DNA of 63,892 bases, filler included, from Chrysochromulina tobinii (taxonomy: Eukaryota), in the NCBI GenBank assembly GCA_001275005.1. It is 7 parts of 7 records of this genome, joined end to end, with 100 filler letters (N's around TTAATTAATTAA, not from the genome) between each part and the next. Parts side by side here need not be neighbours in the genome. Positions count along the whole stretch, not along the records: positions 1 to 17,456 come from JWZX01000505.1; positions 17,557 to 28,795 come from JWZX01000506.1; positions 28,896 to 33,972 come from JWZX01000507.1; positions 34,073 to 37,680 come from JWZX01000508.1; positions 37,781 to 57,013 come from JWZX01000509.1; 2 more parts are not named here. One strand, written 5' to 3'. The translations under genes and the position numbers were made by a program. Numbering within the stretch: the first letter of the stretch is position 1; the number at the start of each line of letters is the position of its first letter. The notes under the pieces were generated by a model. That model made no database searches, was not told the DNA's origin, and saw only the letters and a program-made list of their open reading frames with translations. Of the stretch, positions 1-63,892 are shown in pieces.

Positions 1-2
1 CG

Positions 3-212
3 TGCCACCTGGACCTCGCCTGCAAGTTGCAGGAGTACTCGGTGTACGTGGCGGCCATGATCGACGGTGACTCAAGGATGTGCCTCTCGTTGGTGGCGCT
101 CGACAATAAGCTGCCTTTCCGGTTTTTCACTGTGTCCTGTTTCGCTGTTAACAAGAAAGCCCAATGGAACGGTCGGTCCACCCACCTGCCCTACTTGCTC
201 GTGGTGCCTTAG
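3..212 (+). pseudogene. Fragment of an RNase H-fold (DDE integrase/transposase-like) domain, cut by the window edge
   Basis: Frame from nt 3 reads CHLDLACKLQEYSVYVAAMIDGDSRMCLSLVALDNKLP. This resembles the WHxDxxxKL...IDGxSR...L...N pattern of eukaryotic integrase-core proteins; similarity is lost afterwards and the frame stops at 212. Confidence 0.4.
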
Positions 213-215
213 GCC

Positions 216-3200
216 ATGAACAATCCTCGCGTACAGACGGGCCGTGGAGGCCGAGGGCCCACCTCGGCGGCGCGCAGTCGCGCTCAGACCGCCGCCGCCG
301 CACCCGAGGGCCTGCAGGCCAACGGCCTGCTCACGGGCGTCTCGTCGATGTCGATCGTCGGCACCAACGGTCGCAAGGAGCCTGCAGGGGCGCCTGCGGC
401 CGCACCGCCGGAGAGCAGCCGCCGGCAGCTCCATGGGTCCAGCACAGAACAGCAGCACAGCGCTCGCAGCGCGCGCCAGACTGGCCAACGCAGCCTTAGC
501 CAGGATGGCGGGTTTGGTGACGGGCAGCAGCCGCGAGGCAGCGGCAGCAGCTTGGGCGGGAGCGTCACGGGCAGCACCGGGCTGGAGAGCAGCCGGAGCC
601 ACGGCCCGCGCGCGCACCACGCCTTGATTGCCGACGATGGAGTTCAGCACGCGTCGATCATGGACTTCAACACCGCGTTCTGCGCGTGCGTCAAAGTCTT
701 CTGTGCGAGCGTGGCGCCGTGCTACGCGCTGCCATGGGTGCGGGGCGAGGAGAGTCACACGACAGGCTCGGGCTTCGCGGTGGTGCTCCCCAACGGCGAC
801 CGGCGGCTGCTCACCCACGCGGCGATCTTGGAGAATCACTGCCTGGTGCAGGTGCGCCGCATGAGGCGAGGGCCGCAACGTGCGCATGGCGTCATGCTGA
901 GTGCTGCATCCCTCCTTGCCTGCTGAGCGCTACCTGCCTCGTTGCCGGCAGGTGCGCCGCGCGAGCGAGCACCAAAAGTACGTGGCGCAGGTCGTGTGCG
1001 TCGGGTACGACGTGGACATCGCCGTACTCAACGTTGAAGACGAGCAGTTCTGGCGCTCGATGCCGCTCCTGCCGCTCCCACACGGGCTGCCTGCTGCCAT
1101 GTCCGAGGTCCTGACAGCGGGCTTTCCTACGGGCGGCGAGGAGCTCGCGACCACGCGCGGTGAGTGCCCCTGCCGCCTACACACCGGTCCGAGATCGCCC
1201 CCGAGATCGCACCGAGATCGCACCGAGATCGCACCGAGATCGCACCGAGATCGTCCTCTGACTGCCCTCTGATCGCCACGAATGACCTCGGCGCTCTCGC
1301 GACGATTCGCAGGCGTGGTGAACCGCATCCTGCTTGGCGGTCAGACGCGGGAGCTGTGCGTCGCCATGGACGCGCCGATCAATCCGGGTAACAACGGCGG
1401 GCCGGTGCTCAATGTGCAAGGGCAGCTCGTCGGAGTTGCATGCTCGGGCACACAGGTGGGATTGCGTTTGATTGCGTTTGATTGCGTTTGATTGCATTTC
1501 GTCGGAGTTGCATGCTCGGGCACACAGGTGGGATTGCGTTTGACGGAGTGCCTCTCGATGGCCTCGGATTGCAACTGACTGTGGGGATGGCGTCCTCGGT
1601 CGAACAGCACGCGGCCGGCTTCATCATCCCTCTGCCTGTCATCCACACCTTTCTCGAGAACGCGGCTATCGCGGAGGCACAGGGGCACGAGTATGCGATA
1701 CAGGGATCGTCGAACCATGAAGAGTACCTTCTGAGGACCCCTGAGTACCCCCGGAGTGATACTCGGATCGTCCCTTCCCCGTGGCCCCAGGTACACGGGC
1801 AAGAACGTGGACCACTACCGAGTACAGCCCCTTGAGAATCCGGAGCTACGCATCTCGCTTGGATTGCCCGCACGCCCCGATGAAGGTGAGGATGGTGGCG
1901 TGCTTCTCTCGAAACTCGGACCGGACGCGGTGAGTCGCATCGCATGTGCTCCTCGAAAGCATGCTCCTCGAATGCATGCTCCTCGAATGCATGCTCCTCG
2001 AATGCATGCTCACGAATTTAATGCTCCCGAACGCCACCCTGAATGCCTCCCTGAATGTCCCTAATTTGGCAGGTGAGCGAGGGCATTCTGCGCGATGGCG
2101 ACGTGCTTCTCGCAGTCGATGGCTCCCCGATTGCTCCCGACGGCACCGTGATGCTACCCGAGGCCCCCTCCCTGCGTCTCGGGATGCGACATCGCGTGCA
2201 ACGCATGCCGCTGGGCACGGTGCTCGAGTATCTCGTCCTCCGAGATGGCGAGCGCATGGTCGTCCATGTGCCCACCTCGCCTCGTAAGCTTCGTCTGCTC
2301 CCGCCACGGCTGCCGGTGCCGCGGCCCGCCTGGCTCGTGCTCGGGGGCCTCGTCTTCTGCCCCCTATTGCCCGACTATGAGGCTCTGGTGCCCAAGTGCG
2401 CGCTGATTGCTATTGATGGCCATCTGATTGCTATTGATGGCCATCTGATTGCTATTGATGGCCATCTGATTGCTCCGGTTCGAATCCGCACGAATGGCCT
2501 GATGGCCTCCCTCATCAGCTACGGAATGGTCCATATGAGTGCCTCAAATGAGCTCTTGATGGTCTCCCTCATCAGGTGCCAGCTCCAGAGGATCCATGCT
2601 CTGATTGCCTCTGATGACCTCCCTCATCAGCTCTGATGGCCTCCCTCATCAGGTGCCAGCTCCAGAGGATCCATGCTCTGATTGCCTCTGATGACCTCCC
2701 TCATCAGCTCTGATGGCCTCCCTCATCAGGTGCCAGCTCCAGAGGATCCAAGCTCCGCCCACGCCCGAGCTGCTCGAGGTCGTCGTGCTGCTGCGTGTGC
2801 TCCAATCCGAGGTCAACATCGGGTACGTGATTGACGTGATTGACGTGATTGACGTGATTGACGTGAATGACGTGCGCTCCAATCCGAGGTCAACATCGGG
2901 TACGTGATTGAAGTGATTGACGTGATTGACGTGATTGACGTGATTGACGTGTGCTCCAATCCGTGGTCAACATTGGGTACGTGCGCCAATCACGTCCCGG
3001 GACTGGAGAGAGGCATGCAAGTGCTCACCACGGCGCCCGCGCTTCCCCACAGGTACGAGGACATCTGCGGCATGGTCGAGACCTTCAACGGCCATCGCGT
3101 CGCGTCGCTGATGCATCTGGCGCAGCTGGCGCAGCTCGCGCAGGAGACGGGCGCGGAGCTGCTCGAATGCATCCTGGTCACGGGCGAGCTGCTTGTGCTC

Positions 3201-3290
3201 GACGCGGCGCGCTGCTGGGAGACGGAGGACGAGATCTTCTCACTCCACACCATCCCGCGCCGCTGCTCCTTCGAGGTGACGCCCCTTTGA
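216..3290 (+). CDS. Deg/HtrA (DegP2/Deg9-like) trypsin-fold + PDZ protein, probably catalytically inactive; 7 predicted introns
   Basis: Motifs LPW...TGSGF, VQ|VRR...KY, DVDIAVL, GFPTGG...TRG|VVNR, DAPINPGNNGGP, GFIIP, ENPELR, GGLVF, EVNIG|YED. GT-AG introns 852-951, 1160-1312, 1456-1607, 1691-1790, 1930-2072, 2396-2729 and 2823-3052 join these into one frame. Confidence 0.85.
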
Positions 3291-3833
3291 GATCTGTCCG
3301 AGATATCCCGCGCCGCTGCTCCCTGCATCCGAGGAGGAGGGGGCTCGGACGCACGCATGAGCCGCAACGAGGGCCATGGGCGGGGATATGGTCGACAGGG
3401 ACCGTGTGTACCCCTTTCGCCTTCGTGCATTTTGTACAGCGTCTTGCCGACGCCCTACGGTGTTGCGGCGCTACGACTACGTGTTGCGCTACGTGCTTGA
3501 GTAAGTTGTTCACGTGTATCGTGTGGGGGCGCCTACGTGTTCCCGTTCGTGCGAGAGCTCGCTCGGCTCGGTCGCCGCCGCCGGGTCGAGGTCCGGCGAC
3601 GCGGGCGTGAGGGCCGTGCCCCGTGGCTCCCCGGGGAATGTACCGTGCACAGTGACAGTCTAAATAATTTAATATTCAAATTAGACGGCGCATGACAATG
3701 ACACGGTGTAAACCGGGAGATAACAGTAAACAGAGTTCAGAGTGAGGTCCTCTGAATTTTTGCAGGCTAACGGCGTAGCGGGCGAACACGACAGGCACTG
3801 CCGCGCAGCCATTTGGAAGGGCGGCCTGCACGC

Positions 3834-5131
3834 TCACTCAGCCTTCTTGGTAGTCGTCACCTCCAATTTGGCCTTGTGGCCGTGGGGCTGCTTGCCGTAC
3901 GTGTGCAGCAGGACGCCGCCCACGATCGCGAGGCCCGAGAAGGCGAACGAGGCCTTGAAGGGCTTGGGGAAGAGCAGGAACGAGAGGACAATCGTGAGTA
4001 ACTTACGCGAGTTTGTTGCGACCACCGCCGCCGTCGCGCCCCAGGACCGAGTGAGCCCGATGAAGCAGCAGACGCCTACCCAGCTGCATGTGCCGTACAG
4101 GGTGAGGCGGGCCCAGGGCAGCTCGGCGGGAGGCACGAGCGTGTGCTCTCCTGTGGAGAGGATGGCAGCGACGACGGCGAAGAAGGCGAACCCGTTCGTG
4201 TAAAGCATCACGTGCATTGGCGTCAGGTGCGGGCTCGCTCGCAGCATCCGCTCGGAGAGGAGCACCTGATGAGGAAGGCAATCAGAGGTCATCAGAGGTC
4301 ATCAGAGGTCATCAGAGGTAATCGAGTGGTAACCCTTGGGCACGAGCACCTGATGAGGCAGGCAATCAGAGGGTCATCCGAAGCCATCAGCGGTCATCGG
4401 AGGTCATCAGCCAGCCGGAGGCGAGATCGAGGCGAGATCGAGGCGAGATCGAGGCGAGATCGCACCTGGACCGCGTCGCAGCTCACCGCGAAGAGCAGGA
4501 CGCCCACGCCGAGCGGCGACGAGCCCTTTCCGGTGCCGCCGCCGCCGTGGTCGGCGAGCGTGAAACCGACGAGGCCCGCGCACAGCAGCACCGCCGCCAG
4601 CTGGTCGGCGAGCGTGTACCGCTTGCGCAACAGCAGGGCTCCGAGCGCCATCGTGGGCAGCAGCTTGCACGACTTGACGACCACCTTGATCGGGTACGAG
4701 ACCCAGCGCAGCGCGACATTGCCCGAGACGAGCGACGAGAGCACGAGCAGCGAGATGCGCAGCAGCGTCCACACCGGCACGTTCCTCGGGTCGCCGCCAG
4801 TGATGCACAGCCAGAGGAGCGAGAGGAGCGCGCAGCAGCCGAACTCAAAGGACGAGATGATCAGAGGCAAGCCCTTCATTCCCTCCATGAGCTCCTCCTG
4901 CAAGACGGCGTGCAAGCAGCCAGCGGCGATGAGGATGAAGGGCAGCAGCGGCGTCATCCGTGGATTCATGAGAAACGAGGGTATCTCCAGCTCCGCCACC
5001 GGGGCCGCGGCACTGACCGACGCCTTGCCGTGGGCGCTGGTGGGAGATGCGGCGGCCGCCTTGTGCGGGGACGGAGCCGACATCGGGACGGCGCCGACGT
5101 CGTTATACTTGAGGTTCGCGGCCGTGCACAT
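3834..5131 (-). CDS. SLC35B/UAA-family nucleotide-sugar or PAPS transporter
   Basis: Motifs ALRWVSYPIKVVVKSCKLLPTM and VVATNSRKLLTIVLSFLLFPKPF, with multiple TM helices. One intron at 4266-4465. The start codon is uncertain (ORF open to 5398). Confidence 0.85.
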
Positions 5132-5494
5132 GGGACACACGTCGCCTGACAGTTTTGAACACCGGAACTGAGGAGGTTCCATGAGATCCTGAGGAGATTC
5201 ACGACCGAAGCGCTCCTCGCCGCAATCTACACACACCCCCAGGACAACCACAGCACTGAGCCAACGCTTATGTAATAAACTGCGCTCACCGTCCCTCCAT
5301 AGCATAGCTCTCCTCAAGTCGCGAGACCCGCAGGCGCTGCGAGGGCGGAGTCTCGCGAGCCCACGACCGCGCCGCCGGTCGGAGTGCGAGGCCGGCACGG
5401 GAGCAGCGGAGGCGCCTCGTCTGCGCCCCTCGCCCCTCGTCGTCGTCGTCGTCGACCTCGCCCCTCGAGATACCGTACTGGTAGGCCGAACTGC

Positions 5495-6160
5495 TCAGCG
5501 GTAGACGACCTCGGACGCGAGGTTGGCGGCCACTAGCGTCTCCCACTTGTTGCCATTCTCAAGGAGCTTCTGCTTGTCGTAGAGCAGCTCCTCGTGCGTC
5601 TCGGTCGCGTACTCAAAGTTCGGCCCCTCGACGATAGCGTCGACGGGGCATGCCTCCTGGCAGAAGCCGCAGAAGATGCACTTGGTCATGTCGATGTCGT
5701 AGCGCGTCGTCTTGCGAGAGCCGTCCTCGCGCACCTCGGCCTCGATGGTGATCGCCTGGGCGGGGCAGATGGCCTCGCACAGCTTGCACGCGATGCACCT
5801 CTCCTCGCCCGTCGGGTAGCGCCGCAGCACGTGCTCGCCGCGGAAGCGGGGCGACAGCGGCCCCTTTTCGTTCGGGTAGTTGATGGTGACGCGGGACTTC
5901 CAGAACATGCCCATCGTCAGCTGCATGCCGCGCACCATCTCCGTCAACAACAGCCCCTGCGTCGCGCCCACGAGCGCCGAGTGCAATGACGCGGTGCCGT
6001 TGTCGCTGTACACGGGGGGTGCCGGGTCGGCGCTGCCGTGCCAGGGGTTGAAATCGGACTTGGGCGCCGACGCGAGCGAGCGCAGCGACGTCCGCACGAG
6101 GGGCGACGCGCGCACGCGCGCCACAGACGAGGCCGCGGGCCGGTGCAGCCGAGCCAGCAT
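5495..6160 (-). CDS. NDUFS8: Mitochondrial complex I Fe-S subunit 8 (TYKY/NuoI)
   Basis: [19 protein letters not shown] plus two 4Fe-4S motifs ([24 protein letters not shown]) and an Arg/Ser-rich N-terminal presequence. Confidence 0.97.
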
Positions 6161-6257
6161 TCCCTCACGTGCGATGTAGGCAAGAGTCGCGCGATCGCCT
6201 GCTCACTGAGGAGTTCTATCAAAAACGTAATTACAAATGTAATCACGTCCCATCTTA

Positions 6258-6732
6258 GTTTCAGTTTCAGTTTCAGTTTCTTCGCGGTCCCCCCACGCTC
6301 ACTCCACCTACCTTACAAATACTCCGCTGAGGGGTGGGGGAGTACGTGCCCGCGCTCACGCGTGCGTTGCCTTGGGCCGGTGTGTGGCCTTCGGTCGGCC
6401 GAAGATGAGCGTCTGGGGACACGCTGGTGCACGGAGCCGGACGCCCAAAGTCGCATGCATTTCATTCACCACACCCCTTTTTTGGAACCTATTCGATGGA
6501 TCGGTTTCAATTTTTCTGTTCGAGACGCCGACGGCGTCACCTTTGTCTGCACTACCACGCACGCACGTGCCCACGCTCGCACCGTCTCGACGGACGGCTC
6601 CGCTCCCCTCGGTCAACACAAGTACTGAGTACTCGCTCGCTCGGGCTACTCAATTTCGCTAGTGAGGTCGGTCTCTCCCAGCACACAGTGTGATCTCTGG
6701 TGCTCGCTGCCCTATACTACCGGGCGGGATTG
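6258..6732 (-). mobile_element. Dispersed non-autonomous SINE-like element, longer copy
   Basis: 6582-6732 and about 6274-6308 are near-identical to the reverse complement of 55751-55945. In minus orientation the element ends in a (GAAACT)n tail. Confidence 0.6.
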
Positions 6733-7321
6733 TGATAGGCAATCAGGTGGGGGATGGGGGGAGGGGTGGGTGGTTGGGGTTTTGTCAACCGTCATCATAT
6801 CTCTGCCTTGATCGTTGTCCTGCCGTTGCCTCTGCCGTCCGTGCGTGTGTAGCGCTTCTTTCAATCATGCCGATCATCTGCGATCCGATCTTGATTTCTT
6901 CCGTTAGCCTGCCCGTCGCAGTTCTCGCGTCGGCGATGTGCGGTATCTTTTGCTTGCGCGGTCCCGTCCTGTGGCTGGTCTCGTCGTATGTGGCTACCCT
7001 GTTCCTTCTGCGCGCTCCGGCCAGGACCGCGGCAACGTGTCGCCCATGATGTCGGCCACCCTCACGTCAGATCACAGATGTCTTGCGCCCGTGTGTCTTG
7101 TCTCACTTACGACTTAGTTTGCCAACCTCAACAGAGTGCAGAGACTGAGCATCCGGGCCCGGGCGCCGCAGAGAGCCGGCGAAGACCCGACGCATGGGCA
7201 CGTCACAAACCACACAGCCCCCGCCCCCCATCCTGATCGGGATCATGTACACATGCTCCTTGCACACTCGGTAATACGATTTTGTACATTCGCCCGTGCC
7301 CGCGCGACCCTCGCCTGTCAC

Positions 7322-8068
7322 TCAAAAGCCGCCACCCACCATGGCAAACTTGCCACCCACACGAGGCACAAACATGCGCGACGGGCCTGGCCGTTCCTCA
7401 TGTCGGATACCGCCGCAGTTTACATCAGGGATCACATCGTATGAGCCGGGGCCAAGGGAACTTTCGCCCCCGACGATCGACCAAGGCGCAGGTACCTTCG
7501 AGTGGAACACGGCCGCGTAGCGACGGTGAGACTGGGACGTAGACAACGTCTTGTTCTCCATGCCGTAGAACGGCGTGTGAGCAGCGGCGGCTGCCAAGGC
7601 TGGTCTGTAGTCGAAAAACGCCGGTTTGAGTGGCGCATGAGACCAGCGCTGCCTGCCCATGGTCGCGGCGACGGACGAGAGCTGCCCCGCGTCGTTGGCC
7701 TGTGAGTAGTCAAGATCAACGGTAGACAGCTTCTTGGACGATGCGCGCTGTTCCAATTTGCTGGAAAAGGAAGAGTTCATCTTGAGCGGGTTGCGAACCC
7801 AGACGGGCGCGCCGAACCCAGGTTTGATGTCGTACGAGCCTGGGCCAAGGACCATTGCTTCGGAGCGCTGAAAGGTAGGAGAGTCGGGCGAGTTGGACAA
7901 GCCGCCACGCTGCGGCGACGTGGAACGAAACGCGGAGCGATAGGTGCGGCTCCGGGCCTCCCACGGATCGATGGTCGGCATGAATGACGCTCCGGCAAGA
8001 AGTACACCAAAGTCCGTCCGCGGAAAACGTAACCGTTTTTTTCCAAGCACAGGCAGGACCGAGAACAC
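7322..8068 (-). CDS. Protein with PGP (STPGR/SHIPPO-like) repeats, probably axonemal
   Basis: Two LGPGSYD motifs in a 248-aa ORF. The start is uncertain (first ATG lies further downstream). Confidence 0.55.
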   Translation of the reverse strand: MFSVLPVLGKKRLRFPRTDFGVLLAGASFMPTIDPWEARSRTYRSAFRSTSPQRGGLSNSPDSPTFQRSEAMVLGPGSYDIKPGFGAPVWVRNPLKMNSSFSSKLEQRASSKKLSTVDLDYSQANDAGQLSSVAATMGRQRWSHAPLKPAFFDYRPALAAAAAHTPFYGMENKTLSTSQSHRRYAAVFHSKVPAPWSIVGGESSLGPGSYDVIPDVNCGGIRHEERPGPSRMFVPRVGGKFAMVGGGF

Positions 8069-8095
8069 AGCCTACATTGTAGGCTACACCTGAAG

Positions 8096-9394
8096 CTACA
8101 GCGTCACGATGCCCACCTTCGTGCCCACCGTGGACGCTTCGAAGGTTACGTCGACGCGTTTCTTCGCTTTGGCGCCCAACTTGGAGCCTCCGCCTCCAGC
8201 TGGCGGCAGATTTGGCACGCTGCTCGACTGGCCCATACCGACGCGCGTGCTGGTGGACGTCACGGCAGGCTCGTCGGCCGGCTCCGGCGCCGCGCCGGGC
8301 ACCACGCCGCCGAGCCGCGCAATCTGGCGCTCGAGCCGCCTAGCCTCAGCATTGAGCCTCGCCGCGTTTTGGCGCACCTCTTCCAGGGCGGAGCGCGTGG
8401 CAAACTCGGCCAGCTGCTGCGCCTCGAGGTGGCGCTCGCGCGCACGCATCTCCTCCAAAGTGCCACCGTTCTTGGGCCGCCGCCGCTGCTTCTCGCCGCC
8501 CCTGTGACTCGGTCGCACACGTCCTCGCTCGGCAGCTTCGGCTTCGGCGGCGGCGGCGAGCTTTGCCTTGCGCTTCTCGGCCAGGCGCATCATCCGACCA
8601 AACTCCTCTTGGCAGATCGTGCCCGACTTGTTCGCGTCCACCGCGAGCCAGAACGCCTGGATGGCCTCGTCGGGCACCGCAGCGCTATCCATCAGCAGCT
8701 TCTCGCGAATGCAGCTGACGAGTTCGTGGTACTCGATGAAGCCGTTGCGATCCTTGTCGATGAGCCGGTATAGCTTGAACCAGCTGCGCTGGTATGGGTC
8801 CGGCTCGATGAGCTGCAGCGCCCTCGTCAAGATCTCGGACAATTCGCCGACCTGGTCGTCGTTGGCCGGCTGGACGCCCTGCGCTTCGAACATACGGAAC
8901 TGCGGGCCGCCTTTGCGCTCGTCTATGTCGGCCTTGACCGCCGCAGCGCGTTCGATGCGCCGCAGGTGCAAGCTCTCCATCGCCGCCTCGCCCTTCGATC
9001 GGCCAAACGCCCGCCGCATCTGTGATAGCCGGCGCTTGGCGGAGAGCTCCACATTGAGCTCAACCGAGTACTGCTCCAGCATCTCAGCTTCTGGCTTCTT
9101 TTTGATCGAGGGCAGGTGCCCTGTGCTGCTGCTGCTGCTGGCGGGCTGCCACGACACGCTCGGCCTGGCCGTCGACGTCGCTGCCGGGGCGATCATCGAG
9201 GACGTGCCCGCGGGAGGCGTCAAGCGCGCCTTTCTGCCCTTCCCAGCGACGTCAGGGAGGCGAGTGGTGGAGATCGTCTTCAGGAAGACGACATCCTCAT
9301 GACTGAGGTTGTTGAATGGGAGGCGGAGCGGTGTGTACTGTGGCAAGCTCGCTTGCAGCTGCATGCCTGGCAGCATTATCCCTGTCGACGTCAT
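8096..9394 (-). CDS. EF-hand calcium-binding protein with coiled coil
   Basis: EF loops DKDRNGFIEYHE and DANKSGTICQEE in a 432-aa ATG ORF. Confidence 0.8.
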   Translation of the reverse strand: MTSTGIMLPGMQLQASLPQYTPLRLPFNNLSHEDVVFLKTISTTRLPDVAGKGRKARLTPPAGTSSMIAPAATSTARPSVSWQPASSSSSTGHLPSIKKKPEAEMLEQYSVELNVELSAKRRLSQMRRAFGRSKGEAAMESLHLRRIERAAAVKADIDERKGGPQFRMFEAQGVQPANDDQVGELSEILTRALQLIEPDPYQRSWFKLYRLIDKDRNGFIEYHELVSCIREKLLMDSAAVPDEAIQAFWLAVDANKSGTICQEEFGRMMRLAEKRKAKLAAAAEAEAAERGRVRPSHRGGEKQRRRPKNGGTLEEMRARERHLEAQQLAEFATRSALEEVRQNAARLNAEARRLERQIARLGGVVPGAAPEPADEPAVTSTSTRVGMGQSSSVPNLPPAGGGGSKLGAKAKKRVDVTFEASTVGTKVGIVTL

Positions 9395-9787
9395 GGGAGA
9401 GGACAGCGAAGCGTTTCACAAGTCAGTTCAAGTCCAAGTTCAAGTCATCTCAGGTCTCCGTCCTCTCCGCCCACTCCCTTCCACCACAGCTTGCTTTCAG
9501 AGCACATTTGAAGTCATTTGATAGGCTTCCGTCTGTTCGTCTGTCAGTTTTGGCTGATTGGCTCTCGTACCCCCCAGAGACACGCTGTGAACAAGTTGAT
9601 TGTGGGTCGCGTCCCGAGGAGATTATCAACCTTGCTAAGCAACCACTTTCCCAAACTTTTCCACGCGATTGAAGTTTGTCAACTTTGCGCCGGAGCTTCC
9701 GCGGATCCTCCCTCGCCTTGTGTCGCGGGTGCACAACTGAACCCAAGTTGCACCCCATTGGTGCGCCCCGTGGCGTGGACGAGGACC

Positions 9788-11034
9788 ATGCAAGCGTTGC
9801 GCGGCGTGTTCGGTCTATTTGGATACGACAGTGAAACCTCCTCCACCTCGAGGATGCCCGCTGCGTCTCAGTCTGCACGATTGCACGGCGCCGGAGCACT
9901 GGGCTCGGGAGAAGTGCATACGTCCATCAACATCAACGCGCCCACACCGTGGCGGCTCCCTGGCGAGGACGCCGAATGGACGCCGAACGCGCCCGCTGCA
10001 GCGGCGGCTACGTCGAGCGCAGATGATGCCTTGCGCAGCGCTCTCATTCGCAGTGCCCTGGCGCATGGAGTACGCACCGTGCCCATCTCTGAGGACTCGG
10101 AGCAATCGGAGTCGCTTGCGCAGCGGCTGGCCAACATCGATCCGAAAGACTACCCGCGCGTCCAGTTCGTGCAGGGAGAGTACAGGCCAAAAGTCTACTC
10201 ACCCAGCCACATGAACCTCACCGTCAACCAGAGCCTGTGCATCGCCTTCATGCTCGTGCTACTGCTGCTGTGAGTGTCTTTATCGTCCCCCTGCCGCACG
10301 CGCACACCACGCTGCGCACACGCACGAACCATGCTCGGCGGCACCGCAGCGCCCCTCCTTCCCACGGACCTGATCTCGCGCGGTCGGAGTCACGAGACTC
10401 GCCCACATGACAGCGCTCCTGAGCCTACAGTGTGAGTCACGTTCACATTCACAGTGCGGGCACGATCTCCCTCTCGCTCTACGTCGCGATCCTCTCGACG
10501 CGCCTCTGGGAGTACGAGGATATTGTGTATCACCTGAACATGACGATGAACAAGAAATTCCACGAAGAGAAAATGCGGCTGGACAGGAATGATGCGTCCG
10601 CGAGTGACCTGATGTCTGAGGTGGGACGGCTCAACGCTACAGTGCTCACGCTCCAGGAGGACATCGCTCTCATGGCGAGCAACATAAGCGACCTCCGGCG
10701 CGAGGTTGATGATCTGCAACCGCATCATCATCTCCATAAACCGCCGTCGCCGCCGCCGCCGCCCCTAGCCTCCTCACTGCCACTCGAGGTCTCCACTCGA
10801 CCCGATCTCCCCTCGATCTTACCTCAATCTCGGCCTGATCTCCCCTCGCCATCAGCGCCGCTCGTCGAACAGTCAGTCGAGGAACGCGCGAGGCGGTTAG
10901 AGGCGAGCGTCGCGCTGGCCTTCAGCGCCCTCGCTGACCACGCGGCGCGGCTCGCGTGCCTCGAGGGGAACGTAACCGAGCAGTCCGGCCGATGGATCGA
11001 GCTGGATGATGGCGGGCCGTTACGATCTCCTTGA
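9788..11034 (+). CDS. Hypothetical single-pass membrane protein with coiled coil
   Basis: Intron 10270-10454 (GTGAGT...CACAG) joins two ORFs across a continuous hydrophobic helix (IAFMLVLLLL|AGTISLSLYVAIL). Confidence 0.6.
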
Positions 11035-11529
11035 GGGCGCGTCGCGTCGCGTGCCTCATTTGGATAATGCCGGGCCGTTAAGATCTCCTCCGCATGCCGT
11101 TGGCAGCACTCGTCACAGCGCTGCTCCGCGTGCCTAATGCGCACCGAGGAGCGCGGCCACGGCAGGTGGTGATCGCAGCAGCGGCACACCCAACTTGGTC
11201 GACCTTCACCTTGAATTAATCTTGACCGGAGCACCGCGGCTGCACCGGCCACCGCGGACCCGATCCGTGCCTTCTCTTGACTTTTCCACAGGCTCGAGAT
11301 TTTGTGCACTAAACGCTTCCGCAGCGTGGTACACGCACATTGGGAGACTAGAGGTAGACGCAGTCACCGCGATAGGCGGCAGGCTTCCGTTTGTTCGATT
11401 TTTTGCGAGTTAGACATAGTAAACGTCCATCACTTCTCGAAAAGGAAAGGCGAACACCTCGCAAGAAGGAAGAACCGCTCGTGAAGCCCCTGGGAAGGGA
11501 ACCCTACGCGCACGGCAAGCGGCGCAAGG

Positions 11530-12852
11530 ATGGACGAGCTCACCGATCGTCTCATCGCATCGCGTTATGGCGAACTTGCCTTTCTGCGGGCCCTCGCCGT
11601 CGTCGAAGCGAACAAGGACACAGTTGCCACTTTCTTTCAGCATCGTGCGACCAGAGACGAGCCCACCGCTCGTGAGGAAGTAATGAGAGTGGCCGCGTCA
11701 CGTTGCGTTAGTGGCATGGCGGCAGCATTCCGCACTGCGCTTGAGAACTCTCTCTCGCGTCAGGCTGTCCCTCGCGCGGCGGCATCGCAGACTCACCGCA
11801 ACCACGGGAATTCGCGGACGTCTGCCGGCCGGATGAGCGAGGCCAACAGTGCCCCGGTTCCACCTCCTATCGACGAGCCTGTTCAGACTATGCCCCCACC
11901 TACTGTGCCAGGGCCAGTGGGATTGGAATCGGGCGGACGCGGCGGACGCGCCGACACGCTCGACGAGGCAACGACGAACGTCGCGCGCTCGTCGCGGCCG
12001 AACTTCGTCGAACTTCGAGCGCTCGCGGCCAGCGGCCATGTCGGACGTATGCTGAGTAATGCATTCTTCCGCGAGCGCATTGAGAGCGTCCTACTAAGCA
12101 ACGTCGAGAATCCCAACGTGAGCACCGTCATGAATCGATTGTACCCGCACCTCCGCGGTGGCCGAGGGCTCAGCTCCGAAGGCGCAGCTCCGCGGGCGCG
12201 CACGTCTTTAGGCAGGGCTGCCTCTCCAGTGGAACAGCCACAGGCGCCACAGGCGCCACCGATGGCCGCTGTGGCGGCTCTGCATGGCAACCCCCCACCG
12301 CTCACCGGCAACCCTACCCTTGACAATCTGACCCTCGTGACCGGTGCTTCTTTCGAGCTGCTCCTCTCGATCCAACGCATGCTCCAGCAAGAGCTTGGCG
12401 CGGCGCTGCGTCACACCAGCCTCGATATTCATGCCGTCACCGATCACGCAATCTCGGGCATAGCTGCGACGGCGGCCGCCGCCACGCCCGCCGTGATGTC
12501 CAGTGCAGCCGTAGGCGGTGGCACGAGCAGCGGCAGCGGCAGCGACGCCTCAAGGCTGGGGTTCATTAATCTGTCCGTCCGTCCGTCGGTCCGTCCATCT
12601 CCGACCTCGCGGTGGATCTTTCCGCTGGGGGCGTGCGTCATTTGCACCGAGGCTGAGGTATCCACCGTCTTCTACAAATGCGGCCATATGTGTGCATGCA
12701 ACCTGTGCGCCTTCACCCTCAAGCAACGGCGCGCCAAGTGCCCCATCTGCCGCGCGCCCATCACTGATGTCATCCAAGCTTTCATCGCTTGCCCCCCACC
12801 CGAGGTTTCGGCCGCTGATGAGGTCGCTTCCGAAGCGCTCGATGCGGCTTAG
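11530..12852 (+). CDS. C-terminal RING-HC (C3HC4) zinc-finger protein, putative E3 ligase
   Basis: CVIC...FYKCGHMCACNLC...CPICRAPI. Confidence 0.88.
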   Translation: MDELTDRLIASRYGELAFLRALAVVEANKDTVATFFQHRATRDEPTAREEVMRVAASRCVSGMAAAFRTALENSLSRQAVPRAAASQTHRNHGNSRTSAGRMSEANSAPVPPPIDEPVQTMPPPTVPGPVGLESGGRGGRADTLDEATTNVARSSRPNFVELRALAASGHVGRMLSNAFFRERIESVLLSNVENPNVSTVMNRLYPHLRGGRGLSSEGAAPRARTSLGRAASPVEQPQAPQAPPMAAVAALHGNPPPLTGNPTLDNLTLVTGASFELLLSIQRMLQQELGAALRHTSLDIHAVTDHAISGIAATAAAATPAVMSSAAVGGGTSSGSGSDASRLGFINLSVRPSVRPSPTSRWIFPLGACVICTEAEVSTVFYKCGHMCACNLCAFTLKQRRAKCPICRAPITDVIQAFIACPPPEVSAADEVASEALDAA

Positions 12853-13628
12853 TTGGCTCGATGCCCTGTAGCAGGCGGCTCGAGCGGAACGGAGCCAAGT
12901 CACAATGTGCAGCCGGGCAAGTGGAGCGCTCCAAGGTGACTGGTCGTGATTGAGGCGTGTGATCTCCTCCCTCCTCGAGATCAGGGACTGGCCGTGATTG
13001 AGGGTGTGGTGAACCTCGAGATGGGCGACGAGCCTTGTGGGCTGAGACCAGCATCGGTTAGTCGGAGGACGGAGGGTTTGGCGTGGGCATGTAATTGTAA
13101 AGCCGCCGTACCGGACATGATGATTACTGTACCGATGGAGAACCGATGGAGGCTTGGGCGCAGGGCGGGCGCGCGGGTCGCAATCACAGAGGCTGGGCAG
13201 GGGCATTCAACGAAACCACAGCAAAGCGGCACCCGTTTGCGACATTCGGCTTCCCGCGGACATACGCGGACGAGCTTCTTAAGCTTCCGCGGTACACGCC
13301 GGATCCGCGGATGCCCGCGAGCGCGTACAGCTGGGGCGCTCGGGCTCAGCTGCGACGAGCATGCAGCATCGAGCTGGCGACCCCCGATCTCAGTAAACTG
13401 TGCCTAATTTTGAGCGAAGACGGGAGCGTACCGCAAGTAATGTGCAGCGAACTGCAAGTAATGAACGTAGCACGCCAGACGGCAACGTGAACCGTCGCGG
13501 TGTGTACCGTACATGGTACCGTAGAACCGTACTCGTCCAACCTCTAACGCTACTGTACGGAGATACTTAGGGACGGGACACTCTGTTGCAGGCACGTCTG
13601 AATAAAGCTGTAAGCTGCCGGTCAACGG

Positions 13629-14237
13629 TCAACATTCTAACGCCGTAAGCGGCTGCCGAACGCTCAACGAAGCTCTGAATGAAGCTGTGGGCTGCGGTGA
13701 GGACCACCCTTTCTTGAAGGTCTTGCTATCGAATGGATTGTCCTTGTCGCTTGCGCAGTGGCTCATGACCGCCGCCCGTGACGATGGTCGGTAGGTGGGC
13801 CGCTCCCAGGCTCGGAAGCTCTCATCTGTGGGTCCTGGTGCTGCTGTGGCTACCGCAAGCTGCTTAGCACGTTCCTTCTCCCACCGTGCGTACTCCTCTT
13901 CGCACTTTGCCTGCCGCTCTCGGCGGCGCTCCTCCGCACGCTTTTCCGAGAGCGCGATCAGAAGGTCGTATGCATCCTGCACCGCCAAAAATTGGGAGTC
14001 GTCTCCAACCTTGTCCGGATGCGTGTCCAGCGCTGCCTTTTTGTACGCCCTGCGGATGTCCGCTACCGATGAGGAAGGCCCAATTCCCAACAAAACCAAG
14101 GCCTCAGCCGCACGGGCGTCCTCCTCCAAACGCGCTGTCGCATTTTCTGAGTGCTCGGTCGACGGCCCCGCCCTGCCGGTTCGGCTAGTCGACGGCCCCG
14201 CCTTGACGAGGCGCGTTGACCTCGCCCCCTCTGCCAT
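13629..14237 (-). CDS. J-domain (DnaJ-type) protein
   Basis: LGI...ADIRRAYKKAALDTHPDK...FLAVQDAYDLL. Confidence 0.75.
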   Translation of the reverse strand: MAEGARSTRLVKAGPSTSRTGRAGPSTEHSENATARLEEDARAAEALVLLGIGPSSSVADIRRAYKKAALDTHPDKVGDDSQFLAVQDAYDLLIALSEKRAEERRRERQAKCEEEYARWEKERAKQLAVATAAPGPTDESFRAWERPTYRPSSRAAVMSHCASDKDNPFDSKTFKKGWSSPQPTASFRASLSVRQPLTALEC

Positions 14238-14587
14238 TCCCAAATTGCGGTGGCTGGTGGCGAAAACGGCGCTCGACCTCGTCTATTCTTGCCCTTCAAC
14301 TTTTTTGGATGCACAGTCTCTAATAAACACCCGACGCCCAGGGTTGGGGACGTGTCGCCGAGCGGGCCGAGGAGTCGAACGAATGGTCGTCGTTGAGAAG
14401 TCGAATGTTGAATGTGAAGAAAACTGGAACCCATGAAGTGTGCTGCGTATTCGGCGGCGAAGGTGGGATAGGGCACAGCGCGAGGATGGCCGTGCCGCGT
14501 GCCCAAGTGCCAAGATGCTGCATGGGGCACAGGCTCGCCTGTTGCGGTGACATCACACCGCGGGCGACATCCGCTCGTGACATCACC

Positions 14588-16057
14588 TCAACATCCGCTA
14601 GATGGTCGACTAGCGGGCGACATCACGATGCCCGAGAGGGTGGCCCGTGGCGAGAGCGGGGACGCTGCGCCGGATTTGGGCCGTCGCTTGGGCGGCGGCG
14701 TGACCGGCCGTGCCGCCGGCGCCTCGCCCTCGGGCAGCGGCCTCTCACGGTACAGCAACATGTACGCGGAGACCGAACCGGCGCCGCCGTAGGCACGGCG
14801 CATCTCTCTCTTGAGCTGATCCTCACTCAGCTTTCGCACGCGATCATCGTCAAAGAGGCTCCACGAGTCACTCGGCATGTCGCGGATGAGCGCAAAATAG
14901 TGACCCTTCTCGAGCGTGCCCGCGTGCAGCAGCACAGCGTACAAATCATACAGCAGCGTGGAGGGTCGTGTCTCCTCCTCCACCGCGGGTGCTGACGCCG
15001 CTGCCCCTGCCGACGACGTCTGTGCTCCCGATGATGCCATCGCCGGCGCGCTGCTCTCCGCGCTGTGAACGTGAACGCGCGGCGGCTCGTTCTTGGCGGG
15101 CACAGTGCCGCCGCTGGCGGCGGCAGCGGCATGGGTGCCATCGGAAGCAGCTGCATCCGCCCTGGTCGCCATCTCGAGCGGCTCGACGTAGGAGCGCATG
15201 TCGAGCGACATTTCGAAGCGCACCGCCGTGTTCAACTTGACTAGTGACGAGGACGTGATTCGCCTGGTCCTCGGCGTCTTCACCAACTGGACAGCGAACC
15301 GCTTGAGATGGATGATCAGGATGGGCGGCATCGACTGAAGCCGCACGCCACGCTCGGCGTCGTGCTTGCCAGTGCATTTGTCGCACACGTATTGGTCGTC
15401 TCCGCGCATCTGCTCTGGTGTGAACAGCTCTGCGAGGCCTTTGGCCACTGTGTAGACCTCCTCCGCTGAGCTGCCACCAGGCTCGGGCGCGGGCGCCGCC
15501 GCAGCACGCGCCTCCGCCTCCTCCTTCTCCGCCTCCTCCTCATCCTCGTCGCTCACGAGCACGCCGTTGGGCACCGCGATCGACAAATTCGAGAAGGTAT
15601 CCTTGGTTTGTGTGACCGTGCCGCACGTGTGGCAACGCACATAGTCGAGCTGCTTGCCTTCGAAAAGCTTGTTCATGAGCTTCGCGTGTGCAGTGCCCTT
15701 GAGCGCCGCCTCGAGCTGATCGCACAGCACGAGCCAGGTGTCATGACAGTCCTGCTGCCGATTGCACGTGTACGTGGGCCTGAGCGCTGCCGTGAGCGCC
15801 TTGGTCGAGACGGCTTGCCCGCCATTCGTGAGCTGCTGGAATATCTGCATGACCGCGCGCCCCGGCGCCGGCAGTTCGACAAGAGGAATGTCGAGGAACC
15901 CGTCGCGGAACTCTGGCGTCATGTATAGCGCCTGCAGCACCGCGTTGAGGTGGCACGTCGTCCTGGTCGGGTTTGTCAATCCGACGTAGTTGTGTGGACC
16001 GTTAGAAGCCGCGTCGGGCGCCACCGGCCGCGTGAGGCACGATGCGAAGAGCACCAT
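14588..16057 (-). CDS. Ubiquitin-specific protease (C19 family)
   Basis: Cys box [23 protein letters not shown], two CxxC pairs, ILIIHLKRF, and His box [10 protein letters not shown]...FDD. Confidence 0.92.
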
Positions 16058-16332
16058 GCGATGCCGCCGGGCCGCGGCAGCAGATGGAGCGGCGGCTGAC
16101 CGAGAGCCTCTCGGTCTCGTGTAAAAAATACAGGGGAGAGCCGGGACACACAAGGGACAGACACACGAACCACACAAACCGATCTCCCGGTAAAAAGACA
16201 CCGGGTCCCGGTAAGAACAGGATGGATCCGTGCAATTCATTTCCTACACGTCGACAAGTTTCACACATCTGCGTTCATTTCACAGCCACAAGTTTCGTCG
16301 CGATCTTCGAACTCGAGCTCGCGGTGCCGAGA

Positions 16333-17232
16333 ATGTCGATGTCGATCGTACTGGTGTTGCTTGCTGTGTGCTTGAGCGCCTCCGCGCTGCGCCTCTCCCA
16401 TGTGTCGCGCGGGCCCGCCGCCATCAGCGCTTCACCCTACAGCCGTATCGGCGCGCTCTGCATGAAGGATAAAGGAGGCGGGAAAGGAGGTGGGAAAGGA
16501 GGCGGGGCCCCAGCGGCCTCCAAGGGAGGGTCCTCAACAGCTTCCGATGATCCCTCGGCGGCCGGTAAGGTGGTAATCTCTGACGCGACCGATAAATTCA
16601 AGAAGTCGGTCACGGCGGCGGCGGAGTCGCTTTCGACGCTTCGTGTCGGCAAGGCCAACCCCAGCCTCCTCGACCGCGTGATGGTTGAATACTTTGGCGC
16701 GAACACTCCGCTCAAGCAGCTTGCGAGTGTGACAACGCCGACGCCGTCGCAGCTGCTGGTCGATCCGTGCGTTGCGCGCACTGCGGCATCGAATCACTGA
16801 TGCTGCTCCTGCTGCTGCTCGCTGCAAGCTGACCACGCATGTTTCCCAACTGCTGCTTGGCGTGTGCTCCGTGCGTGCGCCCGCAGCTTCGACAAGAGCA
16901 GCCTCGGAGCGATCGAGAAGGCACTTTTCGAGGCGGACCTTGGCATGACGCCCAACAACGATGGCAAGGCGATCCGCCTGAACGTGCCGTCGCTGACTGG
17001 CGACCGACGCAAGGAGTTGGCAAAGATGGCCAAATCTTTCGGCGAGGAAGCCAAGGTGGCGATCCGCAACGTGCGCAAGACGGCGATGGAAAAGCTCAAG
17101 GGGATGAAGAAAGACGTCAGTGAAGACGCGGCCAAGAATTTCGAGGACGATCTGCAGAAGGCGGTCAAAAAATACGAGGGTGACGTGGATAAGCTCGTGG
17201 CCGATCGCGAGAAGGAAATCCTCACGGTGTAA
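16333..17232 (+). CDS. frr: Ribosome recycling factor, probably plastid-targeted (signal + transit peptide)
   Basis: [20 protein letters not shown]...P|FDKS...PNNDG...[11 protein letters not shown]; intron 16767-16886; hydrophobic N-terminal signal peptide. Confidence 0.95.
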
Positions 17233-19400
17233 GCAATAACTAAGTTATCATTAGATGGCGGGCGAGACTCTATTAGGCGGGGACACAGCAGGTGCAGGAG
17301 CCGTGCAGCCACGAGGTTGTGTGTGCTCCCTGCAGCGCGGCGCGTTGGCCGAAAAATACAGCTTTGGAGCATTCATTTCCCAAACAGGTGTAGGGGTGGG
17401 GCCTTATAAACATGAAAAATAGTAGACCACTCCCCCTTGGGTCAACCATTCATTTCNNNNNNNNNNNNNNNNNNNNNNNNNNNNNNNNNNNNNNNNNNNN
17501 TTAATTAATTAANNNNNNNNNNNNNNNNNNNNNNNNNNNNNNNNNNNNNNNNNNNNTCATCCCCATCTTCTTGATCTTGATCATCGCGGCGCACCGGGGC
17601 TTCAACATCGTGCCTTTTCAGGAAGTCTACAGTACGGCAATGCAACACGGCTCCAGGCCGACGACGGGAGCGATCGGGTGCCTGCGCGATGGCTGTTCCG
17701 ACGGGCCAAGGTGTCGGTAGGGCCTTGCGACCGCCGGCGCCGCGCGTCGAGCACGCGCGGCCCTTCTTCGACGAGTTTTGGCGTTTTGGGCTTGACAAGG
17801 GCACGTCAATCGTTTTTGGCCAGGCAACAAGGGCGGCTGGCGCGGCGGCGGCAAGAGTGGTCGAGGGCGTTTTTGCGGTGCGCGCCACACACCCCGTCCT
17901 CCATATCTCACGCACGCGCGCGCTCGCGACATACAGGTGTGTCGTCTGCAGACGGGTGGCGGAAGCAGCAGAGGGAGGTGCCTGCAGGGTGTGACAGGCA
18001 GGGCGGCAACGGCGCGGGCGGCGGCAGTAGCGAGGCTCGACGAATGCTCGAGGGCGACGACTGGCGGCCGATGAGGCGAGCGGGAGTTGAGCTCTGAACT
18101 GCGCGAGGATGAGGGTTATCGGACTGCGCCTTCATTGCGCTGCAGCACGGGCCCTCTCCCTCGCGTCGGTCATCTCGGCGAGCGCGACGCGGCACCGACC
18201 GGCCTCGAGATCCTCGGTCGAGGCGCCTACGTCTCCCCCTCTTTCTCTCCCCCAATCCCCCATCTTATGCTTGACGCCACGGTCGATCTCGAGCCGATTT
18301 CCTCTTCGGCGTAAGAGTGGCGCTCATCGGCTCGAGATCGGCCCGTTACTTCTCACCTACTTGTTCTCCGAGGGCACGTATGTCAGCACTTATGACGTGG
18401 CACCTCTAGATGGACCCCCTCCGTCATCTCCGCCTACTCCCGTCCTCCCCTGCTGGCTTCCGGAGCACATTCGATAGGCTTCCGTATGGTTGTCTGTTGT
18501 TTATGTATAGACTTGACTTGACTTGACTTGAAAACACACAGCAAAGACACACAACAGTCCACAACACGTAAATAGCACAACTGTGAAGACAATACAGGAC
18601 TACAAGCATCAAAATGAGACACATGCAGGCGGTCAGATCTGAGAAACAGCCTAAATAAGAGAAAGAGCGGCGAGACCCATGTATTCACAGCCAATGGTTA
18701 TACGCCCTAGACACCGGACTTGCGTACATACATTCACACACCAAAACGCAATCACTGTCACACTGATTCAAATGCGCTCACCCGCACATAACCCGCACAC
18801 ACACTCGTTCAGTAGTGAGTCTCGCAATCAGAGTCAGCACATCCCAAGGGCACATCCCGGGTCAGTCAGCCCCGGGAGCCCGGGTCTGATACCGACATAC
18901 CTTGAAACCCGCCATGCATAGCTCCCTTGGCCAAGCTCCCTAGCTGGCACGGTGGAGAATTCACGGACACACCATGAACACGTCATTGGAACACGTTTAC
19001 AGAGCAAAACAAAGTTTAAATCACACGTCCGACGCCGACGCATTCACAGACAATTTCACACTGGATACCTCTCACACCGTGGCGTGTTGCTCGCACAGGG
19101 GGTGCGGCATGGACGCGAAGGGCCGCGTGGCGCCACCCGCGTGACCGTGACTGCGCTGTCGTGGTCGTGTCACGTGTGGTGGTGTGGATTGGTGTCGATC
19201 CTTTTTTTTTCGGAAAGCCTGTGTTTCTGTGTGAAGCAACTCGGCCGCCACTCTCAGACTCTTGGTGGTTCACGCAGGTTGATGGTTTCTAAAAGTGGCA
19301 CAGAAACAGGCATCTCGTGCAAACCGTTTCGGGAGCACACGCGAGCGTTTCATGTTCGCGGCGCGCCGGCAGCACCACGATTGAAACTCTCCGTCTGAGC

Positions 19401-21104
19401 ATGGCGGCAGCACTGCCTCTCGAGACGCGACCATCGTCGCGTAGGATCGCTGGTATGTTGCTGCCAAAGGACACAAGTGTTGCAGGTCCCGTTGAGTACG
19501 AAATGCCACCTCTGGAGACGATGATCAAAGAGCTGACTAGTGGCACCGAAGCTGCTCGTCAGACTGCGCTGGCATGGCTGGTCGATCTCATTGATGGTCT
19601 GCCCACAGCCGAGCTCCTTTCCGTGTGTGCGGAGCTTCGGGAGAGTGGTGCATGTGCAATGCTTGTAAAACTGCTTGCTGTGCCCGCGCTGCACGAGGAT
19701 GCGCTACTCGTCCTTAGCAACATCGCTGCTGACGCTGTCGATGTGCATGCGAAGCAGACAAGAGAGCTACTTAAGCGTGAAGACGTGATGAATTCGATCT
19801 TTCCATATCTATGGACAGAGTCTTACGAATCTGTTCTGTACGCTCTCGCGGCACTCGTCCACTTTGTTGATGACGTGTCTCAAATTCAAGGTCTGCTTAT
19901 CGCCTCAGCACGCCTGCGCCTGCAACAAATAGTCGAGGAGGGGGACGACATGCTGGCAACGTTTGCGACCAGCTGTATCAAACGGATGCCAGAGGCGACT
20001 GCTATGGAGAAGGAGGCTGTGCGCGCAGCAGAGGAGCAGAGGGCGGCCTTGGAAGCGGCTCTGCCGGACACTGAGAGCGAGGGAGAGAAGGCGCGAGCAC
20101 TCATCCAGTCTCTGGAAAAGATTAAGGCCATGGAAGCAGCTGCGGAAATTGCTGCAAAAGCAGCTGCGCTGGAAAGAACCACGAGGACGCACGCAGAACG
20201 GAGCAGAGATAGAGTGGCTAAAGCAGGAGCAGAACGGGCATCCAAGGCCATTGAAGAATCTCTAAAGAGGCGCGTGGAGACGGATAGCCGTTCCAATGGT
20301 GCTCATCGCGGGCACCAGTCATCACACAGTAGGGCCGGCCTTTTTGCACCGCCTGCGCGACGGCAAAGCGACGAGGCTGCGCCTCGCACTGCCGCTGAAG
20401 TTTGGATCCGGCCGCTGAATGCATTCGAGAGATCAGCGCGCATCTTGGACCCGCAGGGCAATTTCAAGCCAAACATTCTAAGGCCGTCTGCACTCACGCC
20501 GCTCGGCGTGCGAGTTCGCCAACCACCCACTTCTCTACCACCAGACGAACCTCTGTTGCCTCTGGGCCTCGCTGGCCTTGACCGGCAGGGCTTAAAGGTC
20601 GACCACAACGGAAGAATTGTTCCGCCAACCAGTCTGAGCTCACCAAGACCACGGAGGGCGGCTCTGCTCTCTCGCAGACGCCTTGCTTCACTGGGTTCAA
20701 AAATCGATCAGCTGCGCTTCCCCGACCTAACCCGGGCGCACACGCACACGAGCCATTTGACATTTGCACAGGGCACAGCAGAAGTCAAGAGGCGTGGAGA
20801 TCCAAACTTGACGGTGAGCGCCTCCATGCCCACGCTGCCATCTCTTCGGTCCTTGCAGCACGCTCCAGATACAGAGGCCCACGAGAGCGTGCCCGAGCAG
20901 CGCAGGCAGTCACCTCAGCCGATGCGCTCTGAGCAAGAAGCGAAGCGGGAGGCGCTCGCAGAGGCAAGGCGCAAAGCAGCAGCGCAGGCTGAGGCGCGCC
21001 GAGCGGCCAAAGAAGCGGAGGAGATGAAGGAGGCTGCACGCAGGGCGCTCGTAGCCAAAAAGGATGGCGACGACGACTCGGACGGAGTTGTGGAGGTCTT
21101 CTAG
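19401..21104 (+). CDS. Hypothetical protein with ARM-like helical N-terminus and coiled coils
   Basis: Long ATG ORF with ARM-like LVKLL...ALLVLSNIA segments. Confidence 0.6.
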   Translation: MAAALPLETRPSSRRIAGMLLPKDTSVAGPVEYEMPPLETMIKELTSGTEAARQTALAWLVDLIDGLPTAELLSVCAELRESGACAMLVKLLAVPALHEDALLVLSNIAADAVDVHAKQTRELLKREDVMNSIFPYLWTESYESVLYALAALVHFVDDVSQIQGLLIASARLRLQQIVEEGDDMLATFATSCIKRMPEATAMEKEAVRAAEEQRAALEAALPDTESEGEKARALIQSLEKIKAMEAAAEIAAKAAALERTTRTHAERSRDRVAKAGAERASKAIEESLKRRVETDSRSNGAHRGHQSSHSRAGLFAPPARRQSDEAAPRTAAEVWIRPLNAFERSARILDPQGNFKPNILRPSALTPLGVRVRQPPTSLPPDEPLLPLGLAGLDRQGLKVDHNGRIVPPTSLSSPRPRRAALLSRRRLASLGSKIDQLRFPDLTRAHTHTSHLTFAQGTAEVKRRGDPNLTVSASMPTLPSLRSLQHAPDTEAHESVPEQRRQSPQPMRSEQEAKREALAEARRKAAAQAEARRAAKEAEEMKEAARRALVAKKDGDDDSDGVVEVF

Positions 21105-21192
21105 TCCTGTTTTTTGCTCATAAATATCGAAAGTTGCTCACAAATCGCGCGTCATGACACGGCGGCCGCTCGTGCAACCCCACAGCCTTCGC

Positions 21193-21534
21193 TTAGGAGC
21201 CCCATCCACCGGCGTCATCACTCAGAGAGAAGCAAGTATTGAGGAAGGGTGGGCACACGCCCCGGGTCAAGTACTCGTTGGCAATGAGCAGCCCAAAACA
21301 CGCAAATGATCCAACGGATATCACCGGAATGAGGAGATCACGCTCAGAACTTGGTGGAGTGGGAGGCTCATCTCTGAGTTTAGGCGCTCCAGGATTGGGC
21401 ATGCGCAGTGCCTCGCGCACGCCGTCATCATCCTGCATACGGACCAGCGGTAAACGTGCACGGTCTGAAAGTAAGGTCCGCAACCCAATCGGAGCGTGTA
21501 AAGCCATCGTCAAGAACATCACTGCGACGAGCAT
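21193..21534 (-). CDS. Small protein with signal/transit peptide and one TM helix
   Basis: N-terminus MLVAVMFLTMAL followed by an Arg-rich segment ending VRM; hydrophobic segment LLIPVISVGSFACFGLLIA. Confidence 0.5.
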   Translation of the reverse strand: MLVAVMFLTMALHAPIGLRTLLSDRARLPLVRMQDDDGVREALRMPNPGAPKLRDEPPTPPSSERDLLIPVISVGSFACFGLLIANEYLTRGVCPPFLNTCFSLSDDAGGWGS

Positions 21535-21861
21535 TGTATTTCAGCGTTTTTCTGTGAATGACAGAAATTGTTTGAAGCGAACTACCCGGTTTAGGCGACC
21601 CTCGCAGCTGGCCGACTCATACGCGACACGGACTATTTTGAAGCGCCATCCCCGAGTCTTTTTGAACCGCCCTTGCTGTAACCGTGCACTTTGGGGGTTT
21701 TTGAGCCATTCTCCCTCTGCAAACCTCTGCGTTGGCGTGGCTGACATCTTGAGGCCCTGGCCGCCCGGTCCGACACCACGGCGACACGGGTGCTCACCCG
21801 ATCACCCACGGATAGCCCTAAGAAGGTATCCTTCCGACACCCACCAATCTCTACGGTTGAC

Positions 21862-23650
21862 ATGGCTAGCGAAGAGCTCGTGCCAATTGAACAGTTCATC
21901 TTGCCTGAAGTCGGCCTCACGCTGAAGACCGATTGGCAGAGCATGGGCACTGGAGCAGCCTACTTTGACGAAGTCCGCGGGGCCCAGCCCTTCCAAATCA
22001 CCGGGCCGATTCATGTCATGCAATTCCTGAAGGAATGCCAGGCGCGTGATGCCGCGGCCGGCCTGAAAACTTCTTACTCCGGCTACTTGTCGCCACCGAC
22101 CCAAATCACCATCCAGGGAGATCGGGCTCGCAAAGCCGGCATCCCGATGAATGCCGTCTCGTACGCATACTGCTACCCTGTGGACGCGGTGGCGGCCCAG
22201 TACCAGCGGCTCATCTGCGAGGAGGCCCGCACCGACTCCTGGCTCTCCTTCCTTATGCTGGGCGGATACGCATACTTTGACTCCAAGCGAGAACTCATTT
22301 GCACAACTCTTTCGTGCTGACGCCCACGGACGGATGTTCACGCTCACGGGGCCCTTCGAACCGTCCGAAAAGGCGGTTGCAGCCCTCCGGGACGCGTCGC
22401 GGCTACGCAAGATCTCGCTGGCCCCTTATGTGGATGCGGGCTTCTCGCACTTTGCGTGGATCAATCCTAATGAGAAGCCTGGCGGCTTCAGTATGCTCGC
22501 CGACGGCCTCGAGGTGGACAACAACGGCTACTTTTTGTACGAGATGAGCAGCGGGCGCTTCGACCTGTACCCGCTCGTTCGCAAGGAGTTCCTTGCGAGC
22601 TCCGCACAATCCTTGAGCTTGCTGGAGCTGTCCGAAAACTCCGAAAAGGACGGGAAGGACGACGACAGCGTGAAACGGTCCAAGAACGCGCGAACCTCGA
22701 AGTGGCGCAGCACGAGCGCGGCCTTCCAGGAGAAGATGTCGCTCGAGCGCGCCAAGACCCTCATGTATAGGCCATCGACCTTCGGCGTGGCTGCTGAGGA
22801 GGACCCGAAAGGCGGTCCCGCTAAAATCGACCCTAAGAACTACGTCAATATGCAGGTGTACAAGCCCACGGGCATGGGTGCCACGGACGCCGCATCGGCG
22901 CGGTCCCTGCTGAGCGGCGCGGTGAGCGGGATGAAGGCTCAGGCGTCGCGTAACAGCGACATGCTGTCGCGTCGTTCGTCAGATAGGAGTTCGGCGCCGC
23001 CCTCTCCAATCCCATTCAACCCTGAAGCGGACGGTGGCGGCTCGACCTCTTCAGCGAGCTATGGAGTGCCGCAGCGACAGCCGCAGCCTGAAACACCAGC
23101 ACGGCACGTGCCGACACCGTCGCCGTACCTTGCGCCGCCCAAGACGCCCGCAGTGGCGTCCCCAATCTTCTCAGTGCAAAAGCCGGAGCAGGAGGAAGCC
23201 CCCGCTCCAGCCAGCCCCCGCGAGTCGGGAGTTGCCTCATTCTTGGGGCAAGTGATGACTGGGCTACGCACGCCGCGTCGGCCGGAGTCGAATCGAGGAC
23301 CTGGAGTCGAGGACCTGGACGCCTTTCGAGCCGAGATACGCGCCGAGATCAACTCCCTGAAGTCGGATCAGAGTACGATGCGACCTCAAATCAAGCGGGA
23401 GTGTGCGGCGGCGTGGGAGCCCGAGGTGACCAAGCTGCGAGAGCAGATGCAGCGGCTGCAGATCGACCTACGCGAGTCCAAGGCTGAGAACAAATCGCTG
23501 AGGACTCGCGTGGAAATTCTCGAGGAGGACACCAAGGGGCTGAGGGAGCGGGTGCGCAAAGGCGGAGGAGTCTTCGGGTGCTGCGGTGGTGCGTCCGATG
23601 TCGAGGAGCATGTCAGGGAGCCTTCGAGTCCCGCAAATCAGCACATTTGA
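21862..23650 (+). CDS. Hypothetical protein split by an apparent frameshift near 22305; C-terminal coiled coil
   Basis: Two overlapping protein-like ORFs (to 22320, and 22151-23650) with no obvious intron between them. Confidence 0.5.
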
Positions 23651-24703
23651 AGGCTCAGGTTGTTCTCTAATGCTTACTTGTTCAGGTTGTTGACTGTGAC
23701 TTAATATCGTGGCTCAAAAAAATGGCCCGGTGCATTTTGACATTTGTGATTTGAGCAGACCGCACACGGCCGGCGAGCCCCGGGCGCACCGCCTCACCGC
23801 ACCGCCTTCAAACTTTCGGACAACTCTTTCGAGGACACACGCATGTAGTGACGTGTGAGGTTGTGTCCGAAGACTCCTCCGCCGCCCCCGCCCTCGCCAC
23901 CCCTGTCTACTGTCTCCACCGCCCCCGCCTCGGCGCCCCCAGCTCGACGACCCCTGTTTGAGATTGCGTTGTACGTGTTGGTCCGGGTGTGTTGATTAAG
24001 TTGTGTCGAAGTTGGACACCGTGATAAGTGAAACTGACCCACCTCTCCTGTGGAGAGGAAGAGAATAGAAGGCATAGTGTTGTCCTCAGAAGAACCCAGT
24101 AAGTCGACAAATACCCGCGCAACACTACTCGCGGCGCTTCGCACACGAGAGAACTCCGAAGGGGGACTCCGGAGAAATCCCACAGGGAACGAAGAGTCGA
24201 AGACGCACGCACCGGTAAAAAGACACCGGGGGAGACGGGACACACACAGGCACACGGACACACAGACGAACCTCACAACCATCCCAACCCACCAACGCAC
24301 CCGAGCGACCGCGAGACGACCGAATCAGCGGCCGACTCAACGGCCGCAGCCCCGGAGCCGACCGCTCCCCGCGGCCGACTCGGAGGCTGCCCCCTGCGAA
24401 CCCGACCCAGCCGCCCCCCGCTCCACCGGGGGGAGCCGGACACACTCACACGCCAGACCACACACGAACCCCGGGACGCACACATCGCCACAAACCACCG
24501 CACACCTCTCACACCCGATCAAGCGACGCACGCACCGGTACAACGCGGCTCACACAGATGAAACGACAAGCGGAACGGGGGGATTCAGACGGTCGGGGTG
24601 TACTGTCGGCATTCACAGTCGGCATTCACAGTCGGCATCGGGAGGTCTTCCCGGACGCGTCCCGTCTCGCACGGCTGCCACACTCAACGCGCAATCACCG
24701 AGG

Positions 24704-27544
24704 ATGATCTTGCGGCTTGGCGTGTCGCCAGCCATACTTGTGCCCGTGCTTGCAAGCGCCGGGATTGCCACTTTCGCAATACAGACGAAATGCTTCTCGC
24801 TGCGTGATCTCGTGTCGCGCACGCTCGTGGAGTTCGCGATGCTGCGTATGCAGCTCAGCCTAATGCACCTGGGCCTTGTGGGCAGTAGAACTTCGCTGGC
24901 TTCGTGGCGGCAAATGCAGCGCGACTTAGCCGCCCTGCTGGGGCTCGAGAAGCTTCGCCGACTGCACACTCGTGGCCTCATCGGCAGTCCGATGGAGCCG
25001 CCGCCCACGCCGCGCTCCATTCGCCTCGGCCCTTTTGGTTCTGTCCGGCTGCCACCTTTTCTTTCGCGTCTTGGTCCAGCGCCAGCGCCGCCGACAATGG
25101 CTGCCGGGGACAACATGGTGTTCAAAGATCTTGTTCTCGTTGGTGGCGGCCACTCGCACGCCCACGTGCTCAAGATGTGGGGTATGGCTCCGGAGCCGGG
25201 CGTGCAGTTGACGCTGGTGACGCGTGATCTGGACACGCCGTATTCGGGCATGCTCCCTGGCTACGTGGCGGGCGCGTACACGTGGCGCGAGTGCCATATC
25301 GATCTGGCGCGGCTCGCAGCCTACGCCGGTGCCCGTCTCGTCCACGCCGAGGCCTGCGGCCTCGACACGGCCAACAAGCGTGTTCTCCTCAAAGGGCGTC
25401 CACCCCTCGCGTACGATGTCATCTCCATCGATATTGGCTCCGCACCAAAGCCTGTAGCCCTCGCGCCGGACGCGAGTGCGGCCGATCCGGCGGCGGTCGC
25501 CGCACACCTGCCGTCGGTCACGCCGGTCAAGCCGATCGATGGCTTCTGCCGTCGCTGGGACGCGATCCTCGAGCGGGTATCCTCGTTTGATTGCCTCTGC
25601 CTTGATTTGCCTCTACTGGATGGCTTCAACGATTGCCTCTGCTTGATCCTGATGACCGCTGATGGTCCCTCTCCTCAGGTCCTCGCACTCCCCGAGGGCG
25701 ATCAGGCGCGGATCGTGGTGGTCGGCGCGGGCGCGGGCGGTGTGGAGCTCGCTCTCTCAATGGAGGGCAGGCTGCGTCGTGAGATCCACAAGCGAGGCCG
25801 CCGGCCTGCGTCCCTCGAGGTGACCCTGGTCGGTCGCCGGCTGATGCCGCAACACGCGGAGGGCGTGCGTCACATTTTTGAGGGCATGCTTGAGCGGCGT
25901 GGCATCAAGACGATCCTCGGTACGAGTATCGCGTACGCTACTCCGACACACCTGCACTGCTCCGACGGATCGACGATCCAGTACGACGAGGCGATCTGGT
26001 GCACCGCCGCCGGCGCGCAGAAGTGGTTGTACGAGACGACCCTTGCCCTCGATCCCGGTGGTTTCATCGCGGTGCACCCGACTCTCGAGTCGATCAACAC
26101 GCCTGGGGTCTTCGCGTCCGGCGACGTGGCAGCCGTGCTAGAGCACCCACGCCCAAAGGCGGGCGTCTTCGCGGTGCGCCAAGGCATGCCTCTCACCAAC
26201 AACCTGCGGCGCGCCCTTCGTGCAGAGCCGCTGGTGCCCTTCGTCCCCCAAGCTTCCTTTCTCGGACTCATCGGCGGAGGCGACGTGGCGACTTGCGTGG
26301 CCTCGCGCGGGCTGCTGGCATATGAGGCGCCGTGGCTGTGGACCCTTAAGGATTGGATCGACCGCACGTGGATGCATGCGTACACTGAGGGCCTGCCGCC
26401 TCCGATGATGACCAAGATGGCGCAGCCGCCACCCTCCGCCGTCGCTCTCGCCTCGGGCCGCGATGCTCTCGACGCGCTCGCCCATGCGTCGATGCGCTGC
26501 GGCGGTTGCGGCGCCAAGGTAGGCGTGTCAGTGCTGCAGCGGGTGATGGCCCGGCTTCGTGAGGGCGATCACCTGCCGCCCGATCCGCCGGAGGTGCTTC
26601 TTGGCCTCGACTCGCCTGACGATTGCGCCGTCCTCGCCCCCTCGAAGCTCGCGTCGGTCCACACGGTGGACTTTTTCCGCGCTCTCATCGACGACCCGTT
26701 CGTCTTCGGCCAGATAGCCTGCAATCACGCCCTCTCGGACTGCCATGCGATGAACGCGAAGCCGACGGGCGCGCTCGCGATTGCGGTGGTGCCCTTTGGG
26801 CTGGACGCCAAGGTCGAGGAGTCTCTCTTCCAGATGATGGCTGGCGCCGCTAAGGCGCTTCGAGAATCAGGATGCCCTTTGCTCGGGGGTCACTCGTGTG
26901 AGGGAGCGGACCTCTCGCTCGGCTTCTGCGTCACTGGAAGCATCGAAGCGTCCCACGTGCTTCGTAAGAGCGGACTGAAGGCGGGTGACAAGCTCGTGCT
27001 CACCAAGCCGATCGGGACTGGAGTGCTCTTTGCCGCGCACATGCGGGGGGCGGCGCAGGGCGCCCATATGGCCGCCGCCACGCGCGGCATGCTCACGTCG
27101 AATGCAGGGGCGGCGCGTGTGCTCGCGGAGCACGGGGCGACGGCTTGTACCGACGTCACGGGCTTCGGACTCCTGGGTCACCTGTTTGAGATGGCTTCGG
27201 CATCGCGAGCCCGTGTGGCGCTCGACATGGCGCGACTGCCGCTCCTTCCGGGCGCGCTTGACCTGGTGACGAGGGGCTACATGTCTTCCCTACAGCCCTC
27301 TAACCTTCGGCTCCGTCGTGCCATCGCGAATGAGCAAGCCGCCCTCGCCCATCCTGCTTACCCTCTCCTGTTTGATCCGCAGACCGCGGGAGGGCTGCTC
27401 TCTGCAGTACCGGCCGCCCAGGCGGACGCCTGCGTGAAGGCGCTTGTGGCCGCTGGCTACGGCGAGACGGCCATCGTGGGTGAGGTTCTACAGGTACTCG
27501 GCGAAGGGGTCTGCGTACCTCACCTCGTCGAATGCCGCCTGTGA
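24704..27544 (+). CDS. selD: Selenide, water dikinase fused to an N-terminal FAD-dependent pyridine-nucleotide oxidoreductase domain
   Basis: Oxidoreductase motifs LVLVGGGHSH, YSGMLPG, VVGAGAGGVE, KAGVFAVRQG. SelD motifs MRCGGCGAKV, DDCA, TVDFF, GGHS, TKPIG, TDVTGFGLLGH, DPQTAGGLL. Probable in-frame intron 25577-25678. Confidence 0.95.
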   Translation: MILRLGVSPAILVPVLASAGIATFAIQTKCFSLRDLVSRTLVEFAMLRMQLSLMHLGLVGSRTSLASWRQMQRDLAALLGLEKLRRLHTRGLIGSPMEPPPTPRSIRLGPFGSVRLPPFLSRLGPAPAPPTMAAGDNMVFKDLVLVGGGHSHAHVLKMWGMAPEPGVQLTLVTRDLDTPYSGMLPGYVAGAYTWRECHIDLARLAAYAGARLVHAEACGLDTANKRVLLKGRPPLAYDVISIDIGSAPKPVALAPDASAADPAAVAAHLPSVTPVKPIDGFCRRWDAILERVSSFDCLCLDLPLLDGFNDCLCLILMTADGPSPQVLALPEGDQARIVVVGAGAGGVELALSMEGRLRREIHKRGRRPASLEVTLVGRRLMPQHAEGVRHIFEGMLERRGIKTILGTSIAYATPTHLHCSDGSTIQYDEAIWCTAAGAQKWLYETTLALDPGGFIAVHPTLESINTPGVFASGDVAAVLEHPRPKAGVFAVRQGMPLTNNLRRALRAEPLVPFVPQASFLGLIGGGDVATCVASRGLLAYEAPWLWTLKDWIDRTWMHAYTEGLPPPMMTKMAQPPPSAVALASGRDALDALAHASMRCGGCGAKVGVSVLQRVMARLREGDHLPPDPPEVLLGLDSPDDCAVLAPSKLASVHTVDFFRALIDDPFVFGQIACNHALSDCHAMNAKPTGALAIAVVPFGLDAKVEESLFQMMAGAAKALRESGCPLLGGHSCEGADLSLGFCVTGSIEASHVLRKSGLKAGDKLVLTKPIGTGVLFAAHMRGAAQGAHMAAATRGMLTSNAGAARVLAEHGATACTDVTGFGLLGHLFEMASASRARVALDMARLPLLPGALDLVTRGYMSSLQPSNLRLRRAIANEQAALAHPAYPLLFDPQTAGGLLSAVPAAQADACVKALVAAGYGETAIVGEVLQVLGEGVCVPHLVECRL

Positions 27545-28895
27545 GCGGCGACGGCCTCGTGCACTGCTCGCCAGCGAGCGAGTAGACGAAGGGGGACTGG
27601 GGCATGTGAACGCCAGTGACCGAGAGAATCACAGGGGAATCTCAGGGGAATCACAGGGGATTCACAGAGGATTCACAGAGGATTCACAGAGGATTCACAG
27701 AGGATCCGATCACGCTGTCGCATGCGTGGGCACTCTTACTGGCACGGGCTTCCTGAACCGAACTCGCACTTGCTGATGACTGTGGTCGACTGGCGATGCG
27801 TGATTGGGTGTGGGGCAGGCTCGACGGTGTGTCCGGTCTGATAGGTGCAGCGTACGGTCCAACCTCTATGGTTGCGCTTGACGTGGGCTCAGCATAGCCC
27901 CGGCTGTCCCCCGCAGATGTGTGCGGGTGTGCTGCAGCACTGTCTTGTGCGAGGGAGCGGTGTTGCCCGGTGCAGCGCGTTTACTCCGGTCTCCGCTCGA
28001 CTGGCTCTGTGCCTCGCCTCTCACTCTCTCGTCTCAGGGGGATCTGTGGTGCGTGTCTGAAGCGTGTCTGTGTGGTGACTGTGCTGTGTGTCTGCGCCGT
28101 CTGGTGACGCGAGTCAGACGAGACGGGACACGGGTGAGTGGCCGGGTGTGTCCTGTCGTGACGCTCTCGTGTGCGCCCGGGATCGGGGGGTAAGCGGTAC
28201 ATTGTAACGACTAACCGGTCTGTCCTGTCAGGGGTGACCGGTGACGGGGCCCGGCGTGGCGGCATGGGGCCATGGCGTGGGATTGAGGTCGCAGTACGAC
28301 GACAGTCTACATATAATAGTTATACTACGAGTTTCAACACGGACGCACGGCTTACAGTCCATCACACGGGGGGGGGGCACTGACGTTCACGTCAGACTCG
28401 AATCACAACGACCCACCGCGCTGCACTGCCACTTCTTGCACTTCTAACCCTCACTCGCTGCACTGCAACTTCTCTTTGATGGGGTCCGAGTCGGTACTGA
28501 GATCTGAGTGCGCAGAGCTGTACAGGCTGTATACAGCTGTACGGTCTGTATACAGCTGTAATCTGTATACTGTACTTTGTGCAGCTGTGAGCTGCCACCA
28601 GCGCACCAGCGCACCAGCGCACCACGTGTTGGTGGCGGCCTCTGTACTTCCTGGCTGCGTGCATGCGCTTCCGTGGCGTTGGCCAGGCGTTGCAGTGTCC
28701 TCGTTTCCGGACTCATCCCTGTGGGGCTCGTCCTCCTCCTGAGAACTCCGTGCGTGCCTGGCTCTCACAGCGCAGATAACGATTGCGCACAGCGTNNNNN
28801 NNNNNNNNNNNNNNNNNNNNNNNNNNNNNNNNNNNNNNNTTAATTAATTAANNNNNNNNNNNNNNNNNNNNNNNNNNNNNNNNNNNNNNNNNNNN

Positions 28896-29633
28896 CGTGC
28901 CGCCGCCACCGAACACACCGCCGCCTGCGGGCGCCGGCGCAGTTGCAGCAGGTACAGCAGCACCGCCGCCGCCAAACGAAAAGCTGCCTGCGGGCGCTGG
29001 CACAGGTGCAGCAGCGCCGCCGCCGCCGAACAGACCGCCCGCAGCCGCAGGTGCAGTCGCGCCGCCGCCACCGAACATACCGCCGCCACCGAACATACCG
29101 CCGCTTGCGGGCGCCGGCGCAGTTGCAGCAGGTACAGCAGCACCGCCGCCGCCAAACGAAAAGCTGCCTGCGGGCGCTGGCACAGGTGCAGGAGCGCCGC
29201 CGCCGCCAAACGAAAAGCTGTTGGCGGGCGCAGGCGCCGATCTTGTTGGCACCAAGACACTCGACTGTCCACCGCCAAACAGACCGCCTGCAGCCGCGGG
29301 CGTAGGTGCAGCAGCGGCTCCTAACGAAAAGCCGCCTGGGGGCGCGGGCGCAGGTGCAGGAGCGGCGCCACACATGAAGCCGCCTGGTGCGGGCGTAGGT
29401 GCAGGAGCGGCGCCAAACGTAAAGCCGCCTGCGGGCGCGGGCGTGGACGCGGCAGCTGCAAACAAGGAGCCCTGGCGGACGGCCGTTGCGGGCGTCGTCG
29501 TCGCGCCGAAGGAGACAGCGGGCGCGGGTGCGCCGAATGCGGGTGCGCCGAATGCGGGTGCGCCGAAGGCGGGTGCGCCGCCAATGGGGGTGGGGGCTCC
29601 GAAGTTGAAAGGGTTCGGGTTAGGAGTAGCCAT
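28896..29633 (-). CDS. FG-repeat nucleoporin N-terminus, truncated by a gap
   Basis: Many FG/FSFG/GLFG/GMFG repeats in Ala/Pro/Gly spacers from MATPNPNPFNFG. Confidence 0.8.
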
Positions 29634-30035
29634 GTCTCGCGCAAAAAAAAGCTCGGTCCTCGCAGTTGTGCTGTGAAACACACGACGGTGAATGGTGTTT
29701 ATAAGAGAACTCCCTTGTTCAATTAGGATTCCTACATGTTCTTCAGCAGACTTCAGTCTACAAGACCTGGCCCCTAAACACGTGGCCTAAGTGGCCCCCC
29801 CCTCCGGGGGGGGCCGCCCCCCCTCCGGGGGGGCAACGCCCCCCCCTGAGGTTTCCCAACTTTTTGTAACCACCACACGGAAGTGAAGCACCCCACAGGA
29901 CACTTACCATGGCTGTGGACGCACTTCTGCTTCCGCGGACTGTGGGAAGACGAGATGTTTGCTCGTCAGGCTCGTCAGGGTGCACACCTCGATGGTCTGA
30001 AAGATCCTTGATCTTTCCTCTCGAGGGCTTCGCCG

Positions 30036-32901
30036 ATGTCGGCCTTTTTATGCCCGCCTTGCGACCAGCAAGGCCCTGCTTCAGTGGTGAGTGGCCTGCT
30101 GCAGCCCATTGAGCTGCCCCATGATGTCTCCTTGTCTGCCCAACGGATGCCGCGCTCACCATAACCCTAACCCTTCGTGTCCAGGCTAGCGCCGATCCCA
30201 AGGTCCGCCTTGCTCTCGCGCGTGAGGTTATCGCCAAGCTCATTGCGGGGAACAAGCGCTACGTCGACCACGAGAGCGGCAAGCGCGGTAAGGGCGATCT
30301 GCGCAACACCTCGGGCGTCGAGATGCTCGAGGACGACCCACTGAGTGGGGCGAAATCCCCGATGGCCGTCGTCATTTCCTGCGCACGCTCCTCCGGAGCC
30401 TTCGGTTCGGCGTGCACGATGTTTGACACTGCCCCTGGCGAGTTGCAGATGATCCGCACGATGGGCAGCAGCGTCGGCACTAGCGGCAGCATCATAGGTT
30501 CCATCGAGCTCTCTCTGGGGCTCTACGAGGCCGTCAACGAGCTGCCGCCGGTTGTGCTCGTCCTTGGCAACACGCAAAACGACGTCGTCGAGGAGGCTGT
30601 CATCCGTGCGATGACCGCCCAGGGCCGCGGAGACTCCTGCCCTAAGCCCAAGGTCTTCAAGGGTCAACAAGATGCCCCTCTCGTCCTCTTGGATCAGATG
30701 GTCAAGGTCGCACGAGACGCGCTGGACCAGCAGCCCAATGCCACGTTCATTCGCTTGTGCGAGCTCACGACCAAGCTCAACATGTACCAATCGATCGAGA
30801 ACATGATGATGTCATCTCGGTACATCTTCAACCTCGTAGCTGCCGAGCAGATCTGGCTGCTCGCAGGCGTCTTCGACATGGTGACGAAAAGGGTCTCGTT
30901 CCTCGGAGAGCATCCGTCCAAGGCCCGGCTCCTCAAAACTCCGCCCCCCTTCCACTACGTGCGCACGGCCGCCGACGAGGTGATGCCAGCGGAAGAGGCG
31001 CTCGCCGTCCTGTACTCTGGCAATCAGCGCTACATCTGTGGCCAGGGTGGCATTCTGAACCAGACAGTGGACCAGGTCCAGCTTCGCAACATGACGGCCG
31101 AGTCGGGGCAGAACCCTCAGGCGATCGTGCTTGGTTGCGCCGACAGCCGCGCCCCACTCGAGATCTTTTTCGATGTCAAGCCCGGCGACCTCTTCGTCCT
31201 TCGCAACGCGGGCAATACGTGCCCGTCGTCGCGAGACATGATGATCGGATCGGCCGAGTACGCGATCCTGGTCCTTCGCACCAAGCTGGTCGTGGTCACC
31301 GGCCACACGAAATGCGGCGCCGTCAACGCTGCGCTCCAAACTGTGCAGCAGTACGCCAAAGAGCGCGGCCTGGAGCATCTCACCCCTGAGGACATCACCA
31401 ACATGATCGCCTCGCTCGAGGGCTCGTCCGGATCAATTGGCAACGTGCTGCAAAACATCGTGCGCAACGCTGCGGAGGCCATTCGCCAGCTGCCGGACGG
31501 GACCATGAAGGAGCAGGCGGAGCTCGCCATCGAGATCAACGTCTTCTCGACCATTGAAAAGCTGATCCAGAATTCCGAAGTCTTGCGGAAGGGTGTGGCC
31601 TCGGGCGACCTGATGGTGCACGGCACCGTGTACAACATCTCGTCCGGTGCCGTGAAGTGGCTGGGGCCGCACCCAAGGCTCCAAGAGATCGTGCAGGCAG
31701 AGATGCCGTTACACGTGTGGAACACCACCCCGTACGTGCGATCCGAAGCCGCAGCGCCGAGCGCGGTGGTTGAGGAGATCATCACGCGTCTCAAGGAAGG
31801 CAACGAGCGCTTTATGAACGGCGAGACGCTCTCTGCGGATGGGCAGAACAAAGGCAGCCTGAGCTCCCTCGAAACGACCGTCGAATTCGAGGTCGGAAAA
31901 GTGACGAAGTTCGAGGACGGAATTGCCCCCCCCCCAGGCCGTGGAACCCTTGGTGGCAAACTCGGCAAATTGACGTCGGCCTCTCTCGATTTCCTTCCCC
32001 AATTTCCGAAGGCGCAGCCCACTAGCCCGAACAGCTCCAGCACCATCGGCCGTCGGGTTCGCAGCACGACGATGAGCAATCTGCTGGCCGGCATGCCCTC
32101 TCCTTCTTCGGCGATCGACCCGTTCGCCATCGTCCTCGCCGGCGCTGAGAAGAACACGGCGGTGGAGAGGATCTTCGATGTCCTCCGTACGCCCTCCCTC
32201 CTCTGTTGCTGCTTCGCCCGTTTCCATGCTGCTCCCCATGTCCGGCCCGGCCATCAGCTGAGACTGCGCGCACTTCTCGCAACGCTTCCGCCCTCCCTTT
32301 ACGCGTACCCCTCTCTCTGCGCGTACCCCTTCTCTCTACCCTTACCCCTCTCTGTACGCTTACCCGTCTCTGCATGCGACTTTTCGTGTTGTTGGCAGCG
32401 GGCGAGCTCGTCGTACAGCGCAACATGGGCTTCATCGCGGGCCGCCGGAACGGTCCGCTGCAGCTCGCGCTAGAGTACGCGGTCACGCGTTTCGCACCCA
32501 AGTTGCTCCTCGTGCTGGGTGAGACGGACTCGCAGGTGGTCATGAAAGCCATCGCCAAAGCCAGGGGTGCGCCCCCCACCAGCAACGGCATGTCGGTTCT
32601 GGACCGAGTCATGGTTTCGGCCATGCGCGCTATCCAACAAGTAGAGCTCGACGCTGCGACCTCGGCCGCTGGGCGCGAGCTCAAGATTCGTCACCTGACG
32701 ACGGAGCTCAATGTGCTCTACACGATCGAGCGCATCCTGAAGAACTCGGCCATCGTCCGGAACGCGGTGCGCGAGCATGGCCTCGAGCTGCAGGGCGCCA
32801 TCCTCGACAGCAGCGGCGAGGTCGAGTTCATCGGCGGTCACCCGATGCAGGCTGTGCTCATTAAAGAAGACGAAACACCCGATGCAGGCTGTCCTCATTA
32901 A
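30036..32901 (+). CDS. Beta-carbonic anhydrase with three tandem beta-CA domains
   Basis: Three GNxR(Y/F) domain starts; the middle domain has CADSR...GHTKCG. Introns 30087-30184 (tentative) and 32187-32398. Confidence 0.88.
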
Positions 32902-33700
32902 AGAAGACGAAACATCTTGTTGAAACACCCGATGCAGGCGTGCTGTGGTGTGAAGAATGCTCGACCCATTCAAATCGAACAGGGTGAGATCATTTCACGT
33001 TGCCACGGTAAGTGATCTCCTAGTGATCCCCCACGTGGCTCGTATCCGCGGAGAAGCGTAATGGTCATCGGGGAAGCAGCAGGGCTATTGACCTCGATGA
33101 TGAGGACGAGGCATGGTGAGGCGTGTTAGGCCCTTGGAGGTGTGTAAGGCGGCCAGCGAGTGCCTCAGTGCCACAGGCCACAAGTGGGATTCTGGGAGTG
33201 ATGCGTGGCGGGGCCCACAGGAGGGCGCCGCGCAGGCGGCGGCGCTCGCAGCGGCCATTGCGCGCCGAAGCAAAATTTGAGTGTTTGTAAAACGGTAAAA
33301 GTTGGGCCGTGGCATCTCGGTGCTCGTATTCGTACCGATCTCAGCGGGCGTGAGCGGGCGCGTGGCCGCCGGTACGCGTACGGTCGCGGGGGCGCGCTTC
33401 CGCCGGTTCCGGCCCGCTGCTCGAGGCACCGCCGAGATCGGTCGCCAGCGGTCCGGGTCGGTCCGGTCCACGTTCGGTCCGCGCGGCGGGCGAGACGCTC
33501 CGCTCTCGGCTCTGGCTCTCGACGGAGCACACAAAACGGTAAACGAGTAATAAGTCCCCCGCGATCCGGCGACAGGAATGAAAACCTGCTACTTGTTCTC
33601 TTCCACGCGTCCCGCACCTCTTTAGCACCTCTGGCCTACGACAGCTAAGGGCTATCCTGATACCGCGTGAACCCTGCCCTTTTGCTCCCGGTTCCCGCCG

Positions 33701-33972
33701 CTAATAGTTGGCGGCGTCTCCGGTCTCATACACGAGCAGCCGCATCAAAGTCGAGGTGCCCAGCATGGCGCCGATTGCGCCTATGCTCAAGACGGCAGCT
33801 TCCCAGTCGCCACCGACTGCGTGCACGAAGAGGCTCTCGCCCGGGTGCGCAGGCGGCAAGGGCGGCTTGGGCGGCTGTAGCGGTGGCGCGGGCGAGGGCG
33901 GGGGCGGCGAGGGGGGCGGCGGCCGCGAGGGCGGCGGCAGCCTGGGTGGAGGCCGCGGCGAGGGCGGCGGGG
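33701..33972 (-). CDS. 3' fragment of a Pro/Ser-rich (PPSP) protein with a hydrophobic C-terminal segment, cut by a gap
   Basis: Minus strand reads [13 protein letters not shown]...AAVLSIGAIGAMLG...ANY*. Confidence 0.4.
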
Positions 33973-35890
33973 NNNNNNNNNNNNNNNNNNNNNNNNNNNN
34001 NNNNNNNNNNNNNNNNTTAATTAATTAANNNNNNNNNNNNNNNNNNNNNNNNNNNNNNNNNNNNNNNNNNNNGGGACCGGGTTGTCGCGCTCACCAGGCT
34101 GCGTTTGTGTAGCTTTGATGAACCGCAATTCAACGTTTCAACGCGCGACCAGGTTTACGACAAAACTCAGGATCGTCGAAGCGAAATCTCAGAGGGACCC
34201 CTTTGAGGAGGGAAGGAGGTAGTTGAGCTTAGTTGAGCCGGCCCCGGCAAGCCTCAGAGGCACCCCTTTGACCCCGTGAGGACGGTAGTTGACGCCTACA
34301 TATAGTTGACGCCGGCCGTGCACAGCGCAACACCCCCCCCTGCGCTGTGACGGGTCAACCTCGGATCAAAGTGTTTTCTCCCATTTTGGTGACGCCTTTT
34401 TCGCACCGATGCCCATTGTGTAGCGTAACGACCGCTCGGCATGTCGAAGTTTTGATTTAAACGCTTCGTGACAGAGGCACAGAGCCTGTGTGACTTGGGC
34501 CCTGCCCCCGCCCATGGCACTCAGTTTGAAATCAGGGTATGAGGAATGGGTGCAAATCCAGATATCAATCCCTCCCCTATCCCCTTGCGTAAAATTGGTC
34601 CCACCTCATCACTCCCTGATTGTGATTCCCACATGTGGCCAATGGCACGTCTTGGCCACCGGCTGGCCGCCTTACGAGTACACATCTCCAAGTGCCTGAC
34701 ATGCCTCAAAGTGCCTCGTCCTCGTCAAACGGATCAACCAGGCTAATAGCCTGCTGCATCCCTGCCTCGGCCTCTTCGCGCGTCGATTCACTCAAGCACT
34801 CAACCTCGTCCCTCCCTCGTCCTCATTTGACCCACGCAAATCGATTTTCTCGGCCCCTTCTCGGCCCCTTCTCGGCCCCTTTTGAGTTGCTTCCTGTACT
34901 GTACTTCCTGTACGGTACAGTCACGCGACGCGACAGCGGCATAGACTTTGCTTCTGTGCAACAATAGTGCAACATAAAGGCGTCTGTCTATCAAAGCCAT
35001 TCAACGCAGCGTCCGTGCAAGACATCACGTCACGGTCGCCACATTGCCCTCTTCGTCGGCTGCCACGATCCAGAACGTTGACGCGCTGCCTCCGCGGTGA
35101 GCTCTCTGCTCGTGTGCAACGCGCGTTCAGCAGCAAGAGCAGCACACGGCTAGTACTGCCATCGCACCCAAGCTGCTAACAAGCAGCACGTCCATTTCGC
35201 CGTCCCATCTCTCTCTCCACGCGGTCGGTCGATGGAGCAACTATACACACTCATGCTCGCAATCGCCTTGCGTTTATTGTCGCTCATGCTCCTCGCAATC
35301 GCCTTGCACTCATCGTCGCTCTTGCTTGCAACAGACTTGCGCTCCGTCGACGCAATCGTTTTTACGTTGACACACGGTAATATATGTTTTAGTAATATGA
35401 CACACGGTATACCTCAGATCGACCAAAGCCAGAGCCCACGTCAAGGTCGCCATCGCCCTTCTCGTCCGCCGCCCGCGATCAAGTCCGTTGATAGAAGTCC
35501 GTTGACGCGCTGCCGCCAGGCAGCCCGATGCTCGTCGGGAAGGCGCTGTGTCGCCCACCTTGAGCAGCACTCGGCTGGCATTTGGCTAGCATTTGGCTGT
35601 GGCACTGCCATCGCTCCCAAACAGCATGTCATCCGTGCTCATGCTTGGTCTTGCGAGGAAGTCGACGGCATAATGCGAAACTACCTCCGCCCGCCCTGGT
35701 CCAGCCGAAGCAACAAGACTCCCGCGCAACACAGGGTCACGCTCGCCGCTCGCAGTCTCGCTCGCCGTTGCGGCGGGCTCCATAAGTATATAAAGGCACC
35801 CACACGCTGATCAACTTTCTCGGCCCCATTCTCCACGGCCCCTTTCGTTTGCTTCCTGCACAGTGCACAGTAAGTGCACAGTCTGAGCTA

Positions 35891-36676
35891 TGTTGAACCC
35901 CACTAATCACCTATGGGTGTTGAACCCCGGCATAATTATACCTGAGTGTTGAACCCCACTAATCACCTATGGGTGTTGAACCCCAGCTTAATTATACCTG
36001 AGCGTTGAACCCCACTGATTACCTATGGGTGTTGAACCCTGGCATAATTATACCTGAGTGTTGAACCCCACTAATCACCTATGGGTGTTGAACCCCAGCT
36101 TAATTATACCTGAGTGTTGAACCCCACTAATTACCTGTGGGTGTTGAACCCCACTTATTTATACCTGAGTGTTGAACCCCACTAATTACCTGTGAGTGTT
36201 GAACCCCACTTATATATACCTGAGTGTTGAACCCCACTAATCACCTGTGGGTGTTGAACCCCACTTATATATACCTGAGTGTTGAACCCCACTAATCACC
36301 TGTGGGTGTTGAACCCTGGCTTAATTATACCTGAGTGTTGAACCCCACTAATCACCTGTGGGTGTTGAACCCTGGCTTAATTATACCTGAGTGTTGAACC
36401 CCACTAATCACCTGTGGGTGTTGAACCCCACATATTTATTCCTGAGCGTTGAACCCCACTGATAACCTATGGGTGTTGAACCCAGGCTTAATTATACCTG
36501 AGTATTGAACCCCACTAATCACCTATGGGTGTTGAACCCCAGCTTAATTATACCTGAGTGTTGAACCCCACTAATTACCTGTGGGTGTTGAACCCCACTT
36601 ATTTATACCTGAGTGTTGAACCCCACTAATTACCTGTGGGTGTTGAACCCCACTTATTTATACCTGAGTGTTGAAC
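35891..36676. repeat. AT-rich minisatellite: about 29 GTGTTGAACCC cores forming about 14 dimeric units of 55-56 bp
   Basis: The core alternates with two linker types, ACTAATYACCTRTGG and (AG/GG/A)CWTAWWTATACCTGA. Confidence 0.95.
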
Positions 36677-38233
36677 TTGCCGCCCCTGCTTCCTTTTTGC
36701 CTTTATTGCCTCCACCGCCCCTCCCCGTCTGTTGAATACCATACACTCTACGGGGTAGACCGTACCCGACTCACTACACGACTCCCTGTTACCGTATTAG
36801 GAAAGGACTCCCAGTATGGAAGGATCGTGTGTGGAATGTGCTGTGAGATGAGTGGCCCGGAGCGGTCCTCACGGCGTCAGTGAATTCAGCAGTCGTGCAC
36901 TGCACCTTACAATTAAGGAGTTCATCGCCCGGCTGATTGTGAGAGCCGATAAAGGCCGGAGAGCCGTCTGGAACTATCGAGTCCATGACGTCTACAACGC
37001 CACTCACGACCGCCGCCACCCCCCTGCCGCTGCCCTCGCCTCCACTGCCCTCGCCGCCTTTGGCACCTCCTCTGCCCTCGCCGCCTCTGGCACCTCCTCT
37101 GCCCTCGCCCCCTTTTCCTAGTGCCGTCCCGCCATCAACACCGCTTGCCTCAGCGCTCCACGCAGTGCTTGTCCTTTTTTCAACACTGCTCATCTCCGCA
37201 CGCGCTGGGCAGTATACGGTAGTCAATATACTTTTACTAAGTTCTCACACACATTTACTCGGTTGCAGCAGCCAGTACCGATGCACGACACATGACGAGA
37301 TACACAAGCCATCCCGAGGATACCGGTAAAAAGACACCGGGGGAGCCGGTAACCCGATAACACACCCAAATTCGATAACAACGGTGCACTATCACCCCGC
37401 TCCTCACGCCCCCCCTTGTGGTGACCCCATGCATATGCACAGGGCTTCGACGCCGCCGAGACGAGAGCTTTCGATGGCGAACCTCTGTGTGTGCAAACGC
37501 GCCGAGGTGGGCAGGAGCCGACTTTTTCGGCAATGGAACCCCACGTGATTCTCGTCGTCTTTGTTCGATCCACGCTCGATGGTACCTGCGAAGCCCACGC
37601 GGATGTCGTCGTCGCAGGTACCATCGAGCTCACACCCATCTTCCCTGGCAGCCAAGTCGACTTTGGCGTACGCATCGGCANNNNNNNNNNNNNNNNNNNN
37701 NNNNNNNNNNNNNNNNNNNNNNNNTTAATTAATTAANNNNNNNNNNNNNNNNNNNNNNNNNNNNNNNNNNNNNNNNNNNNCCGCCCGCCGGCGCTCCGGG
37801 CTCGACAGTACGGGTCGAGGTGTTGCGCCTGCCGCCCTTAACGTTGTTCGCTCTGGAAGACAACCAATATAGCGCAAGCGCTAGAACCCACCAGACTGCA
37901 GACACCTGTGAAAACGTTGGGATATGAACATTTTCATTTTCATGCAGGTCGTTCCGTTTTCAGCACTCTAACGCGTTCTATCTACACACCGCGAAAAAGG
38001 CGCGACGCGAGCGCGACCCATCATGATCATCGTTTGCCAGCAAGTGCCATCCGAAGCAAATCCGAAGATGCAAAAGATCCGAATCCCGCATGCACGTTCT
38101 CTGCCATAGTGCCGCCCACCAGCAAACATCCCAGCCACCGGGCCACCGGGCCACATCTCCGCCATCCATCCGCCATCCATCGGGTCCAACGCCGCCGTTC
38201 ACGCCGCCGTCCTCCAGCCCGTGACGAGCGCAC

Positions 38234-40423
38234 TCAGCACTCCGCCGGCACCGGGCGTGCCACGTCGACGCTCGCGGCCGGATCCTCGACCCCCTCGGCG
38301 TCGCCCACCGGCGCATCATCCGTCCCGGCGTCGCCCACCGGCGCACTAGCAAGGGCGCGCCCCTCCCCATGCGCCCGCCCCCCATGGGCGCCCTTGGGCA
38401 TGCGCGGCGGGCGTGGCTTGGGCTCGGGCGCCCTGTTGGGCTTCTCGATGGCGTGGTTCATCGGGCGCGCGTGCAGCCCCGACCGCGACTTGATGCCTAC
38501 AGAAGGGAAGGCGGTGCAGAAGCCCTCCTCGAGCGTGCCTGATGAGGGAGGCAATCAGCGTATGAGACGAGGGAGGTCATCAGCGACCATCAGTGGCCAG
38601 CAAGTGAGAGGGCATTCGAATGTCCACCTCGAGCGCGCACGCGGGTGGCTTCTTGAGAAGCAATCAGAGGTCATCAGACGCAATCAGAGGTCATCATCAG
38701 AGGCCTTGGGCGTACGCAGGTCCATCGGTGGCTTCTTGTGCCCCTGGCGGTGGGCCTCGCCGCCGGCAGCGCATGCACGGCTCTCGTACGCAGCCACGTC
38801 AACGGCGGCGCCCACGACGGCGCCGCCACTCTCGATCGTGGGCAGCTTGGCGGGAGCGGAGGTGGGGTGGTAGAGTCGGCCGTTGAGGCCGCGGTGCGCC
38901 TTGGCGCCGACAGGTGCGAACGCGAGGTCCTGCAGCTTGTGCAGCTGCGCACGCAGCATCTTGACCTGCACGTCCGCCGAGGAGAGCTTCTCTGCGAGTA
39001 CGGCCGCTCGCGCCTCGGCCGTCTCGGCCCGCTCCGTCGCGTCGCGCGCCGCACGCACGGCTCCCTCGAGCTTCGAACGCTGCGCGACCACAATCTCCGC
39101 GGGCATCGGATTGTTCTCGGCAGCGGGCCGACGTGTGGGCAAAGGAAGGAGCGCCGCCGCCGCACGCTGCGCCACGGCAACTTCCTTTGCCGCGACCTTC
39201 TCCTCGCGCTGCTTGAGCGCGCGCTCAGCCGCCTCGAGCCGGCGCTGCAGCTCGGCCGCGCGCTGTTCCGAGCGCTCGGCCGCCTTCTGCAGCTCGGCCT
39301 CGCGCTGTCCCGAGCGCTCGACCGCCTCGAGCCGGCGCTGCATTTCGGCCGCACGAGACTTGGCGCTGTCACGCTCACTCTCTGCCGCCGCGGCGCGCTT
39401 CTCAGCCTCCGTGGCGGCGGCCTGCGCGGCAGCTGCAGCGGCCTGCACGGTCGCCGCGGTGCGCTCGGCGGCACGCGTGGCGCCCTCGGCGGCGCGCTTA
39501 GCCTCGGTCGCCTCCGCCAGCGCCTCGCGCGCCTCGCTCACCTCCTCGAGTGCGTCGGCCAGGGCGGCCGCTGCGAACTCAATCCCCTTGTCTCCGAGCC
39601 AAGAGACCTGCGCCTTCCGACGCGCGGCCTCAGCGTCGGGCTCTTCGGCGGGGTCCACGTGACCGCCTTGGCCGACGGCGGCGTCCTCGTGGCCGCCTTT
39701 GGGCGGCATCTCGCGCCGGCTCAGCTGGCCGCGCCGCACGGACTGCAGCCTCGTCGCCGCCGCCGCCTGTTCCCGCATCTCGCGACGATCCCGTTGGCCG
39801 CGGCCCGTCGCCTGGACAGCTGCCTGCTGACGCACCTGGCGGCGGTCCTGCTGGCCACGCCGCGCCGCCTGCAGCTTGGTGGCTGCAGCGGACAACTCGT
39901 CGTCATCCGCATCGACGGCGACGACGGCCGGCTTAACTGGCAGTCCATAGGCGTACTCCACCTGCAGAGCCCGACGGCTCTGCTGGCCGCGCCGCGCCGC
40001 CTGCATCATCGTCGCCGCCTCTTCTCTGCGCAGCACCACCAAGGGGCTCTCATCTTCTTCTTCGTCTACGTCGACCTCCTCTTCTGCCGTCGTTGGCGGC
40101 TCGGGTGCAGCTCGCACAGCACCGTTGCGACGAGCTTGCTGTCCACGGCGCACGGCTTGCAGCTTGGTCGCCGCGTCGGCCTGCTCGCGGAGCACTTGGC
40201 GGTCACGCTGACCGCGGCGCACAGCCTGGAGCTTGGTCGCGGCGAAGGCCTGCTCGTCCATCGGCGGCTCGGGTGCAGCTCGCACAGCACCGTTGCGACG
40301 AGCTTGCTGTCCACGGCGCACGGCTTGCAGCTTGGTCGCCGCATCGGCCTGCTCGCGGAGCACTTGGCGGTCACGCTGACCGCGGCGCACAGCCTGGAGC
40401 TTGGTCGCGGCGAAGGCCTCCAT
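38234..40423 (-). CDS. IQ calmodulin-binding repeat protein with long coiled coil
   Basis: About 7 AATKLQAxRRG motifs and an internal tandem duplication. Intron 38539-38715 joins it to the 38234-38538 exon. Confidence 0.8.
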
Positions 40424-40621
40424 GCTGCTACCGTTGATTTTGAAAACTTGAATGGTCGCTGTGCAGACTTGTTGCAGGGCGTTGCATGACAAATTTGGCA
40501 ATCCGCCTGCAAACAAAAAGCCTCCCCTACGAGGCCCTACCGTTGGTACGACGCCTGGCCCAGAGGGCATGCAATTGCGAGTTTCAGAATTTGGGAGCAT
40601 CGTCTCAGAACTCCGATCGTC

Positions 40622-42015
40622 ATGACCTACAGCTCCAACGGTCCACTTCCTGTCAATCTCAGCATGAACTCCGCGGAGTGGGTGCGCAGCATTACAAGGG
40701 GTGCGCTCCACGCTCCAACGTTTGGCCGTCGCCCAATGTCTTGCCAGCATCAGAACCAGCGAGTCTACAAGTGTTTACCAGGTGTGTGCTACGATCAGCG
40801 AATCTCAGCGCCAGAGCTGTGTTCGTGCTGTCCCTCGTGCACCTTCTGCCAGGCTGGAGCCGTCGGCCGATGGACGACGCCGAGTGGAGTGGTGCTCGAA
40901 AGTCTGACGAGTGCTACGGTGCCCTCCTTTCAGTTTGCTTACAATCCTCTGGACGTAGACATGCTACACATTCGACGGAGGCTGGTTGTTGAGCCGGCGC
41001 TGACAGCGCTCTGGAAAAACGTCACACAGACTTGCTGCGCTGCAGGCGGTCTCGTGATCGACATTGGCGCAAATTTTGGATGGTACACGCTCTTTTCGCT
41101 TGCACTCGGCTGCCACGTTGTCGCCTTTGAGCCTGTGTCGGACTATCGCGACGTAGAACGCCTCGGGGCCTTCCTCAATCATGGCTTCGCGCAGCGGTTG
41201 CAAGTCTTCGGCAACGTGGTATTCGATGCGCCAGGCAATTACACTATGGTCGTCCCTCGCGCAGGCATGCACCGAGGCTACCCTCACCACCGAGGCCCTG
41301 CGCAAGCTCAACAAGCGCCCTCTGTGCTGCCTGCGGGCAAGGACGCGCGATCGGCTCAGCCAGTTGCCACGCTCAAGACGCACAGGCGCACCATGCTGGG
41401 GATGGCGGCGATGCTTGGCCCTGGTGGCCAAGCGGCGGTCAAGAACGTGATGACGCTAGGCCCCGCGGGGACGACAACTTACGTCGAGCACGCCCTCTCA
41501 ACTCGAGTGGATGACGTCGTCTCCCCCGAGCAGCACGGGCGCGCCGGGTGTGCATGCTCAAGTCGGACGTCGAAGGACTCGAGCCGCAGTCGCTGCGCAC
41601 GGCGTCACGGCTGCTGTCGCTTGGACTGGTCGAGGCGGTGCAGCTGGAGCTCAATCGCAAAGATTCGCAGAGGTGTGCGAACATTCGAATGCTGCGCGAC
41701 TTGCTCCTGTACGGCTTCCGCCTCATTAAGGTGAAGCATGGCGCGCCATGCTGGGATGAGCGCTGCGTGACGCGAGTTAGGACCTACGAAGAGGACACGA
41801 CGCGCCTGCAGAGCACGCCAGTGAGGCCGGGGCTGCAGCCGGCGCAGTTGAGTCGCACGATCGCGACGGCCCACTTCGAGGCGGCGGACATGTATCGCCG
41901 GGTGTTCCCAGAGTTCAGCTCCAACATCTTGGGCTGGCGCATGCCGGGGTTTGGTGTGGGTGAGCTCGTCAACGTGCATGCGCTGCCGCTGCGAGGACAC
42001 GGCTGCGCGACTTGA
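40622..42015 (+). CDS. FkbM-family SAM-dependent methyltransferase (frameshift near 41545)
   Basis: VIDIGANFGWY and VVAFEP in one frame; MLKSDVEGLE...VQLEL in another frame. Confidence 0.75.
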
Positions 42016-42338
42016 GTGTTGATTGAGTGTGAACTGTGATATCGCCGTGATTCAGGTTGGTGTACGAGTATGCCGTGCTGTGTGTATACGTATACCAACC
42101 TGTCTATTGATTTGTCTTGTGAATGTGGTAATTTTGGTGTGTGCTCCGACGGACGTCTGCGTTGCGTCTCTTAACGAGCGTTTTCGAATAAAACGCGCCG
42201 CGCGACGTTCCGACGTAGACCGATGTGTGAAGTACAGTCCTCGTCAGCCAATCCTCGCCAGTGAGTGAGTGTTCGCCAGTGAGTGAGCTGCCATTGTTGC
42301 CGCATGCACGAGCGAGGGCGACCTACCTAACTAGTAAC

Positions 42339-43472
42339 TTACGTGTGCCCCCCGCCCTCGAGCTTGATAGGCTGCCCACGGCGTGCATGCATCGCAGCGA
42401 GCGGGTCGCCTGCGCGCCGCCGCCTCGCTGTGCTCTCATGCGCCTCCTTGTCGTGCGCCACCCAGCTGGACACAAAGTGGTGGGTGCACACGGCCTCGCG
42501 CGGGCGCGTGCTCTCCTCGTCCTCCTTTCGGTGCTCGGCCGTCACCGGGTGCAAATAGGCTGAGTCGAGCACGACAAGGCCAAGCTGCCGGCGAGCGAGC
42601 TTGAGCGCCATCTCGCTCAGGCTCGCTTCGGCTGGCAGCCGCAGCAGCCGCCGGAGCGCCTCGCGCAGCACCGCGGGCCCAGTTGAGTACAGCACGGCCG
42701 TGTGCCCGCTGCTCAGCGGCGTCGCAGACCGGTTACGTAGCACATCGAAGACTGCACCCCAAAACGGGTGCCCCTTGGCGGAGGCGAAGACCGAATTGCA
42801 TGCACCGCGTGAAAAGTTGTTACCGGCCTTGTAGGAGAGCACGAGCGATGCTCCCTCGAGGAGCGGCCCGAATGGCTTGAAGCACTGCGTGTCGAGGTCC
42901 GCGTACACGCCGCCACGTGCATGCGCGATCACGTATCGAGCCACGTCTGCGCGCTGGATCGGCGACGCATACCCATCGTACATCGGCAGCAGCGACGGGT
43001 ACTCGGACGCAACGAGCGCACGGTTGTCGGCATCCGTCCAGAGCGTGTACGCCCAGCCTTGGTTCTGGTCGCGGAGCGACTTGCGCCAGCGCGGACTGAA
43101 CTGCGCCTTGGGAGGCACTGCATCCTTCCACGTCTGGTGCAGCTGCTCGGGTATCGGCTGCAATGGTCGTCGTCCGAGCCACTGGTTGCGCAGCGCGGCG
43201 AGCCACGGTGCGTCCAGCGAGGAGAGCGACGACTCGTCGGCGCGCTCCCAAAAGCGCGTCTCGGGCGGATACCGCGCATCCAGGTCAAAGTTCTGCAGGA
43301 CACTCAGCGTGGCCGCGGCTGGTGCCGGTGGCGCTGGCTCCTGAGATTCCCATGCGCCTCGTATATGCGGTGCCGTATGGAGGAGCGCCACCGGCTGCGT
43401 CACGTGAGATAGCAACAGGAAATTGACGCAGCCAATAAGGCTCGCGCCGATAACACATAAGCTGGGACGCAT
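42339..43472 (-). CDS. Glycosyltransferase family 32 (DXD; SUR1/OCH1-like)
   Basis: IPEQLHQTWK, RADVARY...GGVYADLD, HPFW, STGP, HHFVSSW; N-terminal anchor. Confidence 0.9.
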   Translation of the reverse strand: MRPSLCVIGASLIGCVNFLLLSHVTQPVALLHTAPHIRGAWESQEPAPPAPAAATLSVLQNFDLDARYPPETRFWERADESSLSSLDAPWLAALRNQWLGRRPLQPIPEQLHQTWKDAVPPKAQFSPRWRKSLRDQNQGWAYTLWTDADNRALVASEYPSLLPMYDGYASPIQRADVARYVIAHARGGVYADLDTQCFKPFGPLLEGASLVLSYKAGNNFSRGACNSVFASAKGHPFWGAVFDVLRNRSATPLSSGHTAVLYSTGPAVLREALRRLLRLPAEASLSEMALKLARRQLGLVVLDSAYLHPVTAEHRKEDEESTRPREAVCTHHFVSSWVAHDKEAHESTARRRRAGDPLAAMHARRGQPIKLEGGGHT

Positions 43473-43615
43473 ACATTAAAGTCAATCAAGACAAGACAAG
43501 TAAAATGTTCATGAGGTGGCACATATTCGTTCGTTCTCTCCCTCCCACGGCAATTTCACACCGCTGACAGTTTGAAGGCAGTTGAGCTGACTGTTTGCCG
43601 TGAATCGTTTCCGAA

Positions 43616-44170
43616 ATGGCGGCGGAACTCGACCCGTGGGCGCCTCCGCCCGACCCGTGGGCTCCCATCGCCGCCAGACGCGAGGAGAATATCGCTGCCA
43701 AGGATGCGGCCAGCGCGGTGAAAATGAATTACGTTAACAAGCTCACCACCGGCTACCACCAAAAGGTGGTGGTCCCGGGACGTCTCCACGGTGCCACTAA
43801 CCACGTGTACCACGTGCACACGGATGCGGAGCGCGAGCACTGGGCGATGATCGCGGAGAAACGTGAGGATGCGCTGAGCTTCCGAGCCGAGGTCCGACGC
43901 GTCTTCAATCTCGCAGACACCGACGGGAGTGGGCAGCTCGACCTCGCTGAGCTGACAGCCGCTCGAAAAGCTATCGGGGATCCTCGAGCGGTGCAGAATG
44001 CGAAGAACATGCTCGATCGTCATGATCACGATGAGTCGGGCACGCTCAACTATGACGAGTTCTTGCAGATGCTGTGGACGACGTACCAAAAGTCACCCGA
44101 GGGCGCCAAGCGCATCCTCAGCACCTATGTGAATCAGATTGGCGAGAGGCGCAACCGGAGAAGCGATTAA
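43616..44170 (+). CDS. Small two-EF-hand protein
   Basis: DTDGSGQLDLAE and DHDESGTLNYDEF. Confidence 0.85.
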   Translation: MAAELDPWAPPPDPWAPIAARREENIAAKDAASAVKMNYVNKLTTGYHQKVVVPGRLHGATNHVYHVHTDAEREHWAMIAEKREDALSFRAEVRRVFNLADTDGSGQLDLAELTAARKAIGDPRAVQNAKNMLDRHDHDESGTLNYDEFLQMLWTTYQKSPEGAKRILSTYVNQIGERRNRRSD

Positions 44171-45323
44171 CAGATAATGTACTGATGCTCCTCCCCAGCT
44201 CGTTAGCCGCGTGCGCAGTAGTGCATGCATGTGATCCGGTCGCGCGCTCGCGAATACGCATCGCATGCCACTGTCGCGGGTGTCATTAGCAGCGCTCTGG
44301 ATCTAATCTGGATCGGGACGTGTGATGTCGGACGCTATGTCACTCCGAAACCGAATCGCCTGCATGATCGCGCCGGCACTGGTGCGTTTCGCGCGCGCGC
44401 GCGCTCTACGTTCTAGCCTCTTTGTAGTCGCATACATCTATTTTCTATGTTTGTATGAAGTTTGAAGAGCTCTTGTGATAATCTTGTGAACGCTGTCGAG
44501 TGTCCGGTGACCGGTCCCATGGACCGGTCCGCGGTCGCGGGTCGGCCGGGGCCCGGGCCGGGGCCGCTGCGCGGCAACATGACGCACGCACAATGTGGCA
44601 AAGACGTGGTCGTGACTCGTGGGCGGCGTGTGGGACCCAGTTGACACACTGACACATTTTGAGCTTTTGACCCCCCCCGCCCCGCACAGACCACAGTGCG
44701 CACCCAAGCCACAGACACACTACGATCTACGTTGTCGGCTTGTCGCGTCAATGAGGTCTCAATGTGTCGCGTGTTTGACTTGAATGCTGCCTCACATCAG
44801 AGCTACGACGCAAGCAGCCTCGTGAGCGCGACAACCCGGTCCCTGCTGAAGCTAGCTAGACCAGGCTGACCTACAATGTATCGCACGACAGAGCGGGGGC
44901 CCTCTTGATTACACACTTCTTGAGTGGATTTAATTACGACCGCGCGCTGGCATCTAACGGCGTGTTGCGTGACGTGCGTCGCGCCGCTGGCGACGAGCGG
45001 GCGTACCTCGGTCGCGTCGGGCGGCATGTGGGGCTTCGACCGGCCACGGGCGGCGTTCATGCACCGCGACGCTGACAAGGACGGCACACCCCCCTTGGTC
45101 GTCAAGGGCTGCAGCGAAGCGGACGTCTACCAGAAGCTGCAGCTCCGCATGCTGTTGTGCTGTGGAGTCGCCCCAGACGATCCGCGCGTGGAGGTCTTGG
45201 AAGATAGGGTCATGGTCCCTGGCCACGAGCGCACGTGCGACGTGCTCCCTGTGGGATACATTGCTGGGGGACGCGTGGTCCGAGACTGACGGCCCAGAGC
45301 AAAAATTGCTGTGCAGCGCTGCG

Positions 45324-48300
45324 ATGCATATGCAAGAGCGCTCAGGCTACTGCAAGGTGCCGCCAACGAGCACAATCAAGATCTCAGTCATGCAGTACCA
45401 AAAGTGGCGCCAGGGACACCGAGGCAAGCGAGGTCGCAACTTCTTGAACGACGACGTGGAGCCCGGCTTTGACGCTCTGCTAGCTGACGAGCTCGCGGCC
45501 GCGTCGACGGAGGTGCGCGACCTGTTCGAGGCGTGCTCGGCGGCAGAGCCCCATCGACTGCGCGAGCTCCTTGATGCCAAAGCGGACGTCAACCTGGCTC
45601 TGCATGAGACGGCGACTCCTCTGACGACCGTGATACAGGCGAGCACGCGCGGCAGCGCTTCGGATCCGCTCGCATGCATCCGCTTGCTGCTGGAGGCGAA
45701 AGCACGGCCAGACGAAGCCGTCTTCGCTTCCGACAGCGGCACGCCGATTGGGGTTGCCACTCCACTCATCTTGGCGTGCGCCAAGGAGGACCACGCGCTG
45801 GTCGATCTGCTTCTCGAGCACCATGCGGCGCCCGACAGGACAGGGACCCTCAGCGACGGATGCCACCCGATGACTCCACTGATGGTCGCTGCCAGCCGAG
45901 GCGCGGTGGAGGTCGCTGAGTCCTTGCTTCGTGCAGGTGACCACTGATGGCCACTGATGACCGCTGATGACCTCTGATGACCTCTGATGACCACTGATGA
46001 CCGCTGATGACCACTGATGGCCGCTGATGACCTCTGATGGCCACTGATGACCACTGATGACCTCTGAGTGCGCCGAGTCCTTGGTTCGTGCAGGTCATCC
46101 GCTGCATGCGATCATCACCGAGGCGTCGCCCAGCTACCACGGCGATGATGCGATGAGCTTCACGATGAAGAATGCGCCGCCGAGCCTCATGCCGGCGATG
46201 GTGAAGCTGCTGCTGAGTGCGAGCCGCTCCCAGGATCCTGAGGGCTTCAACGCGCGGCACACCTCTGATATGCTGCAGTGCAGCCAATTTCTGGCCGAAG
46301 ACCGAGCCCTGATGGGGCTGCAGCTGCTTCTCGATGCCAAGGTGGACGTGAACACGCGCGTCTCGTGTGGGACGAGGTTGATGAACCCAAGCACCGGCCA
46401 CTTGACCCTCGTCGATTCAGTCATAGCATTGTGCGTCTGCTCACAGCCGTGCGCCCCTCCCCTCCCCTCCCTGCATGGGAGCCTAGCACGGCGCCAATGT
46501 CCTCATCTGTGCCTCCCCGCCCGCCGCGCAGTGCCATGACCCGCAAGAAGACATCCGCGTCGATCATCGAGCTACTCCTGAGGGCAGGCGCTGATCCTCA
46601 GGCCGCAATGAGTGCGATGCTCATGGGGCGCGAATATGACCACCAAACTGTCCGGCTGGTGCAGGACGCGTTCCAAATGATGAGCTACGCTGGGAAGCGC
46701 GTGCAGGTGCGCACGATGGTCAGTCGGCCGGAGCTCGTCGGCGCGCGCGGCAGAGTGCTCAAGAGCCGGAGCTGGCAGGGCATCGGCCGCCTAGCAGTGC
46801 TGCTCGAGGGGGAAAGCGTGCCGCTCTCGCTGCGAGTGTCGGCATTGCACTTTGGCGATGAGCCTCTGCCTTTCCTCGAGGGCCCCAACAACCCGGAGCG
46901 CGCTGAGGCAGCGCTGCGTTCCGATGACCAGGGGGCCGATACCGTTGACAACGAATGGGGCCTTCTCGCGCAACCTGAGGCCACCCCTCAGTCGTCGGAT
47001 TCCATGCCTCTTCAAAAGCTGGATCATGACGAGATCATGGCAAGATCGGAACGAGATCGAGACGAGATTACGCCTCTTGAAAACCTGGATCTAGACGAGA
47101 TCATTTGGCTGCTCGGTCCGCAGGATCAGCAGATTGCGCACGATTCGCAGGACCTGCACGTGCTCGCGTCGAGCAGCGACCTCAGCGACGTCGAGGATCG
47201 CATGAGGCGTGCGTGCAGGGATGGCGACATCGCCACGATGCGGGCACTCATCCAGCTCGCCCCTTCGGTCGTCTTTGAAAGCCACGAGAGGTCCCTCCTC
47301 GGAGAGGCCGTGTGCTCCTCGAAGAACACTGTGGAATGCATCCAGCTGCTGCTCGAGACCAAAGCTTCGCCAAGGTCGTCGTCGTCGTCGTCCAAGGAGC
47401 CCTCGCCCGTCTTCTATGCCACGATGATGGGGAAGCTCGAGGCGATCGAGCTGCTGCTCAAGGCGGGGGCCTCCTACGACGATCCGTGCCAAGGGCAGAC
47501 GAACATGTCGGCACTGGTCGGGCTCATGGGGATGATGCATGCATCTGCTGGGTGCCGCAGCGAGCAGATGGAGGCCCAGTTGCAGTGTATCGAGGCCGTC
47601 CTGCTCACGGCCTATGCGCAGCCCTCGCGGGAGATTGTGCGAGCTTGCCTCTTCAACATCTGGTGTGAGCGCGGCACCACTGGTTTGGTTCGGTTAATGC
47701 TCGGACAGAAAATGGATCCGAACCTTGACTACCAGTCCGCCGAGCCCGACGCCGGGGCCCGTCCCCTCTTCCCCGCGCGCGGCCACATAGACTGGACGCC
47801 GCTCATGCGCGCGTGCGCGGGAAAGCACCACGGCTGCGTCAAGATGCTCCTTGAGGCTGCCGCCAACCTGACGACAGCTTGTACCACGGATGCAGGGCCG
47901 AAGACGCCGATGCAGATGGCGCAGTCTCAGAACGACACCGACTGTATTCGGCTGCTGATCAGCATGCTGCAGCGGGGCCAGAAGCTCGTGGGGCAGACCG
48001 TCCAGGTCGTCGATGACTTCAAGCAAGCCCTCACCGGCAGGCTGGCGGAAGTCATCGAGTTCGATCCCAGAGAAGGCCTGTGCCGAGTCTCCGTCGTCGA
48101 AGAGGGCTCGCGCCGAATCTACCTCATTCCTCCTGCGAAGCTGCAAGCGTACACCGACGAGAGCGAAGTGGATGCTTACGAGCCGTCTAGCCCGCACTCG
48201 AATCCCTCCAGCCCGCGCCAGCCCGACCCGAGCAACAACGAGGACGACCGAGTAGCCCTGGTACCTGCAGTCAGCCGTGCGTCGTGTAGGCTGATGGAAG

Positions 48301-51300
48301 GCGTGAACGCCCTCAGTCTTCACAGGGTGCTGGAGTCGCTCGCCCTTGGCGCCAATGTGAACGGGATCTGGAATCTGGATCGTGGGCCTGTCACGCCGTT
48401 GCGCCTGGCCTCCGAGGCCATGGATGCTCCGAGGCAAGAGGTTGCTCATCCGTTGATGCTGCTCGTCGCCACGCTCCTGGCTGCACGCGCGGATCCGCAG
48501 CTGACCCTTGAGGATGGCTGGAGCTTCGACAAATGGGCCCAGGGCGATCCCAAACGTAATGAAATGCTCGTCAAGATTTATGACGCGGCGGGCAGAGCGC
48601 TCTCAGCCCCTCTGATTGCCGAAGGGGACGAGCTTGGCCTCCTCGAGACGCTCCGTGCCATGGAGCAGGACAAGAATGTGGCCCTCCTCCGTGCCCTCAC
48701 TCAGTACGTAGAGGATCCCGAGAAGAACGAGGGCAGCTGCGAGTCGGACCATTACCTTTCGGTGTGCAGCTTGCTCATCTCGGGCGCGAATCCAAACGCA
48801 GAGGTGGAGACGCGAGAGGGATGCCTCACGCCGCTCTTCATTGCGTTCCATTGCTACAACCCCAAGTCCGCGCCCGGCTCGGAGCTCTTTGCTGTGCGGC
48901 TGCTGCTTGCCGTCAAGGCCGATCCCTTTGCACACGTGACGGATAGGTGGGTGAGCGGAGAGCCTTGGACGCTTGAATTAGCCGCCAACAGCTCCGGCTG
49001 GCGCAATCTGGCGGGCTTGATTGATATGCTCGACCTGCGCGAGCTCGCCGACGCTGATGATTGGATTGAGTTCGATGGCTGCGACATCGCCACGTGGTCG
49101 GACGCTGCGATCTGGCTGCTTAGGAAGGCGGAGGACCCTCGGAATACAGACACGACAGGGAAGATGAGCTCGATGAGGCGGCACATTGATGAGCTGATGG
49201 CCCAAATGCGTATCCCCAAGTCTTACTTCGCTAAAGTCGAAGCGCTGGGCTCCTTGGTGCAAGCTCTCGTGGATCGCATTCGTCACGATTTGTCCACCGC
49301 GGCGCCGCGGCGGTCGTCTGGGGAGAATGACTCCGAAGTGGATGTGTATCAGGACGCGCAGGAAGAGAATGGGCAGTCGGGCTCTCCCGAGCAAGACGAG
49401 CCGAGGCTCCAGGAGCATCACCTTCGAGCGCTCGGAGCCATCCTGTGTCATTGCGCCGAAGCGGACGCGAGCTCGGCGGTGCTGCAGCTCCTGGACCACT
49501 CTGGCTTCGCGAATTCGTCTGGCTTCGAGCTTGTCCTCCAGACCGCGGACGAGAACACCGCGCTTTGGTACGCAGCCTCGAATGGGAACCGAGCAATGAC
49601 TGAGAAGCTCATCGGCCACGGCGCCCACGTCAACTTCCGCAAGTCCAGAGGATTAGGGTTGCAGCAGCATGAGGGCCCATCGGTCCTCGGGATTGCGTGC
49701 CAGGAGGGTCATCGTGGCTGTGCTGAGCTGCTGCTCGAGGCGCTCGCCCACGTGGATGGGGGCGAGTGGTATCCGGAGAAGCAGGTCTGGCATACGTTCA
49801 TCACGCCGCTGATGTTTGCATGCGACTCAGGCCATTGCTTGTGCGTTCGCCTCCTTTTGGAGCACAATGCGAGCGCGGACCTTCGGCTTCACGGTGTGGA
49901 GAAGGGTGGGCCGGAGCTCGCAATCGAGTTCGCCGAAGCCGCTGAGGAGTCGAACGATAGCAAGCTGTGCATCAAGATGATGCAGACGCACGGCGCGAAG
50001 GAGGAGATGCTTCAACGGCAACGGAAGGGCCAATCATCGACCAGCTTGCTCGAGGAGCTCGGCGGCAAGGGGAAGCGGCTGGTGGTCAAGAACCAGAGAG
50101 CGCCCAAGGACCCGAAGCTCGAGTCGGAGCTGCTTCACTGGGCCATTCGGCATGGGGACTTGGCCTTCGTGTCCAGGTGGCTGCGTGATGGCGGCCGAGA
50201 TCGCATCGATGAGCGCTGCCTCGACGGGTACACGCCGCTCGAGGTGGCCTCGCGACAGAGCCTGATGGAGCCGTATGGCGACGAGCGCTGCGCGAGCCAC
50301 ATGCTGGTCTCGAAGCTGCTCAAGTCCAAAGCCAATCCCAACACGCCGGATGGTCCGCTCGGCTGCTTCCCACTCCTGCTCGCGGCGACACAGGGCAGTC
50401 CCTTCTCTGTCGACATCTTGCTGGCTGCGGGCGCGGATGGCGCGCGCAAGACGCGCTTCGACCGTTGTGCGGCAGAGCACGCGCTCGCGGCAGGCCGTAC
50501 GACGATCGCTCATCTGATCCTCAATCACGCGTACCACGAGCAATGGCACAAGCGCGAGAGCAAAGGTCGAATGCTGCGCGCGCAGCGGGCCGCCATAGAG
50601 GTGGTCACTGGCTTCATTCAGACGATCGTGCAGGCGCACACAAGCCAAGCGAGCACCGACCATGCAAGCGTCGACGTGGACGATGGGCTCACGCTGCCGC
50701 AGCTCGAGCAGCAGCATGCAAGTGCTCACCACGGCGCCCCCAGCCTGCTCGAGCAGCTCGAGCAGCTCCTCGACGTGCACGGGGACGCGCTGCGTGGTAC
50801 GGACACCCTCGCGCAACGTACCCTGGCGCAGGCCATCGGCGTACGGGACGAGCTGCGGCGAGAGCAGAGCCAGTGCAGCGCCGAGAAGGCGGAGCGAACC
50901 CTTCGGGAAGCGTGCCGGGCAGCGACGGACGCCGCGTCGGGTGTGCCTGTCAAGGCGCGGTACGAGACGTTACGGCAGGCGATTCACATTCACACAAAGG
51001 CCCTCGAGGACACAGCCAAGGCGGGCGTGCTCAAGGAGGCGCGAAAGGTGCGCGAGCAGCTCGCCGAAGAGAGTCGCAGGGCCGCCAAGCGGGACGCGGA
51101 GAGCGCGAAGCGGGAGCAGAAGCGTCGCGACGAAGCCGCGCGCGCCGAGGCGGAGGCCGAGGCGGAGGCGATGGAGGAGATGCAACGGGAGGCTCGAGAG
51201 GAAGCGCAGAAGCGGCGTGGTGAGGCGGCACGCGCCGCGGCGGAGGCCGCCCGCGCCGAACTAGAGGAACTCAAGGCGGAGACGGAGGAGATGCCGCGAA

Positions 51301-51435
51301 AGGCGCGCGAGCAGGCACAGCAGGCACAGCAGGCACAGCAGGCGCAGCAGGTTCAACAAGATGAAGAAGAGCTCGCTGCGCGTGTGGCGGCGGCGGCGGC
51401 AGCGCCGTCGGCGGCAGCGGCGCCGTCTGTGGCAG

Positions 51436-51466
<31 letters not shown>

Positions 51467-54400
51467 GGCGGACTCACGGCCCGAACCGAGCACGAAGGCC
51501 AAGAAAAAGCGGCGTAGCAGTGGCGGCAGCGCAAGCGGAGCGGCGGCGGGAATGGCGGCGGCGGCGGAGACCGAGCCACGTGTTTCAGCGGCGGAGGCTC
51601 GCCAGAGGGAGAGGCTCGCCGAGATGGAGGCTGAGGATGAGCGCCAGCTGCTCGCGGCCATCGAGGCCAGCTTGCTCGAGCAGCAGCAAGCTGGCGGCCC
51701 GCCATCACCTTCGCCCGCGCCCGAGCCCACGCCCGAGACGGCGCCGGAGCCCGCGCCCATCACGGCGTCCAGCTTGCCTCGGGAGGCGACGCCCAACACG
51801 GCGCCCATGGTGGAGGCGAAGGCGCCCAGCACGGCGCCCAGCACGGCGCTCAAGGCCGACAAGATGGCCGAGAGGAAGGAGGCCAAGCACGCCATCAAAG
51901 AGGACGCTAAGATGGAGGCCAAGGACGGAACGACAAGCGATCTCTCGAGCGATCTCCCGCCCTCGCTGAGCGTTGCCGTGGGCTCTTCCGAGCGCTCGGC
52001 ATGGGTGACGAGCCGGTCGTTTGTAGGCCCCTTGATCGTCGAGTCGCAATCGCGGCCGGGCCACGTGCGTCGCGACCTGTGCATCCGCAAGGAGGGCCTC
52101 GCCTTGATCGCGGGCACCAACCAGAGGCGCCTCAAGGACATCGAGGACGCGACCGGCTGTTCCATATTTGTCCTCGATCGGGAGGGGCCGCCGCCCGGCT
52201 GCGGCCCGAACGAGCGCGCCCTCGTGCTCGTCGGCAGCTCGGACGGTGTCGAGTTCGCCACTCTGATGCTCTACGATGCCGACGCGGCGGGGTCCGACTC
52301 GGCGCTCAACTCGGCGCTCATCCTCGGACCGCTCGTGCCAGAGGTTTCGTCAACGGCCACAGAGGTTTCGTCAACGACTACAGAGGTTTCGTCAACGACC
52401 ACAGAGGTTTCGTCAACGGCCGCAGAGGTTTCGTCAACGGCCACGCCGTCGGCCGCCGCGCCGCAGGTCGAGTCTGTGCAGTCGTTGCAGCCGTTGCAGC
52501 CGTTGCAGCCGTTGCAGCCGGTGGACTCGTCGGAGCCTTCGGCCACAGCAAAGTTCGAGCGCGCGAAGAGCCTCGACGAGCGCGCCGTCGTGGGCGCCCG
52601 TCCGGAGAAGCCATCGCCTCTCGCCCTGGGCCCGGCGATGGCGCCCACGACGGCGCCCACGCTCGCGCCCACGACGGCGCCCACGACGGCGCCGGCTGTG
52701 GAAGCGCCGATGGCCGCGGTCCGCCCCTATAAGCAGCAGCCCTGCCACTTCTTCGCGAGGGGACTGTGCAAGAACGGGGGGCTCTGCCCCTTCTTGCATG
52801 GCGAGGCCGACCCTCGACTGACCGACCCGCGCCTCATCAGTCCTCGGGCCGCGTCTCAGAAGAAGGATGTGCGCCGCACGTCTCTGCCGGCGGGTGCGCC
52901 GTCGCCTTCTCCGCCGCCACCGCCACCGCTCCCGCCAGCTACTGAGGCACACGTGACCTCGCCGCCGCCGCCGCCGCCGCTGCGGCTGCCGCCAATCGCC
53001 GGGGCAGATGCAGCGCCGTCTCGGGCAGATGCGGCGCCGTCTCCTCCTCCTCCTCCTCCGCCGCCGCCGCTGCTGCCAGCTACTGAGGCGGCCGATGTAG
53101 TTCCATCTCCCCCGTGGTCTGCTATGGCCGCAGCGGCCTCGAGCAAGGGCACTGCCCGCGGGCGTGGCGGGCGTGGCGGGCGTGGCTCGCGCGGCGGTAC
53201 GCCCGCCACGACGCCCCAGGACGGCACGCCCGCCACGACGCCCCTGGACGGCACGCCCGCCACGACGCCCCACAGCGGCCCGCTCGCCGCAGACGGCCTC
53301 TCCGGGGCGTCGGGTGTGCTTGGGCCGCTCGACACGGCGCTCGACTTGCTGCCGCCTGCAGCGAGCGCGAGCAGCCCCCCACCCGGTCTGTCGATCAACG
53401 GCGCGCTCTGGCCGTCGTCAGCAGGGCCACTCGCAGCAGGGCCATTCACAGCAGGGTCATTCACAGCAGGACCATTCACAGCAGGACCATTCACAGCAGG
53501 ACCTCAGAGCCACCCGCCGCTCGAGACGACGCTCTCGCTCCGTCCGCTCGAGATGAGCGCCGAGATGAGCACGTCCCAGACGACGCTGCGCGGGCTACGG
53601 AATCTGGGCAAGACGTGCTATCTCAACGCGTGCCTACAGAGCCTCCTCGCAACCGAGGCGGTGCGCGTGCACTTCCTCGCGAAGCAGGTTTACACGGCGG
53701 CGAAAGGGTTCGAAGTGCCCACGACGGCGCCCCTCGGCAACGGGTTGCGGCCGTCGGTGCCCACGACGGCGCCCAGGGTCCGCGCGGAGGGAGAGCTGAC
53801 CAGCGCCATGCGCAGCTTCGTGCGCGAGATGCACGGGCCGCTGACCGCGTCGTCCGAGGCCGTGCGTCCCGTCGGACTGTTGCGCGCCGTCTCGACGCGC
53901 CACTCCCGATTTGGGCAGCGGACGGAGCAGGACTCCCATGAGGTGCTTCGTCAATTGCTCGAGGGCATCCGGTCCGAGGAGGTCTGATTGCGTCTGATTG
54001 CGTCTGATTGCGTCTGATTGCACCCCTCATCAGGTGCTTCGTCAATTGCTCGAGGGCATCCGGTCCGAGGAGGTCGAACGACTCAAGGGTGAGGCGGCGG
54101 AGGCGACGGCAGCGGTGTCGCCTCTGACGAAGCCCAAGGCACTACCGAATTTGGCACTGCCGCCCATCGAGCCCGATCCGTGCACGATCATCGATGAGGT
54201 CTTCAGCGGCGAGCTGCGATCGACGATCGTCTGCTGCACCTGCGGGAGCGTCTCGTGCGCGCATGAACCCTTCCTCGACCTTTCCCTGCCGATGCCGCGC
54301 CGCGGCCGGCTCGACGCGCAAGATGGGCCCCAGAGCCCGGGAAGCCCCAGAAGCCCCGGAAGCCCCGGAAGCCCCGGAAGCCCCGGCAGCCCAGCCGAGG

Positions 54401-55493
54401 ACACATTCGCCGACACGCCCGCCGTCGCGAGCGGCAGCGGCGGCGGCGCCCGGGGCTTCGTGGGCGGCAGCCCCGGCCGGGGCGGGGGCAGCAGCGGCGG
54501 CGGGCGCGAGGGCAGTGGCTCGGCAGATCTCAATCTCGATCTCGGATCGGCAGATCTCACCGACGAGGTGCTCGCACAGCTGCCGAGCGTCCTCACCTCC
54601 AAGCCTTCACAGCTGCACCTGGGATCGTGCCTCGCTGCCTTTTTCGCGCCGGAGACCCTGCGCGGCGACGATGCGTATGACTGTGACGTCTGCAGCAAGC
54701 GCGCGGCAGACGCAGCTGTGAAGGCCTCCTCTGCCAAGGAGGCCAAGGCAGCCGGCAAGACGGACAAGGCACACGGCGCCGGCGCCCACGGCGGCGCCAA
54801 GGGTGAGAGGGAGCTGGCGCAGCCGCCGTCTCCCAGGCCGAAGCAGCCCGGGCTGAAATGGCTTCAGGTCAACGGACTGCCACGTGTCCTCTGATGGCCT
54901 CTGATGACCTCTGATGGCCTCTGATGACCTCTGATGTCCTCTGATGGCCTCCCTCATCAGGTCAACGGACTGCCACGTGTCCTCTGATGGCCTCTGATGA
55001 CCTCTGGTGGCCTCTGATGGCCTCCCTCATCAGGTCAACGGACTGCCACGTGTCCTCTGATGGCCTCTGATGACCTCTGATGGCCTCTGATGGCCTCCCT
55101 CATCAGGTCAACGGACTGCCACGTGTCCTCACGCTACACCTCAAGCGTTTCCGAACCACGGGTCGGAAGGTGCATAAGCTGTATGAGCACGTGCCCTTCC
55201 CGCTCGTGCTCGACTTTTCGTCCTTTGCATGCCAGCCTGGTGAGCCCGTCAAGCACTACACGCAGCTCAGCGACGGCGTGGCGCGCCCGCCGTCCGCGGC
55301 GCATCTGAGCTTGTACGCGGTCGTCGAGCACCAGGGCACCTTTGTTGGTGGTCACTACGTCGCCTTCGTGAAGAACGGGGGCGCGTGGTACCGCATGAAC
55401 GACAGCGTCGTCACGCACGTGAGTGAGGCGACCGTGCTCGAGGCCAAGGCCTTCATGCTCTTCTATCAGCAGACGCCTTCGCCGACCGCCTGA
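45324..55493 (+). CDS. Giant ankyrin-repeat / coiled-coil / UIM / KH / CCCH-zinc-finger / USP deubiquitinase
   Basis: Many TPLxxA...LLxAxA ankyrin repeats; EDERQLLAAIEASL; KH-like IAGTNQRRLKDIEDATGCSI; CHFFARGLCKNGGLCPFLH; GLRNLGKTCYLN, EQDSHE, HQG...GGHY...ND. Introns 45937-46093, 46431-46531, 53943-54033, 54868-55106. The 5' end is uncertain (may begin near 45026). Confidence 0.8.
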
Positions 55494-55750
55494 CAGCGCC
55501 GACGCGGTTGCGCCGGCAGTGCACGATTCAAGATAGCAGCGGTCAAGCAGTGCACGATTCACCGACTGTGCGGTGAGCTTAAATACATTTCCAGCGACTC
55601 GTGGAGAGCCGCCTTGATCCTATGACCGGTTGATGAGCATGTTCTTCTGTTCCCTGAATTTGTTTCCAAAAGGATAGCGCGTTTAACACTCCGCTCTCCG
55701 ATTCATAAACTAAACAGACCCAGTACGCAGTAGCCGGTACACTGGTACTC

Positions 55751-55945
55751 AATCCCGCCCGGTAATATAGGGCAGCGAGCACCAGAGATCACACTGTGTG
55801 CTGGGAGAGACCGACCTCACTAGCGAAATTGAGTAGCCCGAGCGAGCGAGTACTCAGTACTTGTGTTGACCGAGGGGAGCGGAGCCGTCCGTCGAGACGG
55901 CGGTGGAGTGAGCGTGGGGGGACCGCGACGAAACTGAACTGAACT
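55751..55945 (+). mobile_element. Second, internally deleted copy of the element at 6258-6732
   Basis: Reverse-complement match that lacks about 270 bp (6309-6581 of the other copy); ends GAAACTGAACTGAACT. Confidence 0.6.
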
Positions 55946-56473
55946 CAGTACTGCTGCGTCGACACTCACAGTGTTCAGTTCAAAGGAACAAATAAGCCTA
56001 TGACGGACGTAGTATGAAGTATGCGAGGTATATAACCATGAGCGAGGGTGGCAGCGGAGCACCAGGTCGTGTCGAACGAGCCCTGAGAGCATCGCTGCGA
56101 TGACGGGGGTACCAGACAAGGCTGTTGAAAGCGTTAGGTCGGATTGGGGGGCTATTTTTGGTTGCGGGGTGCGATGATTACGCAAAAGTTGGCCATTTAG
56201 TTGGCCGGCCACATGTCGGAAAAATGGCCAGTCGGCCCGCGCCGTGCCCGATGTCGGCAAAGGCAGACGCGGAGGCGGCGGCGGCGTTGCGCGAGCTCGG
56301 CGCGACGCTGAAGGCGTCGATGAACGCGCCGAAGCTGCACACGCGGAACGAAATGTACTTCGCAGGTAGTACGAATATGAGCTTAGGTCCCTTCCGGCAA
56401 CTCGTGCCCAGCTACAAGCTGCGGCACTGGTCGAGGACAAGGTGGAGGCTTTGGTGGAAGTGAAACGAAACCG

Positions 56474-57013
56474 ATGGCAGAGGCACCCTTTTCCCAGGTT
56501 ATGGAGCGTGAGGCCAAGCAGGGACCGGTGGCCACGGGCAAGCTCGCCTGTGGTGGACCCAAGGCGCTCGTCCAGTCGCAAAATGAGGCCGAGGCGTTCG
56601 GTCAGAGGTTCTGGACGCAATATGAGAAGAACAGTAAGTGGAAGTCACGCGACGGCGTGATCTACTTCGAGGCGGAGCGGATGTACAAAGAGATGCTTGA
56701 GGGGCACGACGGCAGCCCCGCACCCGTGCGGCTCCTTCGCCTCTCATGGCTGCTCGAGAAGGCCCGCCGCCGTGCGGTGCTGCCACGGCGGCAGGAGCTC
56801 CCGGAGGAAGCATTCCTTTCGGAGGCGGAGGTGCGCGCACTCCCGCGCGGGCACGTGGGAAGGGCTTGTGAGACCTGGGTCAGCATATTGATTCCCGGGA
56901 GGTCGCCGAACCTCATCGGCGCAACCTGGCGGCGCGCCAATGCCGCCGCCGCGCATGAAGTTCTGGAACGAACTGAGCAGAAGCAACAGTAGCAGCAGCT
57001 GGGACGTGTGCGA
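56474..57013 (+). CDS. Fragment of a protein with the algal 'VRLL..SWL...LPRRQELPEEAF' N-terminal motif, next to a gap
   Basis: The motif is one I recall from expanded algal protein families; exon structure is unresolved. Confidence 0.4.
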
Positions 57014-57113
57014 NNNNNNNNNNNNNNNNNNNNNNNNNNNNNNNNNNNNNNNNNNNNTTAATTAATTAANNNNNNNNNNNNNNNNNNNNNNNNNNNNNNN
57101 NNNNNNNNNNNNN

Positions 57114-59042
57114 CCCAGCATGCCTTATCGCGTGCGCACTGGCACGCTAGGAACGTGCACTTCGCCTTGAGCTTGCAGTCGCCCCAGCCGTGCGTAGTGC
57201 TCGCGCACATGGTGCACGGCGGCTTCTTAGCCCACTCCGTCACCTGCAGTTTCTTGCGCTTCTCGCGCTCCGCCGCGGATACCTCGTTCTGGACCTTGGT
57301 GGAGGCCTTTTTGATGTATTCGACGAGCTCGTTGCTGAGGCTCTGCAAGGTGAGCACGGAGCCGTTGTAGATTGGCTCGACGTTCTCGCCCGCAGCCTCC
57401 GCGATATTGATGCGCTCCGTGATGAGGTCGCACTTCTCTTTGATCTCGTTGGGCACCTTCTTGAGTATCCAGCGGAAGAGTGCGTGCGGGGCCTCGCGAA
57501 CACGCTTCGGAGAGATGCGCAGGTGCGACTGGAGCAGCGCGATCGCGAGCTTGATGGAGTCCTTGTCCATGCCGAGTTTGAGGTACTGCGTCGCCTCGAG
57601 CTTCTTCAGGTCTGCCTCCTCATCGCCCGTGTGCCGTGCCGTCAGCAAGGATCCGATGCGTGCGGCAATCTCGATGCCCGAAGATGTCGTGCCGGGTACC
57701 TGGCGTTCGAGCTCGAGCAGCTCGTGCTCGAAGACCTTGCCCTTGGGCTTGGTGACTTCGATGAGCGCGAGGAGCGCCGATGCGCCCCACATGTTGGCCG
57801 TCGCAGCGTGCTCGTTGTCCGAGATGATCTCGAGCGGTCGTTCGTTGTTCTCGTCCGTCCACGCGAGTTGGAGTAGGGCTCCGAACTGCGGGTACCGCCT
57901 GCGCATGAACGTGAGCACCTTGAGCTTCCAGTCCTCAAGCGTCGCGACGTTCAGGTCCGTCTTGTACACGTCGATCTCCTGCGATGAGAGCTGCTTGCTC
58001 ATCTCACGCGTCGGCCGCGTTTCCCAGAAGGTCGTGAAGTCCTTGTAGGTCGCGCTCTCGTCGTCGTCGCCGTCGGTGCCGTCCGTGTCCGTCACTGCCG
58101 CGCCGTGCTCGTCAGTGTCGAGCTCAAGCTCTTCTTCGTCGCTCGTTGCCTGCGATGACGGTGCCGAGCTGTTGCTGCCTGCGTCGTCGTCGAGGTCGTG
58201 GTTACTGCCGTTCATCGAGATGTCGTGCATGCCGATTATTGCGGTTCCCACGTGTGCGATGAAGTGCGCAAGCAGATTCAGCTCTTTCAGCATCCTTGAT
58301 GCTGATGCTGCGAGCATGACCATCGCGTACGCTGACGCGGTCTTCGGGTACGCGCCGGCGAGGCGTGCGCCGTGCTCAATTGATCGCATCACGGCGGTTC
58401 GCACGGCGAGCGTCAGCGCCTTGATGTAGCAGATGATGTTGGGCATGTGGACGAGCATCTTCGGGAGGAGGAGCTGCTTTAGCATCAGCGTCGAGCCCAT
58501 CACGAGCCCCGCGTTGTGTGCGAGCTTCAGGAGGCGTGCCATCGTAGCGCCCCCTTTGTTGAGCCACGCGTTCCCCATGCTCGGCGGGGCGATGGGGCGG
58601 CGCGGGGCCGATTGGAGTGTGCGGCGCGTGCGTACTTGCACGTGCGCGTTGCCGCTGGGCTCTGCCTTGTGCAGGGCCTCCTCATCTTGGCCGAGTGTGG
58701 TCTGAAAGCGGGTGTTATGCCCAGATGCTCGGCTCTTGGTTCCTTCTGCCTTGATGCGCACTGGGGTGTTTGCCGAGTGCACCTCGTTCTGGCGTTCAAC
58801 CGATCCATCGGTTGACGGCCACAGCTGCTTTGGGGTGCCGCCTTTGGTGGCCCTCTCCTTGAAGCCTGCTGTGGTATGCGCGCTTGCCTTTTCAGTTTGC
58901 GCGTCCTTGTTGATCTTCCGACTCGGTGTCGAAGTCGTGACCAAATCCGCTACCACGCGTGCGGGGTGCTCGAGCGCAGCCGTCCCACCGGCTTGCTTGG
59001 CTCGCGGCACCAGCTGCCCCGTGTATTTCCAGGGGGTAGCCA
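57114..59042 (-). mobile_element. LTR-retrotransposon gag-like ORF, running into a gap
   Basis: Long ORF ending in a CX2CX4HX4C knuckle (CTMCASTTHGWGDC), immediately downstream of a candidate LTR. Confidence 0.7.
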
Positions 59043-59194
59043 TGAAACCCGACCGCCTCTGCGGCACGGGAATCTTACTGCACAACAAACTGGCGGGCTC
59101 GCGCCCAACCCGTTACACACTAATTTGGTAAACACAGTTGGCGGTTTGGGAATGCATGTGACTGCATGCCGCCGGGACCTGGGGTGTGGCCTCA
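59043..59194 (-). mobile_element. Candidate short LTR (about 152 bp)
   Basis: On the minus strand it is preceded by G-rich GATTGGGGGG, bounded by TGAGGCC...GGTTTCA, and followed by TGG (PBS-like). Confidence 0.45.
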
Positions 59195-59287
59195 CGCGCG
59201 CCCCCCAATCTGGCCGACGCTCTGCGTAGGTCTGATTGCCTGTTACGTTAAGGGACCGGTGCGACCGTGCCCTTCCGTCACTGGTGT

Positions 59288-62244
59288 TCACTGGTCCTCG
59301 TAGGAACGGTCCGAGTACTGGTAGGAGTATTCCGCAGGGATCTCGAGGTCGTCGTCGGAGTCTATGAGGCCCTCATGGTTCGTCTGGAAGTGGCAACGGT
59401 CGCGGTAGTACACGGAGTGCGAAGCCGATGGTCCTGGGAGGCCGTTGTCGTCGAGTCTAGCGGCAACCTGCTTTGGGTCCACGTGCATCGTGTCCGGCGA
59501 CGGCACCACGTGTTGAGGCATGAGCGCAACGACGGGCGGCAGGGGCACCACTGGGTTAGGCGGCGGCACGACGTCGGGCGGCGGCTGACGTTGGTATTTC
59601 CGTATGCCTGAGCGCATCGTCATGAAGGCGGTATCGGCCTCGAGCGCCGAGACTTCGAGCATTGGTAGCTTGGCACACTTCTTCGATGGATGCGGAGTTG
59701 GGCAAATTGCACCGTCAACGGTTTGCATGTTTCGCATGCAATTTGGGTCGCCATACGGATTGTCATTGTCGTCGTCGTCTGCGCGAGCAGTGCGTTCGTG
59801 CTGCTCGGCGCGGCGTTTGCGGTCGTTGATTGTCTCTGCGTATTGCATCCAGTCGTCCGCGACGTCATCGTAGTCCTTAGTACTCATGTCCTCGTAGCGG
59901 CCCCATCCAGGAGCGTCCGTGTCCATGGTGTTAGATTCCGATGCGGCAAGGGCGGCGATGCGCCGGGCTTCCTTGAACTCGATTGAGTGGATCGCATAGT
60001 TTACGAAGTAGAGCTTGGCGCCTGTGCCGAGGTACAATGTGATCGTACCTCCGGCGATGATGCCGAAGGTGAAGGGATCGTGGCGGTCGGCGGTGAGCTG
60101 CGCACGTTCGGCGGCGCCCTTGCGGAAGGCAACATTGTCGGACTGCGGCTCGTCCGGGGCCGGCATGTTGTGTGCGTACTCGGTGTACAGCTGGCCGAGG
60201 CGTTCGGTCTGCGCTGTGGACGAGATGTCGGTGTCGACGAGCAGGCCGAGCGGCTTGAGCAAAGAGTGGGTGGCCATTTCGATGAGCACGAACGGCTCCA
60301 GCTTGATCGCCATGGTCGTGTCATTCTTGTTCCAGTAGTAGGGGACGGCGCCAGTCTTGATCGTTGAGGTCTCGAGGGCTGATGCTTCGGCGCTCGCGGC
60401 GATCATGTTTTTGGAGTTGGTGAGGTACGCGACCGCCGTGTCCGTCTGCTTCTTGCCCTTCCACTTTGTCATGAAGTCGACGGGCATAGACGCCGTGTCG
60501 ACCTTTGCGAGGATGATGTTGCCCTGACGCACCTGTGCTCGGATGTGCGCCCACCGGCGCATCGCGTACTTCGCTTTGCCAGGCGTGGCTGTACCGAGAC
60601 CGAGGGTGAGGTTGGCCGAATTGTCCGTGCCGATCATGATGGGGCCCGTCGGTGGGTGGCCGTATATGGCCGTAGGCACGCAAGATCTCGGCAGCGTACG
60701 TGGCGACTTGCGAGGCGCGCTCGGTGGCGACGCTCTCGTTCCCGACACTGCCAAGCTCGTCGATGAACTCGACGACCGTGCTGATCTTCTTGACCGCGTG
60801 CGCGACAACTCCGCCGTTGTGCGTGAGGACCAGTGCATAGACGGAGCGGCCGTCGACGTTGGCGTCTGCATGGACTTCCGGCTGCTCGGGTGCCGTAGCT
60901 TCGAGGTCCATGTTCGCGAAGAGCCCGCCTTGCAGCATGACGCGTTCAGTGAGCTGACCGCCGTAGGTGATGCCTTCCTTGCGCCGTGCGTAGAGGGCGG
61001 CGATGAGCGAACGTGCGACGGTGAGTGCTTCGGGCTGCTTAGCCATCGAAGCCACACACGCGATGCGGTGCTGCAGCTCACGCAGTGTGGCCGCTTGCGC
61101 TTGCTCGTCTTGGCCATCTCGCCAAGGGAGGACGCGGCGTCCCTGTTCGTCTTGAACGTCGCCGAGGGTTGCCGTCGAGAGCATGAGCTTGAATTGCAGG
61201 TTGTCCGAGATCGTCGCGTGCGTGGCCGCATAGTCCTCAATGCCCCTCGCGATCTGGATGCGCTTGACCTGGTCGCCGGCGGAGCAGAGCCTTGACTTGA
61301 ACTTGAGCAGTTCGTGCGTCACGAGGTCCTTCTTCACGGAATCCTGCATCACAACCGGGGAGATGATTGCGCCGAGTGCTTTGGCTACTTTGCGCTTCTC
61401 CATAGTGTTCAGCGGGTTCGAGAGGACGGATTCGTGAGCCGCTTGGTGCGAAAGGCGCCATGCAGCCTCGTGAGGGTCGGCCTTGAGCGCGCGCTCGTTC
61501 TTGGGGATGGTGATGGTGTACCACTCACCGCTCGCCGACTTGACGTCGACGATGTTCTTGAGCGCCTTGGAGACCTCGAGATCGTCGGCAAGCTCGGTGG
61601 CGCTCACCTCGGCCTGGAACGGGTCGATCTTGTTGAGGGCGCACTCAAGCTGGTGGATGTGCTCGCGTGCCTTGTCGAGCTCCTCGATCGACTGCACCTC
61701 GATCGGCACGATGTGGCCGAGCCATTGGTGCGCGATTGCATTGAAGGTGTCAATGGCCGCAGTCTCCGAGAGCCTTGGGAGGACGCGCTCGAGCGCGGCC
61801 GAGACCGGCATTGCCAGCCCGGTCGATCGCAGGACTCGACGTGGCGCCCCCTGCTGCAGCGCTATCATTGGGGCGATGGGCGCGGCGGGCACGGGTGCAG
61901 CAGCGGCAGGCGAGGGTGCGTTGAGCAGCCGCCACGGTTGGTGCTGCGATGTGAGGTCAAAGAGCTTGCCCTTCCACTTCGGATCGTCGGCCCAGCTCTT
62001 GTCGTCCCAGCTCAGCTCGGTGAACACCTTACCCGACTCTTGCTTGTGTGACTTGGTGACCGTGGCTGGGAACCATGTAGGCTTCTGCTTGTCCGTGTCG
62101 AAGCACATCTCGAGTCGCGTGCCATCAGGCAGCGGCTCGTAGCCCGCCTGGATGACGATCGGGGCGGGCGGTGGCTTCGGCGGGGCAGCGAGCACGAGCG
62201 GCGCGTAGGTCGCATCGTCGTCCGTCTGCACTTCCGCCTCGATC
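59288..62244 (-). mobile_element. Defective Ty1/copia pol (RT remnant + RNase H) with a long C-terminal extension
   Basis: RT start KFKSRLCSAGD. RNase H motifs ITYG...HADA...GRSV...GTDNSA...KAKY...HIR...MPVDFMTK. No YxDD motif; frameshift at about 60665. Confidence 0.85.
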
Positions 62245-63892
62245 NNNNNNNNNNNNNNNNNNNNNNNNNNNNNNNNNNNNNNNNNNNNTTAATTAATTAA
62301 NNNNNNNNNNNNNNNNNNNNNNNNNNNNNNNNNNNNNNNNNNNNGGGTGCGTCCGTGTGCAGGTGGCGACACCGGTGCAGGTGGTGGCCGAAGAGAGCGG
62401 CAGCAGAATCGACACCATGCTCATGAAGGTGGTGAAACGGCTGTGCGTTGCGCATCGTGTGCAGCCGCAGTGCCTGGTTGTGTGCTTCATCAGGGTAGCT
62501 TCGTAAGGCTACTGCCTGCTTATCCTGTAAGCAGGCCAGCAGCCGTGTTTGCGTCACCCGGCCTCTCGGGCTGCCCTCCCAATGGGTGGGCGGCTCGAGG
62601 GGCCCCCGAACTCCATTTAGGTGTGCGGCAGCCTCTCGAACGCGATCCAGCGCCCTTCCAACCTATCTGCCCACCCTCAACACACACGTGCCCATGCTCG
62701 CAGGTCGCCATAGGCATGAGTCGGCGCTGCTTTGGTTGGGTGCTTCAGTTGTGTGCTCGATTCCAAACGATTGTAGGTATTCGGGAGTTAGCAGCGCCGC
62801 CGGCGCCCGCGCGCCGGGGACCCGAGGAGTAAGATCTCTCGATGTGCCGTGCATGAGGTGATATTGATTAATTGATAGCGTCATGTGGTGATGTTGGTTG
62901 CGTTGGGTCGGTTACCCAATTTTATACTCAAATGTAACTCGGTCGTGTATAACACCAATGCTCACGTACACCCTGTGAGGGCTTTTTCGATAAAGCACCG
63001 CACTACGCGGCGGACGTGGCTCGATACATACGCAACACGCTACATATGATTGGCGGTTGGTCAGAGGAGGCCCCGGCCGATGCTGAACGATGCTGCAGTC
63101 AGCGGCGAGGCGGTGCTCGCAGTAGGCGGCGGTGAACACGCAGTACACGCGCAGCCAGAAGACATCGAGGTGCGCGTGGGCGCAATGCAGAGCGCGCACA
63201 TCCTCCTAGACGGTCACTAGCGCACAAGCCTGGCGTAAGCTCGCCCATTCGCCGGGGAGGAACCACCCCAACGGAGCTAAAGTAGCTGGCCGAGAGCAAG
63301 CCTACTGCCACCTGATACCCCACGCCCTCGGCGAAGCCGCCGTGGAGCAGCACGCGCACTGCCGCCGTGGAGCAGCCCCAGGAGCTCGAGCGCAGGCGCC
63401 TCACCGACCACCGGCAGGGCGGGAAGAGGCGCGAGCAACGCCACGCGGGTGGCCCGAACACATGGAAGAGGCATCCGCCGTTTCAGTGCTCGCCGTCGGC
63501 GGCGCTGCCCCTTCCTTCTTGAGGTCCCTGAGGACCTTATTGAAGATCTTCTTGACAAACTGTGTCACGTCCTTGTCCGCTGCCGCTGCTGCCCAGGCGC
63601 GGTTGCGCTCGATCTTGTCAAAGTTGGCCGCGGCGCCTTACCTGGGGTCTTGGGTGACCCGCCCTGGGTTTCGGGAGGCCGCGTGCGCTTCCCCATCGCC
63701 CCCCGAACGCGTCGCCAAAAGTCCGACGGACCCGAGCATGGGCCGGGGCCTCCCTCTGACCAACCCCCTTACAAAGACCCTCCTCATGCCGAAAACGCAA
63801 GTTTCGTCGATGAGCGTGTGAAGCGCACGCTCGCGAGGCACCGGAACAGGTCGGAGTTGGTGTAGGAAGCCTTCGTACAATAAAACGAACAA

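What the first reader, a model, noticed from the sequence alone, without database searches (positions are those of the whole stretch)
2396..55106. Shared CCTCATCAG acceptor plus CTGAT microsatellite cassette in introns of four unrelated genes
Introns 2396-2729 (Deg), 4266-4465 (SLC35B, minus), 38539-38715 (IQ protein, minus), 53943-54033 and 54868-55106 (USP giant) all end in CCTCATCAG preceded by CTGATG/CTGATT repeats. Introns 25577-25678 and 45937-46093 share the repeats. Such conservation across unrelated genes suggests an Introner-like family or a template repeatedly copied into introns. No terminal inverted repeats are visible, so it does not look like a typical MITE-derived Introner.
Basis: partly seen in the sequence, partly recalled or inferred. 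Interest (0 to 1): 0.75.

Follow-up and report, generated by a model that had tools for sequence, protein, structure and literature searches.

The report
Introns that seed neighbouring introns
In a small haptophyte alga, many short introns consist of a duplicated 11-51-base piece of the gene's own coding sequence plus a repeat-rich intron end that often resembles a nearby intron, so they were likely made by copy-and-patch DNA repair rather than by a transposon, which would be a testable answer to where new introns get their sequence.

Summary
Confirmed, but incomplete. All five named introns end in CCTCATCAG after CTGAT repeats (13 20-mer matches, 0 expected, all intronic and sense). RNA contigs splice 2396-2729 and 45937-46093. 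One window protein is identical to a Chrysochromulina tobinii record. Only 1 of 9 RNA-supported introns has this end, so it is not the general consensus.

At 53943 the first 42 intron bases copy the next exon and supply the GT. In 144 metagenome loci, 53 of 126 acceptors have such a copy (control 4 of 2483), 11-51 bases long. Fillers resemble neighbouring introns, decaying with distance (6/10 under 500 bp, 0/7 beyond 3 kb, 4% between contigs). One orthologous pair shows a filled and an empty site; the filler is 47/49 identical to the intron 448 bases upstream. Mirror forms and a second filler family exist.

Likely cause: templated repair plus selection for spliceability, not a fixed transposon. 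This scan already noted the duplication footprint elsewhere in this genome (e1-2577349); neighbour templating, the empty site and the RNA support are new. A published Introner screen lists zero families for C. tobinii.

The parts
2396..2729 (+). Deg protease intron: older 5' part ending in a cassette at 2575, plus two stacked 77-nt units
   Evidence: RNA joint GT..AG, run X20; tandem array
2576..2729 (+). Two units (2576-2652, 2653-2729), each a 26-nt copy (1 mismatch) of the downstream exon start plus CTGAT repeats and CCCTCATCAG
4266..4465 (-). SLC35B/UAA transporter intron with two cassette ends (4350, 4266); only 6 nt match the exon start
   Evidence: 11 of 12 homologues read through the site; no RNA joint seen
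25577..25678 (+). Selenide,water dikinase intron with decayed CTGAT repeats and a variant end (CTCCTCAG); 102 nt, open in frame
   Evidence: 34-aa insertion against 17 of 17 spanning homologues; spliced form identical to C. tobinii KOO52778.1
38539..38715 (-). IQ-protein intron ending in the cassette; holds a 12-nt copy of the upstream exon and a 9-nt copy of the downstream exon (weak)
45937..46093 (+). Mirror-type intron: GT plus 13 CTGAT-type 10-mers, then a 23-nt copy (46071-46093, 2 mismatches) of the upstream exon end, which supplies the AG
   Evidence: RNA joint in 3 of 3 RNA runs
53943..54033 (+). USP intron 1: perfect 42-nt copy of the next exon start (53943-53984 = 54034-54075), which supplies GT, plus four (GTCTGATTGC) repeats and CCCTCATCAG
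   Evidence: 4 of 4 homologue representatives read through
54868..55106 (+). USP intron 2: three stacked, non-identical units (54868-54960, 54961-55033, 55034-55106), each a 24-nt copy of the exon start 55107-55130 plus the cassette; 4-nt CCTC overlap at the junction
55087..55106 (+). Constant 20-nt end: branch-point-like CTGAT, pyrimidine tract and CAG; weak hairpin
   Evidence: the branch-point role is inferred from the CURAY consensus (recalled)
1456..1607 (+). Deg intron holding an internal 29-nt copy of the upstream exon end, with GATTGCGTTT repeats
   Evidence: RNA joint in 4 of 4 runs
2823..3052 (+). Deg intron with internal copies of the upstream exon end, ACGTGATTG repeats, and the second acceptor family (GTGCTCACCACGGCGCCC..CCCACAG)
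   Evidence: RNA joint in X20

Best explanation
These introns are built from a duplicated 11-51-base piece of the gene's own exon with a CTGAT-repeat filler between the two copies, and they were likely made when DNA repair or a stalled fork copied the end of an existing, often neighbouring, intron into an exon. Step 1 (inferred): a staggered break or template switch in an exon leads to re-synthesis of about 25 nt, which gives the duplication. Step 2 (supported statistically; enzyme unknown): the free end primes on a few matching bases in the repeat array of another intron, most readily one within about 3 kb, and copies part of it. Step 3 (inferred): most such insertions are harmful; those survive whose duplicate starts with GT/GC while the filler ends in the template's branch point, pyrimidine tract and CAG (type A), or the mirror arrangement (type B), or whose duplicate holds AG|GT itself. 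Splicing then restores the original mRNA exactly (shown for 2 window introns by RNA, and by homologue alignment for SelD, SLC35B and USP). Step 4 (partly shown): each new intron is a new template, and units stack by further duplication, so CCTCATCAG spreads without a transposon of its own.
For: Exon-start copy at 53 of 126 terminal acceptors against 4 of 2483 swapped controls; median 25 nt, range 11-51, 97.4% identical, 32 perfect. In 41 of 53 the first copy follows non-cassette sequence rather than an older cassette end. Exons after cassettes start with GT in 93 and GC in 18 of 121 (G was required by the pattern), also where no copy is left (66 of 73). Neighbour similarity falls with distance: 6/10 pairs under 500 bp, 5/14 at 0.5-1.5 kb, 2/11 at 1.5-3 kb, 0/7 beyond, against 4.3% between contigs; 9 of 18 contigs against a permutation mean of 1.5, p=0.0002. 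Filled and empty site: L039 has 79 extra nt (28-nt perfect duplicate plus filler) where orthologous L065 has one copy in an open frame and keeps the two upstream introns. The filler is 47/49 identical to the intron 448 nt upstream after loss of one 10-nt unit, and its linker occurs in only 3 of 146 loci, all this gene. L127 has two introns 202 nt apart that share a 20-mer found in no other locus. Paralogue L100 has a second duplication-flanked insert identical to its neighbour 126 nt upstream, not starting at GT; L076 is empty there. Junction overlap of 3 nt or more in 9 of 19 scorable cases against 17.5% in the null, p=0.007. Mirror and internal types exist (31 A, 11 B, 9 I, 9 mixed, 37 none, of 97). 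An unrelated acceptor family shows the same footprint at 8 of 25 sites. Relatives on 10-94 kb contigs read through the SelD and SLC35B sites.
Against: 73 of 126 acceptors show no detectable copy; in the window SLC35B, SelD and IQ have none or only traces. Only one orthologous presence/absence case among four orthologous groups found, from assembled contigs, and its direction is unpolarised: loss between the 28-nt repeats would give the same picture. Only 19 of 53 junctions were scorable for microhomology; 5 of the 19 had none. A neighbour was among the best matches in only 7 of 29 cases with any same-locus hit, 4 upstream and 3 downstream, so distant copying or decay is needed as well. Neighbour pairs are not independent, and later gene conversion would also make neighbours alike. 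A constant 20-nt end (80+31+14+1 of 126, fixed by the search pattern) is also what a mobile element would have. Homologue searches can show only relatives that lack the introns. No enzyme was identified.
Confidence: 0.6

Rival explanations
1. A short non-autonomous mobile element (an Introner) with a fixed hairpin end is mobilised in trans by a retrotransposon RT (target-primed, 5'-truncated) or by an HUH/Replitron transposase, and makes long variable target-site duplications; local hopping explains neighbour similarity.
For: Precise constant end next to the target G[TC], fuzzy other end, variable duplication. This matches the insertion signature described for Replitron-1, and one Replitron locus is reported in C. 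tobinii (PMC10288648, passages). The terminal 20-mer can fold (-3.8 kcal/mol, z -3.0 for one variant). The earlier scan note e1-2577349 favoured a mobile family.
Against: No fixed body or length (115 distinct of 126; 26-254 nt). Mirror and internal types lack the constant end. A second, unrelated end family shows the same footprint. The commonest variant barely folds (-0.9 kcal/mol, z -0.7). No intergenic or antisense copy among 13 in the window. No poly(A) seen, no terminal inverted repeat, no autonomous partner found (the whole genome could not be searched).
Confidence: 0.2
2. The intron positions are old. Slippage across exon-intron borders duplicates exon pieces into existing introns, gene conversion makes neighbours alike, and old intron parts are deleted; there is no net intron gain.
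For: 12 of 53 first copies follow an older cassette end and 12 of 53 are multi-copy stacks. Deg 2396-2729, 1456-1607 and 2823-3052 hold exon copies inside longer introns. Intron repeat length varies between orthologues (80 nt in L002/L004).
Against: 41 of 53 first copies abut non-cassette sequence directly. L065 has no intron at all at the L039 site. SelD, SLC35B and USP relatives, some on long contigs, read through the sites. L100 shows insertion into former exon sequence.
Confidence: 0.13
3. The motif is the ordinary 3' splice consensus with microsatellite slippage, or the duplications are short-read assembly artefacts.
For: CTGAT, a pyrimidine tract and CAG are normal splice signals (recalled). 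All DNA seen is from short-read assemblies.
Against: 8 of 9 RNA-supported window introns end otherwise. Stacked units differ from each other (93, 73 and 73 nt, with a variant base), 21 of 53 copies carry mismatches, and separate assemblies agree 100% over stacks (L012/L059).
Confidence: 0.04

Closest known systems
Introners that carry the 3' site and recruit the 5' site from the TSD (Symbiodinium; Polarella classes 4/5 and 6/8/10; bioRxiv 10.1101/2020.10.14.339549, section 3 part 1 read)
   Same: Same geometry as type A: the element end gives AG, the first TSD bases give the donor, and the mRNA is unchanged.
   Different: Those have fixed 3-8 nt TSDs and family-wide sequence (Symbiodinium also inverted repeats). 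Here the duplicate is 11-51 nt, the filler is variable and often resembles a neighbour.
Haptophyte Introners: Chrysochromulina MAG family 5 (Gozashti 2022, passages); E. huxleyi fam24 (PMC12130899, supplement file 8 rows)
   Same: Same algal group; no TIRs in the MAG family. E. huxleyi fam24 is scored 'co-opt 5' carry 3'' with '10bp terminal direct repeats'.
   Different: The MAG family has a 4-bp TSD and carries its 5' site; fam24 has 5 copies and its sequence was not seen. C. tobinii GCA_001275005.1 is listed with 0 families (file 7).
Intron gain by tandem genomic duplication and by double-strand-break repair (Daphnia) (review PMC3443670, passages)
   Same: An exon duplication supplies splice sites; direct repeats flank new introns.
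   Different: Classical tandem duplication takes both sites from an internal AGGT with no filler; Daphnia repeats are described as short and the filler source is mostly unknown. Here the filler is traceable to other introns and brings branch point and acceptor.
Patch/templated insertions with duplications in rice, and SD-MMEJ/Pol theta templated insertions (review PMC7407515, passages; primary paper not read)
   Same: Duplications with inserts copied from DNA near the break; microhomology at junctions.
   Different: Not linked to intron creation in the passages seen; no self-amplifying motif.
Replitron-1 insertion signature (PMC10288648, passages)
   Same: One precise end at a dinucleotide, one fuzzy end, variable-length TSD.
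   Different: Replitrons are 0.9-3.6 kb elements with terminal direct repeats and a Rep transposase; none is linked to this cassette.

Membership tests
Introner (intron-generating TE) | Many similar intronic copies in unrelated genes | tested here: met
   13 window matches in 4 genes, 126 distinct terminal sites in 144 loci; similarity is limited to the 3' 20-40 nt
Introner (intron-generating TE) | Similarity along nearly the whole intron | tested here: not met
   The 5' part is locus-specific exon copy; 115 distinct -40..-21 20-mers of 126
Introner (intron-generating TE) | Spliced out exactly | tested here: met
   RNA joints for 2396-2729 and 45937-46093; homologue alignments; no joint displayed for four other named introns
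Introner (intron-generating TE) | Empty orthologous sites | tested here: inconclusive
   One orthologous case (L039/L065), one paralogous (L100/L076), read-through in relatives; direction not polarised
MITE/TIR-type Introner | Terminal inverted repeats | tested here: not met
   3 nt or less in 53 of 53 inserts; only an internal 20-nt hairpin
MITE/TIR-type Introner | Fixed short TSD (2-10 nt) | tested here: not met
   11-51 nt, median 25, among the 53 detected; copies scoring under 10 were not counted
Replitron/Helitron (HUH) | Autonomous Rep-encoding partner sharing the termini | not testable with these tools
   No genome held
Replitron/Helitron (HUH) | Terminal hairpin | tested here: inconclusive
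   -0.9 to -3.8 kcal/mol; z -0.7 to -3.0
Non-LTR retroposon (SINE-like) | Precise 3' end, truncated 5' end with microhomology, variable TSD | tested here: met
   For type A only; types B and I do not fit
Non-LTR retroposon (SINE-like) | tRNA/7SL/5S-derived head, A-rich tail, or partner LINE 3' end | tested here: inconclusive
   No A-rich tail in the inserts printed; head and partner not searched
Tandem-duplication / break-repair intron gain | Direct repeat of exon sequence bracketing the intron and supplying a splice site | tested here: met
   53 of 126 against 4 of 2483
Tandem-duplication / break-repair intron gain | Filler templated from nearby DNA with junction microhomology | tested here: met
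   Distance-dependent similarity p=0.0002; microhomology p=0.007 on 19 of 53; holds for part of the sites
Tandem-duplication / break-repair intron gain | Dependence on a repair enzyme (for example Pol theta) | not testable with these tools
   Needs genetics
General 3' splice consensus | Present at most introns | tested here: not met
   1 of 9 RNA-supported, 5 of 14 examined window introns

The most novel reading that the evidence does not exclude
Introns beget introns without any transposon: the gene's own unspliced transcript (or its transcribed DNA) templates repair of a break in an exon and writes a neighbouring intron's branch point and acceptor behind a duplicated GT. This would explain the strict sense orientation, the confinement to genes and the within-gene similarity, and would be a self-propagating route of intron gain, running in waves (two filler families), that full-length similarity screens for Introners would miss.
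Probability: 0.25. Interest if true: 0.9.

Novelty: new variant of a known kind. Interest (0 to 1): 0.72.

Why it matters
The source of new intron sequence is a long-standing gap; a 2025 screen attributes ongoing gain mainly to transposons and lists no Introner family for C. tobinii. Here donor, target and junction can be read for individual events in a cultured, sequenced alga. Five cassette introns in about 63 kb would scale to a few thousand in a 59-Mb genome (rough; the window may be enriched; genome size from PMC4580454). That is enough to test repair-based against transposon-based gain directly. The stacked AG|GT units are also natural candidates for recursive splicing.

Tried and rejected
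No whole genome or record handles were available, so genome-wide counts and the search for an autonomous element were not done. The pattern has 0 matches in viral contigs and 2 single matches in prokaryote genomes (L145, L146, not examined further).

The first duplication scan and the exact-seed version were swamped by repeat-internal hits and are not used for counts. One search is cleaner, but its 37 'none' rows still mix noise, decayed copies and duplications inside older introns, and the loci were picked by a type-A pattern.

A template polarity (always upstream) was considered and is not supported: 4 upstream, 3 downstream. The hairpin as a recognition signal is weak. Depth at cassette bins (12,000-26,000 against about 40) is a sum over contigs and is not taken as copy number. 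P0164 first looked like a relative with the same intron but is chimeric-looking and was dropped. USP read-through in P0146/P0154 cannot be assigned to DNA or RNA.

Rows dropped before counts: 12 redundant loci; 37 of 126 sites from assemblies outside the group judged, by contig-name prefix and 100% identity, to be one strain, for the neighbour test (with all 126, 13 of 46 pairs are in the top 5%).

Literature: 10 searches found no description of this intron anatomy in haptophytes. The library lacks most subscription papers. The E. huxleyi genome paper was not held; its report of 10-11-bp intronic repeats is recalled only. Supplement files 13-14 of PMC12130899 were not searched, the PMC9860276 file was cut when stored, and bioRxiv supplements are closed; marine Chrysochromulina family sequences there could bear on novelty.
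Full report
Setting. The window is a set of contigs joined by N linkers. Its selenide,water dikinase exons are identical to, and adjacent in, Chrysochromulina tobinii KOO52778.1, so the DNA is from that haptophyte or a very close strain. No whole genome was held.

CCTCATCAG occurs 15 times against 0.77 expected. The 20-nt end has 13 matches against 0 expected, all inside the five named introns and on the sense strand. CTGAT[GT] occurs 56 times sense in 2,279 nt of intron, against 45 on both strands in the other 61 kb. RNA contigs splice 2396-2729 (1 of 4 runs) and 45937-46093 (3 of 3 RNA runs, not the DNA run). The other named introns rest on open frames after joining and on homologues: SelD 17 of 17 spanning, SLC35B 11 of 12, USP 4 of 4 representatives. 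The motif is not the general acceptor: 1 of 9 RNA-supported introns has it. In the loci, 101 of 121 acceptors are followed by sense coding sequence, close to held-out exons (139 of 158) and unlike intergenic DNA (70 of 177).

The first 42 bases of intron 53943-54033 are a perfect copy of the next exon's start. Intron 54868-55106 is three stacked units, each beginning with a 24-base copy. The Deg intron ends in two units with a 26-base copy. In the loci, 53 of 126 terminal acceptors have such a copy, against 4 of 2483 swapped controls. Copies are 11-51 nt, median 25, 97.4% identical; 41 of 53 follow non-cassette sequence directly and 12 follow an older cassette end. The exon after a cassette starts with GT or GC in 111 of 121 cases (G fixed by the pattern), also where no copy remains (66 of 73), as expected if copies have decayed. 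The layout is [T]-filler-[T], and removing GT..AG restores one T. The 45937 intron is the mirror: the filler gives GT, and a copy of the upstream exon end gives AG. A broader scan found 31 type A, 11 mirror, 9 internal, 9 mixed and 37 unresolved of 97 (noisy and biased to type A). An unrelated acceptor family shows the same footprint at 8 of 25 sites, mostly with mismatched copies. The process is therefore not tied to one sequence.

Where the filler comes from. Beyond the constant 20 nt the fillers are diverse (115 distinct of 126; 26-254 nt; no terminal inverted repeat). Among 89 sites from assemblies taken to be one strain, close cassettes are alike: 6 of 10 pairs under 500 bp, 5 of 14 at 0.5-1.5 kb, 2 of 11 at 1.5-3 kb, 0 of 7 beyond, against 4.3% between contigs; 9 of 18 contigs against 1.5 by permutation, p=0.0002. 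Three cases are explicit. (1) L039 carries a 79-nt intron where orthologous L065 has a clean single copy in an open frame and keeps both upstream introns. Its filler is 47/49 identical to the intron 448 nt upstream, less one repeat unit, with a linker found only in this gene (3 of 146 loci). (2) L127 has two duplication-flanked introns 202 nt apart sharing a private 20-mer. (3) L100, a diverged paralogous fragment, has an extra duplication-flanked insert identical to its neighbour that does not start at GT, while L076 is empty there; this suggests that insertion is blind to splice sites and selection does the sorting. Junction overlaps of 3 nt or more occur in 9 of 19 scorable cases (of 53) against 17.5% in the null.

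Limits. A neighbour was among the best matches in only 7 of 29 cases, with no polarity. 73 of 126 sites show no copy. The one orthologous polymorphism is from assemblies and could be a loss between the repeats. Later gene conversion could add to neighbour similarity. Homologue searches see only relatives that lack the introns.

Mechanism. Best reading (0.6): templated repair or fork switching duplicates about 25 nt of exon and patches in the end of another intron. Variants that happen to splice cleanly are kept and become templates, so one acceptor spreads. The anatomy is shown, templating from neighbours is supported for part of the sites, and the break, the enzyme and DNA versus RNA template are inferred. 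Rivals: a trans-mobilised mini-element of TPRT or Replitron type (0.2; the signature resembles Replitron-1, but there is no fixed body, mirror types exist and the hairpin is weak); renewal of old introns without gain (0.13; real for the 12 stacked cases, not for the empty sites); general consensus or artefact (0.04).

Comparison. It works like Introners that carry AG and recruit GT from the target duplication, but fails membership on whole-length similarity, fixed TSD and inverted repeats. It meets the defining footprint of duplication/break-repair intron gain and of nearby-templated patch insertions. What I did not find in print is the combination, with an intron end as recurring patch (10 searches, listed under Tried and rejected). 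The C. tobinii genome paper has one main-text hit for 'intron'. The 2025 screen lists 0 families for this assembly, and a 5-copy E. huxleyi family with 10-bp direct repeats is the nearest entry. What I saw of papers: passages of 10.1101/2022.06.06.494994, PMC10288648, PMC4580454, PMC3443670, PMC8469720 and PMC7407515; passages, section 6 and supplement rows of PMC12130899; supplement rows of PMC9860276; abstract and section 3 part 1 of 10.1101/2020.10.14.339549. I had the footprint before seeing it; it gave me the dinoflagellate paper as a lead.

Verdict. Real, not ordinary splice consensus, and probably not a classical Introner: a new variant of duplication/repair-based intron gain in which introns likely seed their neighbours. 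Interest 0.72.

Noticed in passing
window 45266: All four runs laid (3 RNA, 1 DNA) lack one base here, so the assembly has an extra base and the ankyrin-KH-CCCH-USP gene probably begins near 44975.
   Followed up: no
window 46269-55493: Giant ankyrin + KH + CCCH zinc finger + ubiquitin hydrolase fusion; one frame is open for 2,572 codons before the first USP intron.
   Followed up: partly
window 50714-50743: A truncated copy of the second acceptor family sits inside the ankyrin ORF between CTCGAGCAG repeats and is retained in RNA contigs that span it: a possibly exonised insertion.
   Followed up: partly
window 3015-3052; 19 of 146 loci: Second shared intron end (GTGCTCACCACGGCGCCC..CCCACAG) with the same duplication footprint at 8 of 25 sites.
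   Followed up: partly
window 1189-1253 and 4418-4462: Third intronic repeat type, 11-nt CCGAGATCGCA / GAGGCGAGATC arrays, in opposite orientation relative to the two genes.
   Followed up: no
window 25577-25678: The intron is 102 nt and stop-free, so gene callers read through it; public proteins carry it as a 34-residue insert or start inside it (P0121, P0122, P0128, P0001).
   Followed up: yes
window 35891-36676: Satellite of a 56-bp unit, 14 copies, 91% matches.
   Followed up: no
window 57121-62240 (minus strand): Three long overlapping ORFs with no Pfam hit at E 0.5; by eye the C-terminal part recalls a copia-type RNase H end (recalled, untested).
   Followed up: partly
P0164: A public protein whose first 47 or so residues match the window's USP intron end and last exon, while the rest matches another species' cluster; probably a chimeric assembly.
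   Followed up: partly
L145, L146: Single exact matches of the 20-mer in two prokaryote genome bins; chance or contamination, not examined.
   Followed up: no

What the first reader, a model, noticed from the sequence alone, without database searches (positions are those of the whole stretch)
53943..54075. Intron whose 5' half is an exact copy of the next exon's start: snapshot of intron gain by duplication
The 91-nt intron begins with 42 nt (53943-53984, GTGCTTCG...GAGGAGGTC) identical to the start of the downstream exon (54034-54075). It continues with about four CTGATTGCGT repeats carrying a branch-point-like CTGAT and ends CCCCTCATCAG. Duplication around an AG|GT protosplice site plus an added branch/acceptor cassette would create exactly this structure, and the perfect identity implies a very recent event. 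The same architecture recurs in several unrelated genes here, which points to a systematic intron-creating or remodelling mechanism rather than an accident.
Basis: partly seen in the sequence, partly recalled or inferred. Interest (0 to 1): 0.85.

Follow-up and report, generated by a model that had tools for sequence, protein, structure and literature searches.

The report
Algal intron made with exon copy
In a freshwater alga, a spliced 91-base intron consists only of a copy of the next exon's first 42 bases plus a splice-signal cassette shared with many other introns, which likely records a new intron being made when a DNA break was patched with another intron's end, a footprint also seen in a distant algal relative.

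Summary
Confirmed. 53943-53984 equals 54034-54075 (42/42). The duplication is in the DNA (repeat at about twice flanking depth) and RNA contigs skip the 91 bases. The host is a haptophyte ankyrin/KH/CCCH ubiquitin-protease gene. The site is intronless in a same-genome paralog, in two distant DNA loci and in 16 of 18 homologues that reach it, so gain is likely. The intron is exon copy (donor GT) plus a genome-wide branch-point array/acceptor cassette, joined at short microhomologies. The footprint recurs in this window (24, 26 and a decayed 12 nt) and in a distant haptophyte with telomere-type filler (25/27 nt). Best reading: break repair with a long target duplication and a filler copied from another intron's 3' end (0.5). 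[quoted passage not shown] 'Very recent' is overstated: all 15 listed ORFs from natural alleles fit intron presence and three carry a change in the intron copy. The one intron-less allele may be an assembly collapse. The scan found this footprint before in the same genome (e1-2577349). New variant of introner-like/break-repair gain.

The parts
53943..54033 (+). 91-nt GT-AG intron, phase 0, between His-Glu and Val of the ubiquitin-protease domain
   Evidence: frame needs its removal; RNA contigs skip 91 nt. mRNA alone cannot fix the register inside the repeat
53941..53984 (+). first copy of the 44-nt direct repeat (AG + 42 nt); supplies the GT donor; likely the intronic copy
   Evidence: Q-to-R change found only in this copy in 3 alleles
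53985..54033 (+). 49-nt filler: 10-nt TGATTGCGTC array, last CTGAT at 54014-54018 (predicted branch point, motif recalled), acceptor CCCCTCATCAG; family shared genome-wide
   Evidence: thousands of contigs laid on such arrays; no stable fold, z=0.75; no Rfam match at gathering score
54032..54075 (+). second copy of the repeat = start of the next exon (VLRQLLEGIRSEEV)
53982..54072 (+). alternative GT..AG register giving the same mRNA; matches the position of an intron in distant homologue L008
   Evidence: not distinguishable by mRNA
54868..55106 (+). second intron of the same build: three tandem units of [24-nt exon copy + CTGATGGCCT array + acceptor]; 1 unit in L001, 4 in L006
   Evidence: RNA skips all 239 nt
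45937..46093 (+). mirror-image intron in the same gene: array first, 3' end copies the upstream exon end (11 of last 12 match)
   Evidence: spliced in RNA contigs
45324..55493 (+). host gene: ankyrin repeats, KH, CCCH finger, UCH (ubiquitin C-terminal hydrolase) domain; four introns; start predicted
2396..2729 (+). predicted intron in another gene: older 5' part, then two 77-nt units each starting with a 26-nt copy of the next exon
   Evidence: boundaries from reading frame only
38539..38715 (-). predicted intron starting with a decayed copy (9 of 12) of the next exon, then array and the same acceptor
   Evidence: boundaries from reading frame only

Best explanation
This is a real, spliced intron made of a 42-base copy of the next exon's start plus a shared branch-point/acceptor cassette, and it was likely gained when a staggered break (or a stalled fork) at a GT-starting site was repaired by duplicating the target and filling the gap with sequence likely copied from the 3' end of another intron. 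Shown: the duplication, the splicing, the cassette's sharing across the genome, the absence of the intron in the paralog and most homologues, short microhomologies at the joints (GTC with the array; CATGAG|GT target against CATCAG|GT cassette end). Inferred: that the filler came from another locus, that repair synthesis with template switching (polymerase-theta-like) did it, and that the event was a single step. Because the copy starts with GT and the cassette ends in AG, splicing restores the original mRNA exactly, so such events would be tolerated; the new unit can then expand in tandem (1, 3 or 4 units at the second site).
For: Every base of the intron is exon copy (42) or cassette (49); no remnant of an older 5' intron part. 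Intronless at this codon: paralog L002-L005 (L005 is one 3,101-codon open frame), L007, L008, and allele L001; 16 of 18 homologues that reach the site read through it, four of them on contigs of 11-226 kb. Variable copy lengths 42, 24, 26, 12 here and 27 in L008, no terminal inverted repeats or fold. Left-joint microhomology 3, 4, 3, 0, 1 in five independent cases, sum 11 against 3.7 expected, p=0.0075. Excluding the two focal introns, 14 other introns resemble their next exon's start more than shuffled pairs (53 against 42.0 +/- 4.4, p=0.010). Mirror case 45937-46093 and an internal 32/34 duplication with array filler in L017 show that array fillers arrive between duplicated targets even without an acceptor. 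Only 7 AGGT sites in the 1,584-nt protease coding region, so relatives sharing a site by parallel gain is expected (parallel gain is common in Daphnia, PMC4202315, passages). Templated insertions with microhomology, from up to kilobases away, are known for POLQ (PMC4183433, passages).
Against: P0050, weakly placed as sister to the window's clade (80/71), starts MQ|VLRQ, as if it had an acceptor at the same codon; L008 shares the second site. The window itself shows units arising by duplication across an existing acceptor (2396-2729), a local route needing no ectopic donor. No exact donor for the 49-nt filler was found in the window or loci (best 34/37). L001's absence may be a collapse: its exon-2 protein equals P0041, which starts at the intron end, and Logan run X5 shows how a graph can merge exon 1 with the repeat. 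DNA or RNA origin of P0001/P0006 is unknown. Both statistics rest on few, hand-picked introns; 12 of the 14 boundaries are predicted, not RNA-checked.
Confidence: 0.5

Rival explanations
1. Remodelling, not gain: an older intron stood at this codon; a local forward-then-backward template switch (or a tandem duplication across the acceptor followed by loss of the older 5' part, possibly via partly spliced cDNA) replaced its 5' half with a copy of the next exon's start.
For: All templates lie within 100 nt. Units with the older intron still upstream exist at 2396-2729 and 4465-4266. P0050 probably has an acceptor at the same codon, P0022 starts there, L008 shares the second site and the alternative register. 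The same microhomologies fit.
Against: Paralog, L007, L008 and 16 of 18 homologues lack the intron here. Array-bearing introns have next exons starting GT/GC in 8 of 9 cases against 3 of 7 for the others (tally), as expected if they are born at such sites. Even under this reading the position had to be gained within this clade at some time.
Confidence: 0.25
2. Gain by an RNA-templated route: the 3' end of a spliced or unspliced intron RNA is joined precisely at the target and reverse-transcribed, stopping early at microhomology; the staggered second cut gives the long duplication (target-primed reverse transcription or partial reverse splicing; hallmarks recalled, not from a call).
For: Precise, shared 3' end at AG; variable 5' truncation inside the array at microhomology; variable duplication length; all arrays seen lie in introns in the sense direction.
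Against: Mirror and internal cases lack the acceptor end (45937-46093, L017); selection alone explains sense orientation; no reverse transcriptase linked; the search for a direct precedent found none.
Confidence: 0.17
3. A transposase-driven introner (MITE-like) that carries the acceptor and takes its donor from the target duplication.
For: Same splice-site logic as Symbiodinium and Polarella classes 4/5 (bioRxiv 10.1101/2020.10.14.339549, parts 1-2 of 4); introners are reported for a Chrysochromulina sp. (bioRxiv 10.1101/2022.06.06.494994, section 7).
Against: Those duplications are fixed at 3-8 nt; here 12-42 nt and variable. No terminal inverted repeats; element length and 5' end vary; the reported Chrysochromulina class carries the donor, not the acceptor.
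Confidence: 0.05
4. Assembly artefact or an unspliced disruptive repeat.
For: Short-read assemblies differ in unit number at the second site (1, 3, 4); X13 holds unspliced junctions.
Against: Double depth on the repeat, both junction contigs in DNA, independent assembly L006, 15 ORFs from other samples, spliced RNA contigs.
Confidence: 0.01

Closest known systems
Introner-like elements of Symbiodinium and Polarella glacialis classes 4/5 and 6/8/10 (bioRxiv 10.1101/2020.10.14.339549, parts 1-2 of 4 read; 10.1101/2022.06.06.494994 section 7 read)
   Same: Insert carries the 3' splice site; the 5' splice site is the start of the target duplication; mRNA unchanged; many introns share sequence.
   Different: Duplications there are fixed at 4 or 8 nt, with inverted repeats in Symbiodinium. 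Here 12-42 nt, variable, no inverted repeats, filler is a tandem branch-point array cut at microhomology.
Intron gain by staggered double-strand-break repair in Daphnia pulex (PMC4202315, passages read; PMC3443670, passages and section 8 read)
   Same: Insert flanked by a direct repeat of the adjacent exon; parallel gain at the same sites; internal repeats in young introns.
   Different: Daphnia repeats are 4-12 bp and the source of the inserts is mostly unknown; here repeats reach 44 nt and the filler is a recognisable splice-signal cassette shared with other introns.
Tandem genomic duplication of an AGGT-containing exon segment (PMC3443670 section 8)
   Same: Duplication across AG|GT; the intron begins with a copy of the next exon; precise gain.
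   Different: In that model the intron is only duplicated exon; here 49 of 91 nt are foreign and supply branch point and acceptor.
POLQ-dependent templated insertions (PMC4183433, passages read)
   Same: Microhomology-primed copying of nearby or distant DNA into a break.
   Different: Shown in mouse B cells; not tied to intron creation in the passages read; no polymerase theta was looked for in this alga.

Membership tests
Spliceosomal GT-AG intron | removed from mRNA, GT..AG ends | tested here: met
Spliceosomal GT-AG intron | branch point used at the last CTGAT; donor register 53943 rather than 53982 | not testable with these tools
   both registers give one mRNA; allele change confined to the upstream copy favours 53943
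DNA-transposon-type introner | fixed short target duplication | tested here: not met
   42, 24, 26, 12, 27 nt
DNA-transposon-type introner | terminal inverted repeats | tested here: not met
   none at the intron among the 25 longest of 47 inverted pairs shown; fold z=0.75
Introner in the broad sense | many introns in one genome share sequence | tested here: met
   acceptor cassette at 12 places in the window scan; 6,544 and 3,698 contigs laid on a 10.7-kb stretch, piling on the arrays. Shared part is the 3' cassette only
Introner in the broad sense | insertion at a previously intronless site | tested here: inconclusive
   absent in paralog and most homologues; P0050 and L001 ambiguous
Introner in the broad sense | mobilised by a transposon enzyme; autonomous partner | not tested
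   no whole genome held
Tandem genomic duplication gain | duplicated exon segment spanning AGGT | tested here: met
Tandem genomic duplication gain | intron made of duplicated exon sequence only | tested here: not met
   49-nt filler
Break-repair intron gain | filler flanked by direct repeat of adjacent exon, microhomology at joints | tested here: met
   (five cases, p=0.0075)
Break-repair intron gain | dependence on end-joining enzymes | not testable with these tools
   needs experiment

The most novel reading that the evidence does not exclude
Haptophytes run a transposon-free intron factory: the 3' ends of existing introns (tandem branch-point arrays plus acceptor) are copied into new GT-starting sites with long, variable target duplications, each new intron becoming a donor for the next; the same process works across distant lineages with lineage-specific filler, 10-nt CTGAT arrays here and telomere-type CCCTAA arrays (which contain a CTAAC branch motif) in a distant relative.
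Probability: 0.3. Interest if true: 0.85.

Novelty: new variant of a known kind. Interest (0 to 1): 0.62.

Why it matters
Where new introns get their branch point and acceptor is the open part of intron gain by duplication or break repair; in most reported cases the source of the insert is unknown. Here the source is recognisable, both junctions are intact, RNA confirms splicing, natural alleles exist, and a distant relative shows the same footprint with different filler. A genome-wide count in existing haptophyte data would directly test a non-transposon, self-feeding route to many introns. It also warns that short-read assemblies can erase or miscount such introns.

Tried and rejected
No whole genome was held, so no genome-wide survey; records behind the loci were not searchable. 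Cassette patterns in viral and prokaryote collections gave little: 0 hits; 1 (unrelated AT-rich DNA); 7 (L014 is a cassette-only intron in a stray eukaryotic contig, L015 an array fragment, the other five were only compared with the cassette); 1 (L017). Rfam: 2 matches, both under gathering score. Fold no better than shuffles. Rejected as proof of presence/absence polymorphism: L001 (collapse possible) and the half depth of the repeat-to-cassette contig in X5 (37.8 against 95.1 and 66.6, with no cassette-to-repeat contig; the tool says a hole proves nothing). The in-frame exonic cassette at 50714 could not be dated: the paralog aligns poorly there. In one search, L001 (same event as 54868) and L014 (no copy; end coordinate set 4 nt short) were dropped before the count. 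In one search one further intron of the first gene (near 1700-1790) and a candidate at 29987-29940 were not included. Genus not established: haptophyte rests on a homologue named Phaeocystis antarctica and on e1-2577349; 'Chrysochromulina-like' is recall. Paper searches listed no description of this footprint in haptophytes (listings only; the library lacks most subscription papers; supplementary family tables of the two introner surveys were not seen and may list this species).

Full report
Observation. The 42 nt at 53943-53984 equal 54034-54075 and the 91-nt segment runs GT to AG. With the preceding AG the repeat is 44 nt. The rest is four 10-nt units and the acceptor CCCCTCATCAG. The window is a string of contigs joined by N linkers; this one spans 37781-57013. 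The host gene encodes ankyrin repeats, a KH domain, a CCCH finger and a UCH protease domain; sources name cluster members ubiquitin carboxyl-terminal hydrolase 16/45. The frame is open only if 91 nt here and 239 nt at 54868-55106 are removed; retention gives a stop at 53985. The organism is a haptophyte (homologue named Phaeocystis antarctica; e1-2577349); the genus was not established.

Real and spliced. Of 20 runs listed, 16 hold the stretch, 6 as RNA; I laid 3 DNA and 3 RNA runs, all contigs, and the RNA runs may be one campaign. In X6 the repeat is a 44-nt unitig at depth 263.6 against 111.8 and 133.8 beside it. In X3 unitigs end at 53970 and begin at 54046, as a true 44-nt repeat predicts. 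X11 has one 531-nt contig from exon 1 into exon 2 and another that skips the 239-nt block; X13 has the spliced junction (depth 2.8) and both unspliced junctions (2 and 4.5), so splicing is incomplete or DNA is present there; X14 fits the spliced form. The mRNA cannot tell the register: 53982-54072 is also GT..AG.

Gain or remodelling. A metagenome scan gave 8 loci from 78 pattern matches. L006 (99.99% identical) has the intron and four units at the second site; L001 (orthologous by synteny, about 1% different) lacks it and has one unit; the same-genome paralog L002-L005 and distant L007 lack both; L008 lacks this one but has introns 39 nt further on and at the second site. The paralog is a single 3,101-codon frame where the window's copy has four introns. 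Of 18 homologues that reach the codon, 16 read through, four on contigs of 11-226 kb, the others of unknown DNA or RNA origin; P0022 and P0050 start at it, P0050 with MQ|V, which suggests an acceptor. The tree of 17 rows joins the window with P0022 and P0001 (100/99), then P0050 (80/71), then the paralog. So the position was gained inside this clade; whether the present sequence dates from that gain is open. There are only 7 AGGT sites in the protease coding region, so shared sites by parallel gain are plausible, as in Daphnia (PMC4202315, passages). L001 cannot carry the argument: its exon-2 protein equals P0041, an ORF that starts at the intron end, and X5 shows a graph merging exon 1 with the repeat.

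Age. Of 39 cluster members 15 were listed: 9 end at the intron's stop, 6 start at its end, none reads through; three carry Q-to-R in the upstream copy only, one carries L-to-R in the downstream copy. The intron thus predates much allelic variation and the upstream copy is likely the non-coding one. Identity over 42 nt only bounds divergence to about 7%.

Recurrence. Same gene: 24-nt copy with array and acceptor in 1, 3 or 4 units; a mirror intron at 45937-46093 whose 3' end copies the upstream exon. Other genes: 26-nt copy twice behind an older intron (2396-2729), a decayed 9/12 copy (38715-38539), 9 nt without array (852-951), duplications across donors (1456, 2823). For 14 introns other than the two focal ones, intron starts match the next exon's start at 53 positions against 42.0 +/- 4.4 shuffled (p=0.010; 12 boundaries predicted from frame). 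The arrays are genome-wide: thousands of contigs pile on them. Distant L008 has an intron that starts with 25 of 27 nt of the next exon (both differences at third codon positions), then CCCTAA-type repeats and CAG; CCCTAA is the telomere motif of Phaeocystis globosa (PMC11347835, passages). L017 has a 32/34 duplication around an array filler. The scan's earlier finding e1-2577349 reports a 15-bp case in this genome and over a hundred relatives; I could not recount these.

Mechanism. Copy lengths vary (42, 24, 26, 12, 27), there are no terminal inverted repeats and no fold. The copy meets the array at microhomologies of 3, 4, 3, 0 and 1 nt (sum 11 against 3.7, p=0.0075; five hand-picked cases), and the sequence before the donor resembles the cassette end (CATGAG against CATCAG; TTCAG against ATCAG). 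I infer repair synthesis that leaves the target at the end of the copy, copies an intron's array and acceptor, and re-enters the target upstream at an AG|GT-like word. That duplicates the target, places GT at the start and AG at the end, and leaves the mRNA unchanged. Templated insertion by POLQ is a known model for the copying step (PMC4183433, passages); its role here is untested. The same joints fit a purely local remodelling of an older intron (0.25) or an RNA-templated insertion (0.17; hallmarks recalled).

Comparison. The splice-site logic is that of Symbiodinium and Polarella introners with 4- or 8-nt duplications (bioRxiv 10.1101/2020.10.14.339549, parts 1-2 of 4); the introner reported for a Chrysochromulina sp. 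has a 4-bp duplication and carries the donor (10.1101/2022.06.06.494994, passages and section 7). Non-LTR-derived introners exist (PMC12130899, passages); a review's passages show only short duplications (PMC11282704). Daphnia break-repair repeats are 4-12 bp. Tandem duplication of AGGT is established but uses exon sequence only (PMC3443670, passages and section 8). The C. tobin genome paper mentions introns once, without sequence features (PMC4580454, passages). It works like an introner or break-repair gain but fails the transposon-type membership tests. Searches listed nothing on this footprint in haptophytes; supplementary tables of the introner surveys were not seen.

Verdict. Real, spliced, probably gained; a new variant of known routes, with long variable duplications and a recognisable splice-signal filler in two distant lineages. 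Interest 0.62.

Noticed in passing
window 17457-17556, 28796-28895, 33973-34072, 37681-37780, 57014-57113, 62245-62344: 100-nt linkers of N with a fixed 12-base word join unrelated contigs; neighbours across them are not linked.
   Followed up: yes
window 50714-50738 and 3013-3037; L017:1501-1525: A second shared acceptor-type cassette lies in an intron at 3013 and in L017, but at 50714 it sits in frame inside an exon between 10-nt direct repeats and is not spliced: possibly an insertion that found no donor.
   Followed up: partly
L008:210-348, 511-666, 1282-1400, 1674-1744, 2088-2199: Introns of a distant haptophyte are filled with telomere-type CCCTAA repeats on the sense strand, which contain a CTAAC branch-like word (motif recalled); one starts with a 25/27 exon copy.
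   Followed up: partly
window 54868-55106; L001:2586-2678; L006:11553-11864: Unit number 3, 1 and 4 in three assemblies; each internal acceptor is followed by GT, so recursive splicing is possible.
   Followed up: partly
protein P0016: Begins in the cassette and exon 3 of the window's gene, ends as the paralog: chimeric assembly or gene conversion.
   Followed up: no
window 55750-57013 and L006:12508-17645: About 5 kb present in the window's strain where L001 has about 0.5 kb of other sequence; its start is a 151-nt repeat also at window 6582-6732, inverted, 99% identical.
   Followed up: no
window 45000-50908, run X5: X5 differs at 36 listed positions, some at half depth: another strain, perhaps two haplotypes.
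   Followed up: no
window 24704-27544: Pyridine-nucleotide oxidoreductase fused to AIRS domains, like selenide-water dikinase fusions (name recalled); carries an array intron at 25577-25678.
   Followed up: no
window 35891-36676: 56-nt tandem satellite, 14 copies.
   Followed up: no
window 57114-62244: Long minus-strand frames that look retrotransposon-like by eye; Pfam found nothing in three frames tested.
   Followed up: partly
L014: A contig filed under a bacterial genome holds a eukaryotic cassette-only intron of this family: likely contamination.
   Followed up: partly

Follow-up and report, generated by a model that had tools for sequence, protein, structure and literature searches.

The window analysed here, the whole stretch of 63,892 nucleotides from Chrysochromulina tobinii (assembly GCA_001275005.1, seven joined parts), contains within the part taken from JWZX01000509.1 (positions 37,781 to 57,013) a USP gene whose last intron is built of three GT-AG units placed end to end. 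The features of this locus are as follows.

54034..54867, + strand: USP upstream exon, which ends TGG CTT CAG (WLQ) and is followed by a phase-0 intron; found in RNA contigs X11 records 11 and 13
54868..54960, + strand: unit 1 (93 nt), with the real donor GT, a 24-nt copy of the start of the next exon at 54868-54891, six CTGAT words and the acceptor CCTCCCTCATCAG
54961..55033, + strand: unit 2 (73 nt), opening at an internal AG-GT junction, with the same 24-nt head as unit 1, three CTGAT words, one CTGGT variant and the acceptor
55034..55106, + strand: unit 3 (73 nt), with the same 24-nt head as units 1 and 2, four CTGAT words and an acceptor, the one used for joining to the exon in the mRNA
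55107..55130, + strand: true exon start, 24 nt that are copied into every unit, the final bases CCTC matching the repeat (microhomology of 4)
55107..55493, + strand: last USP exon, 128 codons and a stop, encoding the C-terminal half of USP with the His box (GHY)
53943..54033, + strand: single-unit intron of the same USP gene, with a 42-nt copy of the start of its next exon, four CTGAT words and the acceptor CCCCTCATCAG

The last USP intron thus measures 239 nt, divided into units of 93, 73 and 73 nt that share one layout: 24 nt of the following exon, then CTGAT-bearing 10-nt repeats, then the CCTCCCTCATCAG acceptor, with all three units ending in CTCCCTCATCAG. The unit heads are identical to the adjacent exon start at 24 of 24 nucleotides, a match whose chance, calculated from base composition for a single 24-mer exon copy, is about 8e-15, and it is this copy that supplies the donor. 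Units 1, 2 and 3 contain six, three and four CTGAT words, the last of which lies 17 nt before the acceptor end; we take CTGAT to fit the CTRAY branch-point consensus. At 54960/54961 and 55033/55034, AG and GT are directly juxtaposed within the intron. The original prediction, made from the sequence alone, had placed the units and their 24-nt exon-start heads at exactly these coordinates and had described the internal junctions as zero-length exons, both of which our analysis bears out. Its description of the repeat as (CTGATGRCCT)n holds in general but the repeat is not perfect: a GTCCT variant occurs once in unit 1 and a CTGGTG variant once in unit 2. Units 2 and 3 are copies of unit 1, and the gene's other intron carries a different repeat and is not the source of the unit 1 tail. 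A stwintron reading was rejected because the units abut and no splice signal is split.

The exons that flank this intron match Pfam UCH positions 1-104 and 146-254, the last exon with an E-value of 1.7e-25 against positions 146-254. The last exon is 97% identical to P0001, which reads WLQVNGLPRVLTLHLKRF unbroken. Six donor/acceptor pairings can be made from the units, and five of them give VNGLPRVL-stop; only 54868 to 55106 leads into the His-box exon, confirming the earlier claim that partial unit removal abolishes the USP His box. The acceptor end at 55087-55106 (+ strand) folds as a 7-pair hairpin, CTGATG with CATCAG (-6.1 kcal/mol); acceptor and repeat word are reverse complements of one another, which may hint at a fold-back origin. 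All four runs compared with this locus contain a diverged second copy of the USP segment at 54161-54307, with 14-15 differences, which is probably a paralogue.

Several other features of the window were recorded. Upstream of the stack, 46269-53987 (+ strand) is an open frame of 2572 codons that contains ankyrin repeats, a KH domain, a CCCH finger and the USP Cys box, and represents either one giant protein or neighbouring genes that happen to be in frame. Another USP gene in the window is 98% identical to P0108, a protein whose 90%-identity cluster includes a Chrysochromulina parva member, and its best named match outside this cluster is from Prymnesium parvum (43%), which places the window in C. 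parva or a near relative. A protease exon at 1312-1455 (+ strand) reads INPGNNGGP; trypsin-like Deg/HtrA proteases carry their serine in GNSGG, and judged by this motif the copy may be inactive. At 24038-27544 (+ strand) a pyridine-nucleotide oxidoreductase domain is fused to AIRS and AIRS_C domains, presumably a selenophosphate-synthetase-like fusion, and this frame continues through a CTGAT-type intron whose end is at 25678. At 4266-4465 (- strand), two unlike introns of a UAA-family transporter gene (116 and 84 nt) adjoin directly, without an intervening exon; the frame is kept only by joining to the last acceptor, and the region has no usable RNA cover in four of four runs. Finally, about 14 copies of a 56-nt unit occupy a lower-GC stretch at 35891-36676.

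The run data consist of contigs assembled with 31-letter words; 16 of 20 contain the stretch, six of these being RNA, and we compared positions 53400-55700 with two RNA and two DNA runs. RNA contig X11 record 13 joins 54863 to 55103 (4 nt, TCAG, are shared), which corresponds to removal of the full 239 nt, and since this joint shares 28 nt, fewer than the 31-letter word, it can be real. The X11 record 11 contig skips the single-unit intron 53943-54033, but this joint is weaker evidence because the 44-nt repeat there exceeds the contig word length. Among the contigs of an independent RNA run, X14 record 20 covers 54955-55057, including an internal CATCAG-GT junction, and so supports at least two units, while DNA contigs X1 record 4 and X5 record 26 pass from the exon into unit 1. 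Summed depth on the repeat tract is thousands of times that of the flanks and gives no copy number here. The same stack in another assembly (L096) has flanks identical to those in the window (219 nt upstream, 276 nt downstream); it has four units, with unit 3 occurring twice, as against three in the window, which makes the unit count uncertain. The USP stack itself is real, and there is a considerable chance, a little short of even, that the exact count of three is wrong.

We scanned metagenomes with the pattern acceptor-GT-(10-40 nt)-repeat and obtained 119 stretches, which reduced to 46 distinct loci. The pattern required GT at one internal junction, and that GT therefore carries no weight as evidence of selection. 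In 34 of the 46 loci, the USP locus included as L096, the first 9-44 nt of an internal unit are those of the next exon; L006, where the chain was misread, and L071, where a gapped copy was missed, are both counted as lacking the exon copy. Ten of the 34 have three to ten acceptors. Across the 33 loci measured (L014 was left out), the heads have a median of 22 nt (range 9-44) and the units span 58-128 nt. All 46 loci share the 3′ end and the repeats, the 5′ end being a locus-specific exon copy. As many as eight repetitions occur in one stack (L044), and head lengths can differ within a stack (21 and 42 nt in L082). Single-unit members also exist, among them the 53943-54033 intron (42 nt), one flanking L017 (42 nt) and one flanking L019 (22 nt, with a GC donor). 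Scans of viral contigs returned 0 and 1 matches, and L001 was not used. The number of units varies between assemblies in arrays of near-identical units and is constant in stacks of diverged units, which argues that the stack is real and that the number three is uncertain.

These loci retain footprints of how units form. Microhomology at the junction between head and repeat averages 3.2 nt, compared with 0.9 nt at other exon positions, in the 21 loci that could be scored (12 of 33 were dropped for want of an anchor), and it reaches at least 3 nt in 13 of the 21 against 11% at other exon positions. In 23 of 33 loci the tail of the last unit resembles the intron preceding it in the same locus more closely than it does the median other locus; it does not in the remaining 10, so that a single local-copy route cannot explain all stacks. 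Two neighbouring introns in L006 (150-1000), both stacked, have a rare tail variant in common, which suggests copying within the gene. Acceptors outside the scan pattern (14 rows, reduced to 12 by dropping L008 and L057 as pattern-chosen) are followed by GT in 8 of 12 and by GC in 4 of 12, against a background of 17%, and an upstream exon-start copy scoring at least 10 accompanies 6 of the 12 but none of 182 swapped controls. Exon starts fit GTRNG in 22 of 33 cases, compared with 57 of 231 other GT sites. A preceding AG is lacking at many first donors, as in L002, L003, L040, L044 and L082, which implies an imported acceptor and a donor provided by the target. In the flanks of the 34 loci, repeat words lie almost exclusively on the strand of the stack (135 versus 1 on the opposite strand).

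Duplications in the mirror-image arrangement, with an exon end, donor and repeats copied into the 5′ part of the intron, were observed at 1425-1530 and 2790-2990 (+ strand). As these lie across donors, boundary-spanning duplication appears to be general in this window. In an ankyrin gene, at 45930-46095 (+ strand), two near-copies of GAGTCCTTG..TCGTGCAG-GT enclose twelve CTGAT words, another case of boundary duplication.

A relative with about 71% identity (P0011, P0104) reads WLQV unbroken, making the last USP intron probably lineage-specific; this comparison suggests an empty site at the position of the stack in the relative, whose ORFs appear to enter introns elsewhere. The P0104 ORF starts MQVLRQ at the position of the 53943 intron, so some intron positions may be old and only refreshed, and this start, which speaks against a simple account of birth, hints that the 53943 position could be older than its 42-nt exon-copy head. 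No empty allele of the USP stack locus itself was seen, and the birth of the intron has therefore not been caught in the act.

From the unit build, the net splice, the family and the junction microhomology, all directly observed, we arrive at a reading that we favour with some confidence: the 239-nt stack is a head-to-tail series of GT-AG mini-introns that is fully removed, and it likely arose by the copying of the 3′ end of an earlier intron behind a duplicated exon segment that begins with GT, followed, again likely, by tandem duplication of the resulting unit. The microhomology, the sharing of tails with the preceding intron and the sense-only orientation of the repeats together point to templated duplication at a GT/GC donor and then tandem growth. 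At birth, DNA synthesis would have paused 24 nt into the exon sequence, switched by way of a few matching bases (CCTC) onto the CTGAT-repeat tract of another intron, copied this tract through its acceptor, and then gone back 24 nt to the AG-GT site. The target would thereby give the donor, and the copied piece the branch-point-like CTGAT words and the acceptor, leaving the protein unchanged. Stacking would follow from a repetition of this slip, now onto the tract next to it, or from unequal crossing-over between units; either event would add whole units.

With regard to splicing, every unit would be an intron of normal size and any removal would rebuild an identical junction, so that removal in any order, or in one long splice, would give the same mRNA. 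The units share a prefix of 46-59 nt and a suffix of 23-26 nt, and partial products share at least 50 nt (46 + 4) with unspliced RNA, which contigs of 31-letter words cannot separate. We put the chance that at least part of the transcripts undergo stepwise removal at about even; such removal would be a tolerated by-product, not a selected device. It had been proposed that the cell must either skip two perfect decoy acceptors or splice recursively. The premise stands, as partial removal destroys the USP domain, but this choice misses a third route, in which internal units are removed first and in any order, and at the stack at 2396-2729, whose partial products could be distinguished, no intermediate was listed in four RNA runs of low depth. 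It also overlooks that the structure belongs to a recurring family, and the origin of this family is better supported than recursion.

The strongest alternative differs from our preferred reading in the splicing route only. In one-step splicing the first donor pairs with the last acceptor, the internal AG-GT junctions are ignored and the stack is inert repeat DNA. The nine RNA-supported introns of the window measure 91-334 nt, a range that accommodates 239 nt. We compared 600-4900 with four of the six RNA runs. A 334-nt stack in a protease gene (2396-2729, + strand) has six acceptor-like sites, of which three precede CT and the other three the exon start, and here only the full-length joint was listed, in two of the four RNA runs (X11 at depth 3.4, X12 at depth 7.9), with all six sites removed. 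No partial joint was among the nine joints listed (four RNA runs, contigs, depth 3-15); since contigs drop rare forms and depth is low, this is weak evidence against recursion. CT follows internal acceptors at 2518, 2630 and 2707 in the window and at six of nine internal sites in L072, where a donor cannot be rebuilt, and in L084 and L020 the internal donors have moved away from the consensus. RNA moreover uses the first donors in preference to the decoy copies at 1456 and 2823, and in flies the exon junction complex blocks rebuilt splice sites (PMC8184009). Against one-step splicing, the USP units do not differ in their donor or acceptor sequences, which leaves no evident reason to prefer the far acceptor, and fungal intron definition pairs the nearest sites (PMC6616335). 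One-step splicing is a serious contender, only somewhat less probable than its converse.

As to origin, the main rival is an RNA template, which fits the same footprints. A reverse transcriptase, of non-LTR type or acting in RNA-guided repair, would prime at a nicked GT/GC site and copy intron RNA or the gene's own pre-mRNA, adding the acceptor and part of the repeats together with a target duplication of 9-44 nt, and repeated insertion at one site would give stacks. This route would account for a 3′ end that is fixed, for a 5′ end that is ragged and shows microhomology, for a duplication of variable length, and for the unequal heads in L082 (21, 42 nt); non-LTR-derived introners are also on record (PMC12130899). 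The strict sense orientation agrees with it too, but is equally expected from selection for splicing, and near-identical adjacent units are more simply explained by tandem duplication. On balance we regard an RNA template as rather unlikely. Much the same weight, well below even, attaches to a broader proposal in which the stacks form a self-feeding intron factory without a transposase: 3′ ends, possibly RNA-copied, would enter GT/GC sites, each acceptor would have a fresh target behind it, and the abutting mini-introns of 60-130 nt would be recursively spliced.

Obligate and selected recursive splicing, with removal 5′ to 3′ through conserved zero-length exons that tunes USP output, is less probable still. 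Each first splice does restore the exact original donor context, and L014 retains GT at its internal junction though its exon starts with TT. RNA runs also contain intron-holding contigs, which are more likely unspliced RNA than DNA because the silent stretch 3624-3767 has zero depth in four of four RNA runs; retention, however, is common in the haptophyte Emiliania in any case (PMC4028052). No intermediate was seen, at the USP locus, where contigs cannot resolve one, or at 2396-2729, where depth is low. Internal sites at other loci have decayed or lack a donor, the number of units varies between assemblies, and known ratchet points are conserved and situated in long introns (PMC8605326, PMC8184009). 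The CT-flanked internal acceptors and drifting donors in particular make obligate, selected recursion unlikely.

A pure assembly artefact, in which the assembler unrolled a single unit repeatedly, would fit the differing counts (three units in the window and four in L096; 5, 2, 3 and 4 acceptors in L036, L050, L061 and L075; 3 and 4 in L109 and L115) but is scarcely credible and was rejected, as units 1 and 2 differ in length and sequence, the internal junction recurs in an independent run (X14 record 20) and diverged stacks keep their count (L004 group, 8 of 8 assemblies; L009, 5 of 5; L040, 5 of 5).

None of the papers listed in our literature searches describes these introns. The introner family lists of PMC9860276 and PMC12130899 could contain this family; the genome paper for C. 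tobin mentions introns once in its available text (PMC4580454), and the part of PMC12480563 covered held nothing relevant to them. The closest known system is the intron gain in potato RdRp by tandem duplication across an intron-exon boundary (PMC4974935). That is one case, compared with 34 of 46 sampled loci here; unlike in potato, the donor here is the first base of the exon and no exon is left between units, and a repeat tract supplies the junction, with up to eight repetitions (L044). In the Rogers model, a tandem duplication of an AGGT exon segment (PMC3443670), and in Daphnia intron gain at staggered breaks (PMC4202315), there is likewise a direct repeat at the intron ends and the coding sequence is unchanged, but here the acceptor does not come from the duplicated exon and a shared, stereotyped tail is brought in.

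The introners of Symbiodinium and Polarella (classes 4/5 and 6/8/10) show the same division of labour between target and insert, with a carried 3′ site, a 5′ site from the target duplication and many related introns per genome (10.1101/2020.10.14.339549; PMC9860276). Their duplications are fixed at 4 or 8 nt, with inverted ends in Symbiodinium, whereas those described here are of 9-44 nt (median 22), of low complexity and stacked, and not of a fixed, family-specific length; a classic fixed-length introner was rejected on this ground, and of inverted structures only an internal hairpin, at the acceptor, was seen. The introner published for Chrysochromulina is the opposite of the present stacks, having a 4-bp duplication and carrying the 5′ site (PMC9860276). 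That survey, according to its preprint, removed low-complexity families, so introns of this kind would be missed.

An acceptor that directly abuts a donor is also found at ratchet points and abutting U2 introns (PMC8605326, PMC8184009, PMC6616335) and at the dual-specific AGGT sites of the UBC tandem repeat (PMC10809524); in these systems, as here, either route leads to the same end product. The known ratchet points are conserved sites within introns tens of kilobases long, and their cryptic exon is followed by a donor of its own; the units here, in contrast, are of 58-128 nt, young and variable. The USP host intron has 239 nt, is absent from the ~71% relative as judged by protein read-through, and varies in unit number. 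By analogy, then, the stack can be said to behave like a donor-from-target introner that stacks: a variant of duplication- or introner-type intron gain in which the stacking is new.

To our knowledge, few recent intron gains have a source that can still be seen, and duplication across a boundary has been described in isolated instances. In this cultured alga its footprint can be read at dozens of loci. In practical terms, repeats of this kind can lead short-read aligners and gene callers to place junctions wrongly. Because single, double and many-unit states coexist, two old questions become testable: whether new introns are copied from DNA or from RNA, and how a spliceosome that handles short introns picks among identical acceptors.
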